Shown here: positions 1 through 32,000 of the stretch, in pieces
Layout: the number at the start of each line of letters is the position of its first letter
Position numbering within the stretch: the stretch's first letter is position 1
Source of the DNA: Nitrospira sp.
GTDB lineage: Bacteria; Nitrospirota; Nitrospiria; Nitrospirales; Nitrospiraceae
Assembly (NCBI GenBank): GCA_037142015.1
Contig: JBAXBK010000023.1
Span: 1-32,000, forward strand
Direction: 5' to 3'
Length of the DNA stretch: 32,000 bases
Notes under the pieces: generated by a model
What the model was told of the DNA's origin: nothing
The model's input: only the letters and a program-made list of their open reading frames with translations
The model's database searches: none
Position numbers and translations under genes: made by a program

Positions 1-10
1 TGGATAACAT
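1..10 (-). CDS. Start of an unidentified CDS running off the left edge (fragment only)
   Basis: Minus-strand ATG at 10-8 is preceded by AGGAGG (complement of 16-21) with 5-nt spacing. The context AACCTAGGAGG-N5-ATG is the same as at the cytochrome gene start (709). Confidence 0.25.
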
Positions 11-109
11 GGGAACCTCCTAGGTTAAATGTGAAAACAACGACACCCCTTTCTAATACGTTCACCGGAGATTTTTCAGGAACGATCCGTATCGGTTAAG
101 AGGGCTAGG

Positions 110-709
110 TCAGTCCTTTTCTTTCTTCTCTTCCTTCAACACCATCATGCCCTGCGCTTTACTGGCATTGAGGTCGCTCTCCGGGACTTTCTTATGCACC
201 AGGTTCTGATGGCAATCGATGCAGGTGGCCCCCTCCGTTTCCATCTTCATGTGCGCGGCCTTCGCCGATGCGCCAGGCGGCTTGGTATTCTTGTGGCACT
301 CCCGGCAGGTGACGCTGTCCCAGTTTTTGAGCGACATGCGCGCATAGTGGGCCATGATCGGCCGGCGCTCATTGAACTTCTCGATCGTCGAGTAGTCATA
401 TTTCATCTCCGCGAGCACGGCCCGCGTTCCGTCATACATGTGCGTCCATAGAGCCAGGTGGAAGTTACCCAGGCCCTGGGGAACGTGACAGTCCTTACAG
501 CCAGGGTCGGCCCCGAGCGCGCCATAGTGCGAGGACTTCTTCAGCTCTTCATATGGGTAGGTCTGGGAATGGCAGCTTACGCAGAACTCGGTCCTGGAGA
601 GGGCGTGCTCCCCGCCGAATACCACGGCGATCGCTCCGACTATAAGAACTGCACCTAGGAGGAGGGCGCCACCCGACAGGCTCAAGTATTGCCTTAATTT
701 CCCCACCAT
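110..709 (-). CDS. NapC/NirT-family membrane-anchored tetrahaem cytochrome c (quinol dehydrogenase type)
   Basis: 199 aa with an N-terminal TM helix (LLLGAVLIVGAIAVVFGG). Four CxxCH motifs are present (CVSCH, CKDCH, CRECH, CIDCH). AGGAGG lies 5 nt upstream of the ATG and overlaps the stop codon of the upstream ORF. Confidence 0.85.
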   Translation of the reverse strand: MVGKLRQYLSLSGGALLLGAVLIVGAIAVVFGGEHALSRTEFCVSCHSQTYPYEELKKSSHYGALGADPGCKDCHVPQGLGNFHLALWTHMYDGTRAVLAEMKYDYSTIEKFNERRPIMAHYARMSLKNWDSVTCRECHKNTKPPGASAKAAHMKMETEGATCIDCHQNLVHKKVPESDLNASKAQGMMVLKEEKKEKD

Positions 710-718
710 GATTGCCTC

Positions 719-1039
719 CTAGGTTTTATGTTCACTGTTCGCAATAATGGGGGCTGATAATCTTGGTGAACCGCCCGCCCTGCCGACCGACACGCGGTAC
801 TCTGAGGGATAAACGGCGGTCAACGAAACTTTTTCCGCCCGGCTCAGACGGTCCACTGACAAGAAGACTTGCCCCCATCCGATGCCCGTCAGCATGGTGT
901 GACCTTCTATTGTTTGTGCCCCTTTCCGCCTAAGCAGCAGAAGCACTTTTCGATCAACTGATTGTGAATTGGAAAGCTGTGCGACTGCATGACTCCCGAT
1001 CTGCTCAGCGCTCGCTTTCTCTGTGAATGCTCTTGCCAT
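719..1039 (-). CDS. Hypothetical protein (106 aa), first gene of the cytochrome operon
   Basis: I prefer the start at MARAF (ATG 1039), which has GGAGG 5 nt upstream. Its stop TAG is embedded in the RBS of the next gene. I recognise no motif and there are no Cys residues. Confidence 0.45.
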   Translation of the reverse strand: MARAFTEKASAEQIGSHAVAQLSNSQSVDRKVLLLLRRKGAQTIEGHTMLTGIGWGQVFLSVDRLSRAEKVSLTAVYPSEYRVSVGRAGGSPRLSAPIIANSEHKT

Positions 1040-1088
1040 GATTACCTCCATGAATTACGTGTTCAATGTTTGCATCATGTATGTCTAA

Positions 1089-1117
1089 TGTATAAACCAT
1101 GTTGTCCAATATGTCAA
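1089..1117 (-). promoter_or_regulatory. Candidate sigma70-type promoter for the 1039<-110 operon
   Basis: On the minus strand: TTGACA (1117-1112), 17 nt spacer, TATACA (1094-1089). This lies ~45 nt upstream of the ATG at 1039. Confidence 0.4.
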
Positions 1118-1136
1118 GTGTTATAGTAATATATAT

Positions 1137-1165
1137 TTGACAAACATTGGACATTAAGATACAAT
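1137..1165 (+). promoter_or_regulatory. Near-consensus sigma70 promoter for the MerR/B12 regulator
   Basis: TTGACA (1137-1142), 17 nt spacer, TACAAT (1160-1165). The ATG at 1177 follows 12 nt after the -10 box, implying a leaderless or very short-leader mRNA. Confidence 0.55.
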
Positions 1166-1176
1166 CAACAATAAAT

Positions 1177-2100
1177 ATGAATATTCATAGAATTCACAGA
1201 GTTGCGAAACTGACCGGCCTCTCGAAGGATGTGATTCGCGTCTGGGAGAGGCGATATGGGCTTGTCAAACCTTCACGGAGCTCCAATCGTTATCGTGAAT
1301 ATAGCGACGAGGAGGTGGCACTTCTCCGTTTTGTAAAGGCGCAGATGGAACAAGGGGCCACGATCGGTGCACTCGCAACGGAGGGACACGATCAGCTTGT
1401 CGCACGCATGCGTATTGCGACTCCAGTTTCTGCAGAGGATCAGAAACCTCATGAGCGTCTGTTAGATGATTTGATGGGATCGCTTGATCCGCTCGATAAG
1501 GCAGGATTCGAACGCAAACTCAACGGCGCAGTGGCCGTCATTCCGTTCGATGAAGCCGTCCAGCGGATTCTGCTCCCACTGCAACGGCAAATCGGCGAGC
1601 TGTGGCACGAAGGTCGATTGAATATCGCAGTCGAACACTATGTGACGAAGATCATCCAACAGAAGTTGTTTTCAGTGATGAATCAGCTTCCGGTGAATGA
1701 GTTCGGCCCGCGAATCCTGATCGCCTGCCCGGAAGGCGAAACCCATGAGATCGGGGCCCAAGCCGTGGCCTACATCGCGGCGACCAGAGGATGCCACGTG
1801 TATTATCTCGGGCCGAACCTTCCCAATTCAGATCTCGTGATCTTCTGCGAGACGATCAAGCCCGATCTCGTACTGCTCTCTCTCACTGAGGTAAGACCCG
1901 AGGCCGCGGCGCTCCAACAGCTCAGGGACCTTGAGCAGCTTGCCAACCGCTGGTCTGTGGCTGTCGGTGGCCAGGGCGCTCGTGCTCTTGGAGATCGCCT
2001 TCGTGATACCAAGATCGAATTGCTCGATGATCTCACCGCACTCCACAGCCGCCTGACGATTCTTCTTACAACCCGCATGCTTGCCGCTCGTGCCCGATAA
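1177..2100 (+). CDS. CarH/LitR-type MerR-family transcriptional regulator with an adenosylcobalamin-binding photoreceptor domain
   Basis: N-terminal MerR HTH (IHRVAKLTGLSKDVIRVWERRYGL). LWHEGRLNIAVEH is an exact Wx9EH motif. ETHEIG matches E/DxHxxG at the start of a Rossmann-like B12 domain (ILIACPEGETHEIGAQAVAY...LVLLSLT...VGGQG). The start is moved to ATG 1177 because of the promoter position. Confidence 0.8.
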   Translation: MNIHRIHRVAKLTGLSKDVIRVWERRYGLVKPSRSSNRYREYSDEEVALLRFVKAQMEQGATIGALATEGHDQLVARMRIATPVSAEDQKPHERLLDDLMGSLDPLDKAGFERKLNGAVAVIPFDEAVQRILLPLQRQIGELWHEGRLNIAVEHYVTKIIQQKLFSVMNQLPVNEFGPRILIACPEGETHEIGAQAVAYIAATRGCHVYYLGPNLPNSDLVIFCETIKPDLVLLSLTEVRPEAAALQQLRDLEQLANRWSVAVGGQGARALGDRLRDTKIELLDDLTALHSRLTILLTTRMLAARAR

Positions 2101-2187
2101 AGAACTCGCGCAGCCGCATTGGAGTTTGGGCAAGAAGACGACTGATGCGGCGCATAAATTGTCTGGAGAAACATGGCGACACTCGTG

Positions 2188-2216
2188 TTGACGCATATGC
2201 TGACGAGCAGTAGGAT
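2188..2216 (+). promoter_or_regulatory. Possible promoter upstream of amoC
   Basis: TTGACG (2188-2193), 17 nt spacer, TAGGAT (2211-2216). It would give a ~155-nt 5' UTR. This is a motif match only. Confidence 0.3.
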
Positions 2217-2376
2217 GAAAATAAGCTTGTTGCCGATTAATTTCAGGGGAACGGCCCAGCAGAGCCGGGCGCTGTAGCCCCGAGGCTGTAATTCCAAACC
2301 TACGAGGAGGTGGATACAGGCTTTCACTACCAATTCAGAGGGGTGTTTCTTGGGTGTGCGAAAGGAGGTCAGGACC

Positions 2377-3177
2377 ATGGCGAGTACAACAACATTGGGA
2401 GGGAGCGACCGCGGGTACGACATGTCGCTCTGGTACGATTCGAAGCCGCTCAAGATTGGCTGGTTTGCCATGTTGGCGGCGGTGGGGTCGGAGGTCGTGT
2501 TTCAACGGGTCTTCGGGTATTCCCACGGCTTGGACTCCATGACGCCGGAGTTCGAGAATGTCTGGATGGGCCTGTGGCGGTTTAACGTGATCTCCAACAT
2601 CATCTTCTCGGCGGCCACGCTGGGTTGGATTTGGAGCACGCGGGATCGCAACGTGGCCAACGTGGATCCCAAGACCGAGCTCAAGCGGTATTTCTACTGG
2701 ATGATGTGGCTCGCCATTTATGTGTTCGGCGTGTATTGGGCCGGCTCGTATACCCTGGAGCAGGATGCCTCGTGGCATCAGGTGATCATCCGCGACACCA
2801 GCTTCACCGCCAGCCATATCATTGCCTTCTACTTCACGTTCCCGCTCTATATCACCTGTGGCGTGGCGAGCTACCTGTATGCCATGACCCGGTTGCCGCA
2901 GTTCAGCAAGGCGGTCTCCTTCCCCTTGGTGGGCGCCATCGTGGGCCCGATGATGATTCTCCCGAACGTGGGCCTCAACGAGTGGGGCCATGCCTTCTGG
3001 TTTGTGGATGAACTGTTTGCGGCGCCGTTGCACTGGGGCTTTGTGACCCTGGGCTGGTGCGGGTTATTCGGAGGGACCGGCGGTGTGGCGGCGCAGATCG
3101 TGGCCCGCATGTCCAACCTGTGCGATGTGGTCTGGAACAACGAGAGCAAGGATTGTTTGCATGTGATTCCGTACTAA
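2377..3177 (+). CDS. amoC: Ammonia monooxygenase subunit C (AmoC/PmoC family), stand-alone copy
   Basis: 266 aa from MASTTT, with AGGAGG 7 nt upstream. Long blocks are near-identical to bacterial AmoC as I recall it: [60 protein letters not shown]. No amoA or amoB is adjacent. Confidence 0.93.
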
Positions 3178-3290
3178 GTCGTGCCGGTGGTGTCGGTGGG
3201 CTGGCCCTGTGCTCCGGATTTTGAAGTAGGGGGTCGGCTAACCGGGCGGCAGGACTGAGAGAGAGACCGTCGGCGCACTCAGTGCCATCT

Positions 3291-3335
3291 ACGGGCGACC
3301 TCCTACCATGGTAAGGGGTCGCCCGTGTTATTTGG
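3291..3335 (+). terminator. Rho-independent terminator candidate after amoC
   Basis: A 10-bp stem pairs ACGGGCGACC (3291-3300) with GGTCGCCCGT (3317-3326), followed by GTTATTT. Confidence 0.5.
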
Positions 3336-3520
3336 ATCGTGAATGAACCGAAGCATATTCTAAAGTCGGTGGCCTGGGAACTAGAACACCATGAATCGAT
3401 CGTTCCCTGTAAAAACAGTAAAACGCGGGTCACGCTTGTAAAGGAGTCAATGTTGTATCAGGAAAATTGCGTGTGGCAGCGACGGAAGGGGCAAAGCATG
3501 AAGAGCGTGGGAGCCTCGTA

Positions 3521-3542
3521 TGGTGCCGAAGGCGGGATTTGA
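3521..3542. repeat. tRNA-distal att core (duplicate of the tRNA-Leu 3' end)
   Basis: 22/22 identity with 27722-27743. Identity stops on both sides of the repeat. Confidence 0.8.
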
Positions 3543-3671
3543 TTTGAGGCGATTTTCATGACTTCAATAATATCAGTCAGTTTAGATATTTTGAAATGTT
3601 TTTACAACGACTTAGACCGTTTCCAGATATGTGATTGAGTATGACCGAGAATGATGGGATTTGCTCTGCTA

Positions 3672-3691
3672 TACGACCGTTTTACGACCGT
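3672..3691 (+). repeat. Tandem 9-bp repeat TACGACCGT x2 (11-bp period), candidate arm-type integrase site
   Basis: Copies at 3672-3680 and 3683-3691, 130 bp inside the distal att core. The same motif pair occurs at 27650-27669. Confidence 0.55.
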
Positions 3692-4096
3692 GACCATCTA
3701 TGGAGGCAGGAGTTCAGCAAAAGGAGTAGGACTGGAACTTCCAACGGAGCAGTTCAGGTCATAGTTCTAGATGCTCGTCAATATCTCCGCCCGCCTGAAC
3801 GTCTATTAAGCCCTGAGAGGGTTTTATGGACAGAGGTGACAGCCAATGGTCACTCTCGCCATCCCACACACGCCTGAGAGCCTTGACACCTTCCTACGGT
3901 CGGCCTAGCTATCCTTGTCACCTGACTAGCCCTTCGACCCTGAGCTGGTCGCCTTTCTAGCCAGAGTCCCCGCGTGCTGTACCTCCACCGGCCTGCAGTG
4001 ACCTTGACAAATGATTCCATTCTGGCCTTTCCGCCTTGGAAGTTATGATGATTTCTCACAGGGAAAGGATTATCCTTTGGAAGCAGTAGTCTTTAG

Positions 4097-4322
4097 CCCG
4101 CACTATTCATGAAAGTTCGTCGCGAAATGGCGGAGTGGCGCGCGACAAGCAAGACGTGCGCGACAGTCGCGACTCGAAGTTCCGGGTTCGAAGTTCCAAA
4201 ACCACGAACTTCGCAGCTCGAACCGTCGTCCGTCTCACCTGTCGCGCTTTCGCGCCAGTCTCGTCCGTCTCGCTTGAGTCAGGCATCCGCGCTTGCAGCA
4301 GGACCTTCATGAATAATGCGGG
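4097..4322. mobile_element. MITE (226 bp) with IS1380-type termini
   Basis: The termini are CCCGCACTATTCATGAA (4097-) and TTCATGAATAATGCGGG (-4322), matching at 16/17 as an inverted repeat. They match the ends of the IS at 13197-14896. The element is flanked by a perfect 4-bp duplication, TTAG (4093-4096 and 4323-4326). Confidence 0.7.
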
Positions 4323-4554
4323 TTAGAGCAATTTGTCCTGTGGAAAAAGGGTATGTTTGGGTAGAAGAATCGGCGATGTCTGAGAAGACTGGCTGCACGA
4401 AAGATGGGAAACGAGTGACATTGTCAGAAAGGAAGGAAGCTGTAAATTCCATTTGGTAGCGGGCAGACTCCCCGCAATCATCCGTAGCAATCACACCTTA
4501 TCCCCCCCATTGTGTTATAGACGGTTTCCGGGGTCCGCGCGATACTAAGCCATC

Positions 4555-5949
4555 ATGCGTACCATCTCCTTCATAATTCTCCTGTCCGCACTCGTTCTCC
4601 CCACCGTTGCCTTTGCGGAGATGCAGACTATCAGCGCCACGCACACCTACATCCTGGGCGACCATGACAGCAAAGACGACGCCCGCCAGCGCTGCGACCT
4701 TGAAGCCAAACGCAAGATACTAGAGCAAGCGGGTGTCTATATCGAAAGCGTGTCCGAAGTGAAGAACCTCGATCTCACCAAAGACAAGATCACCTCGTTT
4801 GCCGCAGCCGTCATGCAAGTAAAAGACACCAAGGAAGATGTCAGCTTCAAGCAGGGGCACATGACACTGACGCTCAAGCTCACCGCACAGGTGGATCTTG
4901 TAGAGGTGCGTAAACAACTTGCCGCTCGCCAGCTTGATGCGGGTGTGCGGGATACTGTGGCTGCTCAGCAAGACCGACTAAAGTACCTCGAAGCACGGCT
5001 TGAAGCCATGCAGCAACAGGAAAAGCAAGCACCTGGGCAGAGGACCATCTCTACAGCGAATGTCATCTTTACAGCCGCAGATGTGCAAATGGTGCGTACA
5101 CAAGCAGCCCGAGGCGACAGAGAGGCGCAGGCCATGCTCGGGAACCTGTACCACATGGGAAACGGCGTCCCTCAGGACTATGTCCAAGCGCGGCAGTGGT
5201 ACGAGAGAGCGGCTGCTCAGGGGCATGCAGTGGCGCAGGGCAACCTCGCTGTAATGTATAGGGTCGGACAGGGCGTCCCGCAGGATCATGGGAAGGCGCG
5301 GCAGTGGTACGAGAAAGCCGCTGCTCTGGGGAATGGAGAGGCGCAGGCTCGCCTCGCTGTAATGTATCACATGGGGCAAGGCGGGCCGCAGGACTATGCG
5401 CAAGCCGCGTACTGGTTCGAAAAAGCCGCTATCCAGGGAGGCGTAGAGGCACAAGTCATCATTGGGAATTTGTACGTAGAAGGAAAGGGCGTCTCCCAGG
5501 ACTACGTCAAGGCGCGGCAGTGGTACGAAAAAGCCGCTGCCCAGGGCAACGATACTGCGCAGTATTATCTTGGGTTGTTCTATAACAACGGGGGAGAGGG
5601 GATCCAGCAGGATTACGTCCAAGCAATGCAATGGTCCGAGAAAGCCGCTGCCCAAGGCAACCCGTTTGCGCAGGCCGCTCTTGGGAGTAGATACTACTTT
5701 GGAGGAGATGGCGTCGCGAAGGATTATGTACGCTCTTACCTGTGGTCCAGTCTTGCCGCACGCAATGAGGGAGTGCAACTTCCAGTAGCAGAGGGAGTGC
5801 AAGTTCCATTAGGTTCCGTTATGCAATCAATTCTAGTAAGGCTCGAAGGGACGATGACGCCTCAGCAGCTTCAGGAAGCACGGCAGTTAGTTCGAGACTG
5901 GAGGCCGAAGAAAGAGAACACACGACCTTCCCTATTCAGCGGGTTTTAG
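4555..5949 (+). CDS. Secreted Sel1-like repeat (SLR/TPR-type) protein
   Basis: 464 aa with a signal peptide (ILLSALVLPTVAFA). There are at least 6 tandem Sel1 units of the form G.GV.QDY..A..WYEKAAAQG...AQ..LG.MY. Confidence 0.85.
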   Translation: MRTISFIILLSALVLPTVAFAEMQTISATHTYILGDHDSKDDARQRCDLEAKRKILEQAGVYIESVSEVKNLDLTKDKITSFAAAVMQVKDTKEDVSFKQGHMTLTLKLTAQVDLVEVRKQLAARQLDAGVRDTVAAQQDRLKYLEARLEAMQQQEKQAPGQRTISTANVIFTAADVQMVRTQAARGDREAQAMLGNLYHMGNGVPQDYVQARQWYERAAAQGHAVAQGNLAVMYRVGQGVPQDHGKARQWYEKAAALGNGEAQARLAVMYHMGQGGPQDYAQAAYWFEKAAIQGGVEAQVIIGNLYVEGKGVSQDYVKARQWYEKAAAQGNDTAQYYLGLFYNNGGEGIQQDYVQAMQWSEKAAAQGNPFAQAALGSRYYFGGDGVAKDYVRSYLWSSLAARNEGVQLPVAEGVQVPLGSVMQSILVRLEGTMTPQQLQEARQLVRDWRPKKENTRPSLFSGF

Positions 5950-5996
5950 CAGAAAAACTGCAAGAGCTCCATACAAAAGCAGCCCAAGGTGACGAG

Positions 5997-6230
5997 GTGT
6001 CTCAGCACATTCTTGCGAGTCTGTATGACGGCGGGATAGACGTGCCACAGGACAATAAACATGCATATATGTTGTACAACCTTGTGGTTACACACTCGAC
6101 GAGCGACAGCCAGAAGGACGCATTAACAAAGTTTCGAGATGAGGTCGCAGGCCGTATGACACCCGCGCAGATCGCCGAAGCCCAACGACTCACGCCACAC
6201 TGCCTGGCACAGCAGTTCAAGGGCTGCTGA
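5997..6230 (+). pseudogene. Sel1-repeat gene remnant (C-terminal part only)
   Basis: Sel1-like sequence (AAQGDEVSQHILASLYDGGIDVPQD) continues in frame upstream of the first start codon. The C-terminal MTPAQIAEAQRL mirrors the MTPQQLQEARQL of the full gene. There is no N-terminus or signal peptide. Confidence 0.5.
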
Positions 6231-6425
6231 GTAAGGTCCGCCAGTTGCCACTCGCCGCAGTCTCTTCGCAATCATCCGTAGCGATCCTCTCCCCCCTTTC
6301 CCAGTTTGACAGGTGTTAGATAGGTGTTAGCGGGGTGAGCAAATCAGGCTAAATGGAGGCAGAGAGCGACAAAGAGAAACAAAGAGGCGAGAGGCTGAAC
6401 ACCGCATGATGCCGCAAGCTGCTAG

Positions 6426-6615
6426 CCCGCACTATTTACGAGACTTCGTGACGAAACCGCCGAGACGCCACGCGAGACAGGCGCGCGGAGCTGAGAGGGA
6501 GGAAGGCATACTTAACACAGTATGTTGACCGACCGAGCGGCGAGCCCGCCTGCCGTTAGGCTTGTCGCAGCGGCGTATCGGCGGCTGTAGTAGAAGTCTT
6601 CGTGAATGGTGCGGG
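6426..6615. mobile_element. Second MITE copy (190 bp) of the same IS1380-type family
   Basis: The left end CCCGCACTATTTACGAGACTTCGTGACGAAA (6426-) parallels MITE 1. The right end, reverse-complemented, reads CCCGCACCATTCACGAAGACTTC (-6615). The flanks are CTAG and CTGG. Confidence 0.6.
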
Positions 6616-6652
6616 CTGGCATATCGAGCAGGAGCGAGTCGTCACGCTGCAT
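6616..6652 (-). pseudogene. Truncated HEPN (DUF86-like) toxin gene stub
   Basis: An ATG at 6652 overlaps the MNT stop by 11 nt, as is usual for MNT-HEPN pairs. It reads [12 protein letters not shown] and then runs straight into the MITE terminus. No HEPN-like continuation is recognisable left of the MITE. Confidence 0.4.
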
Positions 6653-6959
6653 ACACAGCTTCCATGTGGGAGAGAATGTGCTTGCGCCTGATGTAGTTGC
6701 GGCTTTCCTCCACCAATCGTTTTTCAACCAGATCAACCACTCGTCCAAACAACGTCTCTAACTCCTCCTTCATATCCAGCAGATGGTCAACCCCCCAGTC
6801 TGAATCGGGGCTGAACGTCACCAGCACATCCACATCGCTGTCCGGACGGAAATCCTCTCGGAGCACGGAGCCGAAGAGAGCCAGCTCGGTAATCTTCCAT
6901 TTTTGGCAGAAGGCCGTAATCCTGTCTTTCGGCACCATAATCTGAATCTTACCGCTCAT
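6642..6959 (-). CDS. Minimal nucleotidyltransferase (MNT-type antitoxin, NTP_transf_2 fold)
   Basis: 105 aa carrying [20 protein letters not shown], which matches the GS-x9-11-DxD nucleotidyltransferase signature. Confidence 0.8.
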
Positions 6960-7216
6960 AGCTAGACCTCAGAGATGATCAACCTTCCGGTCACTCCATC
7001 GCCCATGACCGTTCCCCCAACCTTTTCCGATGGTAGCATTCCTTTTGTGCAATGTCATGCAGGGATAGGCCAGGCCGCGTATTTTTAGAAAGGAAGGAGG
7101 CCCGTGGCGCCAGGTCAGTGGCTAGAGGGTGACACACCGATCCTGTCGTTGCGACAGATCGCACCGGCCGGGTTCCTGACCCATCGCGCTCGTGCAGCAA
7201 CGCCTGCTCGCTCCCC

Positions 7217-7456
7217 TCAGTTCGTCAGACAACTCTCTTCCGGTATCGGTCTCGCCATGGCCATGGTGTTGACGCCTACTTCAGCCTTTGTACGGGGATT
7301 CGTGCGGCGAAACTCGGTGACGATGTCGTAGCGGTCCTGCTTCGTGCAGAGGTCCTTCCGTTCCAATACGTCCTCAATCTCGGCAATTTCCCACATATTG
7401 GAGATAGTCGTTTCTTCGAGAGACATGGTCTCGCCTGGGGGACGGTTGGTGTTCAT
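7217..7456 (-). CDS. Hypothetical small protein (79 aa)
   Basis: The ORF start overlaps the stop of the upstream small ORF in an ATGA arrangement. No motif recognised. Confidence 0.4.
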   Translation of the reverse strand: MNTNRPPGETMSLEETTISNMWEIAEIEDVLERKDLCTKQDRYDIVTEFRRTNPRTKAEVGVNTMAMARPIPEESCLTN

Positions 7457-7626
7457 TCGATGCGCTCACCGGCTTCCTCTACGAGTCGTGTGGTTACGTG
7501 CTCCACCCGACTATGCATCTGCTTCTCAATCGACGAGGTGTTCAGGCCGAACTCCTGGCCCCGGACCCAGCACACGATCGCAGCAGCCACAACGATGCGT
7601 TCTTCGATCGGCACATTGACGGTCAA
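7453..7626 (-). CDS. Hypothetical small protein (57 aa, TTG/GTG start), not in the ORF track
   Basis: Manual translation gives LTVNVPIEERIVVAAAIVCWVRGQEFGLNTSSIEKQMHSRVEHVTTRLVEEAGERIE. Its stop is coupled to the next ORF by an ATGA overlap. A non-ATG start is required. Confidence 0.3.
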   Translation of the reverse strand: MTVNVPIEERIVVAAAIVCWVRGQEFGLNTSSIEKQMHSRVEHVTTRLVEEAGERIE

Positions 7627-7804
7627 GGAACAGGCCTGCCTAACTTACAAGGGAACATTGCCCGAGAGTTTCCACCCGCTTAGCGAAAAGTTCCAGACAG
7701 TGCCGTGCCTTCAAAGTCGCCACATTGGTATGTGACGGGACAACACACCGGAAAGCGACGGGAGGGGCGAATCAAGAAGGGCATGGCAGCCTCGCCCGCA
7801 CCCT

Positions 7805-7882
7805 TCATCCGAGAAACATGATCAGCACCAGTGCGCCGATGACCAACGCGCCGACCACTACCGACACGAACACATCCCGCAT
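7805..7882 (-). CDS. 25-aa hydrophobic peptide (MRDVFVSVVVGALVIGALVLIMFLG)
   Basis: GGAGG lies 7 nt upstream of the ATG (7882). The peptide is a single predicted TM helix. It sits upstream of, and co-oriented with, the two small ORFs above. Confidence 0.35.
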   Translation of the reverse strand: MRDVFVSVVVGALVIGALVLIMFLG

Positions 7883-8179
7883 GGTTCTGACCTCCCCGTC
7901 GTGGCCGGCACCAGGTTCACTGGCATGAGAGACCACGTTGTATGTTTATTAGAACCGATGGATTCTTTCACATACAGTCTGCTTACGCATACAGCCCTCT
8001 TTTGAGAGCGTACGCCACAGAGCTCTTTTCTTTCTTTTCACCTGGATACGGACGTGATGGATTATGCGCTTTCCATGGTTCAGTTTTTGCTCAGCCCTAA
8101 CGTGCATCTCGTTCATGCCGGGAAATAATTGTTGATTCCCGGATCTCTGAACTTCTGAAACATTTATGGGGAGGACGCC

Positions 8180-9784
8180 ATGTCGCATCGTCGCAAGAAA
8201 TTCCTGTCGGTCGGGCTAGCAGGAGTGCTGTGTTCTACAGCGCTGCTCGGCTTCACTGCGGCACACGCTGCTGGAGAAAACAATCTGCACCTTCCCGGCA
8301 TGAAGGACCGGCCTCATTCTCCGGAGAATTCTTTTACGCGCATGTTTTCTGAATTGCCGCCCTTCGCTCCGCCGACCGATGCCGCGCGTGATCAGGCTAA
8401 GAAGCTGGGTGAAAAAGGGGGCCTCATCGACGCGTTGGATATCCTCAGCGATCCCATCAAGTCGATCACGGAGCCCCTGGTGTTCAGTCCGAATAATCCC
8501 GATAATCCCAACATGACGGCCGGCGTGACCTTCTTCGGTCAGTTCCTCGACCACGATGTGACGCTCGATCCAAGATCTCCGTTGCTCGAACGGAGCAACC
8601 CCCAAAAGACGACGAACTTTCGCACCGCGGCGTTCGATCTGGACAGCGTGTATGGTGATGGGCCCGAAGCATCCCCGCTGTTGTATGACCTGAGTTCCGG
8701 CGATATCAAGCTGCGCGTGGAACCCATACCTGGTTCGGCGCAGGTCTCTCGCAAAGGAGCGATCCGGTTCGACCTCCCGCGTGATTCCTACAATCACGCC
8801 ATCCTCGGAGACAGCCGGAACGACGAACACGTGATCCTCGCTCAGTTCCACTTGGCAGTCCTGCGTTTTCACAACGCGGTGATCGACCACTTGCGTAAGG
8901 ATCCCGCGCTTGCCGATCAATCGGCTGAGCGGATCTTCAAGCTGGCCCAACGTCAGGTCCGCTGGCACTATCAGTGGATCATCTTGCACGAATTCCTCCC
9001 GCTGACGATCGGGCAAGAGCGCGTCGATGACATCCTCAATAAGGGGCTCCGCTTCTACGAGGTGGACAAAAAGAATCCGTTGATTCCCATCGAGTTTTCA
9101 GTGTCAGCCTACCGCTTCGGCCATTCGCAAATTCGTCCGAGCTATCGTCTGAACTTCGGCCCCACTGGTGGATCGCCGTTCTTCGCGTTCGTCTTCGACG
9201 ATACCCAGGATCCCAACAATCCGGACCCGCCCGACCTGCGTGGCGGGAAGCGCGCGCCCAGGCGGTTTGTCGACTGGCAAACGTTTTTCAATTTCGGCGA
9301 TGGCAACTTCCGGCCCAACAAGAGGATTGACGGCAAACTTTCCAGCGTGGTGATGTTACTTCCAGGCTCACGTGGGCCTGCTCCTGGTCTGCCGGCCGAT
9401 GGGGTGCAGTCGTTGGCCTCACGCAATCTGATGCGTCACGTCAATTTCGGGATACCGTCCGGCCAGGCAATTGCGCGGAGGATGGGCGTACCGGCATTGA
9501 CCGCCGTTCAGCTGGATGCGCTCACGCCTTTTGGCATGGAGAAGAGCACGCCGCTCTGGTTTTACATTCTGAAGGAGGCGGAGCTCATGGAGAATGGTCT
9601 CCGTTTAGGACCGGTGGGAGGCCGCATCGTCGGTGAGGTGTTTATCGGCTTGCTGAAGGCTGATGACACGTCCTATCTGGCTGCTCAGCCAAACTGGATA
9701 CCGGTACTGCCGTCTGCGACACCCGGCGAGTTTCGTATCACCGATATGCTGACTTTTGCCGGGGTGGTTCCACCGCTGAACTAA
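8180..9784 (+). CDS. Secreted haem peroxidase of the peroxidase-cyclooxygenase ('animal haem peroxidase') superfamily
   Basis: 534 aa with a Sec signal (LAGVLCSTALLGFTAAHA). The distal-His motif FFGQFLDHD and proximal-His motif AYRFGHSQIRP are present. GGGGAGG RBS. Confidence 0.85.
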   Translation: MSHRRKKFLSVGLAGVLCSTALLGFTAAHAAGENNLHLPGMKDRPHSPENSFTRMFSELPPFAPPTDAARDQAKKLGEKGGLIDALDILSDPIKSITEPLVFSPNNPDNPNMTAGVTFFGQFLDHDVTLDPRSPLLERSNPQKTTNFRTAAFDLDSVYGDGPEASPLLYDLSSGDIKLRVEPIPGSAQVSRKGAIRFDLPRDSYNHAILGDSRNDEHVILAQFHLAVLRFHNAVIDHLRKDPALADQSAERIFKLAQRQVRWHYQWIILHEFLPLTIGQERVDDILNKGLRFYEVDKKNPLIPIEFSVSAYRFGHSQIRPSYRLNFGPTGGSPFFAFVFDDTQDPNNPDPPDLRGGKRAPRRFVDWQTFFNFGDGNFRPNKRIDGKLSSVVMLLPGSRGPAPGLPADGVQSLASRNLMRHVNFGIPSGQAIARRMGVPALTAVQLDALTPFGMEKSTPLWFYILKEAELMENGLRLGPVGGRIVGEVFIGLLKADDTSYLAAQPNWIPVLPSATPGEFRITDMLTFAGVVPPLN

Positions 9785-9799
9785 TCCGCAGTGCTCGCA

Positions 9800-9845
9800 G
9801 GGGTCGGACGTCTTCAATGAAGACGCCCGACCCCTTTTGTTTTTC
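9800..9845 (+). terminator. Rho-independent terminator after the peroxidase gene
   Basis: Stem GGGGTCGGACGTCTTC - AATG loop - GAAGACGCCCGACCCC, followed by TTTTGTTTTT. Confidence 0.8.
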
Positions 9846-10125
9846 ACCACGAAACACATACGTCCGCTAGGCATCCCCTGCCAGTTAGGCTGCAAACCTG
9901 CCGAAGGATGGTCGGACTCGTTCGAAGATCGTTCACATAACAATGGGGTAGCGTTCGACATCCCCCGCGCGATTGATCCTGGCGGGAATCTTATGCAGCC
10001 TACTAAAAGGGGGGGTTGACAATGACCCTCACGCGGGAGCAGCTTTTCGCGTGTTGGATGGGCGTGTCAAGACAAGGGAAAGCCGCGCCACGTCATGGCT
10101 ACGTAACACAACATCCCCGTTCGTA

Positions 10126-11799
10126 ATGGAGACAACCGTGGGCATATCACGACGAGATCTACTCCGCTGGGGAATTGTCATCGGGGGGGCCGCGATGCTC
10201 CCGGACGGCCTGCGTCCCCGTCTGGCTCGCGCCGACGACCTGCCGTCAAGCCCGCACACCGACCCTTTCCTCATGGAACTCAGGGTCGGACAGGGGATCC
10301 CACCCGTTGCGCAGCCGGTGACGCCGTTCAACACCCTGGCGGACCCGGGAATCTGCGTGAACGTGGACGGGTCGACCGCCTTCCATGTGAGTCCCCCGCG
10401 CAAGGTCCCGGCCAACACCGAGTTCTTCCTCATCCACGAAAGACCCCTGTCGCACTCGTTCTCCCCCCAGCTGCCGAAGAACATCCTCTGGGGCTATGAC
10501 GGCATGATCCCCGGGCCCACGATCGTCGCGAAGAACGGGACACCGCAGCTCGTCCGCTTCGTCAACGATTTGCCGATGAACGACCCGGTAGGCATCGGCG
10601 AGCCCATCAGCGCCATTCACCGCCATGGAGGATTTCAGGCGTCACAGGACGACGGATACCCGCTCGATACCTTCTGTACGAAGCAGTCGAGAGATTATTT
10701 TTACCCGAACGTGCCGGCCGATGGCCTTGAGCAGAATCTGCACTCGACGCTCTGGTACCACGATCACGCCATCGACATCACAGGGCCGAACGTCTACCGC
10801 GGACTCTCCGGCTTCTATCCCAACACGAACTACCTCGACACCGGCGACGAAGCGACTGGACTTCAGCTCCCCGCTAACTTTTACAAGGGCGCTCCGGTCG
10901 GACCGTTCGACATCGGGCTGGTCTTCCAGGATCGCCAGTTCAACCGAGAGGGCTACCTCGTCTACAACACATTCGACCATGACGGGTTCATCGGCGACAA
11001 GTTCTGCGTCAATGGCCTGATCCAGCCGTATCTCAGGGTGCAACGGCGCAAGTATCGCTTCCGGTTCCTGAACGGCTCGAACGCCCGGGTCTACCAGTTC
11101 TTTCTCAGCACCGGAGACCCGTTCGTCGCCATCGGCACCGACTCCCTCCTCCTCCCCCACCCGGTGACCGTGCAGAGCGTCCGCATCGCTCCCGCCGAAC
11201 GGGTGGATGTGGTGATCGATTTCACGCACTACCAGAATAATTCAGAAGTGTTCCTGGTGAATCGTCTGCAGCAGACCGATGGCCGCAAGCCTAGCGACCT
11301 CGTGTCGCCAGGCACCCCCATCCTCAAGTTCGTCGTAGGCGATAAGCCCGCGTTCGACCCGAGCCAGGTTCCCGCGACACTGCTGCCGGTCACGGAGGGT
11401 CCGGCCCAGTTGCTGCCACAGGTGAAGATCCAGCGCCGGTTCAAGGCTGAACGATCCAACGGGGCGTGGGTGATCAACGGCGAGTTCTTCGACGAGAATC
11501 GCATCAATGCCCGACCGAAGCTCGGCGAGCCGGAGATCTGGATTTTGGAATCGGGCGGCGGTTGGGTGCACCCGTTCCACGTCCACTTAAGCGATTTTTT
11601 CACTCTGTCGCGCGACGGGAAGACGCCTCCGCCGCTGGAGAGAGGCCGAAAGGACACCATCCTGATCGGCGGAGATGTGGCGAGGGAGACGAAAATTCTG
11701 ATCAAGTTCGACGGATTCACGGGCCGCTACGTGTTTCACTGCCACAACATCGAGCACGAAGACATGCGGATGATGGCGCAATTCGAAGTCGTACCATGA
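10126..11799 (+). CDS. Tat-exported multicopper oxidase (CotA/bilirubin-oxidase-like three-domain type)
   Basis: Twin-arginine signal (SRRDLLRWGIVIGGAAML). Copper motifs HRHGG, LWYHDHA, HPFHVHL and HCHNIEHEDMRMM are present. The start is moved to METTVG (10126), just before the Tat signal. Confidence 0.9.
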   Translation: METTVGISRRDLLRWGIVIGGAAMLPDGLRPRLARADDLPSSPHTDPFLMELRVGQGIPPVAQPVTPFNTLADPGICVNVDGSTAFHVSPPRKVPANTEFFLIHERPLSHSFSPQLPKNILWGYDGMIPGPTIVAKNGTPQLVRFVNDLPMNDPVGIGEPISAIHRHGGFQASQDDGYPLDTFCTKQSRDYFYPNVPADGLEQNLHSTLWYHDHAIDITGPNVYRGLSGFYPNTNYLDTGDEATGLQLPANFYKGAPVGPFDIGLVFQDRQFNREGYLVYNTFDHDGFIGDKFCVNGLIQPYLRVQRRKYRFRFLNGSNARVYQFFLSTGDPFVAIGTDSLLLPHPVTVQSVRIAPAERVDVVIDFTHYQNNSEVFLVNRLQQTDGRKPSDLVSPGTPILKFVVGDKPAFDPSQVPATLLPVTEGPAQLLPQVKIQRRFKAERSNGAWVINGEFFDENRINARPKLGEPEIWILESGGGWVHPFHVHLSDFFTLSRDGKTPPPLERGRKDTILIGGDVARETKILIKFDGFTGRYVFHCHNIEHEDMRMMAQFEVVP

Positions 11800-12518
11800 A
11801 TGTCATGTGGCTCGTAACCCTTCTGCTGCTGTTGGCCGGCTCCGGGTGCTCGGAGCGGATCTTCAAGCACACGACTGACGTCTCGCCCTCAGCCGGACCG
11901 CCGAATCGGACGGCCCTCATCCGCGCGGAACATCTTCCCAACATCGAACTCACGACCCACGAAGGCCGGGTGGTGCGCTTTTACGAGGATCTCGTGAAAG
12001 GCCAGGTCGTCGCAATCAACTTCATGTTCACCACCTGCGGCAATACCTGTCCGCTCATCACCGAACACCTGGCCGCGGCACAGAAGGCCCTGGGCGAACG
12101 TATGGGCCATAGGATCACGCTGCTCTCGATCTCCCTTGAGCCGGAGCACGATACTCCGGAGAGGTTGCGGGAATATCGGCAGGTTCGCGGTGTAGGCCCG
12201 GAATGGATCTTCCTCACCGGGCGGCGTGACGATATTGAGTTCCTGCGGCGGCGTCTCGGCGTGTATGACCTGGACCCTGTCATCGACGCCGATCCGTCGC
12301 AACACGCCGGGATCGTGATCCTCGGTAACGAGCCGCAAGGACGTTGGAAGGCGATCTCGGCGCTGTCACACCCGATCCGTATCCGTCAGGCGATGGAGCG
12401 GACCATTCTGCCGACGAGCCAGTGGCCCACAGGGGAAACCGTCGTGAACGAGGTCCCGTCCCAGGACAACGAAGCGGTCGAAACCGCCGACCTGTCCATC
12501 CTGCCGTCGATCAAGTAG
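11796..12518 (+). CDS. SCO1/SenC-family copper chaperone lipoprotein
   Basis: ATGA overlap with the multicopper oxidase stop. Lipobox LLLAGSGC. Thioredoxin-fold CxxxCP motif (FTTCGNTCP) and a downstream conserved His (SQHAGIVILG). Confidence 0.85.
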   Translation: MNVMWLVTLLLLLAGSGCSERIFKHTTDVSPSAGPPNRTALIRAEHLPNIELTTHEGRVVRFYEDLVKGQVVAINFMFTTCGNTCPLITEHLAAAQKALGERMGHRITLLSISLEPEHDTPERLREYRQVRGVGPEWIFLTGRRDDIEFLRRRLGVYDLDPVIDADPSQHAGIVILGNEPQGRWKAISALSHPIRIRQAMERTILPTSQWPTGETVVNEVPSQDNEAVETADLSILPSIK

Positions 12519-12627
12519 GGCACCTGTTTGCACAGCCTGCTACAAGTCGTTGGGTTGCCGACCTGCAGTATTGAAACGGCGATGATTCGAAAGGGAACCG
12601 GTCGATCCTTTCGGAAGCTTCAGGATT

Positions 12628-12888
12628 GTGGAAACAAAGTCGCGTGTTGCAGTAACACTTAACGCGCCACACTTCTCTCCTGCACGGGTCGATCTCTTCG
12701 ACTATCAAGACCGTGGCAAGTCGAAGCGGCTGATGTCCGCCCTCGATGCTGTCAATGATCGGTGGGGAGCGGGAATACTGCACTACGCCTCTAGTGGTCT
12801 CAGGAGAGAATGGAAGACGCATTTTCATCGGCGTTCCCCGGCTTACACTACACACTGGGATGAATTGCCTCTTGTTCAGGCGAAGTAG
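12628..12888 (+). pseudogene. umuC: C-terminal fragment (DUF4113 region) of a UmuC/ImuB-type Y-family DNA polymerase
   Basis: VDLFD...RLMSALDAVNDRWGAGILHYASSG...W..HFHRRSPAYTTHWDELPLV matches the last ~85 aa of UmuC. The upstream ~330 aa are absent, with an in-frame stop at 12583. Confidence 0.7.
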
Positions 12889-12989
12889 TCAGGAGTTAGA
12901 GCGGAAGAGCGATCCTGCCGAAGAGCACATAACCAGTGACAGAACGTTTGCGGATAAACCCTCATTGACCTGGGCGGGGAGGTGGCGGA

Positions 12990-13196
12990 ATGATCTGGAC
13001 GACCAAGAAGCCGACGAAGACAGGGTGGTATTGGTATCGCGGTGGGGGCGATGGGCAGACCGAGAAAGTTTTACATTTCATTGATGACGACGGAGATGGG
13101 CTCTACCTCGCAACGTCAGATAATTTGGCACTTACTGACTTAGCCGGCGAATGGGCCGGACCGGTTGAGCCGCCTTTGTCAGGTCAGAGTCGTTAG
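12990..13196 (+). CDS. Hypothetical small protein (68 aa), phage-like
   Basis: GGAGG RBS. The N-terminus reads TKKPTKTGWYWYRGG. No assignable function. Confidence 0.45.
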   Translation: MIWTTKKPTKTGWYWYRGGGDGQTEKVLHFIDDDGDGLYLATSDNLALTDLAGEWAGPVEPPLSGQSR

Positions 13197-14896
13197 CCCG
13201 CATTATTCATGACTGATGGTCAGCGGGGCAGCGGCCGCCATGCTGGAGAAGCCGACGACTCTTTTGCCCCTGTCGCGGTCGCTGATGGCAGCGATAGGGC
13301 ACTACGTTCTCTGTTCGGAGTGAACTGGTGGTCGTCGCACGTCCTGCGCGGGAGATTCAGGACACACGTCTCCTGTCGGATCTCTCTCCGCCACCTTCCT
13401 GCAGACGTACTGACGTGTGGTTCACCTGGTACCGCGCCAACGGCCACGGCCACTCGGTGCCAGGTCGTGCCCCAAGGCGCCGAACTGGGCAGGTGCAGCA
13501 CGATGCGGCGCACCGAGCGTTCCACCCAGACCGCCAGCTTGAGCAACCGCTCCCGTAGTGTGGAGACTTGTGCCGTGGCACAGTCCGTCCCGTGGGCCTG
13601 TTGCCGCAACGCCTGTCGCACCACATACGCCGCGGCTGTCAGCAGCACGCGGAATTGGTTCGCCCAGAACCGCGAACAACTGGTGCGGTCCAGCGCTAGC
13701 CCGTGATGCAACTCCTTCAGCCGGTTCTCCATGTCGCCACGCTGACAGTAGATGGTAGAGACCGCGGCGGGCGCGTCACGGAAATTCGTCACCACGAAGC
13801 GCGGATTGCATTTGGGTTCATGTCCGGGCCGACGGACGACCTCCGCCTTGATGATGACGCGTCGACGATGCGACCAGCTTTGGGCCGCATAGAGGGTCTC
13901 TCCGTAGACGTGCTCCGTGCGGCCACTGTACTTCGACAGGCCGTAGGCCTCGCCCAGCAGGCGCCCGGCGCGCCGCTCCAGCCGAGGGTTGCACGCGAGC
14001 CCCACCACATACTCGACTCGCTCCGCTTCCAGGAAGTCCAGCCAGTCGTTCCCGGCAAAGCCCCCGTCCACGCGCACCCGCACCGGGGTGCCGGGAAACG
14101 TCCGCCGCAACTGACGGAGCAGGGTCCGCAGCAGCCCGAACGCGCCGTGCTTCGCCGGACTGTTGCCCGGTCGCAGGACGATCGCCACCAGATACTGGTC
14201 CGTTTCGTCGTTGAACGTCAGCGTCGCGACCTGCGGCAGATAGCACCACGTGTCATAGTGCCCATTGAAGAACGCCAGCTCTTGCTGCCCATGCGTCGGG
14301 TCGTCCGTGGGATCCAAATCGATCGTGATCCGCTGGGCGCGGCCTTTGAGCCGGTGGCGATGCTGCGCGATCACCGTCGACGCCAACATCCGCCCCATCC
14401 GGTACAGGGCTCGTGGGCTGGCGGCATTCTCAAACCGGGAGAGCGTGGGCTGCGAGGCCAAGGCGTCCCCGGTCACCGGGTCGCGCCCCACGGCCAGCTT
14501 GTGCAGGGGATCGTCGGCCAGCCGAGCCGCGTCGTTGGCGTCCTCATATCCACACGCCAGGCCGAAGATGCGCTGGCGCAGCAGGTCGCGGACTGCGTGC
14601 CGGACTTTGTCGGGATCTCGGCGATCGGGCAGGCACGCCGCCAGTTTGTCTGTCAGCTGGAGGCGGTCATCCAGCGCCTTGAGCAACACCAGGCCGCCAT
14701 CCGTGCTAGCATGCGCCTGATCGAATCGGGCGACCGTCTTCGTCTTGGGATAGCATGTGAAGGTCAGTTGCGGTATACACGCTGTGGCCATTGGGTCTCC
14801 TGTGTGCTGTGCGTAGAAACGTCTGAACACCGCTCCTATAGCACAGTTTGGAGACTCGATGGCCTTTTTTCTTGCCAGAGTCATGAATTATTCAGG
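13197..14896 (-). mobile_element. IS1380-family insertion sequence (1700 bp)
   Basis: Imperfect terminal inverted repeats begin with CC: CCCGCATTATTCATGAC (13197-) and GTCATGAATTATTCAGG (-14896). The flanks are TTAG and CTAG. It contains a single DDE transposase ORF. Confidence 0.8.
13220..14791 (-). CDS. IS1380-family DDE transposase
   Basis: Family-typical blocks are present: STDGGLVLLKALDDRL, GYEDANDAARLADDP, ASQPTLSRFEN, ITIDLDPTDDPTHG, RVDGGFA, YCQRGDMENRLKEL, FWANQ. The start is taken at MATACIP. Confidence 0.8.
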   Translation of the reverse strand: MATACIPQLTFTCYPKTKTVARFDQAHASTDGGLVLLKALDDRLQLTDKLAACLPDRRDPDKVRHAVRDLLRQRIFGLACGYEDANDAARLADDPLHKLAVGRDPVTGDALASQPTLSRFENAASPRALYRMGRMLASTVIAQHRHRLKGRAQRITIDLDPTDDPTHGQQELAFFNGHYDTWCYLPQVATLTFNDETDQYLVAIVLRPGNSPAKHGAFGLLRTLLRQLRRTFPGTPVRVRVDGGFAGNDWLDFLEAERVEYVVGLACNPRLERRAGRLLGEAYGLSKYSGRTEHVYGETLYAAQSWSHRRRVIIKAEVVRRPGHEPKCNPRFVVTNFRDAPAAVSTIYCQRGDMENRLKELHHGLALDRTSCSRFWANQFRVLLTAAAYVVRQALRQQAHGTDCATAQVSTLRERLLKLAVWVERSVRRIVLHLPSSAPWGTTWHRVAVAVGAVPGEPHVSTSAGRWRREIRQETCVLNLPRRTCDDHQFTPNRERSALSLPSATATGAKESSASPAWRPLPR

Positions 14897-15149
14897 CTAG
14901 TGCAACCCCTTGGATTTCAAAGCGGAGGAGAGCAATCAACGACGGTTGGATTGCCTGCCCTCCACCAAAAATTGCTCACTCACAAACCGCCGCAGTAATT
15001 CAGCATAATCGCCCGACACTTCAACCGCCAGGTAGAGTTCCGGGCCGTCCGTAATAGCGTGAAGCACAATCTCTTTCCTAAACAGTTCCCGCAGCAGACC
15101 GCGTCAGAGTTGGTTTATTGAAAAAACGTCACACGCCAAACCTACAAGC

Positions 15150-15371
15150 CTCGACCAGTACACACGCACCCTTGGAGACATGATTCTGCCCGATGGGATG
15201 AACCTCAACCAGGAGTTGGCCAAGCAAGGCTGGTGCTGGTGGGACCGGAAGTATGCACCAGGGGATACGGTGTTGGAAGGGCTAGAGAAGGAAGCACGCG
15301 AAGCAAAGAAAGGTTTGTGGATTGATCCACAGCCGGTGCCGCCGTGGGAGTGGCGGAAACAGCGCAAGTAG
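15150..15371 (+). pseudogene. C-terminal fragment of a thermonuclease (staphylococcal-nuclease-like)
   Basis: DQYTRTLGDMILPDGMNLNQELAKQGWCWW...EAREAKKGLWIDPQPVPPWEWR matches the SNase C-terminal half. The N-terminal catalytic half and signal peptide are missing. Confidence 0.65.
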
Positions 15372-15482
15372 TTTTTCTCGAAAACCTATTCCCCTTCCTT
15401 CACACCTCCTCCACGGGCGGCCTAGCCTTGCGACACAACGCCTACAGCTCCTTGATGATCGTTAATGAGGAGGAAAACCCAG

Positions 15483-15725
15483 ATGAGAACTCTAGTGATC
15501 GTGGGGCTATGCACGGCGATGAGTGGTTGCTATGCAATAGATCAACAGACTGCCTATGCAGATCGCCTCAAATCTGAGGCTGAGATAGCCAAGGAACGGG
15601 CCGCAATTATGAAATTATATCGAGGGTGTTTGGAGAAGTACCAGGATGACCCAGTGAAGGCGAAACAAAATTGCGAACACTACACGCAGGCGTTGTACTC
15701 GGTGGATGTGCGTGGGATGAAATAA
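15483..15725 (+). CDS. Small lipoprotein (80 aa)
   Basis: GAGGAGG RBS. Signal peptide plus lipobox: MRTLVIVGLCTAMSGC. Confidence 0.6.
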   Translation: MRTLVIVGLCTAMSGCYAIDQQTAYADRLKSEAEIAKERAAIMKLYRGCLEKYQDDPVKAKQNCEHYTQALYSVDVRGMK

Positions 15726-16109
15726 TTAATGATCCCAGGCCGCAACAGTTAAGCCGCCTTGCGGTTTCCTCAGTCCCCTCCTACAATACGCCTCCTTGCG
15801 AGGCCCCTATGCCCTTCTCGATTCGCCCTTACCGTCGCTTCCCCGTGCATTTTTCCTTATAACACAACATTAATTAGAATTTAATCCACACGTAATTTTG
15901 CGTGGACCAGTTGTCGTATAGTGCCCACGAATTGGAGTTGTGCGAGGATTCCGAAAGAACTGGTTGTGAATCTGTGAACGTTCTCAAGTTGGGCCAAGGT
16001 CTGATCGCAACACTGTCCCTTGATCTTCAAGGAGAACAGTTCTCATGTGCTTCTGAAAACGACTGACGGTAGCTTCTCGGATCATCTCATACTAAATTTC
16101 GGAGGGAAA

Positions 16110-16769
16110 ATGAGAATCCTAATGGTGTTGGCGGCAATCATGGGGCTCTTATGGACCGGCGGACCAGCCTCCGCTGAGCTTGTGGACTTTCAACTCATGG
16201 GGCTGGCACAAGGAAGCAATGGCTATTTGGGTAGTCCGTCCCCTGCACTCTACAGCGCAGATTTCACGGTGGATTTAAACTCTCCCTTACCAGCAGCAAT
16301 CCAGTCTTTCAGTTTCACTTTTGATAATGTGACCTACTCCTCAGTGAATCAACCATCAGGAACTGGGGTGTCGCTTGGAACGGGTGCTCCTACCTGTTGT
16401 GGCCCTCCGATCGGTAACTCGGTCTTTTTTTCTGCCTACGGTCAGGCTATTAACGACCCCACACGACAACTGTATTTGAATGCTGGGTTCTTCAATGGGA
16501 GTGGATTCGATTTTCTTAGTGGTAGTCATGATCTGCATGATGTAGTCAACTCGTTTACTACTACCACGCCCAACCCCTATACCTTAAGTCCTTTCTATGG
16601 CGGTGGCGCCAGTCTATCCGTAAATGGAACATCCGCTGGACAGATTGATTTTCAGTCCGGCAGCTTAAGCGTCGCTCCGGTTCCGGTGCCAGCCGCAGCC
16701 GTGCTGTTCGGGTCTGGCTTGATCGGGCTGTTGGGCTGGCAGCGGAAGCGCCTGCGCAAGATGGTCTAG
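16110..16769 (+). CDS. PEP-CTERM-type sorting-signal protein
   Basis: GGAGGG RBS and an N-terminal signal peptide. The C-terminus reads VPVPAAAVLFGSGLIGLLGWQRKRLRK, which is a P-x-P motif, a TM helix and a basic tail. Confidence 0.75.
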   Translation: MRILMVLAAIMGLLWTGGPASAELVDFQLMGLAQGSNGYLGSPSPALYSADFTVDLNSPLPAAIQSFSFTFDNVTYSSVNQPSGTGVSLGTGAPTCCGPPIGNSVFFSAYGQAINDPTRQLYLNAGFFNGSGFDFLSGSHDLHDVVNSFTTTTPNPYTLSPFYGGGASLSVNGTSAGQIDFQSGSLSVAPVPVPAAAVLFGSGLIGLLGWQRKRLRKMV

Positions 16770-16876
16770 CGGCTTCTCCGTCAGTCCTCTGTGAACCAAG
16801 CGCCTCAAGCCTGCGTGTGTGGGGTTCATCGTGTTGGGTCCTCGCCATAATAGTTTTTGTTGCATAGTTTGTAAAA

Positions 16877-16996
16877 CATCTGCTTAAAGAACGCGTCTCT
16901 TCATGTTTCTGAGTAGTGTCATTCCAACCACTTAGCGGGATCACATCTGACAGGGTTTCGAGACACGGCTTCCCGGCTTTGGGAAACGCAGGGGAT
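16877..16996 (+). repeat. Left copy of a perfect 120-bp inverted repeat
   Basis: Manual reverse-complementing shows 120/120 identity with 18331-18450. Identity ends abruptly on both sides. Confidence 0.95.
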
Positions 16997-17211
16997 TTTA
17001 AGCTCGATACCGACCCAGAGACTATCGAGCGCGATCCGGCGTTATTGGAAAAATATCGGGCGCTTTTGGAGTCGGAGGACTGATACCGATGCTCGATAGT
17101 CCCCCTCCCAGGTTCATAGTTCTTTCACAAACCCGTTTCACCTTCGGCGCTTGAATCATAGGGTTCTGAACGAAGAAAACGGCGTGCGATTGGTGAAAGC
17201 TGGTAGAAAAT

Positions 17212-18213
17212 TTATTCCCCTGACGGATGCTCAGAATGCTTTCTTCGGGCCCTTATACTTTCAATGACTTCATCCTTGTCGAGTCTTGGTTGTTGGCGAG
17301 TAAAAGAATGCTTCTTGACGAGGCTCTCAGTTCCATTTCTCAGCTCATGCGCGAAGACATAGCGTTCCGAGTTAATTGCCATTCGGCGGTTCATATTTTT
17401 CACAGACTCGGAGGTAATGGGTAACGCCTTGTACCTGTTATGGCGAGAGAGCCATAGGCAAACCGTGGGGGAAATAGGGAAAGTTACTTCGGCTGTAGGG
17501 TGTCCGAATCCTCCTCCAAAGCCGGCTCCATCTCCTTTCTTGAATCGAACCACCACCGGGGAGTCCGAAGTGATGAAATGCATTCCGGCTGGAGCCGTGG
17601 ACAGACACCAAAACATCTTTTTGAGTTCGGTAAAGATGGCATCTGAATGCACCATGGGAGAAAAGGTGACGTATTTTTGATCGAACTTCACAATGAAGTG
17701 CTCATCGAAATTCAAAAGTTGCTCCCGAATTTGCTCTTTTGTGAGGAGTTTGGATGAAGGGCTCCCTTCAGCAACAAGGGTTTCCCAAAACTTATCAAAC
17801 TGGGCACTGTCTCGGGCTAATGCCTTGGCGCGTTCGACGGTCATGACTTCTGTCATCGCCTCAAACCATTTCGCGGTTTTTGGGTTCCGAAGGTGTAGTA
17901 GCGCGAGAAAATATGCGACTTCGTGTATTTCTTCGATACGTGGGACAACACGGTGCTCTCGCCATCGCGAGAGGATAGGTGCCACCCCGCTTTCTTGCTT
18001 ACCAAATGCTTCTTCTAAGGCATGGGGAGGCACTCCTGAATGGGAGACTTTATACAGGTTGTTGATCGCGGCAGTGTTCTTTGGTGATTGCTTGCGCGGG
18101 GCTTTACCATCTTTGTCATACACCCACAGCATGGGATTGCGGTCACCAGGATGCACGACAGCGAAGGCGTTTAAATAGGATTCGGGGACATAATGGTTCT
18201 TTCGGTATTGCAT
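17212..18213 (-). CDS. DUF4238-family protein (333 aa)
   Basis: The N-terminus MQYRKNHYVPESYLNAF matches the HYvPxfyLxxF start I associate with DUF4238. The 399-aa track ORF needs a GTG inside the repeat with no RBS, so the ATG at 18213 is preferred. Confidence 0.65.
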   Translation of the reverse strand: MQYRKNHYVPESYLNAFAVVHPGDRNPMLWVYDKDGKAPRKQSPKNTAAINNLYKVSHSGVPPHALEEAFGKQESGVAPILSRWREHRVVPRIEEIHEVAYFLALLHLRNPKTAKWFEAMTEVMTVERAKALARDSAQFDKFWETLVAEGSPSSKLLTKEQIREQLLNFDEHFIVKFDQKYVTFSPMVHSDAIFTELKKMFWCLSTAPAGMHFITSDSPVVVRFKKGDGAGFGGGFGHPTAEVTFPISPTVCLWLSRHNRYKALPITSESVKNMNRRMAINSERYVFAHELRNGTESLVKKHSFTRQQPRLDKDEVIESIRARRKHSEHPSGE

Positions 18214-18330
18214 AGATGGTTGTGCCTCGGCCTCATTAACTGGCTGCCGCTCTAATCGCACACTTAGGCAGTCTCTCGCAATGGAGAGGGAATCCTTTGT
18301 AAGGCTGACGGGGTACTGAAGGGATTTCCC

Positions 18331-18450
18331 ATCCCCTGCGTTTCCCAAAGCCGGGAAGCCGTGTCTCGAAACCCTGTCAGATGTGATCCCGCTAAGTGGT
18401 TGGAATGACACTACTCAGAAACATGAAGAGACGCGTTCTTTAAGCAGATG
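18331..18450 (-). repeat. Right copy of the perfect 120-bp inverted repeat
   Basis: Reverse complement of 16877-16996, 120/120 identical. Confidence 0.95.
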
Positions 18451-18607
18451 ATTGGTGTACAGCCCGGTGACTAAGCATGACAAACGGCCATTTCTCATAA
18501 CGCTCGCATTGCAATGGTTCCCCCCCATTTATCTTGTGATTTCATGATGATGGAGCCTTCTTTGATTTCCATGTTAGTTCTTTCTTTCCTTTCCCTTCCG
18601 ATCATGT

Positions 18608-18627
18608 TTGGTCACAAATTGGTCACA
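18608..18627 (+). promoter_or_regulatory. Tandem TTGGTCACA x2 (11-bp period), candidate regulator-binding site
   Basis: Copies at 18608-18616 and 18619-18627. A possible promoter lies downstream: TTGACG (18663-18668), 16 nt spacer, TATTCT (18685-18690). Confidence 0.3.
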
Positions 18628-18811
18628 CCATTTTCAGCGTACTCCTGCCCCACCTCGTGAGCTTGACGGTAGGAGAATCCCTGATATTCTTGGAAAGACC
18701 TTCAGGACGAATGGTTGTTCTTCAGCGCAGTACACCAACCTCCCAATGGAAAGCGTCGTCCGAGCCTTTTCCCCAACTCAGCCAAGTTTATTCCAATCAA
18801 GGAGAAACACC

Positions 18812-19612
18812 ATGTGGCTCACAAAAACATCAATGCTGGTTGTTGCCGGTATGGGGCTGGCGGCATGGCTCTCTATTGGTAGTGTTGGTATCGGACAAGC
18901 AGGTCAGAGCCAAATAGTGATTGCGTATCCGCCTGTGTCGAACCTTTACATGCAGCAGCGCCAGCTCTGGATGCAGAATCGGATGCTTGAGAATTTGTCC
19001 GAGGCACTGGTTCCGATTAAATGGCCGAGGCAGTTAACATTGATGGCGGTCGAATGTGGTCAGGTGAATGCGTTTTATAATCCACAACAACATTCGATTA
19101 CTATCTGTTATGAGTTTGCGGACCATCTGATTCAAATGTTTAGCCAACAAACACAATTACCACAGAATCAACAAGGCCTACTATTTAGTGGAGCGTTAAT
19201 GTTTACGTTACTTCATGAAGCAGGGCATGCAGTTATTGGTGAATTTAATATACCGGCTCTTGGGCGAGAGGAGGATGCGGCAGATCAGTTTGCAGCCATA
19301 GTTTTTGTGGCTGATCCTAATGGTACGCAATTATTAATGGGCCCATTGTGGTGGCTTCAATTGCATGCGCAGCAAGGTTTCTTTTTAGGGTTTGATATGC
19401 GTGATGCAAAAAGTTTGTATGCGGATGAGCACGGGGTTGATGAACAACGATTTTACAATGTTTCGTGTTTGTTATATGGCAGTAATCCTTCTGCCCATCA
19501 AGACGTTATCGCGAATGGGATGTTGACACCTGAACGAGCGCGAAGATGTCCCTATGAATATCAGAAGATTCGTCGGAGTTGGGAACTTTTGCTTACGCAA
19601 AAGGGAGCGTGA
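18812..19612 (+). CDS. DUF4344-type putative secreted zinc metallopeptidase
   Basis: AAGGAG RBS and a signal/TM segment (MLVVAGMGLAAWLSIGSV). HExxH is followed by the family-typical block: LLHEAGHAVIGEFNIPALGREEDAADQFAAIVFV. Confidence 0.7.
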   Translation: MWLTKTSMLVVAGMGLAAWLSIGSVGIGQAGQSQIVIAYPPVSNLYMQQRQLWMQNRMLENLSEALVPIKWPRQLTLMAVECGQVNAFYNPQQHSITICYEFADHLIQMFSQQTQLPQNQQGLLFSGALMFTLLHEAGHAVIGEFNIPALGREEDAADQFAAIVFVADPNGTQLLMGPLWWLQLHAQQGFFLGFDMRDAKSLYADEHGVDEQRFYNVSCLLYGSNPSAHQDVIANGMLTPERARRCPYEYQKIRRSWELLLTQKGA

Positions 19613-19613
19613 G

Positions 19614-20111
19614 ATGAAAAGGCTTTTTATTGCTTGTCTATCGATCTGGGCTCTTATCGCCTTACCAGGCTTGGCAGTAGCAGGATCAGACGAAGCCGCA
19701 ATTGCCCGAACAATAATGGAGTCAGGTCGTGCGCTTACGAACCTTCTCCAGACGAAGAACCCTCAGGAAGTGCTCCGCTTCTACACAGAGGACTATTCTT
19801 CGATTTTAGACGGAGTTGTTAACAATCGGAAATTGATGGAAATGTCATTAGGGGTGATTAGCGAAGATGCGAAAGGTGGGTTGTTGGAAACCACAACAAC
19901 AAAGATAAGCAATATTCGAGCTATGGCTTTCACTGGAATGGGGTGGGCTACTTACGATGAGTTCATCGACATCCACTCCCCGGAGGTCGTTTTAGTCAAA
20001 GGAGATCTGAAGTGTACAGGTCTGTTACGAAAAATTGGTTCCGAATGGAAGATTCAGCATGAGCATTGTTCAAGTAGAAGAGATCAATCAGGTAACGCTA
20101 GAACAGAGTAG
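19614..20111 (+). CDS. Secreted NTF2-like (SnoaL/DUF4440-like) protein
   Basis: The start lies 1 nt after the upstream stop, suggesting translational coupling. A signal peptide is present. The C-terminus CTGLLRKIGSEWKIQHEHCS is typical of DUF4440-like folds. Confidence 0.55.
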   Translation: MKRLFIACLSIWALIALPGLAVAGSDEAAIARTIMESGRALTNLLQTKNPQEVLRFYTEDYSSILDGVVNNRKLMEMSLGVISEDAKGGLLETTTTKISNIRAMAFTGMGWATYDEFIDIHSPEVVLVKGDLKCTGLLRKIGSEWKIQHEHCSSRRDQSGNARTE

Positions 20112-20167
20112 AAATCGATGACCCTTCATGTATAGGTCATCCTCCGCCGAGAAAGGACCAATTCATC

Positions 20168-20587
20168 ATGAAGTTTGGAGACCAAGAATCGAAACTGGCC
20201 GATTATTGTTGCAAAGATGAACTTGGGCGAAAGATCTCATGTATTCTGACGGACCGTCGCTTAGTGATTAGCGACAAGAATAGCGAAGAAAACTACCCTC
20301 TCGGTAAAATCACGGTGGTGAGCACTGTATATGGACGGTACTGGTGGGTAATAGTAATAGCAGTGCTTACAGCCTTCACCTGTCTAGCGGATATTGCTTT
20401 CAGGGGAGAGGCAAGCAGCAGTTCGTTTGTCGGTTTTACTTTAGCTGGCATCATGTCCTACTTGTGGTTCATAGGCTATACAAAGTTTAGTATAGGTCAG
20501 ATGGGTGGAAACAAGCGGTATTCAATCTTTGGGAAAGACGAAAAGCTGATGGCGTTCGTGGACGCTGTGAACGAAAAGCTGTCCTAA
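20168..20587 (+). CDS. Hypothetical membrane protein with a PH-like N-terminal segment and two TM helices
   Basis: 139 aa containing LTDRRLVISDKNSEENYPLGKITVV followed by two hydrophobic helices. No firm family assignment. Confidence 0.5.
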   Translation: MKFGDQESKLADYCCKDELGRKISCILTDRRLVISDKNSEENYPLGKITVVSTVYGRYWWVIVIAVLTAFTCLADIAFRGEASSSSFVGFTLAGIMSYLWFIGYTKFSIGQMGGNKRYSIFGKDEKLMAFVDAVNEKLS

Positions 20588-20834
20588 CAGGATGCTAAAA
20601 AAGTCCACTAACGGCATTCTCGCTTCTTTCCAGTTTCGTCGATGACTCTTCTTGTTTAGGTCCTTCTTCGCCGAGAATGGATGGATCAAGCTAAGTTCGC
20701 TCCTTGGTCAATGTGGAGCACCAATAGCCCCTCCCGTTCAGGGATCATGGCAGGACCATCGTATTGAACTTGATGATCTACACCCAGGAGATAAATCATA
20801 GGAACTTGAACAGGATGCTGATGGACGCTGTTGA

Positions 20835-21434
20835 TCACCGGGCGGCCACGAGCATGCGCTTAATGTTGAGCATGAGCGCCGCGAAGCGCGCCTGTTCCAC
20901 ACGAAGCACGTCCTCGCCCTCTGGCGTCACCACACCTCCGCGAGTAAAGTCACGCGCCCGATATTCCAACCAGGCACTCTGCACCGCGAGCATTCGGTGA
21001 TAGGTGTTAAACAAAATAGACCGATCGAGGCGTAACGGTCCTATCATCTGATCAAGATCCCGCTGAATGTCTCCAAGATCCTGATAGATCCTGACCCACT
21101 CCTCATGCGTGGTGCGCCCTTCGGCATGGGTTCGATCTGTGCGAAACATAAATTCGGCCCAGAAGGTGTGATCCCCCGCATCGCTTTTCAGCCGTGTGAA
21201 CTCCTCCTGAGTATCGAGCAAAAGGAGTTTCATATCTTGGCTATCGGGGCCAGGGCGGCGAGACTCTCGGTCGGTGATGGTGGGGGTGGCAGGCTCAGCC
21301 TCTGACTGTGTAGCTGTCTGCTGTCTCAGCCTGCGGTACGTACAGTGCCGGAGATGCCCACGAACCGCCTGGGGTGTTTTGAAGGGTTTTTCGCAGTAGT
21401 CACACTCATATCGTTTAGGGGTTATCTTGGCCAT
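20835..21434 (-). CDS. Hypothetical protein with an N-terminal classical C2H2/C2HC-like zinc finger
   Basis: YECDYCEKPFKTPQAVRGHLRHC fits C-x2-C-x12-H-x2-H / H-x3-C. The remainder is unrecognised. Confidence 0.55.
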   Translation of the reverse strand: MAKITPKRYECDYCEKPFKTPQAVRGHLRHCTYRRLRQQTATQSEAEPATPTITDRESRRPGPDSQDMKLLLLDTQEEFTRLKSDAGDHTFWAEFMFRTDRTHAEGRTTHEEWVRIYQDLGDIQRDLDQMIGPLRLDRSILFNTYHRMLAVQSAWLEYRARDFTRGGVVTPEGEDVLRVEQARFAALMLNIKRMLVAAR

Positions 21435-21625
21435 AGATCAGGCGTTGCTCCTGTTTGGGGTTATGTGGTTTGTGCCCCATGAGTGGATATCGCAAAGCGA
21501 CTCACCGCTGGGACAACGGGGCACTCATTGCTGCCGTTTTCACAGGGTGTTGTGCATCTCTGCCTGCTGAGATCATGGAAGGGTCTTTTTTCTTCTCTCT
21601 CGTAGGCACTCACGCGCTCCTCACC

Positions 21626-22201
21626 TCAGCGTGTAACCTGTAATGCCTTGTGGACATAACTCGGACTCGCCCCCACCTGTTTCGCAATCGCACGAATACT
21701 CAACCCCTGTGTTTTGAGATTCATGATTCGTTCCGTGTCCATCTGTAACCCTGGACGCCCAATCTTCTTCCCCAACGCTTTGGCACGTCGCAACCCACCT
21801 TTGATCCGTTCCACGATAATGTTGCGTTCCAACTCTGCCACTGCTGCCACAATCGTAAACATAGCCTTCCCTAGCGGGGAGCTGGTATCGATATTTTCCT
21901 GATAGGAGATAAACTCGATCCCGAGATGCCGCAACTCCTCCAAGGCTGTGATTAAATGCTTGGTGGAGCGTGCAAAGCGATCGAAACGCCAGACCAGCAC
22001 CGCGTCGAACTTCCGTTTGCGGGCATCGGCCATGAGTTCATCGAGAGCTGGCCGTCGTTCCTTGGTGCCGCTGATCCCGGTATCGCAATACTCACGATAG
22101 ATCGTGAAGCCCCGCTGCGTGCAGAAGGCCTGGAGATCGGCCAACTGCATCGCGACGGACTGATCGGCGGTCGAGACTCTACAATAGAGGGCGATCATCA
22201 T
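21626..22201 (-). CDS. Small serine recombinase (resolvase/invertase family)
   Basis: 191 aa with the catalytic N-terminus ALYCRVSTADQ, the block VWRFDRFARS, and a C-terminal HTH (GLSIRAIAKQVGASPSYVHKAL). Confidence 0.9.
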   Translation of the reverse strand: MMIALYCRVSTADQSVAMQLADLQAFCTQRGFTIYREYCDTGISGTKERRPALDELMADARKRKFDAVLVWRFDRFARSTKHLITALEELRHLGIEFISYQENIDTSSPLGKAMFTIVAAVAELERNIIVERIKGGLRRAKALGKKIGRPGLQMDTERIMNLKTQGLSIRAIAKQVGASPSYVHKALQVTR

Positions 22202-22680
22202 CGGGCATGTCGGCGAAACATCTTCTTCATCGTGATGTGTTCCTGGTAGAGTTCAATGAAGTTTTGTTGAATATCCTCCTGACGGACCTCAGACAGGTCG
22301 TCTACGAATTGCTGTTTTCCCTGCGGCCACAATTCGCTGATGCATGACTTTTTATCGCCTTCAATCAAGTGATGATGCGCAACCCAAAACTTGTCCCCTG
22401 AGCGCTTGATCTCCACCCAATAGGTAAAGGCTCTTCCATCGGGTACGGCGATACGGAGCCTCGGATCAACAGGAGGAAAAATGGGAAAATGGTCTGGAGT
22501 GATGTCAACAGAACGTCCATAGCTTCTGAAATCTTTCTGTATTCTCTTGAAAACCGGCAGAACTATACGACTGCCTACTTGATCACACTGTTGCTCAAAT
22601 TTTTCACGATCCTCTAGAGGGATCAAGCGTTCCTGCTCTTCGGGCTCCAATAAGTTGAAAATCTGTTGCTTCAAGTTCAT
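22198..22680 (-). CDS. Hypothetical protein (160 aa) translationally coupled to the serine recombinase
   Basis: GAGGAG RBS before MNLKQQ. Its stop overlaps the recombinase ATG by 4 nt. No motif recognised. Confidence 0.55.
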   Translation of the reverse strand: MNLKQQIFNLLEPEEQERLIPLEDREKFEQQCDQVGSRIVLPVFKRIQKDFRSYGRSVDITPDHFPIFPPVDPRLRIAVPDGRAFTYWVEIKRSGDKFWVAHHHLIEGDKKSCISELWPQGKQQFVDDLSEVRQEDIQQNFIELYQEHITMKKMFRRHAR

Positions 22681-22773
22681 GGTGTACTCCTCTTCACGGG
22701 ATTTCTCGCGTTGAAATATGACTGAAGGAGCGGCCACGCTATATGACCGCTCCCTCAGCATGATGAATGTGGA

Positions 22774-22896
22774 CTACTCCTCTTCTCCTTCCTCTTCGCT
22801 ATCGGAATCCAATGCCTTATCGGAGATATCCTTGACCCCTTCGATGGCATTCTCTAATTCCTCTATGCGCTCTTCCAACTCTCGTTTCGTTGCCAT
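22774..22896 (-). CDS. Small acidic coiled-coil peptide (40 aa)
   Basis: MATKRELEERIEELENAIEGVKDISDKALDSDSEEEGEEE, with a purine-rich RBS (AAGGGGGG). Confidence 0.4.
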   Translation of the reverse strand: MATKRELEERIEELENAIEGVKDISDKALDSDSEEEGEEE

Positions 22897-23017
22897 AAAA
22901 CCACCCCCCTTCTCATTGGATTTCCCTTCTTCAGCACAACGCTGAATCCCTCTCGATCTGCACACCCCCATCGACTCGCATATCTCTTCGTACTCACCGC
23001 TATCAGTTGTTGCTCTC

Positions 23018-23353
23018 TCACACTATTTGTTGAATCACATTCGATTCATGAATCCATCGCAGATGATCTTCATGCCACACCAACACCCATCTCCCTCCCC
23101 TGGTACAATCAACGACATGAACGATTGCAGGACCACACAAATCTTCGCCTGATTTCCACATCACTACCGCGCCTTCGATCAGTTCCCCTGGAGAACCATG
23201 GTCTGGATCACTGAGGACTCGTACCTTTCCACTAGCCTTTTCGAGAACTTTCCATGCTTGTTCATCAGAGAAGTACACCGGGTATCCTGGTACCAGGTGT
23301 ACGGCCCTGTCAGGAAACACAATGCAAAGAGGTCTGAGACCTTCAATCAACAA
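23018..23353 (-). CDS. Hypothetical protein (~105-111 aa, non-ATG start uncertain)
   Basis: The ORF continues downstream of the ATPase gene. The only starts after that gene's stop are TTG (23353/23350) or GTG (23320). Confidence 0.35.
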   Translation of the reverse strand: MLIEGLRPLCIVFPDRAVHLVPGYPVYFSDEQAWKVLEKASGKVRVLSDPDHGSPGELIEGAVVMWKSGEDLCGPAIVHVVDCTRGGRWVLVWHEDHLRWIHESNVIQQIV

Positions 23354-24680
23354 TGATGACTTCCTCCTCCAGTTCGAGATTCGATTCGTCCATACCCTCC
23401 CCCCTAGGATGGGAGTTCGGACGAATCGGTTTTCTAAGGTGATATGTGAATGGGGCACCCTTGTGGCCGCTGCCTTCGCGAACCACCTGCATCCCAAGGA
23501 TATCGATTGCGCGAGAAACATCCTGTTTGCTCAAACCTGTGGACTCGACGATCTCGTGAATTGTGCGGGGGGTCTGATCTAACACCGCGAGGACTTGTTC
23601 AGTTTTTTCTTGTACAGAGACCTGCGCCGGTGAACCCATGGCTTCATATCCGTTTTTCCCATAACGGATTACGAGTTCTTTGGGCGTCTGCGAAAAACGG
23701 GAGACGGATTCCAGCACTCGCTCTTGCGGATCGCCTGGACGGCGTTTCATTGAAATGGCGATATCGACCAGACCGAGAAGGGCGGAGGAACCGCGAATTT
23801 CATCTCCACCTTCCCCACCTGATTTCCGCGTATGCACAAGGCAGAGCCACGCGGCTTTGGTCTGGCGGATCGCATTGAGTAGCATTCGACCGGATCTGAG
23901 CACTTCCGAGGCGTCATTTTCATTCTCCAAATGCCACCATGCGGGTAACGTATCGACCACCACTAACCCGATATCGTGCGCAGCTACGTATTCAACGATA
24001 TCGCGAAGTACGTTCACCGAAAACTCCAGGGGGCCTGTCACTACTTTGATTTGACCTTCTAATCCTTCGACACCCTGCTTTTGAAACCGGCGGATCACAT
24101 CGTCGGAATGCTCTTCAACTGCGAGAACCAGCACCTTGACCTGGCGAACCTTACGCCCGAGGCAGGGTAGTCCACGTGCCACATGTACGATTGCTTCATA
24201 CGCAGCGGTGGTTTTGCCAATCTTTGGCGGACCTGCTTTGGCCGTCAACCGCCTCGGAGCTAAGTAACCGTGGACGAGCCAATCAATTTCCTCTTGAGGC
24301 TTCTGTAGCAATTCGCCAAGATCTTCGGGATTGAAGCCTGAATTCGATTCGTCCAGACTCCCACTCTTAGGGTCTGACTTTGGACGAATCGAAAATGATC
24401 TGGCAGGAGTGTAGCGGGCACCACTTGCCGCGATACTTTTCACCTCGTAATCCGGCAACGGGGGATCACACATTTCTGAGTTGTGTGAAAGAAGAGCTGA
24501 TTCAATTGTCTCTTGGTTGCAACCAAAATGCCGCATGGCCGCACCTAGTTTAAAAAGCGAATCGTTTCTCTGCCCTTCGGGGATACACCCAGACTCTTTT
24601 TGCTGCCGTGTGCCCGGTTGCTCCCGGCTCAAATGCGCGAGAGAGTCCGGAAATTTTGCGAACTCGGTTACATTATCCAT
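23343..24680 (-). CDS. PriCT-like domain + RecA-like (AAA_25/RepA-type) ATPase + C-terminal wHTH; replication helicase-like partner of Prim-Pol
   Basis: IPEGQRNDSLFKLGAAMRHFG...CDPPLPDYEVKSIAAS is PriCT-like. Walker A is GPPKIGKT and the Walker B-like block is LVVVDTL. The C-terminus carries an HTH (IHEIVESTGLSKQDVSRAI). The start is taken at MDNVTEF (24680). Confidence 0.75.
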   Translation of the reverse strand: MDNVTEFAKFPDSLAHLSREQPGTRQQKESGCIPEGQRNDSLFKLGAAMRHFGCNQETIESALLSHNSEMCDPPLPDYEVKSIAASGARYTPARSFSIRPKSDPKSGSLDESNSGFNPEDLGELLQKPQEEIDWLVHGYLAPRRLTAKAGPPKIGKTTAAYEAIVHVARGLPCLGRKVRQVKVLVLAVEEHSDDVIRRFQKQGVEGLEGQIKVVTGPLEFSVNVLRDIVEYVAAHDIGLVVVDTLPAWWHLENENDASEVLRSGRMLLNAIRQTKAAWLCLVHTRKSGGEGGDEIRGSSALLGLVDIAISMKRRPGDPQERVLESVSRFSQTPKELVIRYGKNGYEAMGSPAQVSVQEKTEQVLAVLDQTPRTIHEIVESTGLSKQDVSRAIDILGMQVVREGSGHKGAPFTYHLRKPIRPNSHPRGEGMDESNLELEEEVIIVD

Positions 24681-25171
24681 TCGTACTCTCCTGCAACATG
24701 CTTGGATGGTGGGGCTACGACATAGCCTCCCTCGCCTTTCAGATCGAGGCCAGGTTGCATACCGATGCGATTCTTCACCGGGTAGCCAGGGTGGAGAAAG
24801 TACAGATGCCGACCCCGTCGCGTCTTGACCTCGAAGGTCACCGGCAAGTTCAGGCTCTTGACGTTTTCTTCGCCATCCGGGCCATCGATATCCAGAACCA
24901 CAATCCCCGATGCGGCTCCAGTGACGATTCCGACGTTGCTGTTTGGCCATTGTTTCCACCACGAACGAATGGTCGCCCGGTCGCATGAAGCGTAGTCCTG
25001 CCACATATTGAGTCGCGGATGTTTTCCAGGACTTTTGCATTCAGAGTTCCCGCAAGTACAGCGACCATCCTTAGTCATCCCGTGGAGGGGATGGACACGC
25101 CATCCCATGTCGCCATAGACGAGGGCTGCGGCAAGGCACTCAGAGCCTTTTTTAGTTTTCAGTACTGGCAT
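24668..25171 (-). CDS. Bifunctional DNA primase/polymerase (Prim-Pol) N-terminal domain protein
   Basis: GWRVHPL...CTCGNSECKSPGKHPR...NVGIVTG..SGIVVLDIDG...TRRGRHLYF...GLDLKGEGGYVVAPPS matches the Prim-Pol signature. AGAGGA RBS. Confidence 0.85.
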   Translation of the reverse strand: MPVLKTKKGSECLAAALVYGDMGWRVHPLHGMTKDGRCTCGNSECKSPGKHPRLNMWQDYASCDRATIRSWWKQWPNSNVGIVTGAASGIVVLDIDGPDGEENVKSLNLPVTFEVKTRRGRHLYFLHPGYPVKNRIGMQPGLDLKGEGGYVVAPPSKHVAGEYEWIM

Positions 25172-25324
25172 GTGTTCCTCTTTGCTTGATTTCAGTTAAA
25201 GGGCTTCCGGTCTTCATTCGTATGAACGGAAAACGAATGGCTGAAGAATCGTTGTCCTCAAGAACGAGAAATCCGCCTTTAAGCATTCGAGCAACTGCCG
25301 TACCACTTTGTGATTCGCATGACT

Positions 25325-25555
25325 TCAAGCCCTCTCGTGTGCACCCTTCAAGGCTGGCGTGTAGTTCTCGTGAGTCAACTTCTCTAGATCTGACTCGCGA
25401 ATCCTGACGGCTCTTCGCCCAACGCGCACATACGCGAGCCGACGTTCGAAAATCCATTTGCGGACTGTGCAGGGCTGCAACCTCAGGCGGTCCGCGGCCT
25501 CTGGCACCGTCAAGAGCCGCTCTTCAAATTGACCTTTTCGATTCTGAATCGTCAT
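25325..25555 (-). CDS. Excisionase/AlpA-type HTH DNA-binding protein (76 aa)
   Basis: LLTVPEAADRLRLQPCTVRKWIFERRLAYVRVGRRAVRIRESDLEKL is the excisionase-family HTH pattern. It is the first gene of the minus-strand replication operon. Confidence 0.75.
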   Translation of the reverse strand: MTIQNRKGQFEERLLTVPEAADRLRLQPCTVRKWIFERRLAYVRVGRRAVRIRESDLEKLTHENYTPALKGAHERA

Positions 25556-25679
25556 GCTCCCAGGATACAGAAGCGCACATCGGCAGTCTACGCTCATAGG
25601 TAAATCATCTGTAGTGACACTAATAGACACTTGATAATTAGAAATACGTTGTGCTATATGTCCGTCACACTCAATCACA

Positions 25680-26495
25680 ATGGGGAGGCCGATGCGAACG
25701 TCCGCAACTCATTTGAACGCAGGATTTCTAGAACGATGGCGTGGGCCGAGCCTTGCCGAGAGGACCTCACAGTTGAAGTGGGTCTTGGCCTTTGCTCAAC
25801 AGGACATAGGGGGATTAGAAGAATCTGAATGGAAGGATCTTGAGGAAGGGCTTCAGCGCTTTTGTGGTGCGTGTGCCGCCTTCTCCCCTATTCAAGTGTG
25901 GAAGAATTACCCGATCGTCCCCGAGGCAACGTTGTCTAAGAAATGGGAGAAAGGGCGCCTGAAAGTACCGTTGACCAGAGGCGACTTGGAAAAGATGCAC
26001 CGCATGCTCAAGGAGGCGCTTGAGACCTTGTACCCGAAGCAGTTTCCTTCGGCTGAGGAAGATCGTCACCCGAGATGGCTCCTCCCTGTAACGATCAAGA
26101 AGATCGAACTTGTGGGACGTGTGGTCAAGCCTGCAAGGCGGGTCGTAAAGCGATTAGTAGCGGGGACGGTGGTACGTGCACACATCCATCGTCGCTATGA
26201 GGTGGGCTGGCCTGACCTGTTTTGGTTTGCATTCGCAGAGTACATGGAGACCTTTGCCACAGACCTACGCCGGTGTACAGAATGTCTGACCCTTTATGTG
26301 AAACGAAAACGCCAGGAATACTGCTCCAAGACTTGTTCTCAGCGCGTACGAACGCGTCGGTGGAAGGAAAAGGATCCCCTGCATGCAAGTGACAGCCGCC
26401 ATCAAGCCTATGTCAGGTATAAGCGCAAGGAGTTGGGGTCGGACAAAGTGAAACCACAGCGACGTGGGGCAAGGATTCGTAAGATGGGTATATGA
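25680..26495 (+). CDS. Hypothetical protein with a C-terminal CxxC...CxxxC zinc-ribbon (CGNR-like) and a basic tail
   Basis: RRCTECLTLYVKRKRQEYCSKTCSQRVRTRRWKEK. The gene is divergent from the excisionase-type gene and upstream of int. Confidence 0.55.
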   Translation: MGRPMRTSATHLNAGFLERWRGPSLAERTSQLKWVLAFAQQDIGGLEESEWKDLEEGLQRFCGACAAFSPIQVWKNYPIVPEATLSKKWEKGRLKVPLTRGDLEKMHRMLKEALETLYPKQFPSAEEDRHPRWLLPVTIKKIELVGRVVKPARRVVKRLVAGTVVRAHIHRRYEVGWPDLFWFAFAEYMETFATDLRRCTECLTLYVKRKRQEYCSKTCSQRVRTRRWKEKDPLHASDSRHQAYVRYKRKELGSDKVKPQRRGARIRKMGI

Positions 26496-26539
26496 CGACA
26501 TGGCTGATCTAACTAGCCTGAATGGAAGGACACTGGCAC

Positions 26540-27709
26540 ATGGCCATCAAGAAAACAAAAACAGGATATCAAATTCGTTGGTACAAGGCTGATGGCGGGG
26601 AAACGAAGAGAACCTATCGAGGCATCAGCCGAATTGAAGCTGAACACAAGGAACGGGAGATTCTGCACAAGCGTGACTATGGGGAAACCACGCCGAACCC
26701 TCGGCACGCCCCAACGCTGGATCAGGTTACCCAAGAGTGGATCGAGCAACACCGACCGGAGTGGAAGCTTTCCACGTTGGCTCAGTATCAAAACGTCATC
26801 GCCACGCATTTGAAGCCGACCTTCGGCACAGAGCGAGTCAGCCAGATCACCGGGCAGCGCGCCCTAGATCTCAGAACAAAGTTATACGATGCAGGGCTCT
26901 CGGCTCGTCGAATCAACCTCATCCTGCTCGTGCTGAAGATGATCCAGAAGGCTGCTCGGTACCCCTTGGTCGGCGTTAAGATGCTCCGCGAGGAAAAGAC
27001 GGAAGTAGACCCACTCGCCTCGGATGAAGTCGAGGCCATGCTCGCGAAGTGTCCGGCCTGGTGGCGGCCATTCTTTACGGTGTCGTTCTGGTCTGGCGCC
27101 CGGCCTGGCGAGTTGGCAGCGCTCAAGTGGGGAAACGTGGACTGGCGGATCAATAAGTTTCGTATTCTTGCCCGGCGGTATCGGGGCGATGAATCCACCC
27201 CAAAGACTCCGAACAGCACTCGCGAAGTAGATATGCTGCTGCCGGTCATTGACGCGTTAAAGGCTCAACGCGCCCAGCAAGCCGCCATGCGATTGAAGCG
27301 AGGGGAGGGGAAGCCGGAGGCGGGGAAAGATTATGTGTTCACCGGGCCAGAGGGTGGATTCCTGAACCTGAACTTCTTGAGAGAGAAAATCTGGTATCCG
27401 ACGCTGGACAGGGCCAAGCTACGCCGACGGACCTTTTATCAAACGCGCCACACCTTCGCGAGCAACGCGCTGGCTGCTGGCGAGAATCCGAAATGGGTGG
27501 CGGATATGCTCGGCCATAAGTCTACGCAAATCCTGTTCGACGTGTATGAGAAGTTTATTCCGAGGCGGACCCGGATGGATGGAAGCGCGCTCGTGGCTCG
27601 GATGAAGGAGGAGTCTGGACAACACACTGAGCCGATGTCGGTTCTGCAATACGACCCAAATACGACCGTTTCGCAACCTGCCCCATCCACCGGCTCAGTA
27701 TCTCAATAA
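26540..27709 (+). CDS. int: Tyrosine-type site-specific integrase
   Basis: N-terminal arm-binding-like MAIKKTKTGYQIRWY. The catalytic region includes RPGELAALKW, RHTFASNALAAGENPKWVADMLGHKS and FDVYEKF. The gene ends 12 bp from the tRNA 3' end. Confidence 0.9.
   Translation: MAIKKTKTGYQIRWYKADGGETKRTYRGISRIEAEHKEREILHKRDYGETTPNPRHAPTLDQVTQEWIEQHRPEWKLSTLAQYQNVIATHLKPTFGTERVSQITGQRALDLRTKLYDAGLSARRINLILLVLKMIQKAARYPLVGVKMLREEKTEVDPLASDEVEAMLAKCPAWWRPFFTVSFWSGARPGELAALKWGNVDWRINKFRILARRYRGDESTPKTPNSTREVDMLLPVIDALKAQRAQQAAMRLKRGEGKPEAGKDYVFTGPEGGFLNLNFLREKIWYPTLDRAKLRRRTFYQTRHTFASNALAAGENPKWVADMLGHKSTQILFDVYEKFIPRRTRMDGSALVARMKEESGQHTEPMSVLQYDPNTTVSQPAPSTGSVSQ
27650..27669 (+). repeat. Tandem TACGACCCA / TACGACCGT (11-bp period), candidate arm-type integrase site
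   Basis: Copies at 27650-27658 and 27661-27669, 53 bp inside the tRNA-proximal att core. Motif and orientation match 3672-3691. Confidence 0.55.
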
Positions 27710-27721
27710 CTTAGAGCGATT

Positions 27722-27743
27722 TGGTGCCGAAGGCGGGATTTGA
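27722..27743. repeat. tRNA-proximal att core
   Basis: Identical to 3521-3542. It corresponds to the T-loop through CCA of tRNA-Leu. Confidence 0.8.
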
Positions 27744-27808
27744 ACCCGCACACCCTTGCGGGCGCTAGACCCTGAATCTAGTGCGTCTGCCAGTTTCGCC
27801 ACTTCGGC
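27722..27808 (-). tRNA. tRNA-Leu (anticodon CAG), 87 nt, CCA encoded
   Basis: Manual fold: acceptor GCCGAAG/CTTCGGC, anticodon stem CTAGA/TCTAG with loop TTCAGGG, a long variable arm, T arm GCGGG-TTCAAAT-CCCGC, discriminator A and CCA. Confidence 0.9.
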
Positions 27809-27882
27809 ACATCGAGGTGGAAAGGGATTATCCTGAATTCGCGAGGTCCCCGTCAAGCAAGCGGCATTAATCACCGAAGCTC

Positions 27883-29322
27883 TCACTCGCATGAGGCCCA
27901 CAGTCCGGCCGTTGCGATGTCACGTCGGTTGCCACTGACCACGATCCGCTCGTGGACGATCCCGGCGGCGCCAAGCAATGGGGCCGCTGCAATCCACGGC
28001 GCCTCATCGGCAATCAAGACATCGAACCGGACGCGATTGAAAAGGGGATCGCTCAGCACTCGCGATGCCGTGGTAACTACGAGCCGCCGATTTTGAATGA
28101 AGGCCTGGCGGTTCGTGTCTTCTTCGGCCGAAAGCAATTCGCGGATCTTTTTCGTCCCGCCCAGCCTGACAATCTCCTCTTTCAGCTCGCTAAACTCCGG
28201 TCGCATCTCTTTCGGCACAGCAGCCTCCGGCACAAGTTCATCGATACGCGCCTTGGCCACATCCAGTTCCCCTCTCAGCTCGGCGCACTGACTTTCATAC
28301 AACTCTAGATATTGATGCAGTGATTCAACGTTTTTCCCGAAGGCCTGCAAGCTGAGCCGCCGGAAGAGCGGAAGGTTCTCATACTCAGCTAACGTGGCGT
28401 TTACCTCGTTGATCTTGGCCTGCAAGTCGCCAACCTGTGTGAGTAGTCGCCATTCTAAGAGACGCACTTCATCAAGATCCTTTTGTTTCTGTCTCTTGTA
28501 TGCCAACACCGGCGTCAACTCTCGAAATCGATCGTACTTGCGACGAAGCGCGGCCTTATCTGCATGCGAATTGGCATAAAACTGATGCATCTGCGCTTCG
28601 AACCCCAACTCCTGAATCCCGATACCCTCGACCTGCTGGGCCAATGCCATTTCATAGCGACTCACCCATGTCTTATACATAAGGCCCACCGCTTTCATGG
28701 CTTTCGCGATGGTTCCGACGAGTGCGTCCGCTGCTTGATGATCAGGGCAAACCACCAAGATTCGTTTATTTGCGCGAATCAGTTCGATTGCCAGCACAGC
28801 TAATCGCTGCCTGCGCACTGAGAGCTCGTCAGCCCAGACGCTCGTGAGGATCGACGATCCGGTGCCTGCTCCGGTAGATTCTTCCGTTTCCGCTACCGCC
28901 TCAAGGAGGGGAGCCAAGCGGTCTGCCGGACCAAGTCGATAGGCGTCTGGCTGTGCGAGCATGTCGCGCAATCGCATGGCCGACGTGGCTAGTACCCCTG
29001 CCCGATCGGGAACTACGGTCGCGCCAACACAGGACTCTCCGATCACATCGAATGCCTGCACGAGGACTACATGTCCTTGCCCGCCCAGCACGATGCCTTC
29101 AATTGGCTCCATGTCGTCATGAGGGATAATCGAGAGGGGAGTGTCAGGCTTGATGGACAAGCCTTCTGGAAGCGTCAGCTCATACAGATGAAGCGTACCG
29201 ATGGTACGCACAAGTCGGCCTGATACAAGAGTAATTGGCTGGTCAAGCGCTGTGTCGCTCGCTCGCTTCTCTTCGGCTTCATACCGGAGCGCCCACATTT
29301 CGAGAAGGTCTCGTGCGGTCAT
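27883..29322 (-). CDS. SF1 (Upf1/DNA2-like, AAA_11-type) helicase-related protein, apparently degenerate or truncated
   Basis: RLVVTTASRVL...RFDVLIADEA is a motif Ia/II-like region, with a long coiled-coil insert. The expected Walker A position reads KRILVVCPDHQAAD (no GxxxxGKT). The protein ends soon after motif II with no C-terminal helicase half. Confidence 0.55.
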   Translation of the reverse strand: MTARDLLEMWALRYEAEEKRASDTALDQPITLVSGRLVRTIGTLHLYELTLPEGLSIKPDTPLSIIPHDDMEPIEGIVLGGQGHVVLVQAFDVIGESCVGATVVPDRAGVLATSAMRLRDMLAQPDAYRLGPADRLAPLLEAVAETEESTGAGTGSSILTSVWADELSVRRQRLAVLAIELIRANKRILVVCPDHQAADALVGTIAKAMKAVGLMYKTWVSRYEMALAQQVEGIGIQELGFEAQMHQFYANSHADKAALRRKYDRFRELTPVLAYKRQKQKDLDEVRLLEWRLLTQVGDLQAKINEVNATLAEYENLPLFRRLSLQAFGKNVESLHQYLELYESQCAELRGELDVAKARIDELVPEAAVPKEMRPEFSELKEEIVRLGGTKKIRELLSAEEDTNRQAFIQNRRLVVTTASRVLSDPLFNRVRFDVLIADEAPWIAAAPLLGAAGIVHERIVVSGNRRDIATAGLWASCE

Positions 29323-29527
29323 AAGATTCTTGGGACTGTTGCCCTCATCATAGCGGTCGCCATCATACGGTCAGCTCTTGCACCTGTCCAGCTGGTCACA
29401 GGGTATCGTCCTGGTTACGATCACCTCATGATCCTGACCAGTGGAACATCATCTGCACATTGCGAATTGACTTTTTACTTGCCCCACTAGTATCCTCTTT
29501 TCCTTTCCAACAGAAGGAGTTAGGGGC

Positions 29528-30001
29528 ATGAAAGTCATTCTACAAGAAACAATGGACGGGGTCGGACATCTCGGTGACCTCCTTGATGTGAAAGATGGGT
29601 ATGCACGGAACTTTCTGCTCCCGCGCAAAAAAGCGGTGCTGGCAGACAGTCGCAGCATCAAGGCCTTTGAGCATATCAAGCGTGTAGCCGGTGAACGGGC
29701 AAAAAAAGAAAAGCTGGAGATCGAGACCCATGCCAAGAGCATCTCGGCCGTGTCGCTCACGGTGCAAGCCCAGGTCGGCAAGGACGACAAGATGTTCGGG
29801 TCGGTCACGACCAAAGACATCGCGGAACGATTGGCGGAGCAGGGGTTTACGGTGGATCGGCGCAAGATCCAGCTGGACCATCCGATCAAGGAGCTCGGCA
29901 CCTTTACCGTGCCGATTAAGCTTCCACGGGATGTGACCGCGACAGTAGTCATCCACGTCGTCAAGAAGCAGGAAGCTGAAACGGCTCCCGCTGAGGCCTA
30001 A
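29528..30001 (+). CDS. rplI: 50S ribosomal protein L9
   Basis: [37 protein letters not shown] is the canonical L9 N-terminus. AAGGAG RBS. Confidence 0.92.
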
Positions 30002-30018
30002 CGAGGAAACGAACTGTT

Positions 30019-31281
30019 ATGAACGATGCGGTCGGTTCTTTAGACGCTCTCAAAGCCACGGACCCGGATGTCTATGCCGCAATTGTTGCCGAGGAAGAGC
30101 GGCAGCGTGAGAAGCTGCTGCTGATCGCCTCGGAGAACTTCGCCAGTCTCGCCGTCCTAGCTGCTCAGGGCTCCATCATGACCAATAAGTACGCCGAAGG
30201 GTACCCGGGAAAGAGGTACTACGGTGGCTGTCAGCATGTGGACAGGGTGGAGGATCTCGCTATCGAGCGGTGTAAGCAGATTTTCGGCGCGGAGCATGTG
30301 AATGTGCAGCCGCATTCAGGGTCGCAAGCGAATATGGCAGTCTACCTGTCTATACTGAAACCCGGTGACACGATCCTGGGCATGGACCTCGCACAAGGGG
30401 GTCATCTCACTCATGGCAGCAAGGTCAATTTTTCAGGGATCCTGTTCCGTGTGTTTTCTTACGGCGTAGAACGTGAGACCGAAACCATTAACTATGACGC
30501 GGTGCAGAAGGCGGCGGAAGAATGCCGGCCACGCTTGCTCATCGTCGGCGCCAGCGCCTACGCACGCACCTTTGATTTTCCACGATTCCAACAGATCGCC
30601 AAGTCGGTCGGCGCCTATCTGCTCGTCGATATCGCCCACATCGCCGGACTGATTGCCGCCGGACTGCATCCAAATCCTGTTCCCTATGCAGATTTTGTCA
30701 CGACGACTACGCACAAGACCCTCCGTGGGCCACGGGGTGGCGTCGTGATGTGCAAGGCTGAGCATGCCAAAGCGGTCGACAAATTGCTCTTTCCCGGAAT
30801 ACAAGGCGGACCCTTGATGCACGTGATTGCGGCAAAAGCCGTTGCCTTCAAGGAGGCCCTCTCACCGGCCTTTACGCGTTACCAGCAGCAGGTCATTGCC
30901 AACGCGAAGGTGCTGGCCCAAGGGCTCCTCGACCGGGGGTACAAGATTGTGTCGGGCGGCACGGATACTCATCTCATGTTAATGAATCTGACCAACAAGG
31001 GCATTACAGGCAAAGAAGCGGACGCGGCCTTGGGCGAGGCCGGTATTATCGTAAACAAGAATGCCGTGCCCTACGACGAAAAGCCGCCGGCCGTCGCCAG
31101 CGGCATTCGACTGGGAACACCCGCTGTGTCTACCCGCGGGATGCGGGAGGCCGAGATGAAAGAGATTGTGAGCTTAATCGATCGGGCTCTGCAGCATCGG
31201 CATGAACCTGCGACGCTCGAGGAAGTCCGCGCTCAAGCTAAAGCGCTCTGCAACCGTTTCCCGATCTTTTATCCCTACTAA
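30019..31281 (+). CDS. glyA: Serine hydroxymethyltransferase
   Basis: [21 protein letters not shown] and [15 protein letters not shown] (the PLP lysine region) are canonical GlyA blocks. Confidence 0.95.
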
Positions 31282-31311
31282 CCTCCATCAGACTGGGCAG
31301 GATTGCCGCCT

Positions 31312-31776
31312 GTGAAATGTCCCTTCTGCGATGAACTCGAAGACAAGGTCGTAGACTCGCGCATGGCGAAGGAAGGCGAGGTTATTCGCCGCCGCCGCGA
31401 ATGTCTCGGCTGCAAGCGTCGCTATACCACCTACGAACGCGTCGATGAAATCCTTCCTATGGTGGTGAAAAAGGACGGCCGCCGGGAGTCGTTCGACCGT
31501 ACCAAGATTCTCGCTGGTCTCAAGAAAGCCTGTGAAAAACGGCCTATCAGTACCGCCACTATCGAAACCGTAGCGGATCGTATCGAGAAGCGCATTCAGG
31601 AAATGGGTGAGACCGAAATCGAGAGCCGGATCGTGGGCGAAGAGTTGATGAAAGAGCTGGATCAGCTGGATCAGGTTGCCTATGTTCGCTTTGCGTCTGT
31701 CTACCGAGAGTTCAAAGACATTGACCAGTTCATGGACGAGCTAAGAACGTTGGCCCAGCAACGCCGCGAGCGGTGA
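31312..31776 (+). CDS. nrdR: Transcriptional repressor NrdR
   Basis: (M)KCPFC...KVVDSR...[17 protein letters not shown] is the zinc ribbon, followed by an ATP-cone. The start is moved to GTG 31312 to give the canonical MKCPFC N-terminus. Confidence 0.9.
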
Positions 31777-31866
31777 GGGTCGCAGGATCCCTCCTCTCTC
31801 ATCATGGTCCTGCCGCCATTCGTCGATCTACAACAGAGCACAACTTCTCAACGAGTAGGCGTCACG

Positions 31867-32000
31867 ATGCCGACAACACACGCCATGTCTTCCAGACGAC
31901 CACGCAAAACCGGAGCGCCGAGCGGCACGCATGTAGCAATCATCGGTGCTGGCCGTGGAGGCACGGCACTGATGGAGATCTTTGCGACAGATCCGCTGGT
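31867..32000 (+). CDS. Partial CDS (5' end) with a GxGxxG-like N-terminus, function unknown
   Basis: MPTTHAMSSRRPRKTGAPSGTHVAIIGAGRGGTALMEIFATDPLV runs off the right edge. Confidence 0.35.
   Translation, partial: MPTTHAMSSRRPRKTGAPSGTHVAIIGAGRGGTALMEIFATDPL

Follow-up and report, generated by a model that had tools for sequence, protein, structure and literature searches.

Background

Photoreceptors of the CarH class bear an RxWERRY recognition-helix motif, and an intact Wx9EH motif together with the following His separates them from the B12-independent CarA (PMC9304148). Their operators are built of 11-bp repeats of the form nnnnTnnACAn with an embedded -35 box, the myxobacterial and Bacillus megaterium examples combining one to four true repeats with pseudo-repeats; the residues responsible for dimer and tetramer formation are described there in general terms only (PMC9304148). 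Ammonia oxidation by comammox bacteria is photoinhibited (PMC9797979), and non-operonal copies of amoC have been linked to stress in ammonia-oxidizing bacteria (AOB; PMC6311188). One of these, amoC3 of Nitrosomonas europaea, is a stress-responsive singleton, a divergent paralogue under sigma-32 control, as Berube and Stahl (2012) are cited in PMC6311188.

A sequence-only reading of the window (the whole 32,000-nucleotide stretch of Nitrospira DNA analysed here) had placed a CarH-type regulator between an orphan amoC and a tetrahaem cytochrome operon, and had proposed light- and B12-dependent control of either or both, as a possible AMO repair module. The analysis presented here indicates that the conserved partner of this regulator is the 125-bp divergent promoter region that it shares with the cytochrome operon, not amoC.

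The regulator

The gene at 1177-2100 (plus strand) encodes a protein of 307 amino acids composed of a MerR_1 domain (PF13411, residues 5-66, 1.6e-14), a four-helix bundle domain (B12-binding_2, PF02607, residues 106-164, 8.6e-09) and a Rossmann module (B12-binding, PF02310, residues 179-279, 3.8e-11). Regular-expression searches located RVWERRY, the RxWERRY recognition helix, at residues 21-27; WHEGRLNIAVEH, an intact Wx9EH with its W, E and H aligned to the positions of Thermus thermophilus CarH (TtCarH), at residues 143-154; and ETHEIG as the opening of a complete E-x-H-x2-G-x41-S-x-T-x26-GG signature, axial His included, at residues 188-265, which fits the class pattern D/E-x-H-x2-G/P-x41-S-x-T/V-x22-27-GG with SLT...GG spacings of 41 and 26. 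Pfam and these searches confirm the union of a MerR helix-turn-helix with a B12 domain carrying ETHEIG and an exact Wx9EH that had been read from the letters. The Trp is directly followed by His (W143-H144), which is invariant in 25 homologues; a His at this position, common but not universal among CarH proteins, is the upper ligand of the bis-His photoproduct.

Comparison with TtCarH by phmmer gave a match over residues 3-290 (E 2e-33, about 31% identity) in which W, H, E, H and the axial His are aligned. The AF2 model of the regulator has a pLDDT of only 72.9; every one of its top 12 Foldseek matches is full-length TtCarH (E 1e-16 to 2e-14), with a TM-score, normalized by target length, of 0.70-0.75 for the B12 domain. 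The profile and structure comparisons suggested by the sequence-only reading therefore bear out its assignment, and sequence, motifs and predicted fold together indicate that 1177-2100 is a CarH/LitR-type, AdoCbl-photoreceptor-like regulator. With 146.8 bits against the cutoff of 400 for the NCBIfam CarH equivalog NF052513, its sequence makes it a relative within the CarH family and not an equivalog of the CarH modelled there. When aligned with TtCarH, the regulator has T in place of the Thermus R just ahead of the axial His and N in place of the Asp of 'GPD'; it keeps one Gly of the tetramer-assembly pair, the other being V. In the 2015 work of Jost et al., the head-to-tail dimer of Thermus CarH is reported to be held by the salt-bridge pair R176/D201, and the Gly pair to serve in tetramer assembly. 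Because the positions aligned to the salt bridge are T and N, the oligomer formed by the regulator may differ from that of Thermus CarH.

The divergent control region

The 125 bp between the regulator gene and the start of the divergent gene (1052-1176) contain two face-to-face promoters and a set of CarH-type operator-like repeats. The regulator's own promoter (PcarH) consists of TTGACA at 1137-1142, a spacer of 17 nt and TACAAT at 1160-1165, a match to 11 of the 12 sigma-70 consensus positions, and the divergent promoter has its -35 TTGACA on the minus strand at 1117-1112. Eight TnnACA sites fall in this region, compared with 1.66 ± 1.3 in shuffled sequences, and none of 2000 shuffles reached eight. 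Three ACATTGGACA-type 11-bp repeats on the minus strand between 1060 and 1112 (1060-1069, 1082-1091 and 1103-1112, at intervals of 22 and 21 bp) conform to the consensus of CarH repeats (PMC9304148) and overlie the spacer, the -10 box and the leader of the divergent promoter, over which the opposite-orientation repeats number four. On the plus strand, two tandem 11-bp repeats at 1133-1154 (TTGACA and ACATTGGACA), with an 11-bp step between their TnnACA sites (1137 and 1148), cover the -35 box and spacer of PcarH and form the most conserved non-coding stretch. Strict 11-bp tandem spacing is limited to these two repeats, the others being 21-22 bp apart; three strictly tandem repeats are absent from this window and present at a second site in locus L040.

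Columns of the operator region are at least 90% conserved over 78 loci, among whose proteins identity falls to 64%. With at most one mismatch, ACATTGGACA has a density of 19.7 per kb in the 160 bp preceding CarH-like genes, against 0.087 per kb elsewhere (815 kb of loci). The form of the Nitrospira repeat and the embedded -35 box agree with published CarH operators, and since CarH-type repeats lie over both -35 boxes of the shared 125 bp, control of the NapC cytochrome operon by the regulator is plausible. This half of the proposed light/B12 control thus retains its footing; the half concerning amoC is not supported by operator sites, since no such repeat was found ahead of amoC, neither in 2101-2376 nor, for six loci, in the 300 bp that precede the gene.

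The divergent operon and its relatives in Nitrospira

The first gene of the divergent unit (719-1039, minus strand) encodes a protein of 106 amino acids to which profiles assign no function (no Pfam or NCBIfam match). Its homologues are confined to loci L001, L002, L020, L024 and L027, and it has the N-terminus MARAFTE..AEQIGSHA in common with the position-equivalent small Zn-ribbon proteins of other Nitrospira. The second gene (110-709, minus strand) encodes a membrane-anchored tetrahaem cytochrome c of the NapC/NirT family, of 199 amino acids, with an N-terminal membrane helix, four CxxCH motifs and PF03264 (4.4e-43). It scores below every NCBIfam equivalog cutoff (NapC/NirT, 87.5 versus 310.6 bits), and NCBIfam scores did not lead to assignment to a named subfamily (NapC, NirT, TorC or NrfH). 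Directly beyond it comes an IS5-type DDE transposase gene, which has its 3' end at 1-44 (plus strand) and runs past the left edge of the window; PF01609/PF13340 were recognized on the copy at 8098-8868 of locus L081, from whose coordinates those of the window are obtained by subtracting 8824. Relatives have a gene for a cytochrome c-FGE fusion at this place. The two back-to-back genes are therefore as the sequence-only reading described them, but the operon that it took them to form is truncated in this strain, its fusion partner having been replaced by the IS.

CarH-like regulator loci number 80 in Nitrospira, including N. moscoviensis and N. lenta, and the regulator with its operator region is also present in nitrite oxidizers without AMO, such as N. 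moscoviensis. A divergent FGE-type operon is found in 74 of the 80 loci; NapC is directly divergent from the regulator in 18, and those copies are 87-97% identical. Elsewhere in Nitrospira the divergent unit comprises a small Zn-ribbon protein and several periplasmic FGE-sulfatase-like proteins, with further genes for a cytochrome c-FGE fusion, NapC, SMBP and SDR/DUF2867. The CarH/LitR-type regulator is thus a core gene of the genus, and a genus-wide B12-photoreceptor regulon in Nitrospira, as predicted from these sequences, is the more solid result and apparently undescribed.

The composition of the putative regulon (FGE-like, cytochrome, SMBP, DCC1 and SDR genes, with no carotenoid genes among them) and the many dark habitats from which the loci come (sand filters, groundwater, sludge) would also suit a regulator that binds a corrinoid and reports a signal other than light, for instance B12 availability or redox state, as a B12-dependent, light-independent repressor of a periplasmic redox/metal module, and so would the interface residues that differ from Thermus CarH and the score below the equivalog cutoff. 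However, AdoCbl held in a CarH-type pocket is intrinsically photolabile. A photolyase gene also lies in the cluster of locus L110, and the Wx9EH with its following His, by which photoreceptors are recognized (PMC9304148), is intact; a light-independent role is accordingly judged very unlikely.

The amoC segment and the tRNA-Leu hot spot

The amoC gene at 2377-3177 (plus strand, 266 amino acids; PF04896, 1.4e-105, and above the NCBIfam cutoff for bacterial AmoC) begins 276 bp after the regulator stop (gap 2101-2376) in the same orientation, and tblastn searches of the 32 kb, for which a related amoCAB locus supplied the AmoA and AmoB queries, detected neither partner, just as had been read. It is followed at 3291-3335 by a terminator-like hairpin with a U-rich tail, of the intrinsic type (fold of 3170-3345, z = -4.1). 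Contigs of related genomes often stop at amoC (L037, L049, L050), as would be expected if the multi-copy gene had produced an assembly chimera here; yet the identical junction, strain-specific 2121-2361 included, is present in three independent assemblies. A chimera is hardly credible: this order of genes recurs, together with a regulator of 100% identity, on three contigs from three samples, so that misassembly does not account for the adjacency.

Homology to the 80 loci ends at 2120, 20 bp past the regulator stop, and resumes only within the amoC cassette, of which about 50-90 bp of leader are conserved with other amoC loci; the sequence from 2121 to about 2290-2361 is strain-specific (241 bp if 2121-2361). 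The inserted segment of 1.4 kb (2121-3520, plus strand) is flanked on one side by the conserved regulator block and on the other by a 22-nt att fragment (3521-3542), which repeats 27722-27743, the 3' end of tRNA-Leu(CAG) (27722-27808, minus strand), without a mismatch. In 23 relatives the tRNA-Leu 3' end is 70-252 bp past the regulator stop, so that this tRNA gene is the ancestral downstream neighbour of the regulator and an integration hot spot. In this strain the amoC segment and an integrative island of about 24 kb (24.2 kb, 3543-27721) are wedged between the two. The island is bounded by its integrase (26522-27709) beside the tRNA-Leu 3' end and by the distal direct repeat at 3521-3542 (repeat family D8), and carries genes for a Sel1 protein, a haem peroxidase, a multicopper oxidase, SCO1, an IS transposase, a resolvase, a primase and the integrase. 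No second att site was recognizable for the amoC segment. The window's gene order occurs on three contigs of one strain-level population only, and a survey of 80 species genomes and 79 other amoC loci found it in none, contrary to a conserved CarH-amoC module. The amoC gene, which has no operator of its own, is best explained as a passenger that arrived by recent strain-specific rearrangement.

Light or B12 could still gate the spare amoC through the regulator, by co-transcription or direct binding, and so serve the repair of photo-inactivated AMO. No canonical terminator was found between the two co-oriented genes, and upstream transcription may matter, since so little of the usual leader is kept. 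The divergent unit of L110 has amoC in second place behind a CarH-operator promoter, about 3 kb before the photolyase gene (counted from the amoC stop), and in L002, L011 and L043 amoC stands on the same strand at the end of a putatively CarH-controlled operon; the photoinhibition of comammox bacteria and the stress link of non-operonal amoC in AOB fit as well. Against this, no amoC that was checked has operator repeats nearby, the other recurrent arrangement has an opposite-strand gene between regulator and amoC, and the gene of the window has a possible promoter of its own, a weak sigma-70-like site (TTGACG-17 nt-TAGGAT, 2188-2216, plus strand; 9 of 12, a consensus match only). The encoded AmoC is moreover 99% identical to the one that heads amoCAB in L086, a related population and not the same genome, and gating of amoC by light appears unlikely. 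With that identity the gene is not a divergent stress copy of the amoC3 type: its position is non-operonal and its sequence has not diverged from operon amoC. A conserved light-repair module is unsupported because Nitrospira without AMO carry the regulator, amoC lacks an operator, and the gene is an insertion found in a single population.

Proposed mechanism

The reading preferred here is that the regulator is probably an AdoCbl-dependent, light-sensitive repressor of its own gene and the cytochrome operon, with amoC as a passenger at the tRNA-Leu junction. Domains and motifs, the likeness in fold, the operator-like repeats with their conservation, synteny and the limits of the insertion were observed; B12 binding, light sensitivity, repression and transcript structure are what we infer. 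By analogy with CarH of Thermus and Myxococcus, a B12-loaded oligomer would in the dark bind the TnnACA 11-bp repeats over the -35 boxes of the two face-to-face promoters and repress both the regulator gene and the divergent unit (here the 106-amino-acid protein and NapC). Light would photolyse the cofactor, the repressor would leave the DNA, and both units would be transcribed. Transcription that starts at the autoregulated carH promoter may run on into amoC, and any light response of amoC would come about in this way only. If the arrangements behind the regulator (this window), as second divergent gene (L110) and at the operon end (L002, L011, L043) are pooled, they could mean that some comammox Nitrospira captured a spare amoC behind photoreceptor-controlled promoters, so that light raises AmoC for AMO repair; this is quite unlikely, and if true would for the first time connect the photoinhibition of nitrifiers with a photoreceptor at the molecular level.

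Comparison with known systems

The regulator resembles TtCarH/LitR (PDB 5C8D/E/F, 3WHP) in its three-module architecture, in the RxWERRY helix, the Wx9EH cap with following His and the lower-axial His in a classic B12 motif, and in having its gene start from a divergent promoter region where 11-bp TnnACA repeats cover a TTGACA -35 box; autoregulation is a further likeness, putative here. The Nitrospira repeats are mostly 21-22 bp apart, whereas TtCarH has three in tandem, and the genes putatively controlled are of the periplasmic FGE-like, cytochrome and NapC kinds instead of carotenoid genes. The operator shares with those of myxobacterial and B. megaterium CarH a plastic design in which divergent promoters have their -35 or -10 boxes overlapped (PMC9304148), and differs from them in its longer repeat, a near-invariant 10-mer (ACATTGGACA) that occurs in both orientations around two -35 boxes. 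The cytochrome resembles quinol dehydrogenases of the NapC/NirT/CymA/cytochrome cM552 type in its N-terminal anchor, four CxxCH haem sites and PF03264, but in Nitrospira it is usually accompanied by a cytochrome c-FGE-sulfatase fusion instead of a reductase or HAO. Like N. europaea amoC3, the amoC of the window is non-operonal, with no amoA or amoB nearby; unlike it, its product is nearly identical to the amoCAB-linked copy, and a scan for the sigma-70 consensus identified no stress promoter. The island resembles other tRNA-targeting integrative islands in its tyrosine integrase beside a tRNA 3' end, its 22-nt direct repeat and its variable cargo, but the intact island does not include the amoC segment, which looks like an older remnant.

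Classification of the regulator

The gene at 1177-2100 on the plus strand encodes a 307-aa protein with MerR_1, B12-binding_2 and B12-binding domains. Regular-expression searches place RVWERRY at residues 21-27, the Wx9EH motif as WHEGRLNIAVEH at residues 143-154, with a His directly after the Trp, and a complete E-x-H-x2-G-x41-S-x-T-x26-GG motif at residues 188-265. RxWERRY marks the CarH recognition helix, and an intact Wx9EH with the classic B12 motif distinguishes CarH from B12-independent CarA (PMC9304148). The best PDB matches by phmmer are Thermus thermophilus CarH/LitR (E about 2e-33, residues 3-290); in the alignment, the Trp, the next His, the Glu-His pair and the axial His each fall on their Thermus CarH counterpart. 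Searching the PDB with an AlphaFold model of moderate confidence (pLDDT 72.9) puts full-length TtCarH in the first twelve places (E 1e-16 to 2e-14); over the B12 domain, TM is 0.70-0.75 by target length. The sequence-only reading had called this gene a CarH-type MerR-B12 regulator, and the domains, both motifs and the ranking of TtCarH as best match by sequence and by model bear it out. The NCBIfam CarH equivalog score is 146.8, below the cutoff of 400, and the positions that we take to form the salt bridge of the Thermus CarH dimer are T and N; the protein is therefore classified as a CarH/LitR-family member and not as an equivalog, with B12 binding and a light response predicted.

Promoters and candidate operator

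CarH operators consist of 11-bp repeats of the form nnnnTnnACAn, with the -35 TTGACA inside one repeat (PMC9304148). The 125-bp region 1052-1176 contains eight TnnACA sites, compared to 1.66+-1.3 expected from composition-matched shuffles, none of 2000 of which reach eight. Two of the sites lie in tandem at 11 bp and span the -35 box and spacer of the near-consensus regulator promoter on the plus strand (TTGACA 1137-1142, 17 nt, TACAAT 1160-1165; 11/12 positions), and four in the opposite orientation span the promoter and leader of the divergent minus-strand genes, the -35 TTGACA of which is at 1117-1112. The core 10-mer ACATTGGACA, allowing one mismatch, occurs four times in 1060-1153 and once in the rest of the 32 kb; in 815 kb of loci its density is 19.7 per kb in the 160 bp that precede CarH-like genes, against 0.087 per kb in all other sequence. 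The intergenic region can be aligned in 78 loci, where the repeat and -35/-10 columns are at least 90% conserved, unlike the regulator proteins, which diverge to 64% identity. The region 1052-1176 is thus a candidate operator predicted to control both the regulator's own gene and the divergent unit. The -10 box of the regulator gene ends 11 nt before the ATG, a spacing kept in relatives, and no Shine-Dalgarno sequence is visible in 1160-1179; the regulator mRNA is probably leaderless or nearly so.

Distribution and predicted regulon

A survey of one genome per species, examining 6 kb on either side of each regulator gene, yielded 80 loci with regulators 64-95% identical. The labels of 79 of the 80 are Nitrospira, Nitrospiraceae or Nitrospirota; "uncultured bacterium" and "uncultured Nitrosospira sp." occur once each. 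Two canonical nitrite oxidisers, N. moscoviensis NSP M-1 (L062) and N. lenta, have the regulator, which is therefore not tied to ammonia monooxygenase (AMO). Its conserved partner is the divergent unit. In 74 of the 80 loci this contains a cluster that opens with the gene for a small Zn-ribbon protein and continues with those for several secreted FGE-sulfatase-domain proteins and an NAD-binding/DUF2867 protein; in 18 loci NapC is immediately divergent from the regulator, with a cytochrome c-FGE fusion next (e.g. the Nitrospira loci L030 and L069). Operator clusters also precede DCC1-like and NAD-epimerase genes. In one locus (L040, 2369-2401) NAD-dependent epimerase genes are preceded by three perfect copies of ACATTGGACA spaced exactly 11 bp apart; this is the classic triple repeat of CarH operators, at a site other than the regulator gene, and suggests that the regulon has more members.

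In the window, the divergent unit consists of a gene for a 106-aa protein (719-1039, minus strand) and one for a 199-aa NapC/NirT cytochrome with four CxxCH motifs (110-709, minus strand), and is truncated by an IS5-type transposase gene directly beyond NapC. The open reading frames and CxxCH motifs agree with the back-to-back arrangement of regulator, 106-aa protein and tetrahaem cytochrome initially described, and the alternative offered there, that the regulator controls a quinol-oxidising cytochrome, is well supported because of the synteny of the divergent unit and the position of the operator. No family matches the 106-aa protein, even at E<=1. The Zn-ribbon proteins usually encoded first in the divergent operon (CxRCGGLMV...CxxCGE; for example at L002, 5231-5527) have the same ~20 N-terminal residues (MARAFTE..AEQIGSHA) as the 106-aa protein, which lacks their cysteines; its gene appears to be a recombinant one in the first position of that unit.

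The same strain's contig that extends left of the window (L081) encodes a second CarH-like paralogue of 305 aa (2559-3476), 7.5 kb from the window start. Its divergent unit consists of a small protein, a 162-aa protein, FGE and SDR/DUF2867, and downstream of it are DCC1-like and Fer2-FAD-NAD reductase genes. Since both paralogues have the same operator design, cross-regulation between them is likely.

Position and identity of amoC

The amoC gene (2377-3177, plus strand; PF04896 1.4e-105, exceeding the NCBIfam bacterial AmoC cutoff) is co-oriented with the regulator gene and begins 276 bp 3' of it, and tblastn with queries from a related amoCAB locus found neither AmoA nor AmoB in the 32-kb window, in agreement with the initial description of a stand-alone amoC. 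A chimeric assembly of the junction is ruled out because the same gene order, with a 100% identical regulator, is found on three contigs from three samples (ERZ27300054, JGI 3300020167 and ERZ4222710). The adjacency had been proposed to represent a possible light-gated AMO repair module. In the species survey amoC directly follows the regulator in none of the 80 genomes, and among 80 metagenomic amoC loci the order recurs only in a same-strain contig. With the order limited to one strain and the regulator present in nitrite oxidisers that lack AMO, a conserved module of this kind is not supported.

The adjacency is instead a rearrangement at strain level, located at a tRNA-Leu that is a hot spot for integration. 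Homology of relatives to the regulator block stops at 2120, 20 bp past the stop codon, and resumes only within the amoC cassette; 2121-2361 has no match outside the same strain except for a weak one of the last ~70-90 bp to other amoC leaders, leaving 2121 to about 2290 strain-only. The 3' end of tRNA-Leu(CAG) is 70-252 bp past the regulator stop in 23 related loci, among them that of N. moscoviensis and that of the closest species (L001, 95%), and in nine more the tRNA-Leu is 1-3.6 kb away with variable cargo between. In the window, tRNA-Leu(CAG) occupies 27722-27808 and follows a tyrosine integrase gene (26522-27709), and a 22-nt att repeat at 3521-3542 is a perfect copy of the tRNA 3' end; 3543-27721 is therefore a 24.2-kb integrative island, its cargo including a Sel1 protein, haem peroxidase, multicopper oxidase, SCO1, IS, resolvase and primase. 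The amoC gene is in a separate 1.4-kb insert (2121-3520) between the regulator and the att fragment. As no second att remnant is recognisable beside 2120, we can only infer that this insert is what remains of an older insertion at that hot spot. An Rfam scan of the window found the tRNA alone and no cobalamin riboswitch.

The GC content within the island ranges from 0.45 to 0.63. An animal-haem-peroxidase-like gene (8180-9784), a multicopper oxidase gene (9973-11799) and SCO1/SenC (within 11466-12518) together have the look of a mobile module concerned with copper and oxidative stress; the island also encodes an IS transposase (13220-14884), a resolvase (21626-22201) and a primase/AAA protein (23343-25040). 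The Sel1-repeat gene (4555-5949) contains 108-nt tandem repeats (5158-5700) and is flanked by direct repeats of 30-42 nt with 79-87% identity (4094-4135/6423-6464 and 4463-4492/6257-6286), just past the distal copies of which is a nucleotidyltransferase gene (6642-6959). Sel1 genes (cluster c5) also turn up repeatedly in other Nitrospira, as part of the variable cargo that separates the regulator from tRNA-Leu.

In other genomes amoC is found near the regulator in different arrangements. In L002, L011 and L043 it lies at the distal end of the divergent operon, in that operon's orientation (AmoC 97-99% identical). In three complete loci (L030, L045, L054) and three cut by contig ends (L037, L049, L050) it is ~1.2 kb downstream of the regulator with an opposite-strand Lcl_C-domain gene between (AmoC 76-78% identical). 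The tRNA-Leu was rejected as the cause of this last arrangement, no tRNA being present in those loci, and so the hot spot explains only the arrangement in the window. In one of them (L054 of Nitrospira sp. CG24B, 8134-10971), and there alone, an FtsH membrane protease gene follows amoC on the same strand, a pairing that recalls damaged-subunit turnover. Another regulator locus (L026, 5046-5245) retains a 32-codon 5' fragment of amoC joined to a second copy of part of the operator and small-ORF region, a recombination scar that shows the regulator locus to be unstable. The best case for a real CarH-amoC link is a metagenomic locus (L110, 4219-5795) in which a 51%-identical regulator paralogue faces an operator-bearing promoter whose first gene encodes a 127-aa fusion of the Zn-ribbon protein and an FGE C-terminal remnant and whose second is amoC, with a DNA photolyase gene (8877-9347) about 3 kb past the amoC stop.

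Read-through from the regulator gene could put amoC in the window under the control of light, but such control, by read-through or direct, is unlikely. No operator repeat is present in 2101-2376, nor within 300 bp upstream of amoC in six loci with complete amoC. The region 2095-2380 contains no canonical terminator and its fold is unremarkable (z = -1.4); a strong terminator hairpin follows amoC at 3291-3335 (z = -4.1). That amoC may have its own transcription start is suggested by its conserved leader and by a weak sigma-70-like site at 2188-2216. The leader element, ...CTTCACTACCAAC..CA.AGGGGTG(T/G)TTCTC..., is found at 2323-2376 and in about 60 amoC loci, ~25-55 nt upstream of the start codon in differing genomic contexts, and might form a structure in the 5'-UTR or serve in regulation. 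The product of this singleton is 99% identical to the AmoC that heads an amoCAB operon (L086), which sets it apart from amoC3 of N. europaea, a divergent copy controlled by sigma-32 (PMC6311188).

Proposed mechanism and comparison with known systems

By analogy, the AdoCbl-loaded regulator would bind the repeats in the dark and occlude both -35 boxes, repressing its own gene and the divergent unit. Light would cleave the Co-C bond and the repressor would presumably dissociate, allowing transcription of the genes for the regulator, the 106-aa protein and NapC, and maybe of amoC by read-through; elsewhere in the genus, FGE, cytochrome, SMBP and DCC1 genes would be transcribed. As a guess, the FGE-like/cytochrome module might carry out redox or repair reactions in the periplasm, fed by quinol.

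Light inhibits nitrifiers, and photoinhibition is documented for the comammox N. inopinata (PMC9797979). Within the literature library searched, no paper connects CarH or LitR with Nitrospira or with photoinhibition of nitrifiers, or a photoreceptor pathway with nitrifiers. This locus offers a concrete candidate photoreceptor for nitrifiers, CarH-type, common to nitrite oxidisers and comammox Nitrospira, and with an operator that is sharply delimited. The culturable N. moscoviensis makes it possible to ask whether members of the genus sense light and which genes they then switch on. For AMO repair, the value of these results is a correction, from a conserved module to a strain-level rearrangement. 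A genus-wide photoreceptor regulon is the better lead, and any real CarH-amoC link is best sought in the few genomes with amoC behind CarH-controlled promoters. CarH/LitR regulators are already well known; the Nitrospira protein is a new member with an unusual regulon, predicted to comprise periplasmic FGE-like and cytochrome proteins, NapC, SMBP and DCC1-like proteins, and no carotenoid genes.

Follow-up and report, generated by a model that had tools for sequence, protein, structure and literature searches.

The analysed window (the whole stretch of 32,000 nucleotides) belongs to a metagenome-assembled genome (99% complete, 142 contigs, 3.5 Mb) that derives from freshwater or lake metagenomes and represents an ammonia-oxidising freshwater bacterium of the Nitrospira type. 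It contains an island of 24.2 kb (3521-27743) at the end of a tRNA-Leu gene (Table 1). The original prediction described a 22-bp direct repeat without mismatches that corresponds to the tRNA 3' end, a tyrosine integrase ending 12 bp from the tRNA, and genes for an HTH protein, a Prim-Pol, a RecA-like ATPase and a serine recombinase. All of these were confirmed, the genes by Pfam or PHROG matches. The 22-mer TGGTGCCGAAGGCGGGATTTGA is present in two exact copies in the window, which was matched in none of 100 shuffles. Further, a look-up in the whole 3.5-Mb assembly returned only this pair, which answers the concern that the repeat might be common elsewhere in the genome. One copy with a single mismatch lies in another tRNA-Leu gene, on contig C15. 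The identical 22-bp core also delimits sister islands in two other genomes (G220 and G260) and on a metagenome contig (L088). At the integrase-proximal end (attR), integration restored the tRNA gene in full, and it gave the distal end (attL) a 22-bp copy.

Table 1. Features of the island and its flanks (positions in the window).
Feature	Position	Strand	Basis
Lineage-specific segment with extra amoC copy (2350-3177), outside the island	2121-3520 (approx.)	+	Pfam AmoC
attL core, 22-bp copy of the tRNA-Leu(CAG) 3' end	3521-3542	.	exact repeat
Conserved left arm (P' arm)	3543-3910	.	tandem arm-type sites TACGACCGT at 3672-3680 and 3683-3691
Cargo: secreted Sel1-repeat protein	4555-5949	+	Pfam Sel1, E = 8e-59
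Cargo: MNT-type nucleotidyltransferase	6642-6959	-	Pfam NTP_transf_2; PADLOC PDC-S09 (defence-candidate family), E = 2e-23
Cargo: haem peroxidase (An_peroxidase)	8180-9784	+	Pfam, E = 1e-26
Cargo: Tat multicopper oxidase (9973-11799), then SCO1/SenC protein (probable start ~11796)	9973-12518	+	Pfam Cu-oxidase_2/_3, SCO1-SenC
IS1380-family insertion sequence (transposase 13220-14884), GC 64.5%	13197-14896	-	NCBIfam transpos_IS1380, E = 2e-113
Cargo: DUF4238 gene (17212-18411) within inverted repeats	16874-18453	-	Pfam DUF4238, E = 2e-42; PADLOC DUF4238-Pers, E = 3e-7
Cargo: low-GC (46%) block: DUF4344 metallopeptidase, SnoaL-like protein, 139-aa unknown	18608-20587	+	Pfam; GC content
Backbone: N-terminal C2H2 zinc-finger protein, left backbone limit	20835-21434	-	weak Pfam zf-C2H2, below cut-off
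Backbone: small serine recombinase (resolvase/invertase type, C-terminal HTH)	21626-22201	-	Pfam Resolvase, E = 8e-47; PHROG DNA invertase, E = 1e-57
Backbone: ~105-aa protein directly downstream of helicase	23018-23340	-	conserved; no Pfam/PHROG family match
Backbone: PriCT_1 + AAA_25 helicase (RecA-fold, RepA/DnaB-like), C-terminal winged helix	23343-24680	-	Pfam
Backbone: Prim-Pol domain protein, 167 aa, separate gene	24668-25171	-	PF09250, E = 2e-39
Backbone: Xis/AlpA-type HTH_17 protein, ~76 aa from internal Met	25325-25555	-	Pfam HTH_17, E = 4e-10; PHROG excisionase/regulator
Backbone: 271-aa protein, C-terminal CGNR-like zinc finger, putative regulator	25680-26495	+	divergent from xis
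Tyrosine integrase	26522-27709	+	Pfam Phage_integrase + Phage_int_SAM_3; PHROG
tRNA-Leu(CAG), intact	27722-27808	minus	ARAGORN, sole tRNA in the window; 3' 22 nt (27722-27743) = attR core

The integrase ORF is intact, its stop codon lies 12 bp short of the tRNA 3' end, and the catalytic motifs R, YxxR, H and Y are visible. Its 3' end also holds the P-arm sites TACGACCCA/TACGACCGT (27650-27669). The left arm was 86-91% identical in three sister islands (G220:C73, G260:C213 and L088). The tandem motif TACGACC-N4-TACGACC occurs only twice in the 3.5-Mb genome, once just inside each island end, and is conserved in four sister arms ~130 bp beyond the core (~150 bp from the core start). The proposed arm-type sites are therefore solid both statistically and comparatively. 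The integrase would bind these tandem sites, ~130 bp inside attL and ~55 bp inside attR. It was present in only 2 of 85 genomes of the genus. In G220, an integrase at the same tRNA was 96% (amino acid) and 95% (nucleotide) identical to that of the island, whereas the flanking chromosome was 86.6% identical, implying recent exchange. Many further relatives (55-96%) were found at the same locus in metagenomes.

The right 6.9 kb (20835-27709), from the integrase to the C2H2 protein, form a conserved backbone. Its synteny is kept in four Nitrospira-type contigs (L048, L049, L050 and L091), in each of which the cargo differs. C2H2 protein homologues occupy the same position in L048, L049, L050 and G220, and the serine recombinase is 57-80% conserved in L048-L050 and also occurs in L091 and in the context of the integrase relative P0136. 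Assignment of these two genes to the cargo was ruled out, both being conserved backbone. In L048, L049 and L050, the genes for homologues of the ~105-aa protein (104-110 aa) overlap with the stop codon of the helicase gene, and helicase homologues with the same architecture were 57-76% identical. In more distant relatives the Prim-Pol is fused to the helicase, whereas the island and its close relatives encode it in a gene of its own that overlaps the helicase gene; tblastn against the fused relatives placed a frame shift at ~24677-24680, and the split form was also called in L049 and L050. The HTH_17 protein keeps its position in L048, L049, L091 and G220. The 271-aa protein carries a CxxC...CSKTCSQR motif and has a 33% identical homologue in L049; its positional homologue in L091 matched zf-CGNR below the cut-off (E = 0.002), and Atlas feature matches (0.97) were to unnamed clusters, with ABATE/zf-CGNR as structural leads.

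The integrase, xis, Prim-Pol, helicase and resolvase genes were all open and full length relative to their homologues. A search for a replication origin or iterons detected none. Judging by family and position, the HTH_17 protein would be the excision directionality factor, the excised circle would be replicated by the Prim-Pol and the PriCT_1/AAA_25 helicase, and multimers of the circle would be resolved by the small serine recombinase.

The region left of the backbone consists of exchangeable cargo. A foreign origin of these genes was rejected, as they form a mosaic whose members are common throughout the genus (80-90% identity). Of the claim that everything between the repeats was horizontally acquired, the horizontally distributed island stands and the foreign cargo does not. 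Other genomes also carry Sel1 genes at this hotspot. Beside the MNT gene, a MITE (6422-6617) occupies the place expected for a partner gene; MITE copies occur genome-wide, and one of those in the island has a 99.6% identical counterpart on contig C60. Homologues of the haem peroxidase (75-87% identity) are found in most genomes of the genus, and contig C13 carries a truncated native copy. The multicopper oxidase/SCO1 region was 90% identical to a contig of another genome (G245:C236), and the low-GC block was 84% identical in G009:C127. The IS1380 element is single-copy in this genome and has 80-90% identical copies in others of the genus. A repeat search recovered the predicted inverted-repeat cassette: inverted repeats of 123 bp (99% identical) flank the DUF4238 gene. 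This gene and the MNT gene are, by their family matches, candidate defence genes.

The predicted empty tRNA-Leu site was found in three genomes of the genus (G018:C14, G019 and G012). In these, however, the neighbour of the tRNA, at a distance of ~100 bp, is a CarH-like regulator gene and not amoC. Homology to the empty sites stops at 2119-2120, where the amoC segment, which at 3449-3520 includes the remnant of a dispersed repeat of ~96 bp, replaces the native CarH-tRNA spacer. An independent JGI contig (L089, 99.8% identical) spans the CarH gene, amoC, attL and the arm and confirms this junction. The amoC segment is a separate, lineage-specific insertion outside the repeats, and the ancestral neighbour of the tRNA is the CarH-like gene. 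Since the native spacer is absent left of attL, the locus was remodelled either before or after integration. Of the eight genomes in which a single contig covers both flanks, five, including G000, carried unrelated insertions of 2.5-25.6 kb.

In other populations, sister islands with the same core and left arm and with near-identical integrases are found at this chromosomal locus, one of them in a CarH-spacer-tRNA site that is otherwise unmodified. On L088, the native spacer runs into the 22 bp and then into an island arm of 91% identity, showing that the island family inserts exactly at this point. Contigs with the integrase relatives P0136 and P0137 (78-87% identical) share the right-flank genes rplI, glyA and nrdR with the window, and that of P0136 also shares AAA_11. 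The sister islands of G220 form a tandem array at the tRNA site. In G220 and the P0136 context, the replication module was lost or the resolvase split. The island is a member of a recurring Nitrospira-type family with its own integration and replication genes.

The 3'-tRNA repeat, the tRNA-proximal recombinase gene, the empty sites and the patchy distribution are as expected of a tRNA-integrated island, and support the view that 3521-27743 is a site-specifically integrated, horizontally distributed genomic island. That part of the original prediction held, as did the arm-type sites; the amoC-adjacent empty site, the foreign cargo, the satellite evidence and the recombinase as cargo did not. 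Very probably, the island belongs to a Nitrospira-type family that integrated itself into the 3' 22 bp of tRNA-Leu(CAG) and combines a putatively replicating backbone with cargo from the gene pool of the genus. Tentatively, this may be extended to tRNA-Leu(CAG)-specific, self-replicating "cargo shuttles" of nitrifying Nitrospira, functionally analogous to tycheposons. These would excise, replicate as circles by means of the Prim-Pol and helicase and use a serine recombinase of their own for resolution. In phage particles or vesicles, they would carry genes for periplasmic oxidases, secreted proteins and anti-phage functions from one comammox population to another, in populations that have neither prophages nor conjugation. 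In that case, the main flexible-genome hotspot of the genus would be the tRNA-Leu locus together with the amoC copy beside it.

A rather doubtful alternative is that the island is fixed and immobile, an ancestral integration retained for its cargo only, with the intact integrase and repeats as relics. The replacement of the spacer left of attL by the amoC segment favours this. So do the IS1380 element, the MITEs, including the near-identical one, and the host-type dispersed repeats inside; MITE and IS insertions and same-genus cargo are compatible with long residence. Further, the same junction was found in the JGI contig and in samples taken independently in 2018 and 2020, JGI metagenome contigs yielded no attB junction of the kind that excision should leave, and two sister contexts show the degraded modules described above. 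However, perfect repeats, intact backbone genes and the recent exchange with G220 speak for mobility.

Nothing shows the island to be a phage satellite. As had been predicted, capsid, tail, terminase, relaxase and type IV secretion genes had no Pfam match among the 40 window ORFs and no PHROG match among the 10 backbone ORFs, so that the predicted term "satellite-like" applies to the layout only. Further, no HK97 capsid or Terminase_6N was found in the assembly, and neither the att arm nor a close integrase was found in IMG/VR; neither a packaging or hijacking gene nor a resident capsid or terminase nor a virome copy was found. In the parts of the SatelliteFinder description used here (PMC10085698), a PICI has at least four of five core components, those beyond int, alpA and primase/replicase being packaging or hijacking genes such as a capsid-morphogenesis gene, and integrase, AlpA and primase alone make a Type C element, which its authors do not accept as a satellite. 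Against that description, the island has three components (Type C), with no packaging gene here or in its sisters. The same parts give P4-like satellites seven core components (int, alpA, the psu-delta-sid operon, epsilon and an alpha-type primase). For their part, cfPICIs have their own capsid, head-tail adaptor/connector and terL, and PLEs have specific markers. Here, only the integrase and the AlpA-like HTH correspond to P4, the primase being a Prim-Pol with AAA_25 and the other components having no Pfam or PHROG match; likewise, Pfam and PHROGs gave no capsid, terminase or connector match.

A PICI-, P4- or VEIME-like satellite, induced by a helper phage, replicated by the primase-helicase and packaged in helper capsids, is accordingly unlikely. 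It would fit the integrase, AlpA/Xis-type HTH and primase/helicase beside a tRNA without virion genes, the candidate defence cargo, the 36%-identical helicase relatives in a phage-type replication module (L066), and the tyrosine integrase and serine recombinase that occur together in some marine VEIME subgroups (PMC9618062). Several unannotated backbone proteins could also hide a hijacking function. However, terS, capsid, capsid-redirecting, ppi/rpp and psu/sid/delta genes and a cos-like feature are absent here and in the sisters, and most of the 24 kb is metabolic or secreted-protein cargo.

That the island is an integrative mobilisable element, which a conjugative element would transfer via an unrecognised oriT, is very improbable. 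Integrase and Xis without transfer genes are the layout of many such elements, in which small serine recombinases and primases also occur, and an oriT-only element is compatible with the data; but no island ORF has a relaxase, coupling-protein or T4SS domain, VirB4 is absent from the assembly, and the conserved module serves replication (Prim-Pol and helicase) rather than mobilisation. An assembly or binning artefact, in which a foreign piece was joined to a Nitrospira chromosome via the tRNA or amoC repeat, is conceivable in a metagenome-assembled genome with multi-copy amoC but has a negligible chance, since contig L089 and the presence of 100% of core words in two samples argue against misassembly, as do both junctions within one 49.6-kb contig, the host-specific MITEs inside and the occupation of this locus by sister islands in G220 and metagenome contigs.

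To our knowledge, there has been little work on the mobile elements of comammox and nitrite-oxidising Nitrospira, bacteria that are difficult to manipulate genetically. The very probable reading, a self-integrated island family with a putatively replicating backbone, concerns an ordinary, well-documented class of element, and its mechanism is not new. It nevertheless provides a precisely defined 22-bp target, a set of conserved arm sites, a compact backbone for integration, replication and resolution, and a hotspot with species-varying inserts, and thus a candidate site-specific integration tool for Nitrospira. Further, the family offers a concrete way in which nitrifiers can exchange niche genes horizontally (haem peroxidase, multicopper oxidase with SCO1, defence), and the context of the neighbouring amoC copy is corrected to an insertion outside the island.

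Among known systems, the tycheposons of Prochlorococcus combine a tRNA-site tyrosine recombinase, a partial tRNA repeat, a small integrase-side replication module, cargo and an inward-facing integrase (Hackl et al., bioRxiv 10.1101/2020.12.28.424599). The island has the first four, with the primase/helicase next to the integrase, but its integrase gene reads outward, in the direction of the tRNA and of the element end. Both also have a small serine recombinase, which in tycheposons is one of the hallmark genes; tycheposon cargo reaches 10 kb or more and is niche-adaptive. Their tRNA hotspots hold tandem arrays and remnants, as the G220 array and the differently filled sites in five of eight genomes do here, and the present host has no prophage or conjugation markers. 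In contrast, the phylum is different, the integrase probably belongs to another lineage, and the backbone here adds the CGNR-like and C2H2 proteins.

With PICIs and VEIMEs (PMC10085698, in the parts used here; PMC9618062), the island shares its tRNA-proximal module without virion genes, its accessory and defence cargo and, with some VEIME subgroups, the two recombinase types; it differs in its Type C composition, lacking terS, ppi, rpp and a capsid-morphogenesis gene. It is also twice the usual size, with no sign of encapsidation or a helper phage.

P4 likewise has a tyrosine integrase that uses a tRNA-Leu gene and an AlpA-like regulator, and its primase-helicase replicates the excised circle, as that of the island may do. 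However, P4 alpha is a primase/helicase of a type other than Prim-Pol with PriCT_1/AAA_25, psu, delta, sid and epsilon have no Pfam or PHROG match here, and the host is not enterobacterial. The island resembles classical tRNA-associated genomic islands in its tRNA target, 3'-end repeat, adjacent integrase, patchy distribution and mosaic cargo, but, unlike most of them, it has its own conserved replication and resolution module.

The interval 3521-27743 proved to be a genuine integrative island with clear limits, one of a recurring Nitrospira family. The one tRNA that ARAGORN detected in the window is tRNA-Leu(CAG), and the 22-mer TGGTGCCGAAGGCGGGATTTGA, identical to its 3' end, occurs exactly at both island ends (coordinates are collected in the table). 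No other site in the window matched even with three mismatches, and a shuffled-sequence control gave zero matches. The perfect direct repeat of the original prediction was thus confirmed, and the repeat has no further exact copy in the assembly (3.5 Mb, 142 contigs); another tRNA-Leu, on contig C15, holds one copy with a single mismatch. Indeed, 12 bp separate the end of the gene for the tyrosine integrase (395 aa) from the tRNA 3' end, and in the protein the box I arginine (ARPGE), YQTR-H, GHKS and the tyrosine in DVYEKF were all seen. A PDB search with its sequence returned zero relatives at E ≤ 0.001. The assembly, in which the window is positions 1-32000 of contig C23, is 99% complete, and the DNA originates from freshwater or lake metagenomes. 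The flank genes are amoC, a NapC/NirT-type tetrahaem cytochrome gene, a MerR+B12 (CarH-like) regulator gene, glyA and nrdR. The source is a comammox-type Nitrospira MAG.

The left (1-3520) and right (27700-29400) flanks were searched for in 40 relatives, and the fetched regions were aligned. The proposed check for an empty tRNA-Leu site yielded three such sites (genome G018, contig C14; G019, C46; G012, C41), in which the CarH-like gene is followed by a conserved spacer of ~100 bp and then by the tRNA 3' end; the right flank of G018 C14 is 94% identical. amoC had been expected as the neighbour of the empty tRNA, but at all three sites the CarH-like gene stands there instead. When only the eight genomes with both flanks on one contig were counted, the site was empty in three and held different insertions in five (2.5 kb in G008, 10.2 kb in G015, 12.7 kb in G017, 14.7 kb in G014 and 25.6 kb in the genome studied here). 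What the other inserts, usually accompanied by a 55-bp tRNA repeat, have in common with the island is limited to Sel1-type similarity and small dispersed repeats. Their integrases are only 24-27% identical to that of the island, and tRNA-Leu(CAG) is therefore an integration hotspot for several integrase lineages. Sel1-repeat genes lie directly beside the CarH-like gene or within the hotspot in at least six other genomes of the genus (regions L018, L020, L021, L032, L034, L036, L038 and L074). Further, two CarH-like loci are present in G018 (C14, region L026, and C18, region L027). One adjoins the intact tRNA of the empty site, and the other a tRNA fragment of 59 bp, beyond which lies an island whose integrase is 24% identical; either the locus was duplicated or the bin (7% contamination) combines two strains.

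The readings that amoC is part of the island, or that amoC next to the tRNA was the pre-insertion arrangement in relatives, were rejected, since homology to the empty sites stops directly after the CarH-like gene, at 2119-2120, without a repeat there. The native spacer is absent both at 2120 and to the left of attL. The 1.4-kb segment between these points carries an additional amoC copy together with the regions up- and downstream of it, which other amoC copies match to ~3377, and ends, abutting attL, in what is left of a dispersed repeat of ~96 bp. Given the homology break and the lack of a tRNA-derived repeat at 2120, we place the amoC segment outside the island and regard it as lineage-specific. 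Over window positions 51-4223, across the CarH-like gene, amoC, attL and the island arm, identity to the JGI metagenome contig L089 is 99.8%, and the amoC junction is therefore not an assembly error. L089 also has ~830 extra bp near positions 51-55, downstream of the cytochrome gene and with a 5-bp overlap, which looks like a small mobile-element polymorphism. The ~96-bp repeat, which contains CCTCCTACAATACG...GCGAGGCCCCTATGCCCTTCTCGATTCG, occurs more than 10 times in the genome and is also found inside other islands at the same hotspot in G003, G013, G015 and G220; a cut-off copy adjoins attL both here and in G011.

Sister islands were found in related genomes and in metagenomes. Among 85 genomes of the genus, the integrase was present in two (E ≤ 1e-60). 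In G220 (contig C136), the integrase gene is 95% identical (96% for the protein) and stands beside the same tRNA, whereas identity in the chromosome next to it is only 86.6%. The left arm of the island is 86-91% identical in G220 C73, G260 C213 and the metagenome contig L088, and the 22-bp core that stands before it is identical in all of them. In L088, the native CarH-tRNA spacer of the empty sites stands to the left of the core, indicating that a sister island entered an unaltered site at exactly these 22 bp; we consider this contig decisive. Insertion is site-specific at the 22-bp tRNA end, and the tRNA is regenerated. The post-excision attB junction (amoC-side flank plus intact tRNA) had zero matches in JGI metagenome contigs. 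Dozens of metagenome integrase variants are 73-96% identical and many others 55-62%; P0136 and P0137, relatives on the two longer contigs with chromosomal flank, have the same right flank of rplI, glyA and nrdR, with AAA_11 additionally called in that of P0136. A genome of another genus, G233, carries a 56%-identical integrase, also by tRNA-Leu(CAG). Further, a series of islands in tandem is indicated at the site in G220 (contigs C73, C136 and C171; regions L073, L047 and L074), where tRNA-Leu(CAG) is present in two full copies and the 22-bp core in three.

Just inside each island end lies a TACGACC-N4-TACGACC tandem with an 11-bp period. The two copies share orientation and are the only ones on either strand of the 3.5 Mb; the 9-mer TACGACCGT occurs exactly three times in the window. 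In the attL arms of G220 C73, G260 and L088, the distance between the TACGACC pair and the core is unchanged, and the integrase gene of G220 has the pair at its 3' end. The G220 C171 arm, of which the remaining sequence is unrelated, has retained it too. These comparisons are good evidence for the tandems as putative arm-type sites, which the integrase would bind. A 19-bp similarity (3630-3648 versus 25661-25679) is no stronger than matches that arise by chance, and was set aside.

The remaining genes named in the original prediction were also recovered: an HTH_17 protein of Xis/AlpA type, a Prim-Pol (PF09250, E = 2e-39), a PriCT_1 and AAA_25 helicase, and a resolvase-type serine recombinase of 191 aa. 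According to the gene caller and close homologues, the replication region consists of two overlapping genes, Prim-Pol and helicase; a single 565-aa ORF (23343-25040) was rejected because the first 120 of its codons are read in a different frame from the Prim-Pol coding sequence. In more distant relatives, Prim-Pol and helicase are fused, or a DnaB-N domain is present instead. A single-protein helicase query gave zero relatives in the searched genome and viral contigs; with an alignment query in its place, relatives were retrieved from Nitrospiraceae and Nitrospira MAGs. In four homologue neighbourhoods (L048, L049, L050 and L091), the gene order is integrase, a 200-270-aa protein, HTH_17, (Prim-Pol and) AAA_25 helicase, a ~100-aa protein, a small serine recombinase and a homologue of the C2H2 protein, beyond which each has unrelated genes. 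This shared order delimits the conserved backbone in the window, and places the serine recombinase and the C2H2 protein in it rather than in the cargo. Reduced versions, with the helicase lost or the resolvase split, occur in G220 and on the P0136 contig. The core, arms and backbone are conserved, and the cargo is variable.

The 271-aa protein of the backbone has a C-terminal CGNR-like zinc finger (Atlas leads and the motif CxxC...CSKTCSQR), with a weak zf-CGNR match in its L091 homologue; it is probably a regulator, divergently transcribed from xis. A search of the backbone detected neither iterons nor tandem repeats, and a promoter scan was below chance. Two ~50-nt palindromic hairpins (~-26 kcal/mol) flank the AAA_25 domain in the helicase gene and code for the peptide pairs NSIRP...DESN; they can also be recognised in L048-L050. 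Relatives in which the N-terminal domain is a different one become homologous exactly at the first hairpin. The hairpins could be a DNA-level signal within coding sequence, for example an origin or a module boundary.

The cargo, left of 20835, is a mosaic whose GC content varies between 46% and 64.5% (genome mean 55.8%). Judged by their matches, the pieces are not foreign to the genus: the haem peroxidase region is 75-87% identical in most of 85 genomes, the multicopper oxidase with SCO1 90% in G245, the IS1380 element 80-90% in six other genomes, the DUF4344-SnoaL block 84% in G009 and the MNT gene region 85-92% in many genomes. The island holds the only full-length haem peroxidase gene of its genome. 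It is not the relocated native gene, of which the last ~600 bp (3') remain on contig C13 (76233-76833, syntenic with G018 C6) and are only 85% identical to the island copy. The predicted inverted-repeat cassette was borne out as a DUF4238 gene between 123-bp, 99% identical inverted repeats. DUF4238 matches PADLOC DUF4238-Pers, and MNT matches PDC-S09. The MNT nucleotidyltransferase gene is without a recognisable HEPN partner, and directly downstream of it lies a ~196-bp MITE with many genome copies. The island contains host-type MITEs, of which one has a 99.6% identical copy on contig C60; their presence implies some residence time.

Coordinates of the island and associated features
Feature	Position	Strand
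CarH-like gene	990-2119	
amoC segment	2121-3520	
~96-bp repeat, partial copies	3449-3520; 7691-7795	
attL core (22 bp)	3521-3542	
Left arm	3543 to ~3900	
9-mer copies	3672; 3683; 27661	
TACGACC tandems	3672; 27650	
MITE	6422-6617	
MNT gene	6642-6959	
Haem peroxidase gene	8180-9784	
~96-bp repeat	15754-15849	
Backbone	20835-27709	
PriCT_1/AAA_25 helicase gene	23343-24680	minus
Hairpins	24342-24393; 23379-23428	
Prim-Pol gene	24668-25171	
HTH_17 (Xis) gene	25325-25555	minus
Integrase gene	26522-27709	plus
attR core (22 bp)	27722-27743	
tRNA-Leu(CAG)	27722-27808	minus

These genes suggest a cycle in which the integrase and Xis would excise the island as a circle, Prim-Pol and the AAA_25 helicase would replicate it, and the serine recombinase would resolve circle multimers. 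The core had been described as satellite-like. This stood for the layout of integrase, AlpA/Xis and primase/helicase, and failed for packaging or hijacking genes, capsid, terminase and copies in IMG/VR. In agreement with the predicted lack of virion and conjugation genes, profile searches of the ORFs gave zero matches to capsid, tail, terminase, relaxase or T4SS families, and HK97 capsid, Terminase_6N and VirB4 are absent from the assembly. No packaging or hijacking gene was recognisable in the island or its sister elements, and PHROGs gave zero matches for 10 downstream genes of L048 and L049, so that the island family reveals no hidden packaging genes. Searches of IMG/VR returned neither the att arm nor a close integrase. 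One 36%-identical relative of the helicase lies inside a phage-type replication module (L066), which shows only that the helicase is of a phage/plasmid replicative type. According to the authors of SatelliteFinder (PMC10085698), integrase, AlpA and primase/replicase alone constitute a Type C PICI, a type excluded as possibly another kind of element; the findings on the island are in line with this. The term satellite is not supported beyond the layout.

The island is a fresh example of an already known kind of element. Its closest described analogue, in layout and behaviour, is the cargo-carrying tycheposon, which it resembles in the tRNA site, the partial tRNA repeats, the integrase with a small replication module, the small serine recombinase hallmark, the tandem arrays and the prophage-free host (10.1101/2020.12.28.424599). 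In contrast to tycheposons, the island integrase faces outward, and the likeness is one of layout and behaviour. A second analogue is provided by the VEIME subgroups that have both types of recombinase (PMC9618062).

Follow-up and report, generated by a model that had tools for sequence, protein, structure and literature searches.

A perfect inverted repeat brackets a single gene of the DUF4238 family in the DNA of a Nitrospira MAG, which raises the question of whether the repeat controls the gene as a switch, bounds a mobile cassette, or is the trace of a recent duplication. The whole stretch of DNA that was analyzed, 32 kb in length, is called the window here, and the positions of its relevant features are collected in Table 1.

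Table 1. Features in and around the DUF4238 unit, in order of their position in the window
Feature	Position	Strand	Remarks
Insertion sequence, DDE_Tnp_1_4 transposase	13194..14899	-	21-bp terminal repeats; left edge of the 12.9-kb island
Left neighbor, 219 aa	16110..16769	+	weak PEP-CTERM-like C-terminus
Left copy of the 120-bp inverted repeat	16877..16996	.	non-coding; 215 bp past the DUF4238 stop codon
55-codon chimeric ORF	16916..17083	+	GTG start inside the left repeat
Unique 215-bp spacer, left repeat to stop codon	16997..17211	.	contains the part of the 55-codon ORF outside the repeat
DUF4238 gene, 333 aa	17212..18213	-	Pfam PF14022, E = 2.2e-42; PADLOC DUF4238-Pers, E = 2e-7
Unique 117-bp leader, start codon to right repeat	18214..18330	-	within the invertible segment, would travel with the gene
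Right copy of the 120-bp inverted repeat	18331..18450	.	118 bp upstream of the DUF4238 start codon
Unique 348-bp spacer, right repeat to DUF4344 module	18451..18798	.	
DUF4344 metallopeptidase, SnoaL-like and 139-aa module	18799..20642	+	portable cargo block, also in other mobile elements
Small serine recombinase, 191 aa, resolvase/invertase family	21626..22201	-	Pfam Resolvase, E = 7.9e-47
Tyrosine integrase and tRNA-Leu(CAG)	26522..27709 and 27722-27808	+ and -	island end; integrase abuts the tRNA

The inverted repeat and its edges

The left copy was identical to the reverse complement of the right copy at 120 of 120 positions, with a gap of 1334 nt between the copies and a full unit of 1574 bp. 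An inverted-repeat search returned arms of 123 nt at 99% identity (16874-16996 and 18331-18453) around this perfect core. It was the sole long inverted repeat in the window: the runner-up measured 49 nt at 76%, and the top inverted matches in ten shuffled versions of the window had merely 18-28 identical positions. Both copies had exactly the same extent, and all four edges were sharp, with identities of 15/60 in the outer flanks and 21/60 in the inner flanks, which is chance level; gapped alignment of the 300-nt flanks yielded nothing beyond 8-mers. Sequence inspection of the outer and inner junctions found no target-site duplication, direct or inverted (the outer flanks read GTAAAA and ATTGGT), and no microhomology marking a template switch was found at the repeat edges. 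The perfect repeats with sharp edges reported in the initial annotation were reproduced by this analysis, and its observation that no target duplication flanks the unit held in every configuration.

No 12-mer of the 120-bp sequence recurred elsewhere in the window, and no motif was found in common with the recombinase region. Its folding was unremarkable (z = 0.61 and -2.12). Both copies were present at 100% identity in two further contigs, L001 and L009, as in the window. The enclosed segment had the same orientation in all three, which are consensus assemblies in which a minority state is invisible and which possibly derive from related or even identical samples.

The DUF4238 gene and its island

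The DUF4238 gene was the only gene between the repeat copies. Its product matched the Pfam family over the full length of the profile (it covers positions 1-278 of 281 and scores 145.8 bits, where the cut-off is 27), while the match to the PADLOC model was weak (28.8 bits, profile positions 5-253 of 309); judged by sequence, the protein is only a remote relative of the tested protein family. The AlphaFold2 model had a pLDDT of 84, and a comparison with the PDB returned neither a fold match nor a sequence match. All named members of this DUF4238 subfamily were from Nitrospira or Nitrospirae. The gene appeared to stand alone, as its neighbors differed in each context examined and no partner was conserved.

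All 12 aligned homologues begin with M-x-Y-K/R-K-N-H-Y-V-P, which fixes the ATG at 18213 as the true start and makes the repeat non-coding 5' sequence. In the right repeat, the twin of the 55-codon ORF extends DUF4238 upstream in frame, an extension that is common to no homologue, and a coding role of the repeat as a shared N-terminus was ruled out, since the homologues start at the ATG. The product of the 55-codon ORF itself had no match in PADLOC or PHROGs, and this ORF is probably not a gene. The Pfam match and the alignment agree with what had been annotated initially, namely one enclosed DUF4238 gene on the minus strand whose ATG sits 118 bp inward from the right repeat; the 55-codon ORF also exists as described. 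The 117-bp leader showed no similarity to the upstream regions of DUF4238 homologues.

Strong resistance to T7 was conferred by one DUF4238 protein that originates from a P2 hotspot of E. coli (PMC9122126), and island surveys count DUF4238 among defense systems (PMC12629846). DUF4238 homologues elsewhere were also found among toxin-antitoxin and defense genes. Family membership alone thus suggests a putative defense function for the gene described here; the early guess of a defense or abortive-infection role gains support from these two studies and from the match to the PADLOC model.

The DUF4238 unit is part of the cargo of a small island integrated at tRNA-Leu, with a gene set that comprises an integrase, an AlpA-type HTH protein, a PrimPol, a primase-helicase and the serine recombinase. 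The match of L001 and L009 to the window ends at 27776, within the tRNA-Leu gene. The shared 12.9 kb of the island was identical in all three assemblies, and the differences between L001 and the window were confined to the insertion sequence at the left edge. Because the island is identical across the three assemblies, the age of the repeat has no calibration, and the initial argument that a perfect repeat in a decayed island points to homogenization by inversion is weak.

In the cargo region, which was a mosaic, the module boundaries were sharp. At the DNA level, homology to three other mobile elements starts at 18799 and not at the repeat edge, so the DUF4344 module is uninformative on the boundary of a DUF4238 cassette. 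The PEP-CTERM-like protein on the other side retrieved no homologue but itself in a protein search, and a search for an empty site by way of these two neighbors was accordingly uninformative. By blastn, the non-coding segments flanking the repeat had no match in plasmid DNA or in approximately 340 kb of related loci, and neither the 215-bp nor the 348-bp spacer showed similarity in the same DNA.

Origin and possible roles of the repeat

The explanation we favor, at about even confidence, is that non-coding DNA around the DUF4238 defense cassette was recently duplicated once in inverted orientation; the cassette would be invertible only passively. A single recent event would have copied 120 bp of non-coding sequence, inverted, from upstream of the gene to a site 215 bp past its stop codon, or in the reverse direction, and the identity of the copies would reflect the youth of this event. 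A template switch or illegitimate recombination is the probable mechanism, because no target duplication was left. One duplication accounts for a perfect repeat with sharp edges and copies of equal extent more readily than two independent truncations would. In E. coli, RecA-type recombination has a minimal length below 120 bp. Since the repeat exceeds this minimum, host homologous recombination may occasionally invert the 1334-bp segment. Such an inversion would not alter at least 237 bp ahead of the DUF4238 ATG (the 117-bp leader and the 120-bp repeat); with the same sequence before the gene in either orientation, flipping is not expected to turn DUF4238 on or off. The 120-bp repeat does not appear to be a dedicated recombinase site.

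Other DUF4238 loci were compared for flanking inverted repeats. None were found at the close homologues with 59-70% identity (L003/L011, L046 and L047/L048) or at 18 distant loci, seven viral and 11 from plasmids; the contig of L002 ends 42 bp past the gene, which makes this locus uninformative. A search for related DUF4238 loci among metagenome contigs returned none. A family-wide conserved bracket was ruled out by these bare loci. Altogether, most of the approximately 20 other loci were without flanking repeats, and in two lineages the gene lay between imperfect, inverted copies of dispersed repeats that occur in multiple copies: in L006/L012 the arms measured 42-115 nt with 79-94% identity, and in L027 approximately 175-200 nt with 80-97% identity and a third copy nearby.

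The brackets in L006/L012 and L027 are more than would be expected for arbitrary genes and hint at a recurrent process. With the window, inverted-repeat brackets occur in three unrelated DUF4238 lineages, a rate of roughly 3 in 20, and are built from unrelated sequences.

The two bracketed lineages lend some weight to a second explanation, possible though on balance unlikely, in which the 120-bp copies are the terminal inverted repeats of a non-autonomous DUF4238 unit or a MITE-like dispersed pair that flanks the gene by chance. The mosaic cargo region with its sharp module boundaries and the equal extent of both copies are also consistent with a mobile cassette. Several results argue against it. 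The junctions carry no target-site duplication, direct or inverted, and within the 120-bp unit itself there are neither terminal inverted repeats nor hairpins. No further copy was present in the 32-kb window, which is the portion of the host genome that was read, and an exact scan with a 28-mer from the repeat found it absent from 185,579 species-representative genomes, JGI metagenome contigs and IMG/VR. The ends are unrelated to those of the neighboring insertion sequence with its 21-bp terminal repeats, the unit holds no transposase, and no match among solved folds was returned for the DUF4238 model.

The initial annotation had proposed a recombinase-driven ON/OFF switch or promoter swap, with DUF4238 either divergent from the DUF4344 operon or co-oriented behind the PEP-CTERM gene. 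The Gin-like recombinase, or another invertase, would act at a site in the repeats and make the defense phase-variable. The recombinase was found where it had been annotated, with a strong Resolvase match; its best solved relative was the Gin invertase (97 bits; gamma-delta resolvase scored 76 bits), and its NCBIfam matches were all under their cut-offs. A perfect inverted repeat around a single gene of a costly type, the presence of a small serine recombinase on this island and the ability of some invertases to act at a distance speak for the switch. Phase variation of defense by inversion is also well documented, for Type I restriction-modification and for BREX (PMC9881135). We nevertheless consider this explanation improbable, as no result gave it positive support. 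Only one orientation was seen, in the window and in the two other full-length assemblies, which counts in part against a switch, as does the lack of the inverted repeat at most homologous loci. The hix/gix-like pattern TTNTCNNAAACCNNGGTTTNNGANAA had 0 matches in the window at up to three mismatches, and the repeat has no internal repeats other than a single 5-bp dyad (TTCCC-N6-GGGAA). In programmed inversions the recombinase gene is normally next to or inside the segment (PMC9881135), whereas here it lies 3176 bp from the right repeat with four genes between. Nine viral relatives of the recombinase (36-53% identity) had no long inverted repeat nearby and no clear adjacent invertible segment. 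With 237 bp held constant, a promoter swap would depend on a promoter farther than 237 bp from the ATG, and none was detected by scan.

Regulation at the RNA level is more doubtful still. The two copies could carry identical promoters from which sense and antisense transcription would converge, or a transcript initiated within the right copy or upstream of it could continue through the left copy and form a 120-bp duplex between its 5' and 3' parts, a substrate for RNase III by which a toxic defense gene would be silenced. The geometry permits this, with the repeat in the 5' region and just past the 3' end of DUF4238, and the minus strand showed no terminator-like site in the stretch from the stop codon to the left copy. 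A scan of the repeat for promoter-like sites was empty, however, the repeat matched no Rfam family and is not conserved in any DUF4238 homologue, and the idea is purely inferential.

An inverted duplication made by the assembler, which the initial annotation had listed as a possible refutation, can practically be dismissed: every source is a metagenome assembly, a kind of data in which inverted chimeras are known, but the structure was identical in three assemblies, lay internal to contigs and away from their ends, and agreed with independent Logan contigs of run SRR7053306. Each of these covers a unique outer flank and breaks off exactly 30 nt within the repeat (L008 ends at 16906 and L010 starts at 18421), a break that is explained by the behavior of a k = 31 graph at a true repeat. 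The contig names suggest different assemblers, MEGAHIT for L001 (k141_) and SPAdes for L009 (NODE_). If the naming convention gives the final k-mer, the name of L001 suggests a value of 141, above 120, at which each repeat would be spanned by single k-mers; that no competing branch broke the contig would then speak for a single orientation of the segment.

If the recent duplication is the right explanation, the locus is a Nitrospira example of a DUF4238 defense gene carried as cargo of a small tRNA-integrated island, in which a young inverted duplication makes the gene invertible by ordinary recombination; this would be of value for annotation and unsurprising. A functional repeat, either through phase-variable whole-gene inversion of a single-gene defense system of abortive-infection type by the Gin-like recombinase or RecA or through recurrent packaging of DUF4238 in cassettes bounded by inverted repeats, seems to us a rather slim prospect. 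If both orientations occur, whole-gene inversion would be a new route to phase-variable costly immunity in nitrifiers of environmental and engineering importance, and the recurrence of DUF4238 brackets in three lineages would gain weight.

Comparison with known systems

Inversion between long inverted repeats is known from the RecA-dependent sap locus of Campylobacter fetus and from inverted tuf genes. The unit described here is like these in its long, highly similar inverted repeats without a dedicated site, and inversion and gene conversion would be expected by-products. The sap and tuf repeats are conserved and coding, and inversion changes which gene meets a unique promoter, whereas here a non-coding repeat leaves the gene with the same 237 bp of upstream sequence in either orientation.

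Cassettes flanked by MITEs or IS ends ("transporter IS") also hold a transposase-free passenger gene between inverted terminal sequences, and the L006/L012 and L027 loci resemble them. The unit in the window differs in having no target duplication, no other copy and no likeness to any IS end in reach.

The Hin/hix, Gin/gix, Cin/cix and Pin switches share with this locus a segment of 1-4 kb bounded by inverted repeats and a recombinase of approximately 190 aa of the same family. The known sites of these switches are 26 bp long with a recognizable consensus, and the recombinase gene abuts the segment or lies inside it. Here, by contrast, a 120-bp repeat contains no such site, the recombinase is 3.2 kb away and one orientation is seen.

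The gene-altering inversions and shufflons described by Milman et al. (2023; PMC9881135) likewise combine long inverted repeats with defense genes on mobile DNA. Their repeats lie inside coding sequences and gene segments are exchanged, whereas the repeat here lies outside the conserved coding sequence and no alternative gene segment was present at the DUF4238 locus.

The closest counterpart of the gene itself is the DUF4238 system of Rousset et al. (2022), from the E. coli P2 hotspot and included in PADLOC. The protein described here differs from it as a remote member of a Nitrospira/Nitrospirae subfamily with putative activity, and the locus differs from the other DUF4238 loci examined, none of which has a perfect long inverted repeat. 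The two systems have in common the same full-length Pfam domain, a stand-alone gene without a conserved partner, and a place in the cargo of a small integrative element with satellite-like genes and other defense-type cargo.

The 120-bp inverted repeat

The right 120-bp repeat is the exact reverse complement of the left one, and 1334 bp lie between the arms. Identity past the edges was at chance on all four sides (15/60 in the outer flanks, 21/60 in the inner flanks), and a target duplication, direct or inverted, was found at none of the junctions; both the sharp edges and this absence agree with the initial annotation. It is the sole long inverted repeat in the 32-kb window, where the runner-up is 49 nt at 76%, and shuffled window controls yielded at most 28 matching positions. 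Within the 120 bp there is a single 5-bp dyad and no internal direct repeat, and no 12-mer is shared with the remaining window. The stretch 16770-18798 (spacer, left repeat, gene, right repeat, spacer) was unique to the island in all data searched.

An assembly artefact was rejected. The same structure was present in two other metagenome-assembly contigs, L001 (ENA ERZ27300054, k141_520575), which matches window 27776-14510 with eight mismatches, each within an IS, and L009 (ENA ERZ4222710, NODE_3512), which is 100% identical to window 14846-27776. Two Logan contigs (SRR7053306) each run from a unique outer flank into the repeat and end exactly 30 nt inside it, which is how a k=31 graph is expected to behave when a repeat is real.

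Features of the window and of the comparison loci
Feature	Location	Strand
Left repeat	16877-16996	
Segment between repeats	16997-18330	
Right repeat	18331-18450	
DUF4238 gene	17212-18213	minus
55-codon ORF	16916-17083	
PEP-CTERM-like protein	16110-16769	
Top sigma-70-like match	16875-16847	minus
DUF4344-SnoaL-139aa block	18799-20642	
Serine recombinase	21626-22201	
Hairpin-forming repeats	23379-23428, 24342-24391	
tRNA-Leu(CAG)	27722-27808	
Repeat of tRNA-Leu 3' end	3521-3542	
DDE_Tnp_1_4 IS	13194-14899	
Solo IS-end-like sequences	4094-4135, 6423-6464	
108-nt tandem repeats	5158-5700	
Sequence beyond tRNA	L009:12932-13294	
Dispersed quasi-palindromic repeat regions	L012:2690-3705, 5819-6961; L006:487-806, 2660-2765, 6652-6807	
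Arms around viral DUF4238 gene	L027:2648-2822, 3973-4148	
Third viral repeat copy	L027:5829-5916	

The DUF4238 gene and its island

The enclosed segment holds one gene, as initially annotated, with a Pfam DUF4238 match (E=2.2e-42). Upstream of its ATG an ORF stays open across the right repeat up to a GTG at 18411. All 12 of 12 homologues (58-70% identity) start with M-x-Y-K/R-K-N-H-Y-V-P, aligned to the ATG at 18213, which makes the repeat non-coding 5' sequence. The 55-codon ORF that begins within the left repeat is a chance mirror image of this upstream extension and had zero matches in PADLOC and PHROGs. The defence role guessed earlier is backed at the family level: a lone E. coli DUF4238 protein, encoded at a P2 hotspot, conferred strong T7 resistance (PMC9122126), Pseudomonas island surveys list the family among defence systems (PMC12629846), and the window protein weakly matched the PADLOC DUF4238 model (E=2e-7). 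Its AlphaFold2 model was confident (pLDDT 84); Foldseek against the PDB returned no match (best E=0.26), and no solved-structure relative was found by family-profile search. Within a known defence family, the gene is a new and remote member of Nitrospira type.

The gene, whose identical protein carries the name of a Nitrospira sp. MAG, lies within a 12.9-kb island whose right boundary is tRNA-Leu(CAG). Adjoining the tRNA are a tyrosine integrase, an HTH_17 protein, a Prim-Pol and a PriCT/AAA_25 primase-helicase, followed farther in by the small serine recombinase and then the cargo, a gene set suggestive of phage satellites or small integrative elements. The cargo is mosaic. Its DUF4344 block shares 78-85% DNA identity with three other mobile elements (L013, L015 and L017), the homology starting at the block's first position, 13 bp before the ATG, in 3/3. 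One carrier is an integrase island, another a conjugative element bearing Tra genes, and the third a defence cluster; the block lies there beside defence-type genes, and its neighbours include SLFN/AlbA_2, MTase+SNF2, nSTAND3 and ThiF/E2. The DUF4344 metallopeptidase-SnoaL(-139 aa) block is a portable module.

A 22-bp direct repeat of the tRNA-Leu 3' end indicates that the island may be larger or tandem, at about 24 kb. The matches of L001 and L009 to the window both end at 27776, within the tRNA; L009 continues with 363 bp of unrelated sequence, which could be another tandem element or a different flank. Within the primase-helicase gene, 963 bp separate two 50-nt hairpin-forming repeats that have a common 12-bp stem (TTCGATTCGTCC...GGACGAATCGAA) and differing loops (DNA folding z = -2.8 and -5.5); the island could use them as a replication origin or as other cis sites. 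Two solo sequences similar to the 21-bp terminal repeat (TAGCCCGCA(C/T)TATTCATGA...) of the DDE_Tnp_1_4 IS flank, in direct orientation, a Sel1-repeat-like gene that contains 108-nt tandem repeats. The PEP-CTERM-like protein scored under the Pfam threshold for PEP-CTERM (16.6 vs 20.7 bits), and a word-indexed search of a 5.8-billion-sequence protein collection at E<=1e-10 recovered only itself. Antisense to its gene, immediately outside the left repeat and directed away from the cassette, is the region's top sigma-70-like match (TTTACA-17-TATTAT, 10/12); such matches were no more numerous in this region than by chance.

Repeats around other DUF4238 genes

The bracket was not conserved: no inverted repeats flanked the close homologues in L003/L011 (a complete Nitrospira genome), L046 and L047/L048, or DUF4238 at seven loci in viruses and eleven on plasmids. 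In L006 and L012 (Nitrospira CG24A lineage), a DUF4238 homologue sits among toxin-antitoxin cassettes with a dispersed quasi-palindromic repeat in between, inverted copies of which flank the homologue (arms 42-115 nt, 79-94%). This family (TGCTCGCGCAACGCGCGGCCTCAGAAGGCCCTCGTTGGACGCGCGCAG...) occurs in Nitrospira CG24A and a related metagenome contig, with BrnT/A-, HicA/B- and HigB/A-like cassettes. Its GTTGGAC motif is consistent with the integron attC core GTTRRRY, but copies are found in both orientations. In L027 (IMG/VR viral contig UViG_2775506953_000002), a DUF4238 gene of 25% identity lies between inverted arms that are roughly 175-200 nt long and 80-97% identical (97% over 58 nt, 80% over a further 115 nt), and a third copy is located at a distance of 1.8 kb; this bracket is of the same scale as that of the window but unrelated in sequence. 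The L006/L012 and L027 repeats are imperfect, occur in multiple copies and share no sequence relationship with the window repeat; they look like dispersed intergenic elements rather than a conserved control device.

Origin of the bracket

The reading we favour, with roughly an even chance of being right, is that 120 bp of non-coding DNA were duplicated once, recently and in inverted orientation, to either side of a defence-gene cassette, and that the result is not a dedicated switch. One event would have placed the second copy, the copies would be perfect because they are young, and 120 bp would suffice for occasional flipping by host homologous recombination.

A transposable unit or MITE pair carrying DUF4238 is unlikely, although brackets in three of roughly twenty DUF4238 loci, above our expectation, keep it alive; the 120-bp unit lacks target duplications and terminal structure, no further copies were found in the data searched, and its ends are unlike neighbouring IS ends.

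Less probable still is the recombinase-driven inversion proposed initially as an ON/OFF or promoter swap. The annotated serine recombinase is present, and among solved structures Gin is its nearest (97 bits, vs 76 bits for gamma-delta resolvase). However, cassette orientation was identical in the window, L001 and L009, and the second orientation sought was absent from these assembled contigs; the name of L001 suggests a final k of 141, above 120, at which each repeat path would be read directly, without a contig-breaking competing branch. The dyad-poor repeat lacks recombinase-site architecture, no hix/gix-like site (<=3 mismatches) occurs in the whole window, no long adjacent inverted repeats were found near nine viral relatives of the recombinase, and the bracket is missing from the close homologues and 18 viral or plasmid loci. 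The gene would carry its 117-bp leader along, and both sides have an identical repeat; therefore the 237 bp upstream of the ATG would be unchanged by inversion, and an ON/OFF effect requires a more distant promoter, which the promoter scan did not detect. The geometry would permit an RNA-level device, either a 5'-3' duplex or a pair of convergent promoters, but such a device is very improbable, being unconserved and supported by neither the promoter scan nor Rfam.

Until both orientations or extra copies are demonstrated, the window repeat counts as a curiosity. Invertase genes normally adjoin their segment (PMC9881135), whereas 3.2 kb and four genes separate the window recombinase from the bracket, which also argues against a switch.
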